Shown here in pieces: positions 1-64,000 of a stretch of DNA of 64,000 nucleotides. The position numbers and the translations under genes were made by a program. The DNA lies in assembly GCA_037379345.1 (NCBI GenBank), contig CM074521.1, positions 35,922,704 through 35,986,703 of the forward strand. The letters run 5' to 3'. The notes below the pieces were generated by a model. It was not told the origin of the DNA and did not search any database. It worked only from the letters and a program-made list of their open reading frames with translations. How positions within the stretch are numbered: the first letter of the stretch is position 1; each line of letters opens with the position of its first letter. The DNA comes from Perna viridis (taxonomy: Eukaryota).

Positions 1-3000
1 TAGCAGACTAAATGAACAATACCATGAATAAATGATCAAATAAATAGTTAAAGTTCATCAAACAAATAGTGAGAATAATTGGTTCTTATTTTCACCAATA
101 CAATTAGGTGACATGGTACAAGTTAAACTGCACCTATAATGCAAGAGAGCCTCGATTAAGAGGCTAAATACAGAAATAAAATTAGACCCTACTTAATAAA
201 GTAATAGAATTGGGTGAAACTTCCTGGTTACAAAGGAAGAAAAATGCTGTATACCCTTGAAATCCATAGGTTAACTAGATAAACTTCATAATTAAAAAAT
301 GCCAATAATGATTTAGACCTTTGTCTGCTGAATATGATTCCATTCTGAATAAATTTTAGACATGATGCAACAGTACACTTGACAAGAAGAACATTTATTG
401 AGCAAGTACAGCACACCAGAAATTTGATTGGTGAATTATACAAACCTTGTCTTCACTTGATGATCAATTACATGTATTCATTCTTTTAATTAAAAAATTT
501 AGGTCTCATGCTGAGCTACTTTCTGTACATCAAATTGCTTATAAATAGTGCAGGAAATTGCTTTCTATATTCAATACAATTATTAATAAAGCTGTAGTAT
601 AGTTATAAACAAGGAACGTTTACAATATCCATTGGAATTAGTTAGGTTGCACAAGTTTCAGAATTTAATCCACAAATTCGCCAAAGAATGTAATTCTCTA
701 ACATTATATTGTCTCAATTTTATCAAATTATATCATATCTTGTACATCTGATGCAACAGGAATGCACAGCTGCGACTGTTGTTGATAAAATTAAAATTCA
801 ATATGACGATTTTAATCTCAGATGATAGACCAACTCACTTTATGGTGTCTAAGTTACAAAGTCATATATCTAATGTAAGACCTGTGTAATCTCATAACTA
901 ACTTAGTGAGTTATACCTTAATTAAATTCTTAGGCAATTTTACCAGTTAAGTGGATCAATATCAAAAATAAAAATATAATTTTTATAATGATATTAAGAT
1001 TAGAATCTTTACCCAACCACAGAGTGGAATCGCTAACAACTGTGTAGTGAAAATATTAACATGTGTTTCCAACCACCACACCTTTGCAATAATAATGTTA
1101 TTTTTTGCACAAAAATGTAAATTACTACTGAAGGTTAACTCCCTATCATGATTCATTTATCAGTAACCAGTCATCCATATCAGTAAAGGAAACTGGTTTC
1201 CTGTCTACTTGGGACCATATTATGTATCATCACCAACAATTTGACAATAAATTGCTGTTCAGATAATTTAATTTTGTTAATAGAAGAAGTGTTTGATCCA
1301 GTACCTTTTCATGATCATAAAAAATTGTGAATCCCTCACCTGGTTCTCAAAAGTAATACACTAATGAAAATATCTGACATAATATGACTTGAATGAAAAA
1401 TAGACACTATCTCTGGTTTCTGGCATAAAGCAATTAAATGCATTAATTTCTGACAAAGTTACATGAAACTCATCAGTGTTTTAACATGACTTTGAGAAAT
1501 TCAATTTCCTTTCTAACATTTTGTTTTCTACAAGGAAAATTGGACAGACTTCTCCATAGTTGATGTAAACTATAGTAAAGTTTTCACCAAATTGAATAAG
1601 AAAAAATAATACTAGAGTATACATAAACTTTTCTTCAACTAATTTTAAGCTCTAAATGAAGAAAACAAAACTTTCAAAAAATCACATTACATTTTTAGCT
1701 ACAGAAAATGAAACCAAAATGAAACCACAAAAATTCCTTTCTCAGTCAATATGTGAGAAAAGAGATATATTATATCTAGGTATTAATTTTACATTGGACC
1801 ATAACTGCCATAACTTGATACCAATAAACAGTCAGGAAAGTTATTTATCAAAAACTATTTTACGCCTCATGCTCAAGTCTCTAAAACTTCATTTTTCATC
1901 CCATTTAATTTTAAATGGAAGACAAGATACATTCATAACCCTCAAGCCATAAAACCAGCCACGCAGAGCTGAAAGGTGAGCTACAGAATTCTAATTTTAC
2001 CACCTGATGTGACATTCAGAATAATGGTGCAAAATAATTATTTTTTTAAACTCATGCCAATTACTGAGATACCATATGTGACAAAATTTGCTTAATTTCC
2101 GCTTTTTGGTTGTAATATTTTGAAAAATATCTGTTCCAACTAGCCAAAGGGTTTGTAAATTTTGCTTCTCAGAGTGAGTAAGCAGACATGGTACATACTA
2201 TGTATTTTTTTTTTCAGCTTTACATAAATTTTCCTTCAAACAACCTAAATACCATCCAATCATGAAGGTCCTTGACATTATTTAATATTTGATTAATCAG
2301 AAAGAAAATATGCCTTGATCAAATATCTTCATAGAACTTGTATAATATGAGCAGCTTGCATATAGTCTGTATTAACATTAACTCTTGTCATGTAAATTAT
2401 ACAGTTCCTCACTCTGCTGGGCCCTTTAAGTATGACTATGCAAGTTGTTCTACCAGGGAGAATTTCCTTTTATGCTGATTAAATGAAGTTTTTAACATGA
2501 ATAGAAACATTACTATACATGTAACAGTAGGGTATCTTATGGTGAAATTGAATCCTTTTCAGTTGTGTAGAGAAATAGATCTAATGTGTCAACAGGATAC
2601 AAAGAAATGGGTATCATATCTACTGAAATGACAATGTTTCAATAATACAAGGGGCATGCATGAAATATAACCTACTTTTTATTTAAACGATAAACAATAC
2701 ACATAGCTAGTAAACCAATTTATCTGTAGACACATGAGTAAGTTCTAAAGTTCTTACTTTCTCTGACTTACTTATATGCTGCTTATCAGGAAGAAAATTA
2801 AAAAAAAACTGTTTTGTAAAATTTCAATAATTACAGGGTGTATACTTACAGGAGTGAAATTTCAAGAAAATGTATGTAATGTCACAAATATAATCAAGAA
2901 AACAATATTTAGTTTCTTTACTTTCTGTGTTTTATGCATATTTTGTTATTTTTACTATAGGAAGGATTGACAGGTTAAGAAAGCATGTGTCCCAATTTCT

Positions 3001-5451
3001 ATTCACGAAAATGAATATCATTAACTCTCATATTCATATTTTTCTCTTTAAAGAGATAAAAATGCTCTTTTTCTTAACAAAATTCATCTTCTGAAAATAA
3101 AGTCTCATTTTTATGGTAATTGTATTCTATATTTCTGTATAGACTTTTATTTTCACAATAACTTGTCTAAGAATGATTATGTATCGTCTTTTTTAAACTG
3201 GAACCAAACTTGCACAATAAATCTAAGTATTGCCTGCCTACATTTGCCAATTCATGCAAATTTTCACAATGACTTGACTAAATAAGAAATAGTTCCAATG
3301 TGATGTACTTGTTGGTCATTACTCAAACTTATAAATATCACTTGTCATAAGAATTTTCTCGATATTATGAGCTATCCACAATCCGTTATTTAATTCTGCG
3401 AAAACATATTTTTGCTTTCATTCATTTAGACAGTTCTTATAAGAGGTAAATTACAGACGAGGGACAGAATTATTGATCAATGTCACAGGGAGAATAGGAA
3501 ATTCTTCGATGATTTAGACAAACTGCTCAGTAAATTTAATAAGAATCATTTTCTGAAGTAGGCTTGGAATATTCCACCAATTACTTCAAAGATCTCTTAA
3601 GGATTTTCTAATGGTTTTTTGAATTATCTGAAATTTCTTTAGAATAAGGCAATATATCAAGACACTACTAATTCTATAGGATAAAGTTCATTGTAACTTC
3701 CACTACTTAAATATATACAATGAACCTCATTGTTACAGTACTCTTATCTACAGATAAAATGGAGAAAACAGTATACTGTAGAAATGTACATAAAATGAGC
3801 ATGCTAAACACCAAGTAATGTTATGGTAAACTGACTTCTATTTTACACAGGAATCTTTTTGAGTTGTTTTCTTTACAATCTGAACATCCTAACAAAAACT
3901 ATTTGGTCAAAATTTTAAATGGTGCTTTCTTCACCTTTTAATTGTTTTTGTACCATTTAAAATATTACAATAATTTTTCCTGTTGTAGGTATTATGTTTG
4001 ACCACAGTAGTCATGCAACAAGATTTTGTTTACTTCCTATAGGGGACCTTGATGATGAATTAAACCTTCTCCAAACCTTTACCTTCTACAACCATTTTAT
4101 TTACACATAAGTTAGTTTACCAATATAAATGCAATTGACTTTATGATTTGATAATTTCTGCTTCATTACAGCCCGTGTTTTTTTGTAATCTGTTGCATTG
4201 TAGCTTGACTCATTGTTATTCAATTCCTATTCGATTGAAAACTATTTTTTCCCATGTATTGTCAATTACAATCTGCAGTCTGCCGATTGATCTGTTAGAA
4301 GAAGTAGTCCTACAGAAAAGTTTGCTTCAAATTCTGTATAAAACAACAAACAAATTAAGTTTGACGAAACGTTATCTTGTAATAGATAGCTGGCACCAAT
4401 CATCTTTATTGAACAATTGGACAATTCATTTCATGTTGTCCCGCAATAATGCAACAACTTCATCAATAAAACGAACGCTTCAGAAGTTTCACGGAAGATT
4501 GCCATTTCATCATGTACAATATTAGAAGACCCTCAGTACTGAAGAATTCACCAGTTTTATTTCCGAAGTTTGATGGGTATTTTCCATTAAATGGTGTATC
4601 TTGATTAAAACAGCATGAAATTACTGAAACTTTTACTTTAAATTGTGTTTTTTAAGATTTTATGTAACTTTTATTCAATCCTCAATTTCAAACCTTAGTG
4701 AATTGTACATTAACAGATCTTCTTGAGTTTTCATGGTGATTTTCCATTAAGACAGAAATATTTTTTATCAAATGCTTTTAGTTAATCTGGTATCATGTTT
4801 TTCTTTGAATGGAAATGTTGACTTTGTATATAATTAAATGCACAACATATGGCGACATTTTCTGCACAAGTTGTTGTATTAATATTAAATGGTCTGCATA
4901 AACATGCTTAGCAATTTAATATCAGATCATAGAGACACAATACAACTGAACTGAATAATCAATTAATGCAGGGCCAATAACAGAATCAAACAACTTTGTT
5001 TAGATATCAAGTTAGATTCCTACCAGTGTCAAAGCACTGCAGCTTTTAATAGTGTCAATCTTAAGTGTCTCCACTGTTATGGATAAGACAATAATTAGAT
5101 TCCTATTTCTGAAGTTTGACCAACATGAGGGTCAAAAGAGGTCAATCTTACCAGACAATAAAAAGACATGTCTGAGGTAAATGTCTAAGTGCATTGACCA
5201 AAATTTATTATTCTTTATTATTAATGAACCACTGTCATCTTCTGATTCTGACCTTACTGATCTAGTGTTTATATTTGGATGTTTGATAGTTGATGGCTTT
5301 TTGTAGAAAATACAGGGGCTGGAAATGATTAACATATGCTGGGTTAGTGGTGAAATTGGGATATGGTGTTCCACTGTTATTAAGATCAGTGGAGAGAGAG
5401 TACAACTAGCCAAGTAGACAATATCTTCAGAAGCAAAATACAAGATTGCAC

Positions 5452-5487
5452 CTCCATCCCTTTAATATGGAGATATGGTATGCCTAC
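5452..5487 (-). CDS. shep: Candidate 36-nt alternative 5' splice-site extension of the RNP1 exon ([12 protein letters not shown])
   Basis: The frame stays open past the first donor to a second phase-0 donor GAG|gtgcaa. The peptide begins VGI, like the alternative linker insert I recall in arthropod Shep proteins. Confidence 0.6.
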
Positions 5488-5579
5488 CTTAGCCATTTGT
5501 GCTTGGATACCCTGGGCTTGCAGTGCCCCTACCGCCACTTCAGCTGCCTGAGGAGATTCAAAATCTACAAATCCATAAC
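5488..5579 (-). CDS. shep: Coding exon (92 nt, phase 1 to 0), RNP1 and end of RRM1
   Basis: Acceptor ttttactttcag, donor AAG|gtaggc. Translates [31 protein letters not shown]: RNP1 KGYGFVDF and the family motif QAQMAK. Confidence 0.95.
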
Positions 5580-5823
5580 CTGAAAGTAAAATACATACTT
5601 TAGAACACGTAGAAATTGTTGCAAGACTTCATAGTATAAAATGATCAGATGGTGTTAGAATCTTATAAAGGCCTTTTATGTCTGTGTTGCTCCTATTATT
5701 CAAACTTTTTATAGATATTTCTTGTATATGCTGAGAAATTCATAACAAAAAGTTTATTATCAAAGAAGTTTTAATTTTACCAATCACTACCATCTTTTAG
5801 CCAAACTAAACTTATATAATTAC

Positions 5824-5882
5824 CTTTGCATTTTTTGGTGTTTTCATCTAATATGGCTTTCGTTGAAATAATTTTACCATAT
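5824..5882 (-). CDS. shep: Coding exon (59 nt, phase 2 to 1), middle of RRM1
   Basis: Acceptor tttctttttttcag, donor AAG|gtaatt. In frame with the previous exon it gives (P)YGKIISTKAILDENTKKCK(G), matching RBMS [20 protein letters not shown]. Too short to appear in the ORF track. Confidence 0.95.
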
Positions 5883-8089
5883 CTGAAAAAAAGAAAAATG
5901 AATCATTAAAATTTCCAATTATATAATTGCACATTCTCTGCCCATTATCAAGTCACATGACCTTTCCCATGGTACCTTGAATGCCACAGGCCACAGATTT
6001 CTTCTTCAAACTCCATTATTTCAATTTCACCTGAAGCAGCAAGTTATCTTTTACAGGATGCCACCTTTTTCAACATCATGTGACTTTTCCCATGATGCTT
6101 TGTCTAATTTTTGCCATAAGATAGAATGTTTTATTGTAACAGGAAGAAGGATAAGTTTTATGTGCCATAAATCAAGGGAATTCTGTCATTTTGAGCAATC
6201 TTCAAATTAATTCAGAAAAAGCCCAGAAAATTAATAAGCAAATAGCAAGACTACTGTTCATCAAGATAATAAACTGACGGAGAAAATGATCTATAATCAC
6301 ACTGTTGAAGGTAAAAATTCTGTCATTACCGAATGAAATAGCTAATATAGTCACCGATAATCACATTAATTAATACGAGTTTTGTCACTGGATGCTTTTA
6401 TTATAATTATAAGTTCTTTTCATGGTGTAATTATTGGTGAGATTAAGAAATCCTGCAATTGTGAGATATGCATTCTTCACATGCAATATTCCAGCAGAAA
6501 CCTGAAATTTATGACATTTTTCTTTGATGTATAATCAATTATTTTATTGCTAATTTATGACAAAGATAAAATGTGTTCAGAAGTGAGGGTAAAATTACAT
6601 CCATTAGGATAGAGTTCTAGATAGAACTGGAAGCAAAGATTACAAAATATTGGTTTGAATAGAAACCACATTCATTCTTTGCTGAGACACACTTGTCACA
6701 CTTGAAGTAAGCTATTATAAGCACACACATACACCATACCCAAGATTCAGCCATGAAGTACAATGTATTTCATTACTATGATAAGTATATGTAGTAGTGT
6801 TTTTTGTTAGAGTACCTTCAAGTAGACTCAGAAACTGTCTTATTTCCATATTAAGCATTTCACTACTTGAATGGTAAATACTAACGATGAACAGTCATTC
6901 CAGTTATTGTAGATACAGCATGGTAGAAAATTTGTGGTGAAGAATAAGATTTTACACGAAAACTGAAGGTGTAGAATAGTAGGTTCTTACATAAGTCTCT
7001 ATTGAAGAACCGAGCCCCTAATGAACAATAGGATTTCTAAGTTGTGAAATGTCGTCTTTCACTCAAGTGGAGTTCTAAGGAACATCGAAAGACAATAAAA
7101 TTCTCTCACAATTGGAAAAAATCTCAGTTTCTGTAAAAATAAGTGTCAGTAACTATTTCTTCTGTAAAACACTGTATTTTTCAGGTTTTGTATCTACACT
7201 GGTTTTGTCAGGGAGAATAGAGTCAAGGTTTTTCACAACTGTGGTTACATGGCAAAAATCAAAAACCACATGTGACATCACTGATGCCTTTATAAACATC
7301 TTCTATGTTGTACCGTTTGGCAGTTATCCGATTGGCTGATAATGCCATGTAACACATAGTCATCAGCAGTTGTCTTTATGGATTGTTTTACATGGAAAGT
7401 GACAAAACAGAAGATATTTTATAGACAGCAGATAAGACCAGAAACTATCGCATACCAGAACATGCATGTTTGCAGTTAAAAGCAAATGGTCTGAAAAAAA
7501 AAGAGCATATTGTCAAGTTTTAAGTGACTTATTTGACCTCATAAAAAGAACCAAAATAAAAGCAAAATAAAATGGTATTTCATCACAATCAACCATTAAT
7601 GTAATTAACTAAAAAAACAACCATTATCTTTTAACGATCAATTAAAAATAGATTTAACTGAACTTTAGGGGGATCCTTTATTGGACAATTTTTGTGAAAA
7701 AAATTCTCCAACAAAAGCCATCAAATTCCATAACAGTATTATCTGTTCATCATTGTCAATTTTCTTTATTAAAATCCAACTTTCAACAATAAAACATAGA
7801 CACAAATGATGTATAATTCAAATGACAAATTTCCATAGATACATCATGATCACTATCTTAACATGTTTTCGACAGAAAGCCACATTACATGGCTCCTATA
7901 TTATTATAATTGATTGAAATCGGTCGTTTGTATAGGTCTTTGAGTAGAATTGGTTTGAAAAAAAGTTCTTCTTGCATTTTATTAACAAATTTATCTGGAA
8001 AGAAAAATCAAATTTTCAACTTCTTAGTTGTTTTCTAAGTATAGGGTATAACAGACCAAGTCTTGATGAAGTAAGATAAAGAAGGATTT

Positions 8090-8544
8090 AGATTGTTTGT
8101 TTGTTTGTTTGTTGGGGTTTAACGTCCGAGCAGCAATATTTCAGCTATATTCAGACGATGAACATGAAATTGATGATAAAATGAACATGAAATGATGAAA
8201 TGGAAAAGGAATGGGACACAAGGACAATGGGGTAGACAAATTTTGATTGCCACTGGAAATAGGGAGAGGTGGGTAGGGTCGGGAAAATTAGCCTCCTGTG
8301 GCGGAGCCCTATGGTTCCTATTCCGGGAGAATACCATAGTAGGGTTCTTTAATGTGTGAGGAACGTGGTATCTTTCCCAACACGGTGCACCACTATGGTT
8401 TGCGGTCAGTTTTCCATATTATAGCCTGACAACCCCAGCATGTAACACGCCAGGGGTACCCTATTCAACCCTATTTAGTCGCCTTTTACAACAAACTTAG
8501 CGCTGCTGCAGGCCTATTCTTTTAACACCCAGACCTGCACGGGG
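8090..8544 (-). mobile_element. Apparently full-length non-autonomous retroposon (SINE/RTE-derived type), 455 bp
   Basis: 10-bp target-site duplication AGAAGGATTT (8080-8089 and 8545-8554). 3' tail ...ggacgttaaacccc(aaca)n on the minus strand. GC/CpG-richer than the flanks, with a structured 5' head. Confidence 0.85.
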
Positions 8545-9111
8545 AGAAGGATTTTGAAAAATGTTTTTCAGTCTTTCTACTTTCACTTTAACTTTTCCAA
8601 GACTTTTTCTACTTTCTTTCCATCTTTCAAAGCCATGTCCTTTTTATTGACCTTCGGGACACTTGCATGAAACTTAACATGTAAGTGAACCTAACATACA
8701 CATCAACTTTAGCTGACGTAAACAGCAGGAATGTCTGTATATAAAATACCAGTATAACCTTATTTAGTATAGTTTATCTAGAAGATCAAGTTTGTATTTA
8801 CACAGTCATATATTAAATTTATTCCAGATTGTAAATCTATCATGTTTTGAAGTTGCAGGTTTGTAGTAAAAGTGAATAAAAAGTAAGACATACTGTTTAA
8901 AACAAACACATTATTGCTGTATGGAGTATTTGTTCTAGTTTTAAACCGCTTTAAGACATAAATTTTGCAGAAAAAAATGGATCATTTTTTTATTATACGT
9001 AGCAAAGTGACTACAGTTGGTACATAAAAAGAGACTCAGAGAACACAAAAAAGAACTAAGAATTTTAAAAGTATCCACTGTACGTATGATTGAATTAAGA
9101 AGCAGAACATG

Positions 9112-9219
9112 AGGGAGCTAACATTTGATTGTATGGTGGGGGATCAAATTTTGTGTCCTGGATTTTTATTTCAAACTTGATCATTGATCCACACCATAAA
9201 AATCAAGTGGTTGCTCCTT
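9112..9219. mobile_element. Short MITE
   Basis: Imperfect terminal inverted repeats of about 30 bp: agggagctaacatttgattgtatggtg / caccataaaaatcaagtggttgctcct. Confidence 0.65.
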
Positions 9220-9672
9220 TATAATGCAAAGACAGGTAAAAATAAATAAACTATTACTCAGTTTATAAAGACAGGAAACTTTTCATATAAAATACACAAG
9301 AAAAATTGACTGCCCTTTGAAACATTTCCTTCAAACAGATGAAGTGGACAAACAACAGAATAGCTTTGGTTAAGAATATGCTGCTCCTTAAATCAACACA
9401 TCAAGAACAATGGAGTCTCTTCACCAAGCAATATCTACAGATAAAGATAACATAGTTAGGATGGAATGTATATCTCAATAATTTGTTGACTTTTCTATGT
9501 AATTTGTTTCAATATTTTCTGTTGATTAAAACAACTCTGGGTTTCACCTATTATCCACTAAAGATTTTAATAATAATTAATGTAAGAGATTCCTGAGGTT
9601 ATCTATGGTAAGACAATGTGCTAAACTGGTAGATTATCCCCTCTAAACAACTCATTTGGACAGAGACTCTGG

Positions 9673-9817
9673 GCAACCCTGGGAGTCAAAACATCTATTT
9701 CAGAGCTGATTGACTCAGAACCCTGGTGATAATTGTATCCTAAGCAACTCTGAGTCAAAACATCTATTTCAGAGTTGATTGACTCAGAACCTCCAAGACA
9801 TCTGTATCCAAAGCAAA
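9673..9817. repeat. 69-bp tandem duplication with internal inverted repeat
   Basis: gagtcaaaacatctatttcagag(c/t)tgattgactcagaacc at 9683 and 9752. Confidence 0.85.
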
Positions 9818-12800
9818 CCTTCTTAGCGCCTGAACATCCAATAGAAACAGAATAAAAGAAAACTTCACAGCTTCACAATAATCTGTATATGTGGATGAAA
9901 TCAGCATGAGAATGGACAACAGTCTGAAAATTCCAGAATACCGGTAACTTTATTGGTATCTATCATAGAGAGCCCCAACTTGAACAGCACTGAATCTGTT
10001 ATTAAATAAACACTTCCTGACTACTGAGGTGTAGAGTTTACTTTATTTAATGATAAAACAATTGTTCTGGAGTAATCATCTACTTCCACCTCTGCCAAGA
10101 GTCTGCCAGTACATCAAACAGAAGTAAGAATTCATGGCTGTGATGTATATAGACCTATGATAGATTTACATATACACCATATATAAATAAATCACTAGCA
10201 AAATAGCAGAAAAAGACTCTAGCTACTTTGATAACCTTGCTAGATATCAACCAGAATAACCAAAAGATCAGAATGAAACATGGCTCCATTCTAATACTTC
10301 TAGTATCCTAAAAACTTGACTTTTACATAATTTAATGTTAAAACATTTATACTTGTGTAATAATCCAATTTACCCACATCAGCATTTAGTATGTACTGTT
10401 CTGAGGTAACTCAAGGTAACAGATTACCACAGCTTATTCATTGACATATCTTACTGCTGCAATTGGAGATGGATTGAACTGCCTGTAACTGCTATTATAA
10501 CTAAAGAAAATGAAGAAACTAACAGCATAATAGAGTAAAACTTTCTGCTTTAGAATGAGAATTAGAAACAATTTTGACCTTGAATTACAGCCATACCATC
10601 CCTTACCAACATATGACTATACATTGGTCAAATGCTAAAAATCAGACCACATCTTGAAACACAAGATCTTTAATATGAAACTAATGAACTATAGGGTACC
10701 AGATCTTGGCTTGTAAACATAACAGCTCAGCCTCAGTTGATGAAACATACAATGTAGTTGCATAATTAAGGAATGGTGACATTGATTGTTAGTACAAGGT
10801 CATGTCTAGACAAAGAGGGGAACTTGACAACTCTCTTCATAATATCAGCAGGACATCTGTACTTACAAAATGTAATTAATGGAAAACAATAAGCATGAAA
10901 AACTCTTCCCTGGAACAAGACAAGTAATTTACACAGAGTGAACAACATTATTATATGGACCTAAATATTCAACATAATAAAAAAATAAAATAGAAAACAA
11001 GACACAAATATGTAGGAAGGAAACTTTAACAACAATATCCCTAAAGAAACATGAACAGGAAGAAACTACTGACTGATAAAACAGAAATAGGAAATAACTA
11101 TTTTTTTAATACAAAATTTCTATACAGTGTGAATTTGATAACAAGAAGTATGTATTAATTTTGGTGGCATAATGGTACTAAACAGCTCAGTACCAATACT
11201 TAAACTTAGAATGACATCACTATACATGATAGATATATAGCAATCTAGACAACATTGATTCATAAGTTCATATCAACAGTAAGAAACAATCTACCAAAGT
11301 AGCATATAACTTGGTGGAAGTATTTCTGAATAATTGTGTGACTGACAGACAGACAATATTACCGAAATACATTCCGTCCAAAGAGATGGGCAAATAAAAA
11401 TTAACCCAACGAAATCTAAGTACCCATGTTCTTATAACTAGAAAGTGAGTTAAAAACTAAAGCTGTAAGATAATTTAAAGAAACCCAAAACACTGCATAT
11501 AATACTGAAAGAAGCACCAGAAATAATATTAGAAGCAGACAGAGATCTCCTATACCATGAACAGTTGACACATACAGTGTAATTTATATCATGGTTGTCA
11601 ATAAGTTCATTTCTATTGTCTGGAGAAAGACAGAGCTTAACTGTCCACATGTTAGTTCCATGACAAACAAACGCTTGAATGAATAGGATATTTGCAGTCA
11701 TTACGGTCCTGTTACCATGTTATCACAGAATTACTGACGATTCTTATTAAACAAGTGAAATGTAATAGTAAGGACAAAATGTTCTTAGCTAGCAGTTTTA
11801 TTTAGACTCTATTGTTAGGTTTATTAGCAGTTTGGTATATTGAGTATGATTTGCCTCTATAAATTAATCTAATTCTTGAATGAAACATATTTACAAACAA
11901 CAGGTAGGAAGGACTACATCTATGTCTGAAGGTGCAAGTGTAAAACTATAGGCTTGTACAGACAAGATTACTTTAAGGTAGCTTACAGTCTTATGGTTTA
12001 CAAAAATCTTTACAAATGCAAAATTTTTAAATTACAGTGTCAATATTTGATTTTCTAATAAACTGGGGCTTCCAATAAGCTCTTTAATAAACAATGCATG
12101 CCAAGTGCTTCTTGTGTAAACAGTGAACTTGCTTAGATTTGAAAGAACTGTGCAATTACATATCTATTGAGAGATTTGTTAATGTCCAGTGAAGTGCAGA
12201 AGAAATTGATTTTTGGTGTTTTTTATGGCAGGCTGGGAGTCTTTGCGTCTTTTGATCTGTTTGTCAATAGACAGAATATAGCAAATGTGAGATGAAATAA
12301 GACTCAAAAGCACGTAAACTGAATATCAAATAATTCACTTCATTAGCGATGAGCTCATGAAATCGTCAATATAATAGAGATGTATAGCTTTTCAAAATAC
12401 AATTTCATCAAACCTGATTACTCTTGAACAGCATGGCTTATGTTTACCTTTAAATTAATAAATGGCAAGCTTTGAAAAGGAAACACCATGTTTCAGAATA
12501 TAAATATTGAGCCTTGAATAGAAATGTATGGTAATGACCATTGCCTTACTGTTTTATAGCATCTGTTTGTATAAAAACACAATTATATCAATGAATATCT
12601 TTAAGTATGCATGGACTAATGGGGCTGATATCTGTATTTGTTTTTTGCCTCAATATGGGAAGATGAACCTAAAAGGCAACTAAAAAGGACATGTCAGACT
12701 TACTCTATTGATTGGCTACTGGAATATTTTTTTGTTTTTACATAATGGTGAGAAATAAGACAAAAATATCCATGATACAAAAACATTGTTTAACAACCAT

Positions 12801-15549
12801 TAAGATGGCATAGATAAGGCATTTTACCATCATGAAACAAAACTTGCACAGAAAAGTATTCAGATCAAATGTCTATTAAAAGAAAGAGAGAGTATTGATT
12901 GGTCCAGTTCAGGCATAACCCTGTGCTTGGGTTGGGCTGCACTTATAAATGACAAGAAGCCTGAAAATCAGGTCAATTGCAAAGCTTTCTACATTCCAAC
13001 ACTGGTGTGGACCTTAATTGTCATTATACACCCAAAGCAGACATTCTTTCTTTACACAGAGGCAACACTGGTGTGACATCATTACTAGGTCCTTCATTCT
13101 GATAAGTAAATCTCTTCAACTTCAAAGTCAGACTTAAGTGTAACTTTAGCAAAGGGTGACTGATTATAGACCTTAGTAATGGTGATAGTCCTGGTATTCT
13201 GGCAATAAGTAAATACCCACTATCAAGAGACCATTGACTTAAAATTCTTTGACATCTTAGAGTCTAGAAGTCATTAATACCCTCCTACAACTCCAAATAT
13301 ACCTTTAAAATTAAACTGAAGATAATATGTAAATCCCTTAGACTGAATGGACTTTTACTGACAAATTGGAGTTTTATCATTTTGATGAAACTATAAAGAG
13401 AAATGCATGATTTCGCCCAAAAAACATTTAAAACTATCCTTTCTTGGGCCTCAACAATTGTTTCTCAATAAATTAGAAGTTGTAACATAAGTAGAAACAG
13501 GATGCAGAAGTTCCTTAGTGCGATCATAACATGGACAACTTCCTGTGTTAAAACAGGCACTAATTTTAATCACTGAGATCAAATCATATTTCTGATGTTA
13601 TGATATCAATATGGCAGGACTGCTGCCATATCTGTTGTATCAATAGTGACTGAATTCATTCATTATCCCATTTTTTATTCACCTGTTCAACTCAACAAAA
13701 TATCTTTTATTGAGTTTTTTTCTGGGTCAGATTTTTTTCCTGCTGTGGAGAGAAGAATCTTCATGATCATCGAACAGATATCAAACATTTATAGTAGATG
13801 TCATGTATGTGCACTTCATCAGAAATTAATCTTTTTATTATCCAATAAATTTGTACACTAAAAAGTAGGTTTTAGATCTGTTTTATATCATCTTCAGATT
13901 ATACACAGGAGAGATTTAATTTTCTTTACATGTTACACTGCCCTCTCCTCCAAAAATATGTTTTGTCTCAATTTGCTATCAAGATCCAATGAGCAGACTG
14001 GGACATACATATAAAACATATATCAGACAAATGGGTAGATGTTACTTTCAAAGAAACACAGATAAAATTAACAATGATAACCCTCCATTAAATGAAGTAC
14101 CATATAAAATAAATTAGCCATTCAAACAATAAAACCTCACATGAGAACTAGATACTGGCTGAAACATATCAATTCCATTATAGAGTCGATGGGGCCATCA
14201 CATCATCAGTAATAATAGACTTTTTACATCTACATATTACTCCATTATACAGTCATGGGGAGGTTGTTTTAATCTGTAATAACATACATTGATGATAGGC
14301 ATCCTGTATTATAATGGATCAGTATCCCAACAGAGACATCATATATTAGGACATTATAGATATATAATGATCAATATGGTGCTCTACATTTACAGAACAA
14401 TATTTTTTTTATTGATGGCTAAAAGTGACAAGACATTTTGTGTTATCTTCAATTCCATAAATCCAATAGCTTTATAAATAAAGTAAATATAAACAACTGA
14501 ATTCTCTCAGATTTAAAGAAAACTAGCATTCACACTATTCAGTATTGACTATCAATTTGAACTGATATCAATGCATTAGGTTTTAAAAGTACTTAAATTA
14601 AGAGTTCTGGTTTTAAAGCTCCTTAAATAAAAGAAGAAAAAGAAGACCTTGAAGTGAATATTATTTCTCTTTGGAAAGCAACTAGTGTCATTTAGCACTA
14701 TAAGTGATGTACTTTTCTCCTTGTCTTTTATTACAATTACTAAACAAAACACATTTACTATGACAGTTGCTATGGAAGTTCCGTCACATGCAAGTAGAAA
14801 TGGATTTTCCAAACAAACGGAAAGTAATGTGACATTTCTAAGGATTTATTTGACAAGAGAAATGGAAAATACTGGTTGCAGAAGATACAACACTCATCTT
14901 GTGAGCAGAACATGATGATCAAGCATTGACTAATGGCAGAAAGATACAACACTCATCAAGCATTGAGTAACGACAATCCAAGGCTTCAGTGAATCAACAG
15001 TTAGGAACATCTACAGTAATTTTACAGCCAATGTCAAAAAGCTTAATAAAGAAACAAGATATTACATAATTCTTAAACTGTTCAATTATTTCATTCTTTT
15101 GAATCATAATTATTTCTGTAACTACCATCGAATGTAATCTATAATTGGATAGATAGTCCTTGAGGATTCAAATAGAGAGATGGTAGTTAGAAATGTATGT
15201 GTTTCTATAATGGCCTCTTGTGATTAATTGCTTCATTATAAAAAGTATGCAGGAGCATGAGAATTAATCAGACAGAAGTTTCATATGATTGTGTTGCCAC
15301 AGTGCATTCTGCTGGTAGATCTTTTGCATGTATGATGAAGGCAGCGTCCAGTAATTAATGTACTTTTCCTCACCATCCAAACAACACAATTTTGTTTTCT
15401 TTGGGTTACCATCATAAAAGGACAATTGAAAGCAAAGAAACTTATTAACATTAATTTAATTTTGCTTTTGCCTAAAACAATGCATGATTCTCCATTCCAA
15501 AGTTCAAAGGTGTATAACTCCAACAAAAATCAATGGGTCATAAATTCCT

Positions 15550-15695
15550 AAAATATGCACATACTTGCATATAAAGTCTTAGCGACCTACAAAGTTCCAT
15601 GAAGATGGATGACTTAGCTTCTCAAGAATTGTGATGGACAGACAGACAGAAGGACAGGGCAAATATGTATTCCCACCAAAATGGAGGGAGACATT
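15550..15695 (+). mobile_element. Helentron/HINE-like 3' remnant
   Basis: acctacaaagttccatgaag motif, (GACA)n microsatellite and a terminal degenerate C-run/G-run hairpin. Similar decayed remnants lie at about 11240-11400 and 61740-61910. Confidence 0.45.
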
Positions 15696-15804
15696 ACTGT
15701 TATTAGCCATGTACTGACTAACAGCACCATATAAAAAAATACATTTTTTGATTTGTAACATTGGCCCCTTTCTAAAAGAATGTCAACAAATTTAAGATAC
15801 TTAC

Positions 15805-15965
15805 GGATTACATAAATTAACTAAGTCTTTATCTGTGGTGTTAGGATTCAGTCCCCGTATATACAGGTTGGTTTTACTGAGGTCATTAGGCCCTCCACTC
15901 TGTGTGCTGCTTTGACTACTGGTGGTGTTTGGACTTGCCGCAGGCATGCTGCGAGGTGTGTAGGT
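15805..15965 (-). CDS. shep: Coding exon (161 nt, phase 0 to 2) of shep/RBMS-family RNA-binding protein: Ser/Thr-rich N-terminal region and start of RRM1
   Basis: Acceptor ttctttacag, donor CC|gtaagt. Translates [65 protein letters not shown] (RNP2) is the RBMS1/2/3-Shep signature, and [11 protein letters not shown] parallels vertebrate MAPPSPSTTSS. Confidence 0.96.
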
Positions 15966-18900
15966 CTGTAAAGAATAAGAAAACTTGTTGAATATCATGG
16001 CTTTTACAAAAAAATATATTAAGCAGAAAGCTTGAATGCATATTTGATACTATCAGTTATAGCAACAAGTCATTCCAGGCTTAAAGTTCAAAACCCTGTC
16101 AGCTCTATAAAAAATAATAAGACCTGTGGTCCAAACATGACAACACCCCAACAAAAATGATATAAATGTAACTTAATCTGATATACCAACAAAAGATTGC
16201 AATGTCCTACCAGGCTTAACAAAGCTGTAAGGTGAAGAAATAAATGTGTACAAGTCAACAGCTCATTCTAACCTATAGCATATACATTAAAACAAATAGC
16301 CTAACAAAAAATACTTAGTTCAATGGATCAAACAGGTGTTTTCATTCATTCTTTCTTCAAGATCAGAGACAAAAATCCTATACCAGTTTGGCCTTAGAGA
16401 AAATGTTGATAAAGTACAAGTCGATTACACAGGTAATGTATACACAAGGTAAGTCACAGGTACAAAGGTAACTTCAAAGGCAAAATTATGATAATCTGAT
16501 TAAAAGATCAAACTAAAGCTAAAAAATCACACCACAAAATGTCAAGTGTTTGCATATCAATTCATTTACTTACATTTAATCAACCAAGTTACCTTCACCG
16601 ATTTAATTAACTTAAAATAGCAGGTCAGATGAAGTAAGGTTAACTGTAATTAACAGAGATAAATTCTTAATTATAATTCATGGTATCAACTTTAAATTTT
16701 TAACAACTTCATAAATAACTGGAGCTCAACAAGACATAGGATATTCTTGGTCAGTACTTTTATTCCAGTAATTATTTACATATTAGCACATGTAGTTATG
16801 GAATTCAAACATCCACTGTATGTATGGTAATATGAAGGGAGTAATTTATAATAAAGCTTCATACAAGATCATATCTATCAAATCATGACCTTTCAAAGCA
16901 ATGAACAGTCATTTCAAGGCAATTTTTTTCAGAATTGATTTCACTTTTTGTTATTAAATTTGTCTCCCAATTTTGACAAGCATTGGATGCAAGTAAAATA
17001 ATGAATAGCAATTTCACCCTATTACAAGCTTGGCTAGGCAATGCCATAGAAAACCAACTCAGTTAAACGTTCTATTACAATAATTTGTGATCAGCGACGA
17101 GGACGATTACCAATGCCATAATTAACCATCCAAAAAGCTGATCACGGGTCCTACCGTCGCTTACAGTAATGTCAACCAACTCTTGTGATTTGCAATTAAA
17201 TTGTTCTTCATGCGTTTATTTGCATATTCAATAACATGTCTAATCAGTGTACATCTATGGAGACCTTTTATTGACTTTTTCTCATCCAAGTACCAGATTT
17301 TCTCAAACATAAAAATTTTACATAAGAAAGGGAAATTGCACTTCTCTTTATAAACATGTCATTTATCAATGCCAATATTTCTTTCTATTTCTCCCACTTC
17401 ATAGAACTCTACACAAAACAGAAACACTTTATTTAAAAATATAAAACCATTACATAAGATTATAAAAACTTCATTCTTTCAACACAATATATTTAAAAAA
17501 AAAAAAAAAGAAAACTTGTATTTCAGCACAAAATCATAAATGACTGAACCACAACAGGTGTAATTAATTACAGATAGAACTGTTTTAGTACCCCCTTCCT
17601 AGGAAGGACCTTAATACCATTACAAACATATTAACCCACCATCAAATTTGTTTTTTTGCAATTAGTGTATCTAATCAATAAGTACTCAATGCAATATAAG
17701 AATAACTACTCTCTCTTCAGATGAATAGATTTCCTTGCCAATTCACATGTACATGTATCATAATGATAAAAAAAAGCCAAAGTACTACTAAAGTATAAAC
17801 AGTTGTACATTGTGGAAAGTGTGTTATGGTAGGAAGAATGTAAACGTTTGTATAGGACAATGCATATGTCAAAGTTTTGGTTCAGAAATCATCTATATTC
17901 CATAAAATAAAAACAAATCAATTATAGATCAGTCTGACCTCATTATTCATAGTGTTTTGACAATGAAATATATGTAACTTTAATGATAGTTAAATGTTAC
18001 ATAAACAAATTATCAAAATATTCTTGGAAGATTTCAAATCAAATAAAAGATTGACATAAAATAATCCAAATCCACATACCTTGTATGAGAAGCCAAGAAC
18101 CAGAATAGAGACTGACCTATATGGAGTTAATAGTACAATTATCTCCAACTATGTAGAGAATTAGTTTTTCATTGGACATGATGGCTGCTGACAGTTTAAT
18201 ACCTTGTCAAAACTTTGACAGCTAAATACCACAAAACCTCATCAATAACTTGATTATAACTGGAACATAATGCTACAGACAATTGTTTATAATCATTTGC
18301 ATTACGTCCTGATTGGGGGCTTTATAATGGAAAACCATTCAGTTTTATATTGGCTGATTTCTCAATGAGCCATTTTATGGCCATAGTCTCAGCTTGCAGT
18401 TAAGTTTTATGTTTGTTTCTGAATTCATTAGCAATTAGTTTCACACAGGTTCATATAAATCACTGCTTGTCCATTGACCAGATAGGCTATTGTTGGCTTT
18501 ATCCTGGAAACAAGCAATCAACATGACTAATATGTAAGATTCAACATACAAAAGTATGAGAACAGGTCCTAGTTTTAAAAAAAATTATATATATATATTC
18601 AAACCAACTGGTTGTTGAAGCTTTATACACAACTTGATAACATGCTCAATGTATCATATTAATGTGAATGCAAAAAGTAAAATACACTCCCAAAACATCT
18701 TCAATCTCAATAGAAATGCTTGTCGTCTCAACACCAGCGTGACCTAATATCTACTATAGAACCATACATGGACAAATATTCTACTTGTACATGACATTTA
18801 AACATCATATCGGAAAACAAAGTGTCATCCAAAATTACTTTTTTTAAGTAAGTAGGTCTCCCTTATCAGAAAATATGAAAAAAATATATATTAACAAATC

Positions 18901-21900
18901 TTCTTTAAAATATGATGAGTCGAAAAATTTACAGTTCGGCGCCAGAGGTCTTCAGTAGAGGAATAATATAGATATAAAATCATAAATTTTTCTTCCACCA
19001 GCCCCAAAATAATTTAACCGAGCCTAGACCTTACCGTGTAAATAAATCTTAAGACCCTTTATGACTCTTAAAGCCCATATACATTAAATTGTTTGACCTA
19101 AATATTTATGTTGTTCATATTCTCTGATAAGGCGAGATTTACACTGCTTTACAAATCTCACTGACAAAACTGTCTTTTATCACAGAAAAATATGACATTT
19201 TGAATTTGATAAATTTTTCCTAAAGGAGTTGAATTGTTTGTATGGTGTAAAATGGTCCCCAACCTACACATTTGGGTGTATTAAATTGTAATTCTTGTTT
19301 CATATCAATGCAACAGTGATTCAGATATAGTGAAATGTAACAAGTTTACCTGAGTATAGTTAGCCAAACTATATTTCTATAAGACAATGTGAGGAATCCT
19401 GAAGAATCAGGAACTAAGTTTTATATGTAACAAAATTTTCCAGAAAAAAAACAACTAAAGTGCTTTTAATTCAATTATTTTAATCCAGCAAAAATACAAA
19501 AAGCTAAAAGCAAAAAATAAAATTGTAGCTTTAACAACCAAATATTCAGTTGGTCCCATTTACTATAGAAAATTCATTTCCCTCTGGGCAGACGAACAAC
19601 TGTTAATAAACTTCGGCTGTTACATTGTAAACATTTATGCAAAAAACTCAATAATCAACTTTCTGATTCATTGATACAAAAAATTACATATATTAACAGT
19701 AATATTTCACAATGAAAGTCAAATGTAGAAAAATAGACTTACTTGTATCGAAAGGAAGAAAAACACCTGTTAAATTTTGTATAAGACACTCCCTCCGTAG
19801 GTGAAATCAATGCTATATAAAATGTGTATAAGATTCTCAACTATTTTGATGACCTAACTCCGCTCCACTAACCACAAGATGTAAAGGATGTATTTAAAAA
19901 TGTCGCACTACTACTTAAAATCTTCCATTTAAGTTACAACATATATCTGTAACACCACTACGATCAAAAGTGTTAGGTTTAATAATTACAACGGCCAGAG
20001 AATATTAAGGTCATTGATTCAAGATCTCCGTGATTACTTGACTAATCTTACTAAACACCACAAAGTAAGGCATTGCTATCTGGTAAATAAGATTATTCTT
20101 TAAGTCATTGAAAAAATAAATTCCATTTAAAAATAGGCAGTGAATTGATCAGAATTGTACAATTACCAAGGTAAGACAGGTACTGGTATTTTTCTCGTTT
20201 AATTGGATGATGAATGGTGCAAGGTTGTAGAATTCTATATAGAGACGTTTATAACATAAAATAATAGAAATTAAAATGGGAAAAAAAATCCCCAGAATCA
20301 ATAACTATAAATGGTGACAATGAACTCTTATAATGTGAAAGTGTCTTCATTATACAATTACATTCTATGAATAGTCTGTGAATGACTGATTTTTTATCCA
20401 CTATTTATTTAGTAGAGAGAAAGAGCTGTAATATTGATATTGTATTCAGCATTATTTCAGTATGATTATGACTAATAATTAAAAGAAATCTTGGTATAAC
20501 ATTTCTCTGATATGACAAGCTACAGTGACCTTTGAACTAACCACATTACCTAATGGTATTCTAGTACCAATAGAACAGAATTTTATAGTTTTGCAAATCT
20601 GCATTAAATTTCTACAGAACCTCATTTGAAACAAACTTTTTAGATTTTAATTAGAAACCTTCCCATATGACCTAACAAACTCACCTTAATTTACCATTGA
20701 TAAATGTATGATATGATGTGATATGGTACTACACATTTATTTTTATTATAATTTTCAATTAACTTTGTTTGTGGGGGGTATAACAAGTGAGTTTTTTTTA
20801 TGAAAAAATAAAGTTACATCTAACTAGAGAAACATTCTTCGTCCCAGAGTGGATGTATAAACATATTAATGGGTACAAGCCTACCTATTACTTAGTGGTA
20901 ACATATACAGGTTGGTAGTACATATTTAACCTATTTATGACAGGTGATCTATGACCAAATAAGACATTAATTTGACATTTTACATCACAAGGTTGGTGTA
21001 TCTATATATATACATGTAAAACATTGACACTTGTAGGAGTAACAAAAAGAAAACTTCTGATGTATACCACTCATTCAATGATCCACCCATCATTTTCTAA
21101 CGATTTTGGAAAAATATGACCCTGATAAATTTTAGAGATTATGTAATCACAGTGGAATTGAGTTCTCCTACTTGGCCTTGCTTTAATGTTTTTAGCCGTG
21201 GTACTTAAACATGCAAGAAATATCCCTAATTCATCTCATCGCTTCATCTTTCTACTCTTGCTCAGCTGTGTGTTAAAAAGACGATTTAGATTTTCTCATC
21301 GTTTTTAACACCCACTTCTTACATTACAAAGTACATGCAGGCTTCAGCAGAGAAACCACAATTTCCTTTGATATCTAAATTAAGCAATCGTGGAACAAAA
21401 ATGAATCGTATCAAGTGTCAAAAAGCTATCATCATTACATGATTCCTAAAAAACATTTTTGCCTGTTACAGAGCTGTTTTGTATATTAACCTACACTATC
21501 AAACTGATCTCTGTAATGAGCTTCGCAGGCTGTAGATAATTGCTAATGGCTTTGTGACTGAAGAAATCTTTAGAGAGATGATAAAAATTATCTGCTTATT
21601 TTTCCAATTTAATGCAATCCAAGAATGACTGATCTTTTCAGTCTTTCAATGTCCATGTTATATTACCCTCTTCCTCACTTTGTCCTCAGATTCGTTTCTA
21701 TTTGACAGAATATACTCTAGAAATGTCTCTGTAGGCTATTTATTAGATTTCGAGAATTTTTTATTTATGGTTATGACTATTATACTAATTATTGGTTCTG
21801 CCTTGATCGATATAAGAATTCAAGAAAATCATTGATAAAAGTATTTATTGTACATTAAACAGGATACATGTTAATTACCATGGCTGCTGCATCCAATTCA

Positions 21901-22419
21901 ACCACAAAACAAAGATAATTAAATTAAAAACTATTGAATTTCACATATAGATAACATTCAACTTTTAGATACTTACTAAGATGAAATTGTATCCATTGAA
22001 CGTTATTGGCCACACAGTGAGATGGTAAGTATACTTAAGACATGAAGTATCATATGAGAGTTATTGTATACATGTAGAAAGACAGGTTCTATTTATGAAC
22101 AAGGACATGAGACATACATGTACATGTATCCTATGGTCAATGACTCAGGTCTATACAGAAGTACAAACGGTAAACCAATTTTCACAAGTGATTTATTTTC
22201 GCTAATTTCGCTAGCAAGATAAAAATGAGAAAATAAATCACTGCAAATAAGTTCCTTCATATGGAACCCTGTTACACCTTTAGTTTTAGTTGCAAAAGTA
22301 AAAATTTTCAAAAGACATGGAGTTGAGTATCTGCAAAAAGAAATCAGTTTACACATGAACTCGTGGATCGTTATGGTGTATCTATCTGCACCATGAAAAC
22401 TGATTTATTCAACGGGTCA

Positions 22420-22703
22420 TAGTTTTCCTTTCCGCGTTTGTCTACCCCCAACTTGACTTTTTATGAGCAACTCGGTGGGTGTTTCTAGAAAAGCAGAGGA
22501 TGCTTACCCTACCGGTGCACCTGGGCCATGCTCCCAGTTTTTAGTGGAGTCTGAGTTGCTCATTTGCTTTTGTTATTTTGCATGTATGATTTTAGTTACT
22601 TTATGTTCTTTGTTGCATATGTCTAATTTCCATGTCTGGTCTTTGTCCCTGGATTACATTCTTTTGATTACTGCTATAACCTTGGTTCCCTTGATTACTC
22701 TTA
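22420..22703 (+). mobile_element. Interspersed repeat fragment (GATGCTTACCCTACC-GGTGCACCTGG family), copy 1
   Basis: Aligns with an inverted second copy near 60 kb and with the unit of the 54.2-kb array. Resembles an abundant bivalve repeat from memory; class not determined and ends approximate. Confidence 0.7.
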
Positions 22704-23082
22704 CTGTAACAAAAGTGAACTTAAATATTTGAAAAAACTTTTTCAACTCTGCATTCCAACCAGGAGACACACAAGATAAACATAAGAAACGTCCAAACAA
22801 ATGAAGAAGAACCTGGTAATTGTCTGGATAATAAAACATCAATTAAGTCATTCTACAAAGCTGCTAATATGCCAACATCTAAACACGTTATTATAGGTTT
22901 TATTACACTTGTTTTAAATTCAAATATTGTCAATAAAGATGTAAATTATCTGCACAATAGTATAAACCCTCCTGGCATTATGCCATTCCATAAATATACA
23001 GGGAACCAATTCATCAGTTTCTTTTAATTACCTTTACATGTAAACAACTGAAGACAGATGAGCTCTCCAGAAATTTATTCTG

Positions 23083-23211
23083 CCACTAGAGTCACCTGTA
23101 ACTCAAGTGGTATAGATCACCAGAGGGGTATCAGGGGACAGGGGAGCTCTCCACTAGAGTCACCTGTAACTCAAGTGGTAGAGATCACCAGAGGGGGATC
23201 AGGGGACAGGG
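23083..23211. repeat. 68-bp tandem duplication
   Basis: ccactagagtcacctgtaactcaagtgg... at 23083 and 23151. Confidence 0.9.
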
Positions 23212-25450
23212 AAAAGAAGGAACCTGCTATTGAGGTATGCATAAATGCCAAATCATTGTAGTACTATGATAATTTGCAGAATTTAAATTGTTTACAACAC
23301 TGACCTGGAAAAACAAAAATAATCAATTAAAACAAAACAGGCTAAAATGTAAACAGAATCAAAATTGGAATGAAAAAGTTTTAGAGTCAATGAAAACTTT
23401 TCTTACCTATGCTAAGTGAGGCAGGAAAACAAGGGAGTGAAACATGTCCAAAACCTTTTCTCTACAGACAATAAAATGAAGTATTTATTCAAGTAAGGTC
23501 TTGAGGAGAAGGGAAGACATATTGACAGATATACCTATTGAGAACAGTTCATTTTATTTAGATAGAGAGCCCCCAGACATCATAAATTGTATATATTTAA
23601 TGATGGATTAAGCAGAGAAAAGCTAGGAGTTAAATCATGGAGGATAAAAAAAAACTTCATAACAAACCAAGTACTATAAATCTATTATACTTCGCAAAAA
23701 AATCAAAGTGTCAGATATCCAAACAAATGCCCAACCCACTTGACATTTATAAATACAATCAAAGTAATTTAAAAAAACTAATGTTTATCTTAAAAACCAA
23801 TTCACTAAACTTCATATTTTTCCAAATAAAGGTGCAAAAGAAGTGTACTTGTCAGACATTGGACACAAAAGACCCATTGTTGACTTATACTCAGAACAAA
23901 TTCGACCTATTGAACGCAATTTTCTAACTCACAATTTTCTGATTTTCTTGATCAAACCCAAAGGGTTGTACAGTATGACAGCTGAAAACTATCTGTTTCT
24001 ATTTAGTTACATTATCTACTGTGATTTACAAATAGCCGTTATTAAATTTCCTTGCGGGAGGAATAAGAATTCATATTGACACAGTCATTTCCAAACATTA
24101 CAGGATTAACCTTATGATAAACTATTGTCAAGATCTGATTTGCCAAAATCTTCACAACAAAAATGACTTCTGTTCAAATCCTTCAGAATTGGATCATACA
24201 GCTAAGATCTAAGTAGAAATATATGCAGGTTCAACTGTGTCACAACGGCACAAGTATTTGACAAGGATTACAGCATTATACAATTGTGTAATAGTGATAG
24301 TACTGAATTTGGTATAAATACCACAGAAGTGGGCAAAATTTGATTAAAAATACTTTTGGATTTATAGGGCCTTTGAATTCTCCCAATTAACATACCTAGA
24401 TACTAAAATGTTCCAGAAAGCCAATATCAAATTAGAAGTAAGGTAAACAAACCAAATATGAAATGCTCTTCTTCCAAGGTATAAAGCTATGAAATTTATC
24501 AATAACTCAAGCAAATAAAGCCATATAGATAGCATAAGCATGTCTGAGTAGTTACACACCCCTGCAAAATTATACCCATTGAAAATTTAAATTAACTTGA
24601 AGTTTGAAGCATAACACGATGACTCTAATAAATTGCTCTAAATTTGTTTCGCTACATTATGCAACCACTCAAAACCTGATAGAGTTAGTGAAGTCTGGAA
24701 TATTTTTGTTTAAAGTGCAAGTTACGATTTCTTAAAGATACACTCCATTTAAAACAAATTTTGAATCTTTTTCTCTGGATTTAAAACACATTTCTCTCAT
24801 TACAACATGTGACAATTCCACTTATTTCAAGTATGGAAGAAATATGATTATGCCACTATTATTATTATCAGACATAGAAAATTATCTAACAATTTATTCA
24901 TGTGAACAAGTCTAAACACTGACCATACTAGCCATCAACCAGATCTGATCAATTTTATAAAATACAGATTTATTTATAATTAAACAAATATGTCTAAGAC
25001 CTTATGTAAAATGGTAAAAGGTTGTTTACACCAAGATAATTTGTAGTAAGGATTAGTTAATCTAAGAAGGTAAAGTCAATATTTTGTTAAAATCTGAATT
25101 TAACTAGTTCCAAACTGGTTTCCCAAACCCTGGTCATTTAATTTTGACCATCAGTATGTATGGCTGTATAAACTTTCAGTCATTACGTGCCAAACTTCAT
25201 ATAAACAAGTACAAAATGTCTCTATTACATAAAATAAATAAACAAACATTAATAAATAGGAATTTTTAAATGCCAATCCCCACTTTTGAATTTAAAGCGT
25301 AATTGAAATTTCATGTTTTTTTACTTTTTCAAACTGTCTTAATCACGAAGCTTTTCAGTACAAAATGATTTTTCTCCTCATTCATAAATCATTTAAATGT
25401 TTTTAACAAATACCTTATTAATATATATTTAAACCATACTAAAGACTTAC

Positions 25451-25624
25451 CGTATTCTGACGAAGAAAAAATGTTTTCACCGGGTTAAAATTCGTGTATC
25501 TCCTGAATGACACTTGAAGAAATGATCGGTATTTTACTACAGTGGAGCGTTGACATAAGATATAGAACCGTGTAAACAGGTGACATGATAGACATGCCCA
25601 CACAAATCTCAAGAAAATAGACAT
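25451..25624 (-). CDS. shep: Candidate alternative first coding exon (58 codons, MSIFLRFVW...FFLRQNT)
   Basis: ATG at 25624, frame open to a consensus donor ACG|gtaagt in phase 0. Seven CpGs in 25451-25570. Confidence 0.5.
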
Positions 25625-26319
25625 TAAATAACTACTTTTAATTATGGAGGACAGGTATTTAAACTGGCTGTCATAATTCTTGGACAATTACAACTATGTT
25701 GATTTTACAAATATTCTACCAATATCTTTCTTTACTCAGAACCTTTTATTTATGATTCTAAATTGACAAACTTCAAATGGGAGTGTTTTTTTTTTTATTT
25801 CGTGAAATAAAACTGCAAATGGCATCTTGCAATACAATTTTTAGCACATTTTCTTTGCTGCAATACAATTACTTAAAGAGGAACACAAAACAGCTGTTTG
25901 TTTTGTTGACCTCAAAGTAATTAAACATCAAAGGAATGTTAATATAAGGTGTGCCAGGTAAAGTCAGGTATATAATTTACAGGTAAGGGTGTAGAGAAAG
26001 CTTGGGGGCTGTGAGGTCACAACACCATATTTTATGGTCCTTTAACAAACAGTAATGAAGTAAAGGGTGTCATTATACAAAGAACATGTTCATATTCTAG
26101 CAGTGGTGAAGAAAATGAGCAAATTTCTTATGACAGAAAAATAACCCTCTATCCAGTGTATTTCCTTCATCAGAGGAAGCCATAATAAAATCATACATTT
26201 CATTAAGGATAGAAGTAAACACTGTTTTTAAATAATTACAAAAACTATACAACATAAGCAAAATAATTTCTTTCCTCTGGAAAGTCTGCCTAAGACAAAT
26301 ACTCAGATAAAGTCTGTAA

Positions 26320-26720
26320 ATTAACCTCCTCCCTTGTCACTCGTACTTCCAGAGGTTCTACCTCAACATAAACCTCTAACACTCCTTTTTTTCTACCTCT
26401 AAAATGCCTGCAATTTCTACCTTCTCTGAAACTCCTAATACTATTGTTTCTACCTGCAATTAAACTATTAATACACTTGCAGTTTCCACCTCCCCTTAAT
26501 CTCTAAATCCCTTGTTTTTACCCCCTCATAAACCACTAATACCCCTAGTTTCTACCTTATTCTAAACATCTGATACTTCTGCAATTTTTACCTTCTTTTA
26601 AACCTGTTTTTATCTCCTAAATCTCTAATACTCCTATTTCTACCTCATCCTAAACCTCTAATACTCCTATTTCTACCTCCTCCTAAACCTCTAATTCTCA
26701 TGCTGTTTCTATTCCTCTAC
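26320..26720. repeat. Degenerate pyrimidine-rich tandem repeat of about 33 bp
   Basis: Recurrent ttctacctcctcctaaacctctaatactcct. Confidence 0.8.
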
Positions 26721-27465
26721 TCGTACAGACCAAATCAAGATATTTTTGGGTGGGATTAAACTCAATCAAAATTCCTATTAATTAACTCAATAATGAAGAA
26801 AGTAAGAGAGTGGTTATTAACACCTACCCAATACTATCCTCACAGAACAAGAATTGATCCAGCATGTATCATACTGTCTCCTATAGATAAATTAAACTAC
26901 TATAGAACAATATATAGGTTATGTTAGCACTAATGATAAAGCATCTTCTGTCTGAACGAGTTAGTTACTACATTCCCCCTCTCTTCAAAGTCTCCATGTT
27001 GTAACTTACATTCCAAGGTAAACACTTGGTAATTGTTTCCTCAATGTTCGTACATTAATCGATTTACCTCGACATATGCTACCTCAAAATGATACTGTAA
27101 AGTTACATTAATGATACAATAATGTCTTTGATTACAGTGATCAAATGATATTCAATCGAATCGTATTGAATCGTATCCAATGTACCTTACATATCAAACA
27201 CTAGATTCGTTAGTAGTAAAATTAACAAAGTTCCAGGGTACAACAGTACCTTTCTCTATGCAACATGAATTCCTACTGAAAGTACATTGACTCTCTTCCA
27301 ATATTTTTTTCTGTTTGTCTGCAGCCAAGGATGGCATTAAATAAACCATTAGAGACATTTTCACAAGATAAATGTTAAAAAATTCCTCTGCACAATATTC
27401 TGCTGAGTTATTACTTATTATTTCTTTAAAAAGTATGAATTGAGGTAATTGTTCTTTATAAAGGA

Positions 27466-27520
27466 GACTACCTGATACATGTATCCTAAATGGACTACCT
27501 GATACATGTATCCTAAATGG
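27466..27520. repeat. 27-bp tandem duplication containing the palindrome GATACATGTATC
   Basis: gactacctgatacatgtatcctaaatg, two copies. Confidence 0.85.
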
Positions 27521-28754
27521 CAATTATCTGAAAATCTATCACTTTTAACTACCAGCGAAGATTGTATCATTCTGACTATAAAATAAAGAACTTAATGATT
27601 TGTGCTATTTTTACTAATCTTACAAACTTATCCACTTTCTCAATTCAGTGATAACATGGAAAACTAGAGCCTATCTCATAAAACGAACCGTTTTGTCAAT
27701 TCAGCATCACATCTATCGATGTCATCAATCTCAGACATTTTCTCATAGAATATGGAAGTGACTGGAAATGCTTTCTGTGTATTCCGTCAAGTCTACAGAA
27801 TTTCTGACAACAATGACAAATTGCTTTCATACATAGTTATATAATAAAGCAAAACCAGAAAGCTAAATTAACCAACATATCCTATATTCTGGTCAACTTT
27901 TCTTTAATATCTGCTACTCAGTGCCAACCTATAGAGTTCAATAGATCTGTAAAAATGTATCTGCAGCTTTCATAGATACTCATGATTTAAAAAAAAACAT
28001 TAAATGTGGTTCAACTCAGTTTAGAACATGGAGCCTTGAGACAACCAACAGACCTTCTCTGTCTTAACTGAGGGATTTATGCTAAGCATGCATAACGTAT
28101 ACTTCAGCAAGGTTGTTACAAAAGAATTTTCCTAATGAAAAGCAGATATAGTATGCGCAAATACTACCCAACAGTTTTGAATTAAAGGATCCATAGAAAC
28201 AAAAGGTCAAGATTCAGAACATTTATGTTACCATAGCTTATCATGTAAAGCTAAAACCCTCACAATGCTAACTTTCAGTGAATCCAGTCAATGATCCTGT
28301 TTATCTTTCATATCAATGAAGTTATTAATTTTTCCTACTATCTCTAAAAATACATAAAGTAACTGGTTAACATAGAGCATTATCTATTAAGAACAGGTTC
28401 CCCCAAACTGTGCTGAAATGGCATCTTAGATGTATACATCATCCCATCAGAATGATAAACACACCAGCAGGATCTCTGGCATAGTAACGGCTGTATAGAT
28501 AGAAGTTGTTATGACATGAATGATGATTTATTATCAAATCATTGACTATTCTTCTGGCTGTCTTAGTACTTAGTCTTCTGACATAAATATCACGGTACCT
28601 GAAGTCACTGACTTGTTCTTACTTTGACAATCTGTAGTCCGAGAATGAAGCAATGGATCCTAGCTTACTTCCTGAGGTCTGCTTATGGTGAAGATGTATG
28701 ACACATCCTTGTATATTACAGCAGACTGGTCAATATTATTACAGGTAAACTTTT

Positions 28755-28903
28755 GCAGGGTTTGAGATCAGCAGACACCAACTGTCTGTAAAATTTGGAG
28801 TGGACTACAAAAAATTCTAATGTGATTGTAAAGAACTATACATATTGGCTACCAACATTCAAGCTGTGGACTACCAAGCCAAAATCTTAGGTTAAAACCC
28901 TGC
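28755..28903. mobile_element. Possible small non-autonomous DNA transposon
   Basis: 9-bp perfect inverted ends gcagggttt/aaaccctgc and internal repeated gg(a)ctac motifs; no convincing target-site duplication. Confidence 0.35.
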
Positions 28904-29764
28904 TTTGTATCTGTGAAGAATGAACTCACAACACCTGGTCTGGCAACTTGAAGGAGATGTTATTTATCACCTTCCAGATTGTTCTGTCCATCATCTGTGG
29001 TACTATAACTCCATTGACTTATTCTCCCATCAGATAAACACATGGCAACATTTTTTTGTCAACAAAACAATCCATATATCATGCTCTTACAGAAGAAGGA
29101 AGTAATATTATACATTATATAAAAACTATTCCCAATGAGGGTTCCATGACATGTCACAAAATAAACCATGAATTGAAACTAGTGATAAATAGGAAAAAAC
29201 AACCATACAAACAATATGATGGTTGATGTTCTGATCGGTTAGTTCATAGAGAACATAGAGAACATGATCAACATGGCTTTAGTAACTATCAAGACGAAAG
29301 GCTTCCGTCACTACCAATTATACATGGCTGCAAAAATGTATAGGTTTATCATAGAAAGATGGCATCATAGAACCCTCATTGTGAAAGTACAAAGAGCCAA
29401 TAGCTCTATGTAAAACTAGCCACTGCCAAATACAATTAAAACATATTCTGAACTTGAGGTATTTGGGATTATATCGGTCAGACTTCTTGGTCATGGTCAT
29501 TAAGTTTGTTGAGGATTAGAATCCTATTCTTGAAAGCCACAGAATCCAATCTATATATAACTCAGTGTGCCTTTTATAAATACAAAAAACATGATCAATC
29601 AATACATTGACAAAGGAACTCTGTATTTATCTTTTAATGGACAAGCCATGATCTCTAAAACCCCACCAAGATATACAAACAAACCATTATGATGTCTCAG
29701 AAAGCTTCTGTAACATAATTGTTATAATTGTCAAAACTAAGATAGGTGGATCTTAATGCCATGA

Positions 29765-29849
29765 ACTGAAGTCACCATTGTTTACAGTTGGAATCAGATC
29801 TTTGAGACTGAAGACACCATTGTTTACAGTTGGAATCAGATCTTTGAGA
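29765..29849. repeat. 42-bp tandem duplication
   Basis: actgaag(t/a)caccattgtttacagttggaatcagatctttgag, two copies. Confidence 0.9.
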
Positions 29850-31890
29850 AACAAAGAACTGTTTTTACTAAGAATCAATGTCTTCATACAGCGCTACAAA
29901 ATCACTATTGTAATAGGAAGTTGTTCACAGCTAATTCGCTGCATGCACCACAAATTATCTCCAAAACAATTATAAATCTGCATGGTTTCTGCTGTTCTTT
30001 CACTAATATTTACTGCAAAAACAATTATCCGATTTGATTAAGAACTGCAGACTCATTGTCTAACGATTGATTGAGAAAATAGAACTTTATTCACGATTTA
30101 GTTATTTATACACAAATATTATTACAAGGCGATTTACATTCAATATTCCTTACCAATAAAGCACAGCCAGAACTACTGCTGGTAATAGATGAATTGGTTT
30201 TTACTAGGCTTGCTAGGCAATACAGGTTATACAGTAAATTATAAATAGAACTCAATTGTGTGATTAAAAAACTGCTTCCATAAAATGCCCATTGTATTAC
30301 TTTGTAACCACAGTCATTAATTATGAGCAAGATCCCTTAGGCCATTCTGACAGCCATCATACAATTATAATGAACTTGAACTGATTTAAGATACAAGATT
30401 TAAGCCAAAGAGAACAAGAAGCCATGGAAATTAGAGATATTATAATTTCTTTATAATTATGAAGTTACAGTTGGTTATAATGATATAGGGTTTATACACC
30501 ATCTAATATTCATTAATTACATTCAGGTTTATCTTTATTACCATGAAAAAAAAAATAAAAATGACTATATAGAATTCAGATTTAACAAATTTTATCAGCT
30601 TAATTTCCTAAATATGAATATTAAACCAGCATCTGCAGGAAAGCAAACCTTTGACCTTGAAAATTAAGGACAAAAGTTCCCCAGCATAAAGATTAAGCCC
30701 ATTTAAACATGCTTTGACTGACCATCTGTCTAAGCCTGCCTTTCAAACACCCTAATGACCAGACTGATGGACAGTTTTATTAAAGTCAGACTCTGTCCTT
30801 AAAAGTAGGGTCATAGGTCAGTGTCTGAAGCAATGTGAACACCCATTCATCTGTGAATTATAGTGGTGTGATGGTATTTAGTTACACCAGGCAGTAATTT
30901 CCCATAATGGGATGATATTTTATCTGAAGCCTTCAAGTAACTATTAATATACATTATGTATGAATTTTAAAAAGTACTTGAGACTTCTTACTAACATTTA
31001 CTTGATCTTTTAAAACCTGCCATATGAGTGTCAAATTTTGTCTAGCCATATCAAACAGCATTCTATCTGTTCACCGAGTTAATAGCAATTGGAATTTTCA
31101 AAAGACAAAAACACATCTGATATTGTCTGTTTTACAAACAAGATTTAGCTAGGGTATAAACAAAGAAATCTTTTTCAAAAGTAAAGTATGTGAATTCTTT
31201 CATAATAAAAATATTCAAGCATTTATTATCAAGTAAGTTAAAGCAGTCTTACCCACAAAATTTCAATCTAGAAGAATTAATGCCCTAGAAATTTAAATTG
31301 TCCAAACATTAAAATGAAGGAGATTTTCACTTCTTGTTTTCACAGAAATTATATCCCTGAGAAAATGTCTGACCAGTAACAATTAAAACCTGACTGTAAA
31401 TAACTTGACTGGTCACTGTCAAAAAATGACCAATACATTGACAATCCTGTCACCCTGACAAGTGTATATGATGGTGGGGTACCTTAAAGGGGTTTTCTAA
31501 CAGTGACAATGTGTCTAGTATAGGGTCAAGGTTAGAGGGAACAGTTACAAGTTCCCTGTCAACAGCAAAAAGTCTGCAGCTTATTTATAAAACAGATGTA
31601 TTGAAATGGTTGATCAGACCATAATACCAAAGTGGTCAATGATATAAAACTATCAGGTTTTCAATTTCCTTATGACTGTTATGGTTCTTCAATCAAACTG
31701 CTCCATACCAACCAAAATATTACAAATACTCAGAGAGGAAATTTTGGTATTTACTAATGAACATACACAAAAAACATGCCTGCATGCCAAAGAAAAGTTT
31801 TTTCACTGACAGTGGTGCCAACAACATCACCTTGTACACATATGTCCAGAGGCTAAAGCAAAAAATAAAACAGGATTTAGATAACCTCAC

Positions 31891-31910
31891 CTGCAGTGGC
31901 CATGATAAGA
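31891..31910 (-). other. Candidate 20-nt microexon (frameshifting or UTR)
   Basis: ttttatctgttccctccag|TCTTATCATGGCCACTGCAG|gtgagg. Confidence 0.35.
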
Positions 31911-32177
31911 CTGGAGGGAACAGATAAAACACAAGTGTTTACCTATACTCTCAAACAGCAGATCAAGATGGCTATCTGTAACATTATCATCAATTCAAGG
32001 AAGAAACATAGATAATTGAATATATTTACAAATTAGACCTCATCTCTTCTGGATTCTAGTTTTCTTTGATCTTAGAGAAATGTTGAGAGCTATGTCCAAG
32101 GAAAAACACGTTTTATTTACTTCCAGGTAATTAAAAAGTAATAAAAGGAAAAGAAGGAAAGAAAACAGAAAGTTAGA

Positions 32178-32313
32178 GATTGATTGATTGATTATAGTTT
32201 AACATCCTGTAGCAGATATTTCTTGTATTTTAGGGCAAAACCCTCCTATGTACTAGTCCAAAACACTGAGGCAGATTTTTAATGTGCAGGCACACAGAAG
32301 CAACAGTCTGCAG
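32178..32313 (-). mobile_element. Degenerate 3' remnant of a SINE
   Basis: (GATT)n tail followed by gtttaacatc; tgtactagtccaaaacac...gcaacagtc resembles the 3' region of bivalve tRNA-derived SINEs (recalled, not searched). Confidence 0.5.
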
Positions 32314-35300
32314 ACACTTAAGGAGATATAAGCTGGTCAATTGACACAAGCAGCACATGTTTTTACTAAGCAAAAGTAAAAAAGATAACTGAACATTTTA
32401 TGAGATGTTATGAAAATACAGAACTATTTATCACTAGAGTAATATATTGAATCAATAATCAGTTCAATTCTCAACCAACCTGCGCCATCAGATCTAAAAG
32501 CATCCATTTATATTTTCCTTTTATACTTTTTCCAAATATATAACAAATTGGCAATACTTACATGAAATATTTAACTACTGACAAAATTAGCATCCAATCT
32601 CATGTAATCTCCAAAAACCATCAAGGATTGAGTTGACTATAGGATATGACTATATGAAAGATGATTACACACTTGAACACTGTACCAAATCAACAACCTG
32701 TTGTGAATCATCCATGTAAGTGTGTGTAAATCCGGCCACAACTTTCTTACGTCAAAATAAAAAGATTACAATCGGTTGGAAAGGACAGTAAGAAAAGGAC
32801 AGGACGAAAAGGACGGTTTCTAGTAATTAAGATTACATGTCTTGTAGAAATGTGATACTATTCCGATAATTTTATGTTTCTTGTAGAAATGGACTACTAC
32901 TATAATTCTAAGTTCTATTTTGTTATTATTTTACATCTAATGAGTAAAGAAAAAAAATATTACATGATATCATCAGCCAATAAACACAGGAGCTTTTAAG
33001 AATGATTTACATCAATAAAGATGTTCCGTAGTTACAAGACACAGACTTGACTTTCATCAGTCGAGTTGATGAATGTATAATGTGTCTTTGGCTAGAAGTC
33101 TTAGGAAATATAATTCTATCCTGAGAGAGAAATTCCCAAAATTCCCTGTCATGTTGACAATAAATCTTTAAAAAACAAAACATTCATATCATTTAAGACC
33201 AACATTCTCTACAAGTTTGTGAAATCTCTCACAACCTTGGTGCAGCATGCACATGTGGTATTTGGTTACACCACCGGCTCTGTTCTACATCAAAGAAACA
33301 ATATAGTTGGTTATGTAACTAAATCGAGATTTGTGGGAAATTATATAAAAGGTGTTTTATGAATCAACTTTAAAGTATGGCAGTGGAAAGATTAAGTTAT
33401 ATAAATTGATGCATTTTAATCATGATGCTATGTGTAGTACTGCACTTTGGATTGTTAGTCATCTGTAACTTTCATGACACCCAAGAGCCCAAAGAAACTC
33501 ATAGACATTTATTTGCATCATGGTAAATTCTTGAGAAATTCTAGAGCCACTGATGACTTCATATGAGATCCATTTCTTTGATCGCAAAAATATTCGAGAC
33601 TAAATATTGTTCACTGAAACCAGAACTGGTACCAACATTGTAAGAAATCATGTGACCATTCTCAGAGGTCAATAGAAGACAATCTGTTAACAACACACCT
33701 CATAGGAACAAGCTATTAACTGTTGTGTTTATAAGGTCAAGGTTACATTCCTTCACAGAACTTTATGAATCATCTCAGCAGAAAAAAAAACTTAATGGAT
33801 TTTCAGGAACCTGTGCAATATCTCAATTAATTGATAAGAATTAGAAGGAGTTAGCAAATACCCTGTTACCATTTGAAAAGTATGTCATGGTTTTTAGTAT
33901 GGAGATATTAAGATGAAATCTTTCCCAAACAACTGTATGAATATGCAAATCAAGTTTACAGTAACATTCCTAGTTATTTCCCACTGCAATCATGGCCAAT
34001 CATATTGCATCCATTTCTTTCCTCTTTCCCTTAAACGAAAACTAAGAATATTGATACATAACTAAAAACACCCAGAATATTACATGTACATAACTTAAGA
34101 TCAAAGACTGGATAAATTGGCTTATACATTAATGGGACGGAAAAGGAAATACTCTATTATAACTGGTTATAAAACTGAATAACTATGTGGTGACTATATA
34201 TGTTTCAAGTTTAATTAAAGTAATGAGATGCTGGACAATTAGAAGAAATATAGACTTGAGTCACTTCTGACTATATTCATCAAATACAGATAGAAAAGTG
34301 GGCTTCCCCCATTAGAAAAATCATCTAATGAAACACTTTAATAATATGTATATTATTTAAATGATCCAACTAGAGGATAACACAATACAAACACAGGAAA
34401 CTACATCTCAAAATGAAACTTGCTCAATACCACCTCTCATTTTTAACAACAACAGAGGAAGTGTCAGCTGTACTGGTGGTTAGGGATAAACCCATAAAAT
34501 TGATCTGTTCAATGTAATTATAGCTGTAAAACTACCAGGTTACATACCGTAATTATTCAGACCAGAATTTTACCAGAAGAGTTAAACCTGAAGTTTGTGG
34601 ATTGATGTGGAAATTTATTATTCTGGATTCTATTTTCATGCTACATTAGTACAAGTACTTTTAGAAACAAATATTGATGATTTTTTTTCGTGTACTGACA
34701 CTGTATTGGCAAAATATTATTAATTAAAGCTAACCAAGTTCGGCTCCATATTGGCAAAGAATGGAAGTTTTTATAAACCAAATGCTTAAGGAGCACTCTG
34801 CTGACCATGATTCCTCTGGGAAGTCTTGTTCTATATAAAGATTGTGGCCACAGTAAGAAAAAAAAACACTTGTTTAAACATCACAAGATCCATAATGTAT
34901 TGCATTTGACACCATTTAGAGACATGCTATAACAGAAGGCAAGTTCTCAGGCTCCAAAACAAAAAAGACAAAACTTGTTGAAAATGGAAACAAACAACCT
35001 GATATTAACAGTTACGGCCCAGCCCTCCAACACTTCAGTGCAGCATGGAAAACAAAAGGAGCCATTTGTTACCTGATCCTTTACCAATTCTGGCTTTAAT
35101 ACATCAATGTCGACCATTTCAGACTTTCATTATAATAGTCATCATTTATAAATGATCATTTGAGAAACATGAGTCTAATTCATCACAATCAAGTTCCATT
35201 TAAACAATGACAATACAAAATATTTAGTGACTAAAACTGCTTTTATGATCCACTGTGAATGAACAATTCTTTCTTGCTTTTGTTTCATGGAAATGAGGTG

Positions 35301-38300
35301 TTCTAATGTATTATTGACTTTTGGTTTTCATGAATATAAAACTTCTCCCTGACTTCATTATTCCTTAGGGGAGACCTTACGCTTTAAATGAAAAGACTAA
35401 AAAAAAAGGTCAGAGTTTTTAAAAATAAAAAAAAGTTTTAAAGTCACATTTTTATCTCACTTTTTATAATTCTAAGAGACAGATTGGTCCATATAAATAT
35501 TTGATTAAAAAAAGGTTCACAATCTACTCTTTACAAAACAGTAATTCATTTATACTTATCTTCCATTTTATTTTGGATGCACAGTGGTTTTTTAGGGTAA
35601 CCACATTAAATGGCTTGATATAGTTCAGAAACTCTGTAGATCATTGAGATTGCAGCATAAAATATCAGAAGGAAGAAAGATAAAATTATCAATGGGAAAA
35701 CATGACTACTTATATCCATCCAGTTGCTATCTTTCATAAACAACTTCCTGAATGAACAAACATTTTTCTCATTGCACTCCCCGTTCTACAACATCCCTTC
35801 TATGGACAATTATAATCCCATTGCATACCCCAATCTTGTTATGCTCTAAGCTGTGTACCAGGGTGCCATAAAGCCTTGATTTACATTGTATTTCTCCAAT
35901 ATAATGTGACATTTTGGCATTCCATTAGTAGGGAAAACATGTTATGTAGTACAACCTGTAACTGTATATAAACATAGACTGTACATATATCAGGACCTGT
36001 CAAATATGTTTTCATCAGGAAACAGGGTCATATCTTTTCCCTCCAAAAACACATTGTGGACTGATATACTTTTTATGTAACCCAGATTTATCTCAACTTG
36101 AATTTCTATCCATTTTAAATTGCTGCTTCCTTTTTAACTTTTTCACTTCTGGGTTGGAGAGGGTTGGAGAGGGATATTTAAAAAAAACAAGGAAATTCCC
36201 AGGGAGCAGTATAAACAAGACTTAACTGATTTATTGATAAAAAATTAAAGATTTTATAATGCTGATGTCTGTTTCCTGACAGTTTAATCAAAGACAAACC
36301 TCTCCCATTAGCTGAATATTATTTAGACTTGAGATCTTTCATTTTCTCCAACATTTAAAACATTTCCCTCCCTCTTTGACATGCAAATATTTAGAAGATT
36401 CTCTGTAATCAAAGCCTTGGCTCTGGTTGTTAAGGATATACAACATCAAATAAAAACAATTTCTGTAGTGTTCTCTAACACAGTGTGAATGACTGGTTGA
36501 GTTGATTAAGTTTCCACGGTTTTTATGGCACTGTTTTCTGATTTAACTTGTGTTTTTCATTATACTATTAACTGTAAGTTAATTCATCAATAATTCAACA
36601 GAAAAAAAGGAACTGATCAGTTTTCCCTAGAATTGTTTTCATCACTTAAGTAGACGTTTCTCTGATGGGAAATAAGATTCTGTTTGAACAATTAGAATAC
36701 TTCTTTATGCTTTGTTGTACAACTGCATGTTACAGAAGCCTAAGATCTCTTCTTTATTGGTTTTGTCAGATTTGCAACTGTTGCATCTAATGTGAAGTTG
36801 CCATTGATTTTTAAGACAATGGTCTTTAGTCCCTGTGATTACAGTTTCTTTAATCTTTTCAGATTATTCCAATTTAGTTCATATTCAGTAATTTCTGAAT
36901 GCTTTATGAATCTAGAGCCAATTCAATCTTTTATTAAAATGCCAATACAATTTACCATTCATTCAAAATTAACCTGAACACTTAAAATTTTGTCTAATTG
37001 GTCTTGAGAAAAAAAAATAATAAGTTTTAAAGTACTTAATATCACAAGATAATGTTTATAACATTGATCTATTTAAGTTATTGGAGAAGAGGCAACTGTG
37101 TCAGAGAAAATTACAATCAAACAGGTGAATCACATCAAAAGAAAATTGACAAGGTTTTTATTGATTTTCCAAATATTAGCAAAATATGTTATCAGTTTTA
37201 ATACATACCATTATCTGAAGAAAAAATCCCAGTAGAAAACTGTTAATTTCCTCTGTTCAGTTGAGGTAATTAGACTTTACTTAACACTATCAAATTTTGA
37301 CTAACACATACACAAACTTTCTAGGTCACTTAGATTTGAAATTGTTTATGCCCTGGTGTACACACACATCTGCCTAGGAGGAGTGTAGTGAAAACATGTG
37401 CTCTCTTCTAGATGACTGACAGTTCCTAATCTCAAGTACGCCAGTCATGTGATCAAAGATGTACATTTCATTGATTGGGTCATGTGACTTGGGAAGTTTA
37501 GTACAATATAGTTATTGTATTTATTGATCTCTGTGTTATTGTCCCCCAAATCCCTAAATGGGATAACAAAATAAAAAGATGGAAAAATCAATCGTTTATA
37601 ACAATTGCCAAGATTAAAGGAAAAATAGATGGCAAACAGTAGGAAAAATTCTATGTTCCATTAGTCAAGATCCCTTGAGCATAGATCTCCATCCAGCTGT
37701 TTAGAAAAAAATATGAATGTCATAAATAAAGTATTTTAATCTTGATAAATGAAAAAATATAATATTCTATGATGACATCAAGAACTATTGGTCTATAGTG
37801 ATGTAAATTCTGACAAAATATTTATTATTTATCATAAAGATGTTCAACCAGATCAATAAAAACTCTAGCATTAAACAATAAATAATGAGTTTTATTCATT
37901 TATATAAATTGCCACCAAAATTTAAAAAGATAGCAGATTATAGAAGGGATCAATGTTATAAGATTTATAATTAGAGCATCTTTCTATCTTAGGATATAAA
38001 TAATTAGCATTACTCATATTTATCTGAGTTATCTCATATCTATGTTTGTGATTTTAATAATATGTAAAGTAATCAAAAAAGATATTTCTGCCAAAATAAG
38101 ATTTAATATTACATCATTGTATGAATTCATGAATCCAGTAAAAACAAATGGAAATTAGTTTAACAATATACAACATCAACATGACAAAATTATTATAAAA
38201 ATCTTAATTTTAAATACTAGAGGTTGTTTGCTAAGTAAAGTTCCCTACAACCAATGTCATATTACATGGTAAGCAGTTTTGATATCCTGAATACCACTTC

Positions 38301-40502
38301 CTGTCACAAGTTTCACAGCTCGATGAGCAGAAAAACGAAATAGGATAATCTGATGGCAGGAAATGCAAAACAAATCTGACAACATCTGAACAATTCATTA
38401 TAGGACTGAGGTATTATAAAACTAAGCCCAGTAAAAACATCCTTCAATTGATTATCTCCCTTTTAAGTCATATCCTGATTTGTCTACTAAATCTCCTTTA
38501 CTTATTTTACTGTAAATGTGTAAATAAATCAACAATAAAATGTAAACTGTATTGAACATTTATTTTTAACTTCCCATTCTAAAGTTTGAGCACATGTAGC
38601 TAAATGATTATTTACATATTCTAAGGATTCCATTTGTGAACTACCAGTAAAATTTATAACAACTATCCTGAAATCTAAAAAATGCAATATTTATTTGTCA
38701 AAGAATTAGATCAGGTCCATTACATAAAGTACAAACCCACAATTAAACAAAAAACTAGACATATAGAGTTATCTCCAATTTCCTGACTAGAGAAATAACA
38801 TGAATATTACCTTTAAGTCGAATTATTGAAATTTGAGACTTTATACCATATGATAACTTGGAAAAAGCATTTTGGTTAAAATAGAGAAATAAGATTCATT
38901 TCCATTTATCTTCTTATGGAAACAGCTAGACAAAAGAGAAATTTAGTTGTCTAAATACTAATATGCTAAATAAATATTTTTGCTTTGTCAGACGAAAATT
39001 AGTCCGGCACTTAACTTTCATCAGGAGACACTTTTATTCAGTAAGGGATACCATAAAATATTTCTCATACTGCAGTGAAATCTGAGCCATCAATGGAGTA
39101 ACAGAAAAAATCGAAAGTTCTGGCGTCAGAATTAACACAGCCGATACGAAAAGATTCAATAAAAGCATTAATTCTTCTGTAATGAAAAGTCACTTCTGTT
39201 ATGGCACTTCATACTAAACCGATTTAATGGCGTTTAACCTGGTAATTCAGAGACCAATTTTCTATAATTATTTAGGATTGATTCCAAATTAGAGACCATA
39301 ATATATCAATTTGGAGTTCAATTTTTGATACCTCAGTCTTTCATAAATCAATATACAGCTCCGGATATCTGTAACTTAGAACCAATTAATGCTTCTACCC
39401 ATCATGCAATATTCCTACCCATAAACACTTTCCCCACTGCAGATGCTATTAACAGAATTGATTAATTGAAAATTTCATTTAAGTTTTTTGTTTAACACGT
39501 TATCTGCCAATTTAACGGTAGGAGCAACCACAGCGTGATAAATTCTAATTCCTTTCTGAACAGAATTCAATTTTATAGTCTGTATCCTTGTTTAAATCTT
39601 ATTATAGTGGTACCAGTACATACTTATTAAAACAGACTGTAAATATACCTTAAGGAAAACATAGACACTGCTAAATTAGGATCTCAATCCCTCATTCAAA
39701 TGTGAGATTTAGGATTAAAAAAAACAACAAAATGTGCAACAAGCAATTGAAGCAGTATACCAGTTTACTTGAATTTACATTATTGCTATGAACTCATTTT
39801 TGTAGCAAATTCTGAAAAAAAAAGACTATGTTGTCAAAGCTTTAACCTTCTCCAATTACAAAAAATAAAGTTACAAGGAAATTCTTTTCAAAAGCATACT
39901 GATATAAAAAGTGAATGATGGTTCCTTAGATCTGTTTATACAGTAATTTGCCCCCAAATCCAATATTTTCATTCAGATATCAAATCAATACAGATTGGAA
40001 TCAATCTATTTTCACACACAATATACAATATTATGCCCTTAAAGCTTAGAAAACAAATCTTAATGTTATGTAACTGTTTACTGATGTATCTCAGAAAACA
40101 AACTAGTTTTGATAGCTGTGAGAGAATTATAGTAAGAGGTATCCCCATTGAGAGCATTTAATTCCATTCTCAAGATCAAGGGTATGCCTGCTTGATTTAA
40201 AGCTGACAGTGTAAGCTGCATGGATTTTCTGTACCACTGGGTAAAGAGTATCAATCTACAATCTCAGCCATATTTACTGCAGGCTGGAAGTCACCAAAGA
40301 TTACAACATACATTAAGATCAAGACAACAGACTAAAATCAAAATAAATTGTAACAGCCATTTTAAATGAAGATTGAGCTAAGTTGATATTGAAAATCTCC
40401 CAAAATATAGACTAGATTTATGTCACCAGGTAAATATGATAATGTGTTTGGTAAGCTTTAGTTTAAATGGAGCTAAAACTGTTCAAACATAGACCAAAGA
40501 TG

Positions 40503-40686
40503 GCAGCTAGTAGCCTCAAATTATAAAACTGGCTTAGATAACCAACTTTATAGTTTACCCATAGACCAGCAGCTAGAAGCCCCACACAGTTAAAGCTGGT
40601 TTAGAGAACCAACTTTATAGTTTACCCACAGGTCAGCAGCTAGAAGCCCCACATAGCTGATTTAGAACACCTATGTTAAAGTTTAC
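40503..40686. repeat. Degenerate triple repeat of about 65 bp
   Basis: gcagctag(t/a)agcc ... accaactttatagtttaccca recurs. Confidence 0.75.
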
Positions 40687-40910
40687 AATGGCAGCTTATA
40701 ACTTCGCATAATAGGCCCAGACCACTACACCTCACAGGTTTCCTCTTCCATTTCAGTTTTGAAACTTTTGTCAACTTATTGACAATTTAATATTTAGAAG
40801 CAATATTTAGCATATCAAATACATAGAAACTGTTAAAAGAAAAACATCCAAACCACAGCATTTACAAAGTTATAGTTCAGGGGCTTCACTAGAAACAGCC
40901 ACTTGAGGAC

Positions 40911-41032
40911 TAAACATTCTGAATACCAGTAAACACTTGAGAGTTTTTAATGAAAAGTTTGTTCTGTTGTAAACATTCTGAATACCAGTAAACACTTGAG
41001 AGTTTTTAATGAAAAGTTTGTACTGTTGTAAA
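40911..41032. repeat. 59-bp tandem duplication
   Basis: taaacattctgaataccagtaaacacttgagag... at 40911 and 40970. Confidence 0.9.
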
Positions 41033-42667
41033 ATTGGCTCCACCTAAAACCCATACATACATATTTACCCTTTCTATAAGTGACAATCTAGTATAAAAAG
41101 ATATTTTGTAGAAGAGAATCAATCTATTTATGAACAAGAAGTTTTAACAACGTTGCTTATGTACTATAAACCTTTAAGCAAATATTATTTAAATTTCTAT
41201 CGATTTTCTGAGTCAATCTTTTCGTTTATCAAAACCAACCTACGAAGTGACACTTTGTGCAAGTTAATTCACACTTTAATATTATATAGAGGATTCAAAA
41301 TCCTTTGAAAGAATACAGCATCTTGCCAAAATTGAAAATCATAAATCACTCATTGGTGGTCAAAAGGATGAATTTTAAAATAGTTGGAATATGTTCAAGT
41401 TGACTAGACATCAATAAGATACAGTTTGAGTTATTATGAAGTTTTCCCATTTATATTTTAATGAGATATTTTGTTAAGATGGTCCTAAATGAAGCCAAGT
41501 AGAAAACTCTGTCAAAGGATGTTGGTTCCATACATGTCTGTACTGGCTGTAGATTGTTAACTATAGTGGTTTACCAAGGAGATAATTGTCATATTTGACA
41601 TTCAACCAAAGAGACAGTGTACATGTGTTTACAAAAAATATGAGCCAATAATTGCTTACTTATTGATTATGTAACAATTTAAAATATGTAGAAAAAAAAC
41701 TTAGTTTGGGGAACATAATAAAGAGACTCTTTATGCGAAGTTGAATTTCTTCAGTTGACAGCAGTGAGCTTGGTAGACATATTACTAAAATTTGACTAAC
41801 AAAACAGATGGAAACCTGTATCAACCCCCCTTTTTGTTTAGTTTAGACAAGTGCTGGGTTTAATCAGGTAAAAAATATTTTAAAACTGATATGAAGTGTC
41901 TGGTTTAGAAAGGCTTATGGTTTATTCAGGATTCAGACAGGCTTCACTGAACTATACATATGACATGTAACCCAACATTATCATTAAATGCCCCAAAGAC
42001 AAATTACAGAAGTAAGGTTTAAAAAATTCATAAAATTTTGGACACAGTTCGAAAGGCAAGCATTTCATTTTAAAAACCAACAAGCTTGCCACAGAAGGCA
42101 ACTAATTACCCATGGAATTAAAAAATGCAAATTTTTATTCATAAATTCATCATACATGAAATTACTATGAGAATTTATCACATGAAATATTGCTAAAAAA
42201 TATAGAAAAAGAAGTAAAAATGTCCCACTGAGTTGTTTAAACCATGGCCATACAAAATTTCTAAATTAAACAATATAAATGTGACTTAAAAACAGAATTT
42301 CAGTTGCAATAATTATAAATTAATCTGATAGATTTAAGGCTTTACAATAATGGAATGACTTCATACATTGGTGCAATACTAAATAAAACTTGATCTGTGG
42401 AACGCAACATTATCTGCTGTAAAATCTGAAATTAACACAATTTTATTATTGTATGAAAGTACAAATAAATTACAATATCAATAATTAAAACTTAATTTTC
42501 AAATTTAACAATACTTAAGTCGGATTTTCATTCATAATGCAAAGACTGAAATATCACATTTTGATAAAAAAAATATAGAATGGCAATAATTTCCGAATTT
42601 AAAGTATTTTTCTTTAAAGTGTGAAAATATAATTGACTATGAATAAAAGATTGCATATTAAAAATTA

Positions 42668-42839
42668 CAGGGGTTGATCCAGAATTTTGTTGTTTTTTTT
42701 AAGGAGAATTCCAAACCAGAAAAAGGGGAATTATAGGTTATCATATGCTCCTTTTGTCTTGAAATTGAACTGAGTTTCTAAAAATAAAATTCAAACAAGG
42801 GGGGAGCCATTCCTTGAAACCTCCCCTGGATACACTGCT
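42668..42839. mobile_element. Decayed MITE
   Basis: Degenerate inverted ends caggggttgatccag ... ctggatacactgct, with G/C runs internal to the right end. Confidence 0.4.
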
Positions 42840-44434
42840 CCAGTATGTGCAATTCTGAGAGGCAAAGTCAAGAACTGAATTCTACTGCCCTTTTCACCTC
42901 AGAGGTATTGATTTAAAAAAAAATCACTTATTTCAGCCTCATCAAAGAGATTTAAGGGCGAACGTGGAAGAGTAAGTCTACATACTGTAATTTATATCAT
43001 TTCAACATAAAAAGATATGTCACTAATTAATGAGGGTGTGCTCCATGGATGTCTTTATGCACCTTCAGGCATTACACTGTCAACAAATGACATGGTTTAT
43101 TTCAAGGCCAGGGATTTCATTATGGTCAATGTACATGTCTGAAATCAAGATAGAGGTTGGTTAGTGGAAAAAAAACAGTGCGGAGTACTCAGTTATTAAT
43201 ACACCAAATATAAGGAGAGAATATTGTTAAAGATTTACATTGACACCTAAATACAACAGTGAATTCAATTTTACCAACTAAAATTATGTCTGTTAAAAAT
43301 GGAAACCCTTAATTATCCTTATTCATGCATTGAGATCCCTACAAAGACAGGTATCTGAATATCATTTACTGGTAGATATTTAAGGATTCCAAATTTGATT
43401 ATGAACTTCATAATACATGTTTACTTACTGGTAACTACCTAACTTACAAAAATGATAGAATTAAATGAGTAAAAAGGTGTAGATTAGATATAATCAAAAA
43501 TACAGAAAGATGAAAAAAGTTAAAGCTGAAAATTGATGAATTTAATTGCTAGTGAAAGCAAAATAGATATGATTCAACCAATTTAATGAATTTAGTGTCC
43601 TCCCAACTAAGACATGTCTAATTAAAATTCTTAATTCAACACATTTTTTTTCGAAGTTCTGCAGTAAATTTCTTCTCTCACTCTTCCTCACTCAGTATAA
43701 AGATAAATTTATCTCCAGTGAAAAAGTGAGAGTGATTAGACATTATTTTCTGTTTATTGTTTTATTAAACTGTTCTTTAAGTGCAGAATTTTAAATTGCC
43801 CATTAGTGCCTAAATGCATTTCACTTCAGAGGAAAGCTGATGCATTATGACCCACAAAATCTCTATGGTATCCTTGTGACTGTGATAGTAGGTTTTACCC
43901 ATTAATTTTTGTTTAAGTGCAAAAACTTGCACTTTTCACATTTTACAATGCCAGAATCAATGTCACTTTTTTCTGACACTTTAAAATAATCCATTTCCTA
44001 TAATTCTTATATTGAGAGTAAAAGTAAATATTTCTGTAACCTCAAGTGCCATGTTCAGTGCTGAGCCTTATTAAAAATGCTAGATCATGCCCATTACATT
44101 GCTTAGTGTGAAAGATTCCATTCAAGGACCTCTCCAAGTTAAAATTTTACAATACACTTTATAGCCATACGTAAATATTCTTTTGAGTTCATTAATACTG
44201 GCTCAATATAACTGAAACAGTTTAAGTTTTTTAATTACATGTTTGAACAAGACCCCGAATTTTTTATCGAAGCATGCTAGAACTTTATTTTGCATTTCAT
44301 TTATCATGGTTCAGTGATACTGTAAGCAGACGAACTGTCTTTTTCATTCACTACAAGAATAGCACAGAATGTTAAATAAAGAGATTCTGTTTGATACAAA
44401 ATGGTCCATTTTAGCTAGAGAGTTTCTGTGATCT

Positions 44435-44725
44435 GTCATGATCCAAGGTCACGACCACCATGAGTACAATAAATCCATGAAGACCATGAGTACCCATGGA
44501 TCCATGAACACCTTGAATACCCACAGGCCAAGGCCACCTTGAGTACCATGGATAAACTACCATCATAAGTACCATGGATCCACAAAGACCATGAGTACCC
44601 ATGGATCCATGACCACAGATCTAAAACCATCTTGAGTACCACAGATCCACAACCACCATGAGTACCCACAGATCTACAACCACAATGAGTACCCACAGAT
44701 CTATGATCATGTGACCATGAGTATC
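44435..44725. repeat. Degenerate minisatellite built from about 9-bp subunits (27-30 bp period)
   Basis: Recurrent ccatgagtacccatggatccat / accacagatc motifs. Confidence 0.85.
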
Positions 44726-47700
44726 CAAGAAGGCAAGTTGAATTCTTTCCAATCATAAGCCAAAGAAAAGGTGCACAGTTTTATTATTAGTACTTCCTTT
44801 TCCAGGAGGAGAAACTGCGTTTGCTGCCCTACCAACAAGTCTAAGCAATGATGTTTTTCCTCCAAAATTAACTTTTCAGATTAATGCAATTATCCTTGAG
44901 TTATCTCCCATGGTTTGACAATTAAAAGCTCTTTGAGAAAAGAACCACACACAGTTATAGCTCATTAATGATGTAGGTAACTTTTATTCTGCTATTCATG
45001 ATTTTCAAAAAGATGCTTCATTAGGAAATAAAACTCATATTAACTGCATTGGTGAATGATGATTTAAATACAATAAAACATTTCTCTTAACAGAAATCAA
45101 TGTTACATTTCTTCAACAAGACTTTAAAATATCTTTGGTGATGCCAAATCTGGTTAAAACTTTCTGAAAGTTTTCATTGAGATTGCTGAATGCCATATCA
45201 ACAAAGGTAGATCTTATTTGAACTGATCCTATTTCCATGTCAACAGAGGTCAGACCTTTTACTTACAAAACTACTGGTACTAATAAAGTACAGTAAGTAA
45301 ACAATAGTATAGCTCTAACTGAAGCCAAGAACTGCATCCTGCTCTAATATCAACATTTTTAGGACTATATTCTTTATAACCTTTTTGCCCTTAAGAAGTC
45401 ATAACTGCAAAAAATAACCTTTCATGTAACTTCTCTTAAAGAAATAAAACTAACAAAATCAGAGCAATACATCACAGATTATACCAGCTTAACTCAATCT
45501 TCAACAAAAGTTTACAATCTTCTACGCTTACGTGTCAACTTAAATCCATCTCCGGCTCCTTGAGGGATTAAAACCATCATCCCTATTTCTACTGAAGACG
45601 TAGAATTTGCATTCATAATTCATAACCTAAGAATTCATTGTAATGTTTTAACCTATTTTCGACTCTTTTTTTCTATTAAATTAAAGGAAATTGAGCATAT
45701 TCTAGGAATACTTGAGTTACACATGGACCAATGCCCTTTATAGGAGATTATATTATAGATCTTCACTTAATGCACTATACCATATGCTTGAGATGAGTTT
45801 TCAGGGCCATTATTGGTTATAGCTAGTACTGTTACCCAAGGGAACCAGAACAGATATTTCTACATGAGCTGATCCACAATAGGATAATGATGACATCTTT
45901 ATTCAAGTTCCTTTTCCTGTTGATGTTTTCTACATTTGAAGTATTTCGTATTCCATTTACCACATCAAGCGAGTAACCAGCTTCCTTAACTTATACTACC
46001 AACCTAATGAGGCGACTAAATCACGTTGATTTTAGCAAATTATTTAATGTGGTGAATAATTAGACAAAATGGAAAGGACTTGACTCCTCTGTGTAATAGT
46101 ACTAAACAGTTTTACACTAAGGTCCTCATGTTCAATGAATAAAAAACTTGTAATTACCAGTAGGTGAATTCTTTTCAAAATGATTTTTGATGGGAGACTT
46201 CATCATGGCCAGTTTATCCTGTATGACTGACGCCATGATAAAGAAACTAGCTCTTTGAGCAAGTCCACTGTTAAGCAAACTTTCTACCTACTTTTTTTTT
46301 TTTTAAATCATGCATTTTTGTTTTTATTCTCCAAAATAAAAAGTCACAAATCCCCTGTCCCTTTTCTTCATGAGGAAAAATCACCATTCAAGAATCCCTC
46401 CTCCCTAATGGTGTCACAGAAGAGGTCCATACATAATTGATAAACCAGTGGAAACACACAGAACAATTTACCTGACTCTCAATAGGCAGTTTCTGTACAG
46501 CAGGAATATTCATGGCAAGTTTATTGGGAATCTGTCAAGAAATATAGCTTGATACAGTACAGATTAAAGGTACATATAGAGGATGAAAAGAAGGTCTAAT
46601 AAAGTTCTTCAAAATCGAAGTCTGTTGCATATTCTAAAATAAATAAGACCACTTGGATTTCCTTTGTTTTCATAGTCACAATCACTGGACTAAAATGTCA
46701 TACATGTAGCCAGTGATATGATCTAGACAATAATCAGTATGTGGTACCCCTTTTGGACTTGAAGTTTTAATCCATGACTTGACCTCAATCAACAGACTTG
46801 GATTGTGAACCTGATTTCACCCCCTGTGATTAATTTCTCAATTAAGAATTCTATACAATAATATGTTAATTATATAGATAATAGTATTATATGTTTTAAT
46901 TATAAGAATGAACTACATGCTGAATATCTAATGAAATGTTAAAACTCTGTGTAATGGATTGATATATAACAGTTGTATGTTTGTACATCATAGAGTACAT
47001 TGTTCTGTAGCATGATACATTGATGTGTTTTTCTCTGTAAGTTTTTAAGTAAAGAATAGATAACTAGGGTTGAGTGCATTTGCATGGAATCAGTTAAAAA
47101 TAGCCTTTAATAAGAAATAGCTGTGAAAATAAAACAAATTGGTTGCACTTGACATTTATTGTTAGAACAGTAGTAACAGCTTGTATGGCATGGAATATTT
47201 TACTCCTAAATCTTATTTTCTGAAAAACTGGCTTTATTTGGGGATATCAATAACAAAGATCTTTCTTAATAGTCAGATGACCTGGCATGGCAGATCGTGT
47301 GTCAGAGCGTAATGCAAATTACATAACCAGTTCAATTTTCATAAATATTAGGAGAAAATTTGCAAATAATTAGATTTTTTCTACAAGTTAATCACCAAGG
47401 CTGGATGCAGAATTTAGGCAATTAATCTTACTTAGATAAACAACCACCACCTTGGGTGAAATTCATTTGCATGTATTAAATAATTCTATGTGTATTTAAC
47501 AAAGGAAATCCCTTGAGGATCAGAGCACTATCAAAAGGATAATTTTTGTCAAAAGTATCAGCCAAATAAAGACCAATGTTACCCTAGGGTTATTAACATG
47601 TGAACATCCTATAGTAGAATATATGATAATATCCCTATCTTGACAATATTTTTGTATGTTTTCAATGGCAGGCTGTTTAGTTTCTATCTTGTTATCTCTC

Positions 47701-48950
47701 AAAATACCAAAATTAAGTCACTAAATTATGGTATCCATCGCAATAATGACTTAATCTCCCCCCCTTTTTCTGAAAATTGAAGCTACAGCAAAGTTAAAAA
47801 TTCTCAAATACAGACTTTGTTCTCTTCTATAGTTGATTTAGGACAGACATGATGCACATTATTTTCACAAAGTTGAACCTAAGGGGTTGTTGAAATATGT
47901 TTAATGGAGAAAAAAAACAGAGTTTTATGCTACTTAATTTGGTACTGGGTATTTTAACTTCCTAAAATAGAAATAGCACTAATGGTCTGGATTCTAATAT
48001 AGTGGTCTCGATCACTTGGTAACGTAAGTGTTTAAAATTAGCCTCCTAATGAAAAAAAATGTATTTCACAGAAACCCAATCTACCATTAAATAGTTCAAT
48101 TTGTATTCAACAGTGTTTTTTCATTTAGGTTGAAAATGCTCATTGTTCCATTTAAAAACACAATTAAAATATCAGAACTGAATTGATTTTATAAATTCTA
48201 CACAGGGGTAAATATTTTGTAATGGCTTTATGTTTGAAATTTACAAAGGAAGGGGGAGGGTGTAGTGTATGTTAAAGATAACCCTAATTCCCAAAAGTGT
48301 GAAAGGTGGGGTTTAAATACTATCAGTTAATGAACACATATTAATTAGTCCTCCACCTGTTAGGTCATGATAAAATCTTGTGACCTCTGCTACAGTTCAT
48401 ATACTACAGAACAGGTGAAATAATTTGGTAATTAAGGAAGAGAGATGACCTTTAAACCCTTATTTGTCAACCCAAGGTCTGAAAGTAGCATTTAAACATT
48501 AAAATTCAGTAAAAGTTGTGGCAAAGGTAAATAAAGGAATTAAACTTGTGATAGCTATCATTTTAATGGTAAATCATTTATCATTGTCTTGTCCATGTAA
48601 TGTTTGTACTCTATGTCAGATCAACAAGGATATCAAATTCTATTTTTACCAAACACTGATTTTTAAAATGATGGATTTCTTTCAAAACTTATCACAAGGT
48701 AAACCTAATAACTGTAAAATTATGCATAAAAATTTCGCACAAACAAGATAAGCTAAGCAAGTATTTAAGAGTAATTTAGATGATAATTATTCTTATTTTT
48801 TATACAAATTTACCTTAAATCAACTTACAATAGTTAAATCCTGTTCTATCCCTTCTTTTTTTACTTTGACACACCTGCAACTGTAAGGGGTACCTGAGGT
48901 AAAGCTAATGTTTGTTGTTTTTGCTATCATCAAATTACGTAGTGACCTAC

Positions 48951-49019
48951 CTGAGAATATGGATGAAAACGGTTTGCTTGGTTTGCCTCGTTCAAAATTC
49001 TCAAAACTCGTACTTCCAT
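48951..49019 (-). CDS. shep: Candidate alternative first coding exon, MEVRVLRILNEANQANRFHPYSQ
   Basis: ATG in good context (ACAATGG), 23 open codons, phase-0 donor CAG|gtaggt compatible with the 15965 acceptor, in-frame stop further upstream, local CpG enrichment. Confidence 0.65.
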
Positions 49020-49900
49020 TGTCGTATAACTTCCATATATATTAGAAATGTTGTCTTCTTCACAACTCAAAATGTAGCGTACATAATAAAACAGTGTATG
49101 TTTACAGAAATCCAGAAGTTAGAACACCGTTTTATAATCTCAGGTTTTCAAATATTAATCACTGTCCTGTTTGAGACATTCTATCTCTCGATAGTTTCCG
49201 TTTAAAAGGTGAAAAGACTTGTGGACCGTTTCACTGTCATTTAATTTCGTATAAGATTTTTATCAACTTTGAGGTTTAGTTTATTCTTATTCTGATCCGC
49301 ATGACGAATCACGTCCCTTCAGAACGCATCAGAAACATTTAATCCAGAAATGTTTTTATCCCTCAAGCCAAAATGGAAAATCTTTTTGTCACGCTGTCTT
49401 GTGAACAATGAAGTGGCCTTAAACTGGTTGTATTCAATCTCTTTTTCCAATCAAAATTCCTCGTAGTATTACCATTGGACAGTCAACAAAGGGATATGTC
49501 CAGAAAAGGGTATTACAGCACTAATTGCTATCTGTATAAAGTGTACGATAGACTGTGGACAGAAAAATCTTTTGTCGAGGAAAGGGTCAAGGTATTGATT
49601 CTGATCCTCAAATCATTCTCAAGTATTGTTCTTTCATCACATTCAGTTTATTACCTATGATTAAATGAAGCCTCTAATGTTTTAATTTAATTATGTATCG
49701 GCAAATTTAATTGGTTAGTTAATGCAACTTCGATCAGGTATAAAGCCCAAATTCATCAATATTTTGTCACATACAGCTTCTCCCTTTATCAAATTAACGG
49801 AGCGCTTATCTTCAATAGAATAATATTTAATTACCCGACACAAATGTATTGACGAACTCTGATTGTCAACTAACATTGAATATTAAGATCAAGTCATGTA
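49020..49900 (-). promoter_or_regulatory. Putative 5'UTR/promoter of the 49-kb first exon
   Basis: About 16 CpGs in 48930-49400, with more up to about 49910, against a CpG-poor background. CCAAT near 49447. No clear splice acceptor upstream of the ATG. Confidence 0.5.
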
Positions 49901-52900
49901 TTGACGGTTTTAATGGACTGCCTTTATAAAATTTCATGAAATAAATAAAACAGTCAAATTTCAATAATTTATCAATTATTTATGTAAATTAACACTTTCT
50001 ATTATTTTGCTCAATACTTTATTATGAATACAAGGTTAAAAATAATGGATGGAATATCCAAAATACTCTTGATCAATTTTTTTCTTTCATTTGGTTTTAA
50101 ATTTTCAATTTTATGGTCCTCACCTAAAAAGAATATCTTATTTCATTTCAACAATGCAGAGACTGCCAGGTATTTGATACTCCATTTAAACCAGAAAATA
50201 CTAAATCCTATTATTTAAAATAAACATTGATTTTTAAAAATCCAAATTTTTTTACCCTGAAGGGACAATGTAATACAAACCACAATAATTAAAAACAAAC
50301 TAAACCCAAGGAACCATAAAAAAAGTCATCAAATCTAATTAACAGGAAAAACAAAAAGCAAGTAAAAAGTAAGTCAGTCCAATTTCTACTTAAGGATGAG
50401 TGCATACAGGGTAGAAAATTAAAAAAAAAATACTAAGTATTGGAGAGAAATGGGAGAATGATTAGATGTAATAGGACAATATCCAAACGAATGCAATCTA
50501 CTAATTGATTATTTATTGATCTCTATGGAAAAAATAATACAATACCAATTATTTGCTAATTGGGAAATAAAAATGAAGATAAAAATGAGACAAAATCTGA
50601 TCATTTCAGAGGGCTTTGTCAGGAGATGAATACCATCTCAAAAGAAAAGTTGATGCCCTAATATCTACTTAAACCCTAAAGTTCTAACAGAGCGATCAGT
50701 GCCAGATTTAGTTTTCATCCTCTTAACATGCTACTGATACTAAGTTGAACTTTGCTCCAACATTTCAAATCAACAAGAAGCTTTATATATTGCTTGTATG
50801 AATGGAATTAGATATGTTTTCAAAGTTTATACAATTCTGACTTGTTTTATTCAAGAAAAGATCAAGAAAATAAAGAATGTGCACAATCTACAAGAAACCT
50901 CCCTTTTTCCATACAACTTGAACAGGAATGTTTTTGATGTATTTTTTTTTAAATATAGTTCCACTAAAATCATAAAGAATTATGGATACATGACGAATAT
51001 TACTACATTAAATTCAAAAGATACAACAAGTAAATTTGGAACATTGGTCAAAAGCATTCTGACAGTTTCCTTTTGTTTTGTTATCTAGAGATACTTGACT
51101 TCCAAATTGGAACAATAATCTTTATGGGGCTTACATGGAAATATAGGTCCTGTCATTTTTCTTCCGTGCCAGCCTACTTTTGTGAAATCTAAACAATAAA
51201 ATATTACGACAAAAAGAATTCCTTGTTTTTTTCTTTTGATCTGAACTGCTTTATATCAGGAAAATTAGGATCCTAATTCAAATTTTATCCTATGCCCCTC
51301 CCATGATCTCTAATAATTGTATTATGCTGGGTATGTTTGATGCAATCTGTTTACTGACTCTGTAACCTTTCACCATGATAAATATTCAACACCACCTTAT
51401 GTGGTAAAAATATCATAAAGGATCTTGTCTCATCAACTGATTTCAACATCATATAATTCAGGATAAGTGTTAAAAATATCACCTTGGCTCGCAGCTAACT
51501 CATAAGTAATGCATCAACATAAAGGAAAGCGTTGCGCCTTACAGAATCTTTTTCTTTGATCCTCTCGTCCAATTATAGCTAAAGGTAGAATCAGCCTTTG
51601 TTTTTATCCAATTTGAGTTAATGAGATGTTTGCGTGAAAAGGAATATTTTTTTTTACATGTTTATTTTATATTGTGTGATTCATTAATTAATAGAATAAA
51701 AAGTATGAAATCTACTTATAGGGATGGAAATGTGTTGTCCAATATCCTGCTCGTCGATTGATTAATCACGACTTTTTCTAATCACAGAAATGAGTAACAA
51801 ATCTAGGTAAAGATAAGTCATTAACAAAATGGCACAAGGGGAAATCTTAGTTGTTCATTATTAGAAAAAGACAAAACCAAAGACTGTCTCATAAATCAGG
51901 TGAAAGAGAAATAGTGATCATTTACTAAATTCAACCCTATGAAACGAGCTAATATTCTATCTAGAAGACCTGTCAAACCATTAACTTCATAATCCCTTTC
52001 TGTATCCAAATTTTGTTTGACTCCAGAGGAACATTATATACTAAACCACTGATATTTGGATTAGAATAAGCATCTTGACTAATTCAAGTATTTTACATTA
52101 AAACACTGGAAAAATACTTGGAAAGTAAATCGTATAGATTAGTTATTTAGCATTGTACTGTAAAAATAATCTGATGCACATTTTTATACATTTATTGGGG
52201 AAATATTTGGGACAATTTTTGTGAATCTCTTGATTTCTCAGTGATGTGTATATGCCAAACCTTTGTGTTTAACATTGCCATAAACACTACCATGGACACC
52301 AGAAATGCTTCATAAAAAACCCAATAAATATCTTCATTGTATGATATGGTTAATCCATTAGTACCCTACAATCACTGACAACACTGACTGTTGTATCAAA
52401 CCAAAACAATATTGTTCTGCATAATTTGTCTTTAATTATGATCACAGACACTAGCTATTTCCTCACAACTGTCAGTAATTAACCATCTTTCTATTTTAAG
52501 AAAGGGAAAATGTGATTTGTCTGATCTTTTAAGCTGTCAATTGTGGACACCTTAAATGTACAGCACTGCCTAATACAAACAACCTATGTACGAGATATTT
52601 AAAGTTAAAGCACATTTCAAATAGCCTGTTCTGTATTAAACAAGTCAACATTAATATGTGTAAAGATGTACAGATTACTGTTTCTACTTCCAAAAAATAC
52701 ATTTGACTAGGTATGAATTCATAGTCATAGAAAACTATCCCTAACCAACTAACCGACATTTTATCTTGAAGTTCATCAAGGCAGCAATCACAACAGTTAT
52801 GATTGTATAATTGACAATTACCTATCTGTATCATCTAATTGTCTATTTACCAATACATAAATTCCTAATCATTTACTGACTGACCATAGGATTATGACCA

Positions 52901-54247
52901 GTCCATTAAGCAATACACAATACTTTTATTGGTGTATTGGATTGCTTTTGCCAAGTCAATTTGTTAACTACATAAGGCAAAAATAGATAGTTTTGTCGCT
53001 TTTTTTTACATTTCTTTCCTTTTGAAAAAAAATGAATACAGCGGAGATAATCCTTGATAGGCCAAGTTATATTCAATAATTGTTTCATTGTTTCCTACAG
53101 TAAATAAATTACTCCAATGACTGGTTTTAGTGCATGATAATATAATTATTGATAATAAACTTGCTGAAACAATAAAATAAATATAACCTTCAGTAAAGGA
53201 CTGGCTTCTGAAGACAGAGGGATGAATGAATACAGTTACTGAAATCAGTACAGACCTCACATGAAAACAGCTGTAGCATATGTAGAAATACCAATCATAT
53301 ATATACAAGAAATGTTTTTGTGACATTTAAAAGATGTCAGAGCTAAAAAAATTTAAAAATTAAAAATGTTTCCTGCTAGTTTAATGCCACAAGGCCAAAC
53401 ATGTGCCTATCCTGCACTATATCAGTAAAACTGATTCACAGTAATGGAGCACACAAGCTAATAAAACTTTTGTCCATTAAATGTATGCATACCTCAACAC
53501 AATATAGGATCTTCAGTATCTTATCTTAGATATTTTATTTCAAATTTATGGCTATAAAAAGTTTTTTGCACACATCATTAATTTTCAAGTCTACAGTAAA
53601 ATTAGTTGAAAGTGAATCTCCTCAAAAAAAGATGCAGTGTGCATTGTGTCTAATGTAAATTTTAAAAAAAGCCATGATAAACTTTCCATTATGTTTGAGA
53701 AATGGAAATTTCATTTTTTTTATAGTTCAAAAGAATGCACCAAACCCCAGAATGAAGGCCAATCATTCTTCAAAGGAAAGTGTGCAATAAGAAATCATAT
53801 ATTGTAAAATATTAGAAAAAATCGAGTACAACACATTATTCCTTTCTTAACAGAATTCCTTGATGAAGACCTCAGTATTAGTACATTGTATTGGCACTAA
53901 AAAAGATATTTAATTTTAAAACAAGACTTGGCAGTCATACCATACCTCCTATTTTCATATGTATGATACTCAAACACCAGGAACGTATGCTAGACACAAT
54001 GAATATTTCATAGAGCACAAAATTTTCCATTTCTGTGTTCAAGAATGGAACATAGATAAGACCAAATGATTTATGATTAATATTGTACTGTAATGTAACA
54101 AAGATTGCCACAGTCAAGGAAAACTATTAAAAGAACGATCACCAAAACCTAAATGTCAAGTACATTCAGAATGATAAATGAGCAACTCCAACAGTACACT
54201 TAGAACATATGACTAGATGCACCAGTAGGGTTAGAAGTTTTATTTTT

Positions 54248-54462
54248 ATGAGCAGGTCAGCAGGTATTTCTAGAACAGCAGAGGACATGTAATGGGCAGA
54301 TCAGCAGGTATTTCTAGAACAGCAGAGGACATGTAATGAGCAGGTCAGCAGGTATTTCTAGAACAGCAGAGGACATGTAATGGGCAGATCAGCAGGTATT
54401 TCTAGAACAGCAGAGGACATGTAATGAGCAGATCAGCAGGTATTTCTAGAAAAGCAGAGGAC
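54248..54462. repeat. 44-bp tandem repeat, about 4.9 units
   Basis: atgagcaggtcagcaggtatttctagaacagcagaggacatgta; units start at 54248, 54292, 54336, 54380 and 54424. Confidence 0.95.
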
Positions 54463-56172
54463 ACCTACCCTCCATGTCAAGTGGTACACTAAAGAAGTTT
54501 AATGCAATATTGATCAGGGGCTTATGTCACACAACAAATAATTGATCACAGCGGACCATGTAACTTTTAAGCCAACAAGATCTGGTCATTCCAAACCTGA
54601 AGTAGTTCCCAACCCTTCATAAAGGAAACCAATGTTCTAAGTCTGTGACATTGATTTCTCAATTATTATACACTGATAAAGCAGTTTAATTTTTGTCAAA
54701 GCACGTACAATGATAACAATTAAAACTTTTCACAGATATTGAAGATCAGAAGTACTACAAGAAATATAATTGGTTTGGAAACTACAGACCGATTCTATAG
54801 CATTGATTCTCAGTCAATCTTATTGTGACAAACTCATTATCTCCCATCAGGGATCAATCACAATGGCCATTTTATGCAAACAGTTGTGCATTCAATTTGC
54901 ATAACAATAAATTCTGCTATTTCCATGCATTGAACATGTAGCAATAAACAATTCTCATGAGACTTCACGGATTACATTAAATTTTGACTTTTTTTTTTTA
55001 AATTAGATAGAAAAATTCTGAATTCTTTATCAGTAACTAAGTTAAAACCTCAAAATTAAAAGATGTTCAAATTCTCCCTACCTTGCTGTTATTGGCCAAG
55101 TCTGAGATGTTAGTCCATACAAAAGACATGATGTAATATTGGATAACAAATAGTCTCTGCAGTAGAAAGATGTTGACAAAAAATCGTTCCCAAAGTAAAA
55201 GGATGTCGAAGATGAGCACGTAACAAATAAATATTGCCCATCCAAGTAATGACTATGGTCAGGCAAAATAAGACCAGGATTTCTGGTCTAGCATTTCCTT
55301 TACTTAATAACTTAATTATCTTAAGTGTCGTCCATATGCTTTTCTTTTTTATCTGACTTAAGCCCAAATTCATATGTCCATTACACATATAATCTCTTAT
55401 CAATGCATTTTCAATTATTTTTTCCCCATTATATCTAATTATTATACATCAAGCCCTGATATCGTTGTGCATTTATTATGATATAAAAACCATAAGAAAA
55501 TTTAGTGGTATGCACATATTGAATATCTATTATACACATAAATTAATCTCACAAGAGGATTATCAAAATGCCATCTTAAGATGAGCCACAGTTCCTGTTT
55601 AAAATCCTTGTTGTAAGGTGGACTATGAATTTAATTGTTTTTATGTAAATATTGTAATTAAAACAATGGTCTAGACACCTTCAGTGTCATTCTGGTTTTA
55701 TTTCATGTCTGTATTTTAGATTCAACTCACTTAACTCAGAAAGAATTATGTCTTTCTAATGTAATTTTTTTTCTGTTTCTAACAAGAAATATTAGAGCAA
55801 CTTGACTTTATAAGGACCAGGCTGAAGTTGAATGAATGGTTTTCTCCAAAATATAGATCAGTATACAAAAAGGAGTACAGTGATGTAAAAGTATGGCCTT
55901 TGTAAACAGAGAAGTAGAATTTATTCAGTGAATATTTTATCACAATTGACAGTGTCTGTATTTTATACGGATTGGCACTAAATACAACATAGTGTATGGA
56001 ACATGATATATGAAGGCATACAGATGTAGAGAGGAAATTGCAAATGAGGAACTTTTTGAATTTCAAATATAACAAGAAATTTGTGAGCGATGGCTCATTA
56101 ATGCTTTCAATCACCATATTTGGAAAATAAACAAAGTCCTCAGAAAACACAAATACATCAAACTTTTCTAAA

Positions 56173-58012
56173 AATGAATCCCACCATACAGCATACCTAC
56201 AGGAAGAATGAATCCCACCATATGGCAAACCTACAGGAAGAATGAATCCCACCATACAGCATACCTACAGGAAGAATGAATCCCACAATATGGCATACCT
56301 ACAGGAAGGATGAATCCCACAATATGGCATACCTACAGGAAGAATGGATCCCACCATATAGTATACCTACAGGAAGAATGAATCCCACAATATGGCATAC
56401 CTACTGGAAGAATGGATCCCATCATATAGTATACCTACAGGAAGGATGAATCCCAACATATAGCATACCTACAGACAGGATGAATCCCAATATACTGCAT
56501 ACCTACAGGAAGGATGAATCCCACCATATGGCATACCTACAGGAAGAATGATTCCCAACATAGAGTATACCTACAGGAAGGATGAATCCCACCATATAGC
56601 ACACCTACAGAAAGGATGAATCCCACCATATGGCATACCTACAGGAAGGATGAATCCCAACATAGAGTATACCTACAGGAAGGATGAATCCCAACATAGA
56701 GCATACCTACAGGAAGAATGAATCCCATCATACAGCATACCTACAGGAAGGACAAATTCCACTATAGGGCATACCTACAGGAAGAATGAATCCCACCATA
56801 CAGCATACCTACAGGAAGAATGAATCCCACCGTAGGGCATACCTACAGGAAGAATGAATCTCAACATATAGCATATGTACAGGAAGGATGAATCCCACCA
56901 TACTGCATACCTACAGGACGGATGAACCCCACCATACAGCATACCTACAGGAACAATGAATCCCACTGTAGGGCATACCCATAGGAAGGATGAATCCCAC
57001 GTTACGGCATACCTACAGGAAGGATGAATCCCAGCGTACGGCATACCTACAGGAAGGATGAATCCCACAATATGGCATACCTACAGGAAGAATGGATCCC
57101 ACCATATAGTATATCTACAGGAAGGATGAATCCCACAATATGGCATACCTACAGGAAGAATGGATCCCACCATATAGAATACCTACAGGAAGGATGAATC
57201 CCACAATATGGCATACCTACAGGAAGAATGGATCCCATCATATAGTATACCTACAGGAAGGATGAATCCCAACATATAGCATACCTACAGACAGGATGAA
57301 TCCCAACATACTGCATACCTACAGACAGGATGAATCCCACCATATGGCATACCTACAGGAAGGATGAATCCCAACATAGAGTATACCTACAGGAAGGATG
57401 AATCCCACCATATAGCACACCTACAGAAAGGATGAATCCCAACATATTGCATACCTAAAGAAAGGATGAATCCTACCATATGGCATACCTACAGAAAGAA
57501 TGAATCCCAACATATTGCATACCTACAGAAAGGATGAATCCCACCATATGGCATACCTACAGGAAGGATGAATCCCAACATAGAGCATACCTACAGGAAG
57601 AATGAATCCCATCATACAGCATACCTACAGGAAGGACAAATTCCACTATAGGGCATACCTACAGGAAGAATGAATCCCACCATACAGCATACCTACAGGA
57701 AGAATGAATCCCACCGTAGGGCATACCTACAGGAAGAATGAATCTCAACATATAGCATATGTACAGGAAGGATGAATCCCACCATACTGCATACCTACAG
57801 GAAGGATGAACCCCACCATACAGCATACCTACAGGAACAATGAATCCCACTGTAGGGCATACCCATAGGAAGGATGAATCCCACGTTACGGCATACCTAC
57901 AGGAAGGATGAATCCCAGCGTACGGCATACCTACAGGAAGGATGAATCCCACTGTATGGCATACCTACAGGAAGAATGAATCCCACCATAAAGCATACCT
58001 ACAGGAAGAATG
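56173..58012. repeat. 34-bp minisatellite, about 54 units
   Basis: Unit approximately GAATCCCACCATATGGCATACCTACAGGAAGGAT, with an internal block duplicated at an 884-bp (26-unit) offset. Confidence 0.97.
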
Positions 58013-59934
58013 TGTTAAAGCTACTGTGAAGAGTAGTTGCTGAAAAAACTGATAGAAAAAATTGTTACAGCTGGAAACACAAACAAGGATAACACAGTTT
58101 ACCCCCACCATCCTTCAGAGATGGGATACAGATATCAAGGATCTTCTGAATCTCAGTAACATACTTTCAAGGATCACATTATTATATTAAAACAAAATAG
58201 TTCAGGACAGTTGAGCCTCTGAATTCTTTATAGGATTTCTTATAAACAATGTATACCAGCAACAATGTATCACATTTTTCTTTAAAGTTAAAAGGTAACT
58301 ATCCATAATTGATCTAAACATGTTATAACATGAAGCTGTATGCATTGTTATGTTGGGTATTTTGGAAGTTGAAATCTGACAGCAATTCAAGTTGCTAACT
58401 ACGTCTATATAAAGCAATGAACCAAAACTGAAATCAATTCATTCATTGAGAGTCAATCTATTGGGATGAAATTTGGACAAAAAGATGGTTCCACTATACC
58501 ATTCGACATTGCAAAGCAAGTGTCTCACTGCTCCTGATCATACAACAATCAATAACCTTGTTTTTTAATGGTCTTGAAAATGATAACCTTCATTTAATTA
58601 AAGTGCTATATTAAATTCTAATAATTAAAAAGGGTATATAGTATATCATGTGGGTCAAATGTTCTCATATATCTATGTATTCAAATTTCATTGATCCTTT
58701 AGAGATATATTTTATGAATTTGATGAGCTCTTTAAACTAGAACTATTTTCATTTACAGCAATATTCAGTATAATAAATCTTGTATTGACATTTCTTTTTG
58801 CTTTAAATGAAGATTCATTTCAATCTTTTTCAATACCCTTTACCACAATATAATTCATAAGGCACTGAATTCTTGAATCTTTACAACAGAGATTATTCTA
58901 AATTTAAATTCAACACCCTACATTAAACCAAAAGTACACATCGTTAAAAATCATTTGACCATTGAGTTGTAGATGTTCAATAAAGGTACAAAGATAAAGA
59001 GTTGTAATTCGTCCTGACCAATTTCAATCTGGTTCCTTGTTTAAATTATCAGTAGAATGAATAAGAGTAAATATTGACTCATATACTTAGTGAGCCTATA
59101 TGGTTGTAGTTTATAGTTGTATAGTAAACGGACAAACATTTACATTCTCCTGCTATGGTAAATAAAACTTTCACTGGTGATAGGAAATATAACTCTCTAT
59201 AGAATTCAGATAGGAAGAATTAATAAATAAAGTTAGATAGCGTCACACCCATTGCCAAAAATGGCCTTGTGAATTGTCAAGACACAATATAATAGGCATC
59301 TGATAACAGGGTTTTACATTTTTTAGATAAAATTTCACACAGTGTGGTTTTAGAACAACGATGTATGTCTTAAATTTTCATAATTAAACTCAAACCTGCA
59401 CTTAAACAACAATAAACTGTACTTTATACATCACTTATTAGAATTACAAATTAAGTTTTGGATAGTAAGATAAGCTGAGATTACTCCCTTTTTTTCAAGG
59501 CTATAGATATTGGAACCAGGGACACCCATGCTCACATACTTACATCTACAGAGATAAAGTGTAAAAACTGGCATTTTAAAATTTTTATCAGCATTAAACA
59601 TCAGTCACTTTGTTACAAATTCAGTCAAAAATTCAACAAAAATCAATAAAGGTTTTCTTATTGATCGTTGAAATACAAAAAAAGATTGCATTCTTAAAAA
59701 CATGTGAAGTAACTTAGGGAAGAAATAGAAGCTGTCTATCTGAGTTAATTTATCATATTTGTATCTCCATGTTACTTCTCCATGTTTCTCCTCAATAACA
59801 TTATCAATTATACGACTTAGTTATCTTATAAATACTTCCTACTACTGATTGTCATTTAAGGGAAAATATCAAAATACAAAACTTACAGAAATAATACAAG
59901 TTTTGGTATGCTGTAAACATGCTTCAAGGTAAAA

Positions 59935-60121
59935 GAATGTTCAAGAGAACCATGAATGTAGCGAAAATGAAAAGAATATAATCGAGGGACAAAGACCGGA
60001 CAGGGAAATTAGACACACATTATAAACACCACAAAATAACCAAAATAATATGTATAAAGCAAACTCTGATTGCACTAAAAACTGTAAGCATGGACCAGGT
60101 GCACTGGTAGGGTAAGCATCC
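59935..60121 (-). mobile_element. Interspersed repeat fragment, copy 2 (more diverged)
   Basis: Minus strand ggatgcttaccctaccagtgcacctggtccatgcttacagtttttagtg matches 22498-22547, and similarity continues through ggtctttgtccct. Confidence 0.7.
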
Positions 60122-63100
60122 AATCCTTTCATAGCAGCATAGGAACCAAATACTATGAAGTTGGGAAATCCAAAATGAAGTAGTAAAAAAAATATCAAAA
60201 CAGAATGTAAAATCCAGAGAAGTTCTTCAATGTGCAAGGAATGAAGCCTCAGTGTTCTAGAGCTCTTGAATTAGACAGGGAAAGTTACATTTGAAAGATC
60301 TGTTGTAGTGAAGTAATTTTCATGTATATTTTACAGTATAAAGCAGATTATAATTAGAATTGTTGAGCACTGGTTAGTATACAAATTAATTAAATCAAAG
60401 TACTCATGTACTGAATCAAACTAAAGCCACAATCATTGAAATAAACCATGCCCTTAGATACATGTCACTCTCAAATAGCTACATTCCTTGATTGATAAGC
60501 TATACAGCTCAAGTCCTACAAGTTATCACTTAGACACCTGTGTGTCATGTAAAAGCGCTTAGTTTCTGGGCACCTAATTCAAGAGTCATGCCCATACATT
60601 AACATAAACACCAAAGTCTTAGAAATAAACAGTTATTAGTGAGGTTTGTATTGTATTGTTGTTAATACACACCAAATTTAGTTCGCAGTAAAAGTGGTTT
60701 ATTGGGTTTGTTAATTGGCGTAAATAGCACAGAATTAAATATGACAAATTAAAAATACCCATTAAGTGGACCCAACTATCTGTATTTGAATTTTAATGGG
60801 TCATGCCAGTGGACTATTTTCCTGCGGTAGTGTAAGATAATTTCAGATGCTAACAGGCTTTACAAATCTAAAGGCTCTGGTGACTGCTATATCTATTCTG
60901 ATCTTCAATCTAAATTGATAAAAATCAATAGTTTGTCAGTAACTCTCATGGAAGACAATGTGAAAACCATCTGGTACTCTTATGTACTTCCAGAACAACA
61001 TTTCTGTTGTAGGATTAGTATGTGGAGAAAAAGTGGTATGGTCAACTTTGGTTTGTCAGACAGTGGGAGAACATCATGAATATATTTTAATATGCATGAA
61101 TTTGAAGATCAAAATTGTGATATATTTCGTTGTACAAAGCAAAAACATGCAACATGTACAGTAAAAAACATATCATTGTACCATGTTTGGTCATTAAAAG
61201 CAACCCACCAGAATTCAGTTTTCAGTGTTGATGCCCCTGCAAGGAAGATCACATGACTAATATGATGCCTATCCTTATGGCAATAATTCTCATGTTTCCT
61301 TACTTTCACAAAGTAAGACCGAATACTTGTAATTAGAAATATTTGAGAATACTATAAGAAAGGAGTGGGTGGGATAAGAACTATTAATGGGTCTCAAAAG
61401 ACACACACTGTAAAGATACATATGTTTTTGTTGATTAAATCTCACCTTATTGATGAAACACGACTGTCATGAAAGTCAAACAGTATCTTATATTTTGCCC
61501 AAAGGACCTGCTATCATTTTCCAGATTTAAAAAAAATAGTTCATTTGAATGTAGGTCTATTAAATTCTAAACAAACATATTGACTTTTCTTGGTGAAAAG
61601 GAATGTTTAGGTGGAAATCTCAAGAAAATTATTAGGAGACTTTTTATTGCCACTTAATAAATTGCAGGAATAAGGTTCACTGCACACTTACACAATATGA
61701 TACATTGTCATGCTAGGTATACTCAAACTCATACTGCAAGTTGATATCTGACATTAATATAAAGGCACATACCAAATTTCAAATCAATCCATCAATTAGG
61801 GTTTAATATGAATATAACGACATTTATAGTGACATAATAAAAGATGGATGCAGTTATGGACTGATAAACAAGGTGACTGCAATATACCATCCACTCCTAG
61901 AGTATAGTTATATCATGGAAGTTTAATGAAGGAATGAAAAACATTGGAGCATTGACATTTTAGAAGCAATGCTCAAAGAGACAGATTAAAGTAAGTTTTA
62001 AAATCCCAAGTTTGTTAGACCGAACCTTAAAACTAACAACAGTTTAATCAGACAGGGAATCATATTGCTTCTAAGAATGTACTAAAGGTTAAAGACATTG
62101 TAGTTCTCTCTAGAGGTTAACCTTATATGGCTAAGGATCAAAACATCACAGTATAACATAGACTGGGGACGGCGTCTGATTTAATGAGGGAACAGGATAC
62201 ACGGTATTGAAGATGTAATAATGCTAGCATAGACAACATATTTTCTGTTTTATTCTATAGAGACGAGGACAGCCATTGATGTAGGAGACTAACATCAATG
62301 GTGAATCTTAGAACTTCAACGTCTTTAGGCTAAATAGAAATAAAAACTGATGTGTGTGCATGCGTGCGTGCGTGTTGAAAAAGAAGGGAGATAATTGTTA
62401 CTACTTGTACATAAAAAATACATTTAAAGGCAATGTCACCATGCCAATTTCCAATTTAAAAGCAAAATCTTCTACAAGAGCAAATGTATTGATCGAAGGT
62501 TAAAGGCTGAAACAGATTAAAACAACATGAACAATAATTCCTAGAGGCATATACAACAACATCTTTCCAAAAACACAATGTCATATTTCACTTAGAAATA
62601 TGGATAATTTTTCATCCTCAGCAAGTCATCATAGCTGTAAACCACCGATTGTAAACCAGTGATGACTTCTGTTTATTGATTATATCACACTAAAGAGGAC
62701 ATCTATCTCCATGGTACAATCTATCCCACAGCCATCGAAAAAGTTTACAAAATGCATTTCTTTTGTTACAAAGGAGAAAAGTGAGAATTCTTGTTGTTAA
62801 AAGATAAATCTGAATTCTTCACACTGCACTATGGAATCTATTCAAAACATTCATTTAGATCATGCTTTGAAAAGTGCAGAGAATGACTGAACAAGAAAAC
62901 TCAACATCACTGTCAACCTCTATTAGGCAAGAACAAGAGATGCAATGATTTTAATAGAATTTTATAAGTTTCTAGATTTATCATGATGTGACAAAATTTT
63001 CATAGAAACCAACTAAAATTAGCTTGAAGGCCTAAATCATATGTGAATTTAGAAGTCACTTGAGTAAACAGGGGGTTGTTGTGTGACTAGGGGCAAAAAA

Positions 63101-63171
63101 AGTCACACGTGACCCTACCTGTATGCAATTTCAAACCAATCTATGCATCATAAAAATCTAGCAGTAAGAAC

Positions 63172-63438
63172 TACTACAGCCTATAAAATCCTTGATTAAA
63201 GGCCTCCAGTGAAGAGATACTACAGCCTATAAAATCCTTGATTAAAGGCCTCCAGTGAAGAGATACTACAGCCTATAAAATCCTTGATTAAAGGCCTCCA
63301 GTGAAGAGATACTACAGCCTATAAAATCCTTGATTAAAGGCCTCCAGTGAAGAGATACTACAGCCTATCAAATCCATGATTAAAGGCCTCCTGTGAAGAG
63401 ATACTACAGCCTATATGATCCTAAATCACTAGCCTCCA
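63172..63438. repeat. 46-bp tandem repeat, 5 units plus a diverged interrupted sixth
   Basis: tactacagcctataaaatccttgattaaaggcctccagtgaagaga; units start at 63172, 63218, 63264, 63310, 63356 and 63402. Confidence 0.95.
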
Positions 63439-63668
63439 CTCTACGCGTTGGTGTATTCCCAAATAGAGTGGGGAAACACTCTCGGATCAATGTGGGGTCT
63501 GAGAGTAAGCTAGCCCCTAGTAGGACATACTCTGAGTTCTTCAGTCACATATCCCAAAGGCTGGGCTTTGCTACCTCCAACTACTAACAGACATCTTCTA
63601 ACACAATTCCTGCAAGGGGCCGTCATGCGAGATCCGCAAGGATAGTCAAGACGGTATAAACCACCAAT
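63439..63668 (+). mobile_element. 230-bp structured retro-insertion within the last unit of a tandem array
   Basis: Flanked by direct repeats CTAGCCTCCA (63429-63438 and 63669-63678). Removing it restores a diverged 46-bp unit. Ends in a SINE-like tail gacggtataaaccaccaat. Confidence 0.7.
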
Positions 63669-63877
63669 CTAGCCTCCAGTGAAGAGAGCTACTACTGCAC
63701 CTTCATGACTTTTGACCTTCAAAGCTTAATTCATTAAACTTTAAAATTCTGTCTAAAACTAATAATGGATTCAGACCTTGGACAATGAATAAAATACATG
63801 TAAGCTAAAATCTGTTGAAGTATTAGATGTAACACATGGCACTATACTACAGAAATGAGATAGAAATATTTGCTCAC

Positions 63878-63898
63878 CTGATCTTCTTTGCCAACAAT
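63878..63898 (-). CDS. shep: Candidate 21-nt symmetric microexon (IVGKEDQ in phase 0)
   Basis: Long T tract plus ttgcag acceptor and strong donor CAG|gtgagc; length is a multiple of 3 with no stop in phase 0. Confidence 0.5.
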
Positions 63899-64000
63899 CT
63901 GCAAATAAAAAAAATATTAAGTTCAAGATTTTTGTCAATTGGTATCATACTATTTTCAACATCAATGCTATATAAAGTCTAAGATCAATGATATAATATT

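Follow-up and report, generated by a model that had tools for sequence, protein, structure and literature searches.

How a retroposon without an upstream promoter obtains a precise 5' end has been solved only for non-LTR elements headed by ribozymes, and not for other such elements or for SINEs transcribed by other means than Pol III. This question is raised by a SINE copy in a window of 64,000 nucleotides of Perna viridis DNA (the whole stretch analysed here). The copy begins with an LP ('LINE promoter') head, whose function was left as a question in 2016 (Matetovici 2016, PMC4758252). We report here that the RNA of this head is predicted to fold into a conserved, pseudoknotted structure at the exact 5' end of the retroposon, and we weigh what such a structure may do there.

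A SINE copy with a 76-nt head in an intron of an RRM gene

The SINE copy is ~455 nt long and its first 76 nt constitute the head under study (8544-8469, minus strand; Table 1). A sequence-only reading of this DNA had placed the head at this position, with its first C adjoining a 10-nt target-site duplication (TSD) and with the orientation of the host pre-mRNA, and all three points were reproduced. The element lies in sense orientation within a spliced intron of 9,922 nt in a minus-strand gene, as determined from a stranded RNA run. The exons flanking the intron encode an RRM when translated, and we take the gene to be shep/RBMS. The window copy diverges by 4.0% from the family majority, compared with a median of 4.7% for near-full-length copies (n = 114). 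It lacks the G found before CCCC in most copies, carries U for C at 8531, 8495 and 8490 in the head and has lost sequence that damages the 3' strand of helix P2 (Table 1). This particular copy of the head is probably weakened or dead.

Table 1. Positions in the window of the SINE copy, the parts of its head and the host intron
Feature	Position	Strand	Remarks
Non-tRNA SINE copy	8090..8544	minus	LP head + body with Nin-DC-like word + LINE-type tail + (ACAA)n
5' target-site duplication	8545..8554	minus	10 nt
3' target-site duplication	8080..8089	minus	10 nt
S1 5' strand (CCCG), pseudoknot stem	8540..8543	minus
L1, single-U loop	8539..8539	minus	U in 18/21 families with good S2
S2 5' strand, 7 bp, covarying	8532..8538	minus
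S1 3' strand	8528..8531	minus	UGGG in window copy, CGGG in most copies
Loop L3, length variable	8515..8527	minus	3' end is the conserved AGAAUA (8520-8515)
S2 3' strand	8508..8514	minus
P2 helix 5' strand (AGCGCUA)	8498..8504	minus
Conserved core: GCNU / P3 hairpin of 4-5 bp / loop / UAA	8475..8496	minus
P2 helix 3' strand	8467..8473	minus	damaged by ~66-nt deletion after 8471
LINE-type tail + (ACAA)n repeat	8093..8157	minus
Host intron of RRM gene	5883..15804	minus	56 junction reads; SINE sense to gene

A single SINE family, unlikely to be transcribed by Pol III

The 18-nt core of the head had 8,241 exact matches genome-wide and its reversed control had none. With the first 145 nt as query, 2,850 candidates were obtained in the 723-Mb genome, 40 of which were scored. 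Reading from the start of contig C1 yielded 98 distinct copies with the core, and every one of them belonged to a single family. A TSD was called in 73 of 101 tail-bearing copies (median 13 nt), and the commonest start in this survey was GCCCC (29), followed by CCCC (7). GC preceded CCCG in 111 of 164 copies, so most copies start G-CCCCG; the first base was a G in 126/164 copies, lay outside the TSD and was less conserved than the stem. Copies starting with TA or CA formed no clear subfamily (p 0.12, n = 5).

The earlier statement that tRNA-like boxes are lacking held up: tRNA genes were absent from 6/6 SINE loci scanned, and among the 164 heads an A-box pattern matched 3 and a B-box pattern matched 0. 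T-runs of at least 5 were present inside 109 of 121 copies. tRNA-derived Pol III SINEs are defined by A and B boxes without an internal T-run terminator, features that this family does not show. Given its internal T-runs and the lack of B boxes, transcription of the SINE by Pol III appears unlikely. The family agrees with the LP-SINEs of Matetovici 2016 in its homologous 5' ~70 nt, its variable TSDs, its 3' microsatellite tail of short tandem repeats and the lack of a tRNA head, and differs from them in length (~455 nt versus ~255 nt).

No second head-bearing family or head-bearing LINE was seen in this genome among the 38 of 59 variant matches inspected, nor was a partner LINE among 30 of 55 tail-variant loci. 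An RNase H-bearing LINE 3' fragment (L367:8645-9658, minus strand), duplicated 6.8 kb away and presumably I/Nimb-like, has a tail loosely similar to that of the SINE; it is a neighbour and not a proven partner. SINE copies are often nested, adjoining or mutually inverted (L013, L023, L029, L237, L310). At G000:C15:5527143-5572574 (L308), ~15 tandem units of 2-3.5 kb each all contain a head-only SINE fragment.

The head RNA is predicted to form a conserved pseudoknot

Relatives of the head were collected with an exact 22-nt pattern, which gave 39 metagenome loci, and an 18-nt pattern, which gave 9 viral and 13 prokaryote-genome loci. The 66 hits, including 1 copy from our own genome, fell into 42 families at < 75% flank identity. 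Since all carriers were found via the core pattern, the invariance of the core is partly built in. The pseudoknot test covered 28 of the 42 families, 13 being left out for want of AGAAU and 1 for a short flank, and a few automatic parses that took the wrong partner were counted unchanged.

The predicted fold is an H-type pseudoknot consisting of a 4-bp stem S1, a loop L1 of one U, a 7-bp stem S2 and a loop L3 that ends in AGAAUA, and 3' of the pseudoknot a variable helix, P2, closes the invariant 18-nt core. In S2, the 7 nt after AGAAUN pair with a strand upstream. This helix was perfect (7/7) in 16 of 28 families, compared with 4.1 expected (maximum 10 in 300 permutations), a count that ignores relatedness and carries no p-value; U preceded S2 in 18 of the 21 families having at least 6/7 S2 pairs. 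In S1, the 4 nt preceding this U are paired with the 4 nt that follow the S2 strand, with G-C/C-G swaps at two positions. At this fixed register 75% of the cells were paired, versus 27-54% in slid registers and 57% after permutation (1/10,000; relatedness ignored). Because the register of P2 shifts by 0-1 nt between families, a flexible-register test was used for this helix, and its mean length was 3.5 bp versus 2.6 (0/3000 permutations, 41 families; relatedness ignored); at fixed register the signal was weak (0.57 versus 0.49; 60/10,000). In 11 hand-picked short-loop sequences 93.9% of the positions were paired, with 31 double changes (0/500 shuffles) and slid versions at 29-61% (relatedness ignored). 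A model built from those 11 sequences, none of them from our own genome, recovered the window copy with 54.9 bits (E 5.8e-11) as its sole hit in the window. Five relaxed viral scans gave no variant of P3 and no new carrier, so P3 is backed by invariance and not by covariation; the scallop rows in the supplement of Matetovici 2016 vary at the start of P3. Support for the structure thus comes from covariation and not from folding energy: the MFE z-score of the window head was an unremarkable -1.0 or -2.3 depending on its ends, and the z-scores of 8 heads (-0.4 to -2.4) were uninformative.

The covariation check proposed by the sequence-only reading gave good covariation across 28 divergent families, for a fold other than the one drawn there. 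Two of the four helices drawn, the 9-bp helix and the GUUG/CGAC hairpin, occur in the MFE fold. The loop pseudoknot GGUGUU/AGCGCU was indistinguishable from chance, with a longest helix of 4.25 versus 4.21 permuted (28 families; 448/1000 as high), and its last U was replaced by C in 26 of 98 own copies; AGCGCUA pairs instead with the strand 3' of the core to form P2. The closing CCC/GGG helix was lost as well: GGG stood within 8 nt after CUAA in 0/98 own copies, and the GGG of the window copy arose through its ~66-nt deletion.

An Rfam search, likewise proposed, left the motif without a match at E ≤ 10 (window), E ≤ 5 (18 loci) or the gathering score (8 loci), in keeping with the view that the head fits no known ribozyme class. 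At these thresholds there was no core or covariance match to hammerhead, twister, twister-sister, pistol, hatchet or hairpin ribozymes.

Several retrotransposon types share the head

The core motif was present at the head of two RTE-type elements encoding a single-ORF endonuclease-RT (P0002, P0003), in which the ORF starts ~60 nt 3' of the core. This agrees with the sequence-only reading, which links such a motif to RTE-related 5' ends. The motif also heads an element inserted in a TAA repeat (P0001, L054), whose 1,144-aa RT lacks an AP endonuclease, is nearest to R2 among solved structures and carries C-terminal CCHC and restriction-like nuclease motifs. We take P0001 to be an R4/Dong-type element.

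The same ~70-nt 5' sequence has been described as the LP head, with a promoter function proposed, on mollusc LP-SINEs, pectinoid MESC SINEs, Nimb-17_LMi, I-3_DR and RTE-9_CPB (Matetovici 2016, PMC4758252). The scallop 'Nimb-17 homology' rows carry the C-run, AGAAU and GGCGACUAA, a match judged by eye against the rows of supplementary Fig. S2. The RLE-type carrier P0001 is absent from the carriers listed in the accessible part of that paper, which presents the head as a presumed promoter, gives no structure for it and contains neither the pseudoknot nor the viral sites. The earlier suggestion of an uncharacterised catalytic or structured RNA, which a match to a described motif was to overturn, thus stands for the conserved structure and falls for the sequence, which is that of the LP head. 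In short, the sequence and the SINE type were already known and the structure is uncatalogued. The full-text literature, in a searchable body from which most subscription journals, figures and bioRxiv supplements are missing and to which Repbase and Dfam do not belong, held no description of the fold, its viral occurrences or its function.

Of the 13 hits in prokaryote genomes, the ones bearing the full motif resemble pieces of eukaryotic SINEs or LINEs in MAGs and the others chance matches; no RT was found in the one prokaryote genome examined. The eukaryotic-looking SINE/LINE heads in bacterial MAG contigs (L081-L090) are probably host contamination or chimeric contigs, and annotated phages gave chance hits only. 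Tandem heads were observed as near-identical 74-nt units in a 1133-nt record (L066) and as two diverged, structured heads 76 nt apart in L037.

The 5' end of the element follows the pseudoknot

In 38 of the 47 GC-start copies for which a TSD was called, and in 4/4 TA/CA-start copies, exactly 2 nt lay between the end of the TSD and S1. Relative to the L1 U, the element began 6 nt upstream in our own family; the same holds for 8 of the 9 copies from a second family, whose loop is 13 nt longer (U-to-AGAAU spacing of 32 nt versus 19 nt), and the C-run of a scallop family starts 5 nt upstream of this U. Because the start stays 5-6 nt from the L1 U across differing U-to-AGAAU spacings, the 5' boundary of the element follows the knot and not the conserved blocks.

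One ordinary stranded RNA-seq run, 19% of which was read, covered both strands, with sense ~2x antisense, and contained 314 reads that extend past the head into varied upstream flanks. No pile-up of 5' ends was seen at the head in this portion of the run, a weak negative as the library was not of the 5'-end type. The extra first G may be an encoded base or a copy of a cap. A G outside the TSD resembles a copied mRNA cap, as described in the available text of PMC9341517; this G is not fixed in other families and is not the first base in 6 viral motifs.

The head might be an internal Pol II promoter and nothing more, as proposed by Matetovici 2016, acting as DNA with incidental helices. Its position at the 5' end, the possibly cap-derived G and the Pol III-incompatible T-runs would suit such a role. 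The start-to-conserved-block spacing is variable, however, three helices contain compensatory changes and the same invariant blocks occur in RNA viruses without a DNA stage (below), and we regard a role confined to promoting as very improbable. A promoter role may exist in addition to the RNA role.

Viral carriers point to selection on the RNA

The full motif was found in 7 of the 9 viral loci. Six of these loci are small viral contigs representing 5 lineages; there the motif is on the coding strand, AGAAU follows the last stop at a distance of 25-119 nt, and 27-119 nt separate the core from the end of the record. Four of these five lineages had RdRp or capsid Pfam hits and comprised a virus with a toti-like RdRp, two RdRP_3 viruses, one of which has a nodavirus-type capsid, and a capsid segment with Peptidase_A21 (represented by two contigs, of which one was scanned). 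The fifth had one ORF without a Pfam hit, together with a second, diverged tandem copy of the motif cut by the contig end. The seventh carrier (L138:2451-2528, 79 bits) lay between two ORFs of the same strand in a DNA virus of 212 kb that has an NAD-dependent ligase. Both stems and the core are retained in viruses that lack a DNA stage, so the motif is selected as RNA.

These positions bear on the possibility that the head represents a new class of self-cleaving ribozyme, which would cut 1-2 nt before S1 and free the element RNA from read-through transcripts, in the way that HDV-like and twister ribozymes serve other non-LTR elements. The head occupies the place of the ribozymes at RTE, R4, R2 and other 5' ends (PMC5786205, PMC8501958), is shared across unrelated LINE types, and combines a sharp start abutting the TSD with an invariant core and a pseudoknot. 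Linear RNA viruses do contain weak ribozymes; those that the accessible text of PMC13725137 describes are located in 5' UTRs or ahead of ORFs, or form tandem pairs in totiviruses. Our motif lies 3' of the last viral ORF, where a cut would lose the 3' end of the genome. In addition, the first base is a G in retroposons and not in the 6 viral motifs, the 314 loose-end reads span the 5' boundary, L037 and L135 retain diverged tandem heads, and the hammerhead core word occurred in 0/42 families, with no Rfam ribozyme hit. A new ribozyme class is therefore an unlikely reading of the head. Catalysis in general is possible but not favoured, because the motif follows the last stop codon in records of linear RNA viruses and cleavage would remove the genome 3' end.

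The HDV-like and twister ribozymes at non-LTR 5' ends (R2, R4, RTE, Perere-3) resemble the head in abutting the TSD, in their spread across clades and in being pseudoknotted. The head lacks the nested double pseudoknot of HDV-like ribozymes, in which the P1 3' strand and P1.1 come between P3 and the C-containing J4/2; the 18 nt that separate its P2 5' strand from CUAA are too few to hold them. The HDV-like L3 word occurs in 5/42 families. The twister architecture is likewise absent, and unlike these two classes the head also lies in viral 3' UTRs.

A candidate roadblock to 5'-to-3' exonucleases

Our leading explanation, held tentatively and at somewhat short of even confidence, is that the head is an xrRNA-like roadblock to 5'-to-3' exonucleases. 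It is favoured because one job must fit both the start of a retroposon and the start of a viral 3' UTR and harm neither. In retroposons, an exonuclease digesting longer host read-through transcripts would halt at the knot, or the knot would shield a transcript that had lost its cap; the resulting RNA would start 1-2 nt before S1 and be copied by the LINE reverse transcriptase. The same arrest in viruses would yield a short 3' non-coding RNA. Docking of the invariant hairpin domain on the pseudoknot would brace the latter.

Several of the above results agree with this roadblock: covariation in S1, S2 and P2 indicates selection as RNA, the 5' boundary tracks the knot whatever the spacing, the T-runs in the copies argue against Pol III, and head RNA reads through from upstream flanks, as a harmless block would permit. 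xrRNAs typically lie in 3' UTRs, are often tandem and need a pseudoknot (PMC8374639, PMC10520033), traits that recur in the viral carriers. The likeness to viral xrRNAs (flaviviral classes 1/2, dianthoviral-luteoviral, coremin) extends to compactness, sense-strand position at the start of the 3' UTR in the six contigs, occasional tandem arrangement and occurrence in unrelated RNA viruses, both single-stranded and double-stranded. The class is defined by a 15-16-nt ring around the 5' end, and the head shares its compact, pseudoknot-containing fold as judged by covariation. Its sequence and topology differ from those of viral xrRNAs, and it also lies at the 5' ends of cellular retroposons; the coremin word occurred in 0/42 families and there was no Rfam hit, so the consensus of the known families is not matched.

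Other results speak against a roadblock. Plain frameshift-type pseudoknots do not stall Xrn1, according to the accessible text of PMC10321173, and the core domain would therefore have to supply the brace. A cap-like G outside the TSD would mean that transcription starts there, and no 5'-end pile-up was present in the 19% of one run that was read, which was not a 5'-end library. The pseudoknot test covers 28 of the 42 families. An 18-nt core without any variation, in carriers that were themselves found by the core, would better fit a site of catalysis or binding.

This invariance of a single-stranded core suits a different role, in which the knot would offer a platform, similar to a 3'-CITE, to which translation factors, the ribosome or another host protein bind. 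It would serve cap-independent translation in viral 3' UTRs, promote ORF translation at LINE 5' ends and bring SINE RNA to the ribosomes that make the LINE protein; Pol II would start at the first C, the G being copied from the cap. In tombus/noda-like and toti-like records the motif follows closely on the last stop codon, a place where translation enhancers are also located. The ORF start ~60 nt after the core in RTE-type carriers and the G outside the TSD in the 38 of 47 GC-start copies fit this role too. The BTE word, however, occurred in only 1/42 families, no Rfam cis-element matched, the G is not fixed in other families and factor binding gives no account of a boundary that follows the knot across spacings. 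We consider a binding platform possible but doubtful.

The defined ~75-nt fold, common to several retrotransposon types and RNA-virus tails, makes the LP question testable in vitro. Blocking of Xrn1 would make the head an xrRNA with a new fold, employed by mobile elements of cells, and would add a new way of forming 5' ends; self-cleavage would make it a ribozyme of a new class. In both cases this element enters host transcripts through thousands of copies. A broader proposal sees in the LP head a self-processing RNA of a new class, a ribozyme with no counterpart in Rfam, which generates its own 5' end, perhaps with the extra G left on it, and which has been exchanged as a module between RTE, Nimb and RLE-type elements, SINEs and unrelated RNA viruses; this seems to us unlikely.

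Other observations in the window

The core at 8475-8492 seems to resemble the conserved small-subunit rRNA sequence at the decoding-site end of helix 44, a resemblance that may be due to chance. Apart from this core, the window also has tandem arrays with 34-nt and 46-nt units, at 56034-~57900 and 63120-63484. A further interspersed repeat is present as 2 inverted copies at 22480-22702 and 59933-60139, which are 76-82% alike.

Follow-up and report, generated by a model that had tools for sequence, protein, structure and literature searches.

Clustered protocadherin and UGT1A genes have variable first exons that are each driven by their own promoter and joined to constant exons, and these variable exons are paralogs of one another, with a whole domain encoded by each. 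In BDNF-type genes, several alternative 5' exons are each joined to one common exon. Drosophila alan shepard (shep) belongs to the same protein family as the gene analyzed here, and it is described as having isoforms whose N-terminal domains differ while the RRM region is shared, with a separate C/E promoter; the study tests the insulator binding of three isoforms, not localization by N-terminus (PMC3510032). Among the fly sequences examined, the shep heads could not be aligned with the short heads of the mussel gene. Closer still are the Mytilus RefSeq proteins named 'RNA-binding motif, single-stranded-interacting protein 1/2/3-like', which are orthologous to our gene and have the same common exon. 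Among the matches listed, the highest isoform names are X22 for M. edulis and X15 for M. californianus.

We analyzed 64,000 nucleotides of Perna viridis DNA (the window), which hold the 5' half of an RBMS/Shep-type two-RRM gene on the minus strand. An earlier, sequence-only reading had proposed that several 5' modules feed one acceptor at 15965 and had considered this its best candidate for an undescribed system. It is not undescribed, as the same isoform set is already annotated in Mytilus. The architecture is probably an ordinary multi-promoter layout, known from that annotation and from its description in flies. Like BDNF-type genes, the locus joins several alternative 5' exons each to one common exon, and three of its four read-supported classes are non-coding or nearly so. 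Unlike them, it has some 5' exons that are coding and alter the N-terminus, and a microexon or cassette can intervene. Unlike the variable exons of protocadherin and UGT1A genes, the 5' exons here are mutually unrelated, short or non-coding, and combinable with internal cassettes. Shared with Mytilus are IVGKEDQ (7/7 residues identical), MEVRVLRILNEANQANRFHPYSQ (23/23), the starts M-TYTPRS and MPAAS, a similar cassette and the distal heads. Differences from Mytilus were seen in exon A (91-93% identical to the Mytilus RBMS-like proteins), in the long head (75-78%) and in exon B, which exists in two mutually exclusive forms in Mytilus but was found in a single form in our genome.

The encoded protein has tandem RRMs with the RNP motifs of the RBMS/Shep/MSSP family (DPTNLYI.NLP and RGVGFARME), and exons A-C form the window part of this two-RRM protein (Table 1). 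Among named proteins, those of Mytilus are closest to it, the top matches are named RBMS1/2/3-like or alan shepard, and the RRM2 exon (L016) matched RRM_1 in Pfam (E 2.9e-14). Comparison with the annotated Mytilus gene revealed orthology at 75-100% identity per exon, including the lineage-specific heads, and exon B was identical to Mytilus P0204 at 20/20 residues. A whole-genome search returned a single match for exon A, which argues against junction reads coming from another locus.

Stranded RNA-seq reads from three runs of one study (X21-X23), aligned to window positions 15500-16400, revealed that the acceptor at 15965 (ttctttacag/ACC on the minus strand; the slash marks the exon border) is in use. 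Read depth was 36-205 in the exon A bins and 0 in every bin of the upstream intron (15996-16400), and the reads aligned at 15965 were on one strand only. A further run in the form of Logan contigs (X10) yielded no alignment. Among the classes listed, the loose read ends at 15965-15970 formed four classes in each of the three runs, showing that at least four upstream exons are joined to 15965 and not only one. The proposal of many 5' exons on one acceptor is thus borne out. For classes a, b and c, the 30-letter consensus matched exactly one place each in the window, adjoining a GT donor, and 0 of 100 shuffles gave any match. The loose ends of class d begin with 18 letters that match 63881-63898 in reverse complement. 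Over the three runs, the shares were 18-32% for class a, 32-42% for b, 23-30% for d and 8-17% for c, a modest difference (chi-square p = 0.058). Downstream, the loose end at 15805 continued into exon B in all three runs (agreement 0.99-1). These reads, together with the 19 different N-terminal strings found in 38 mytilid proteins, support a constant RRM body with a variable 5' end. With junctions, strand, exon use and peptide orthology established, we consider it very likely that this is a single RBMS/Shep-type gene with many alternative 5' exons joined to the common exon at 15965.

Table 1 Features of the locus, with RNA junction classes where reads define them. Positions are those of the window unless an L handle is given; a slash marks an exon border.
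Feature	Position	Strand	Sequence and basis	Reads X21/X22/X23	Loose end
Constant exon C	5488-5580	-	End of RRM1; sequence and tblastn
Constant exon B	5824-5882	-	YGKIISTKAILDENTKKCK plus split codons; boundaries read from sequence
Common exon A	15805-15965	-	Starts in phase 0 at 15965; ends ...AATCC/gtaagt; encodes RRM1 start
Non-coding leader, 3' end (class c, donor 19743)	19743-19777	-	CAA/gtaagt in reference; loose-end reads, agreement 0.98-1	14/14/16	15970
Putative module 3, probably not an exon	25451-25624	-	58-codon ATG-to-GTAAGT open frame
Non-coding leader, 3' end (class a, donor 32562)	32562-32591	-	CAT/gtaagt; loose-end reads	15/45/35	15965
Leader, 3' end (class b, donor 37209; largest class)	37209-37239	-	ATG/gtatgt; loose-end reads; in frame with exon A	35/70/35	15966
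Probable cassette exon, 60 nt	46472-46531	-	IPNKLAMNIPAVQKLPIESQ; cag/...CAG/gtaaat; phase 0 at both ends; homology
Alternative first exon, coding part	48951-49019	-	MEVRVLRILNEANQANRFHPYSQ; CAG/gtaggt; orthology
Microexon IVGKEDQ, 21 nt (class d)	63878-63898	-	gcag/ATT...CAG/gtgagc; own acceptor; no ATG; phase 0	20/56/25	15968
Canonical ATG exon	L010:9941-9843		Outside window
NPAAYGSY exon	L009:2391-2221		Outside window

Most of the listed junction reads (278/380, or 73%; 70-77% per run) come from the leaders at 19743, 32562 and 37209. The sequence-only reading had the architecture right but missed all three. Counting back from its donor, leader 19743 has nine codons without an ATG and then an in-frame stop, and leader 32562 has an in-frame stop three codons upstream of its donor. 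The start for transcripts with such non-coding leaders is an internal Met at codon 7 of exon A. Leader 37209 contributes only its last three bases, an ATG that yields M-TYTPRS. The last base of leader 19743 is G in the reads and A in the reference. With 30 loose letters visible per read class, the leaders could have further upstream exons.

We interpret each leader as a true first exon that probably has its own promoter. Alternatively, the leaders could be functionless transcriptional noise from cryptic starts in a long intron, as they contribute no coding sequence or a single residue and the 400 nt upstream of them are not strongly CpG-rich (percentiles 86, 81 and 37 for 19743, 32562 and 37209). 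This is extremely unlikely given that they dominate the listed junction reads in every run and that each is single-copy in the genome and not repeat-derived. Moreover, proteins with the predicted starts M-TYTPRS and MPAAS are known from the annotation of three Mytilus species and from mytilid transcript-derived proteins (6/38 each, 12/38 together).

The microexon at 63878-63898 had been proposed as a first exon. It is real, in phase 0 and joined to 15965, but its own acceptor and the lack of an ATG make it internal. Upstream it is joined to several exons beyond the window, and the letters past the microexon differ between runs. Two of these strings resemble the ends of upstream exons, with 11/12 letters at L005:1723-1712 and 10/12 at L005:7961-7950. 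By tblastn, the 60-nt cassette resembles the Mytilus cassette IPTKLGMNIPAVQKLPLDTQ (76% over 21 residues, E 4e-7), and it would probably also feed 15965.

Further N-termini in the mytilid set are M-IVGKEDQ, MLDMLY...QSM-IVGKEDQ, MFVDQRQPG...-IVGKEDQ and, in three proteins, MEVRVL...HPYSQ; the cassette can be present or absent. The mytilid N-terminal exons have homologues in this genome, where the long ones lie 52-70 kb past the window end. For the 48951-49019 module, orthology supports the proposal of a first exon: its head is identical in two mytilid lineages, matching an annotated Mytilus first coding exon (P0288, P0264, P0266), whereas the neighboring N-terminal exons are 75-92% identical. 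It had no other match in the genome. The 400 nt upstream of its donor contain 14 CpG (99th percentile of 184 kb), and the surrounding CpG-rich patch at 48801-49600 is the strongest in the window. A TATAAAA at 49136-49130 lies 117 nt upstream of the ATG. As promoter hints, this patch and TATAAAA compare with percentiles of only 37-86 at the leaders. Junction reads from 48951-49019 would share the microexon's class because both exons end in TCAG. We infer from the Mytilus counterparts that this exon and the 46472-46531 cassette would be used in Perna viridis.

The HPY of this head is invariant in five bivalve proteins, at a constant distance from the TYTP exon border. The core of the motif, [FY]HPY, does not vary between pteriomorph and heterodont bivalves, with an echo at the vertebrate exon border (YYPHYL or YYPQYL). 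There, the RBMS first exons end in ...YYYPHYLQTK or ...YYYPQYLQAKQ before SYAP or PIVP (P0261, P0258). One possible interpretation, which we hold tentatively, is that the variable heads act mainly as modules for interaction or condensation within a disordered tail, rather than as localization signals, and that the non-coding leaders control translation and the tissue or stage of expression. The invariant HPY spacing, the vertebrate exon ends, the stronger conservation of the MEVRVL head than of its neighbors and the richness of the long head in Y, Q, G and P would all be in line with this, but the vertebrate and bivalve motifs are alike over a short stretch only. It is improbable, on our estimate, that the HPY head is a short linear signal of ancient origin, read by a transport receptor or partner, in which case choosing its CpG-rich promoter instead of those of the leaders would switch localization or partners.

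The earlier reading had taken this head as PY-NLS-like. The C-terminal part of the consensus of the PY-NLS, the Karyopherin-beta2 signal, is R/H/K-X2-5-PY. The R of RFHPY is present here and in Mytilus but is missing from heterodont bivalves, which have VLYHPY or VQYHPY, so the conserved feature is probably not a PY-NLS. In the literature searched, no relevant paper linked RBMS to a PY-NLS, the one match being unrelated.

The frame at 25451-25624 had been proposed as a presequence exon. We regard it as unsupported and probably not an exon, as it is resembled by 0/38 mytilid N-termini and had no loose-end class of its own in the three RNA runs, where a minor fraction of the 15966 class (agreement 0.8-0.91) could stem from it. 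No tblastn match was obtained from 26 bivalve and other homologues, and the frame had no Pfam match. It is single-copy and has 8 CpG per 400 nt (89th percentile). We compared phase-0 modules on the gene strand from 15966 to 64000 with 100 Markov shuffles as a chance control. There were 3 ATG-to-GTRAGT modules of at least 10 codons (3.3 +/- 2.0 in the shuffles) and 1 of at least 40 codons, the 25451 frame itself (0.33 +/- 0.60). The observed counts match the shuffles, so modules read from splice signals alone are no better than chance, and an open frame of this size is expected by chance.

These results bear on the proposal that the alternative first exons act as address labels, with promoter choice sending the protein to the nucleus, mitochondrion or cytoplasm. 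The N-termini do vary on a constant body, the perfectly kept MEVRVL...RFHPYSQ contains R-X2-P-Y, in agreement with the C-terminal half of the PY-NLS consensus, and the 25451 peptide has 9 K+R and 0 D+E in 58 residues. We nevertheless judge such labels highly unlikely. The presequence exon is unsupported, the heterodont LYHPY and QYHPY lack the R, the literature search gave no link, and leaders adding zero or one residue account for 73% of the listed junction reads. The assignment of the peptides to short-charged, PY-NLS-like and presequence-like address labels is not supported.

We return to a single gene with many alternative 5' exons and one common exon at 15965. In this gene, the 5' exons would be spread over ~118 kb, each probably with its own promoter. 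Some of their donors are joined to 15965 directly, and the rest via the 21-nt microexon and, by homology, the 60-nt cassette. The mRNAs would differ in their 5' UTR and in the length of the N-terminal tail ahead of the constant RRM pair. Leaders 19743 and 32562 would give no tail and a start at MPAAS, and leader 37209 would give one extra Met and six residues (M-TYTPRS). The 48951-49019 exon would add a conserved 23-residue head, and exons beyond the window, joined via the microexon, would add short or ~100-residue heads. We infer that the choice of 5' exon chiefly determines the place, time and efficiency of the protein's production. As a secondary effect, the variable disordered N-terminus may modulate partners.

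Reading splice signals gave the right architecture; of the three modules so chosen, one is a real internal microexon, one is a real and conserved first exon, and one is probably false. The function of the RBMS/Shep heads has hardly been studied in the literature we searched, and flies, molluscs and vertebrates all retain a many-headed 5' end in this family.

Three raw stranded RNA-seq runs from one study (X21-X23), all under the same organism label, were aligned to window positions 15500-16400, around the acceptor of the first common exon (exon A) of the RBMS/Shep-type gene. Exon A was covered at a depth of 36-205 by reads that all lie on one strand, and depth was 0 in all bins from 15996 to 16400. 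A contig run (X10) gave no alignment on the same interval. The read parts overhanging the acceptor (loose ends) formed at least four classes, each present in all three runs. For each class we took 30 letters of consensus; class counts cover the listed rows only. Three consensus strings had one exact window match apiece, compared with 0 matches in 100 shuffles each, and all three matched places adjoin a GT donor on the gene strand (leaders 19743, 32562 and 37209). These classes bear out the proposal of the sequence-only reading that variable 5' exons feed the acceptor at 15965. Of the 380 listed junction reads, 278 belong to the three leaders (70-77% in each run), and class shares differ modestly between the runs of this one study (chi-square p = 0.058). 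A paralogue as the origin of the junction reads was rejected, as the genome search found exon A in a single copy. Stretches of 500-551 nt around 19743, 25451, 32562 and 37209 are likewise each single copy, so we rejected the leaders as repeat derivatives.

Traced backwards from the donor in phase 0, the 19743 leader runs into a stop after nine codons and the 32562 leader after three, in both cases without an ATG. Translation from these leaders would then begin at the Met that forms codon 7 of exon A (MPAASPNTT...). In the 37209 leader 16 codons are free of stops, and the sole ATG is formed by its final three bases, giving M-TYTPRS. At the last base of the 19743 leader the reference gene strand has A and the reads of X21-X23 all have G, changing CAA/GTAAGT to CAG/GTAAGT; this mismatch reflects either a polymorphism or a difference in the assembly. 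Near 32750, about 190 nt ahead of the 32562 donor, lies a CRE-like octamer, TGACGTAA, which may be there by chance. Median loose-end length, lowest in the 32562 class (31-42 letters), was discarded as an indicator of how long a first exon is, because the downstream 15805 class, which a transcript end could not limit, is also short (median 46-52).

The fourth class (20, 56 and 25 reads in X21, X22 and X23) starts with the reverse complement of 63878-63898, a 21-nt exon that encodes IVGKEDQ and is 7/7 identical to Mytilus. This exon has its own acceptor (tttgcag/ATT) and no ATG, which makes it an internal microexon. It had been read as a 5' module with a short charged peptide; it is a real exon and appears in the reads, but as an internal piece. 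Past the microexon the consensus varies by run (agreement 0.61-0.72). Two of the strings from this part nearly match upstream exon ends, at 11 of 12 letters (L005:1723-1712) and 10 of 12 (L005:7961-7950), L005 being a genome stretch upstream of the gene part in the window; no place was found for the third string. Junction reads of the exon at 48951-49019 would share the microexon class because both exons end in TCAG, and those of the cassette would likewise fall there. The low agreement of the class is compatible with a mixture of exons, and use of 48951-49019 is neither shown nor excluded by it. An interspersed SINE-like repeat (63437-63670), with at least 43 other genome matches at 69-90% identity, occupies part of the intron that directly follows the microexon.

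The exon at 48951-49019 encodes MEVRVLRILNEANQANRFHPYSQ, identical at 23/23 residues to the start of the Mytilus proteins P0264, P0266 and P0288; in P0288 the homologous head is joined directly to TYTPRS. The window (G000:C11:35922704-35986703) is AT-rich, at 32% G+C, and shows strong CpG depletion (observed/expected 0.24); this exon lies in its most CpG-rich patch (14 CpG/400 nt, 99th percentile of 184 kb, mean 3.2). Its ATG is preceded by a TATAAAA at a distance of 117 nt. Orthology supports this proposed 5' module; as a promoter proxy, CpG density is clear for this exon only. An upstream ATG at 49034-49036, 17 nt before the MEVRVL start and in another frame, opens a 12-codon uORF (ATG to TGA) that overlaps this start. 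At about 144.5-149.6 kb window-equivalent, in the upstream stretch L012, lies the most extensive CpG-rich block of the 184 kb (up to 21 CpG/400 nt, observed/expected up to 1.85). The ATG exon at L010:9941 follows it at a distance of some 10 kb or more, and the block may be a distal promoter of the RBMS/Shep gene or of a neighbour.

The third proposed module, the presequence-like 25451-25624, found no support. It resembled 0 of 38 mytilid N-termini, and had no tblastn match by any homologue, no Pfam match and no separate loose-end class. Its region is unique and moderately CpG-rich (89th percentile), and a minority of its reads possibly lies within the 15966 class. GTRAGT sites in 15966-64000 number 17 on the gene strand vs 13 on the other. 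On the gene strand of this interval, phase-0 modules running from ATG to donor number 3 for at least 10 codons (3.3 +/- 2.0 expected from 100 first-order Markov shuffles) and 1 for at least 40 codons (0.33 +/- 0.60 expected). Leaving 25451 aside, the donors that are real or likely number six, and four of them (GTATGT, GTAAAT, GTAGGT, GTGAGC) are of a non-strict type.

The family head of about 100 residues with NPAAYGSY is absent from the window; it was found upstream of the window-held exons, 52-70 kb beyond the window end. The Mytilus cassette sits between the heads and TYTPRS.

Exons and leader donors of the RBMS/Shep-type gene (slash, splice site; reads as X21/X22/X23; L005, L009 and L010, genome stretches upstream of the gene part in the window)
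Feature	Position	Strand	Sequence	Evidence and remarks
Exon A, first common exon	15965-15805	minus		sequence and translation
Exon B	5882-5824	minus	YGKIISTKAILDENTKKCK	sequence
Exon C	5580-5488	minus	GYGFVDF...QMAK	sequence
Leader donor	19743	minus	CAA/gtaagt	reads 14/14/16
Leader donor	32562	minus	CAT/gtaagt	reads 15/45/35
Leader donor	37209	minus	ATG/gtatgt	reads 35/70/35
Cassette exon	46531-46472	minus	IPNKLAMNIPAVQKLPIESQ	cag/ and /gtaaat; 76% to Mytilus cassette, E 4e-7
Long-head exon	L009:2391-2221		SRPNYNQ...NPAAYGSYAQVQ	phase 0 at both ends; 75% identical to Mytilus; ~52 kb beyond window
ATG exon	L010:9941-9843		MATNYSVMYSYPRQDHQSVSYQICADDVQNIYW	78% identical to Mytilus; ~70 kb beyond window
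Mytilus-type first exon	L005:1783-1712		MLDNMLYLDSPYQLVPLSSLNQSM, ending in ATG	homology
Mytilus-type first exon	L005:7991-7950		MFVDQRQPGLVYYT	homology
Weak candidate exon	L010:5291-5229			E 0.14-0.28

The rest of the gene lies before the window start (stretch L016), where the RRM2 exon matches Pfam RRM_1 (2.9e-14). Exons were queried singly and full-length queries were whole database proteins. Mytilus isoforms annotated as 'RNA-binding motif, single-stranded-interacting protein 1/2/3-like' are the nearest named proteins among the matches listed. No full-length protein of Perna viridis itself was among the best 120 of two protein searches, and short protein fragments linking upstream exons to exon A gave two matches, both uninformative. 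Exon B exists in Mytilus isoforms as two mutually exclusive versions, YGKIISTKAILDENTKKCKG or YGHIVSTKAIIDLSTSKCKG; tblastn of the window recovered the first only, and exon A reads in X21-X23 join only this version (5824-5882). The frame stays open past the exon C donor at 5479-5487 (QMAK then VGI...). At the RRM1-RRM2 linker, Lingula P0014 carries QMAKVGNQQEED and Dreissena P0185 carries QMAKVQIQQEQD, which gives comparative support to an alternative downstream 5' splice site there. At about 56249-57851 on the plus strand, tblastn noise (PPYSIPTGRMNPT...) recurs with regular spacing, which suggests a tandem repeat.

The observation behind the sequence-only reading is partly confirmed. Its interpretation is supported in part: the architecture stands, and the putative addressing of isoforms to different compartments is not supported. 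The exon at 48951-49019 had been read as PY-NLS-like (RFHPY). In an alignment of five bivalve proteins HPY alone is invariant, and heterodont proteins lack the basic residue of RFHPY, showing LYHPY or QYHPY instead. At this same exon border, vertebrate heads finish in ...YYYPHYLQTK and ...YYYPQYLQAKQ. Together these point to a Tyr/Pro motif as the conserved element; the PY-NLS reading is not supported. A literature search for RBMS with PY-NLS gave no relevant paper, its single match being unrelated.

The 38 mytilid proteins carry 19 N-terminal strings made of the same parts as found here: M-TYTPRS (6/38), MPAAS (6/38), M-IVGKEDQ (5/38), MLDMLY...QSM-IVGKEDQ (5/38) and M(M)FVDQRQPG...-(I/L)VGKEDQ (4/38), the last three with or without the cassette; the long head (7/38); the long head behind another first exon (MSLKSL..., 1/38); MEVRVL... 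(3/38); and partial MSPAATPS... (2/38). Our literature search found no paper pairing Mytilus with this protein name, and the available parts of PMC6162566, PMC4390579, PMC10228280 and PMC11724274 contain nothing on N-terminal isoforms. In mechanism this gene is similar to BDNF-type genes, in which several 5' exons are each joined to one common exon (PMC7805101, in part). According to the accessible text of PMC3510032, Drosophila shep has differing N-terminal domains over a common RRM region, and its isoforms C and E have a separate promoter. Non-human vertebrate RefSeq proteins also show alternative heads (P0256 vs P0261 and P0258). The system had been put forward as undescribed; given the Mytilus annotation, fly shep and the vertebrate heads, the multi-headed 5' architecture is already known, annotated in Mytilus and described for the fly.
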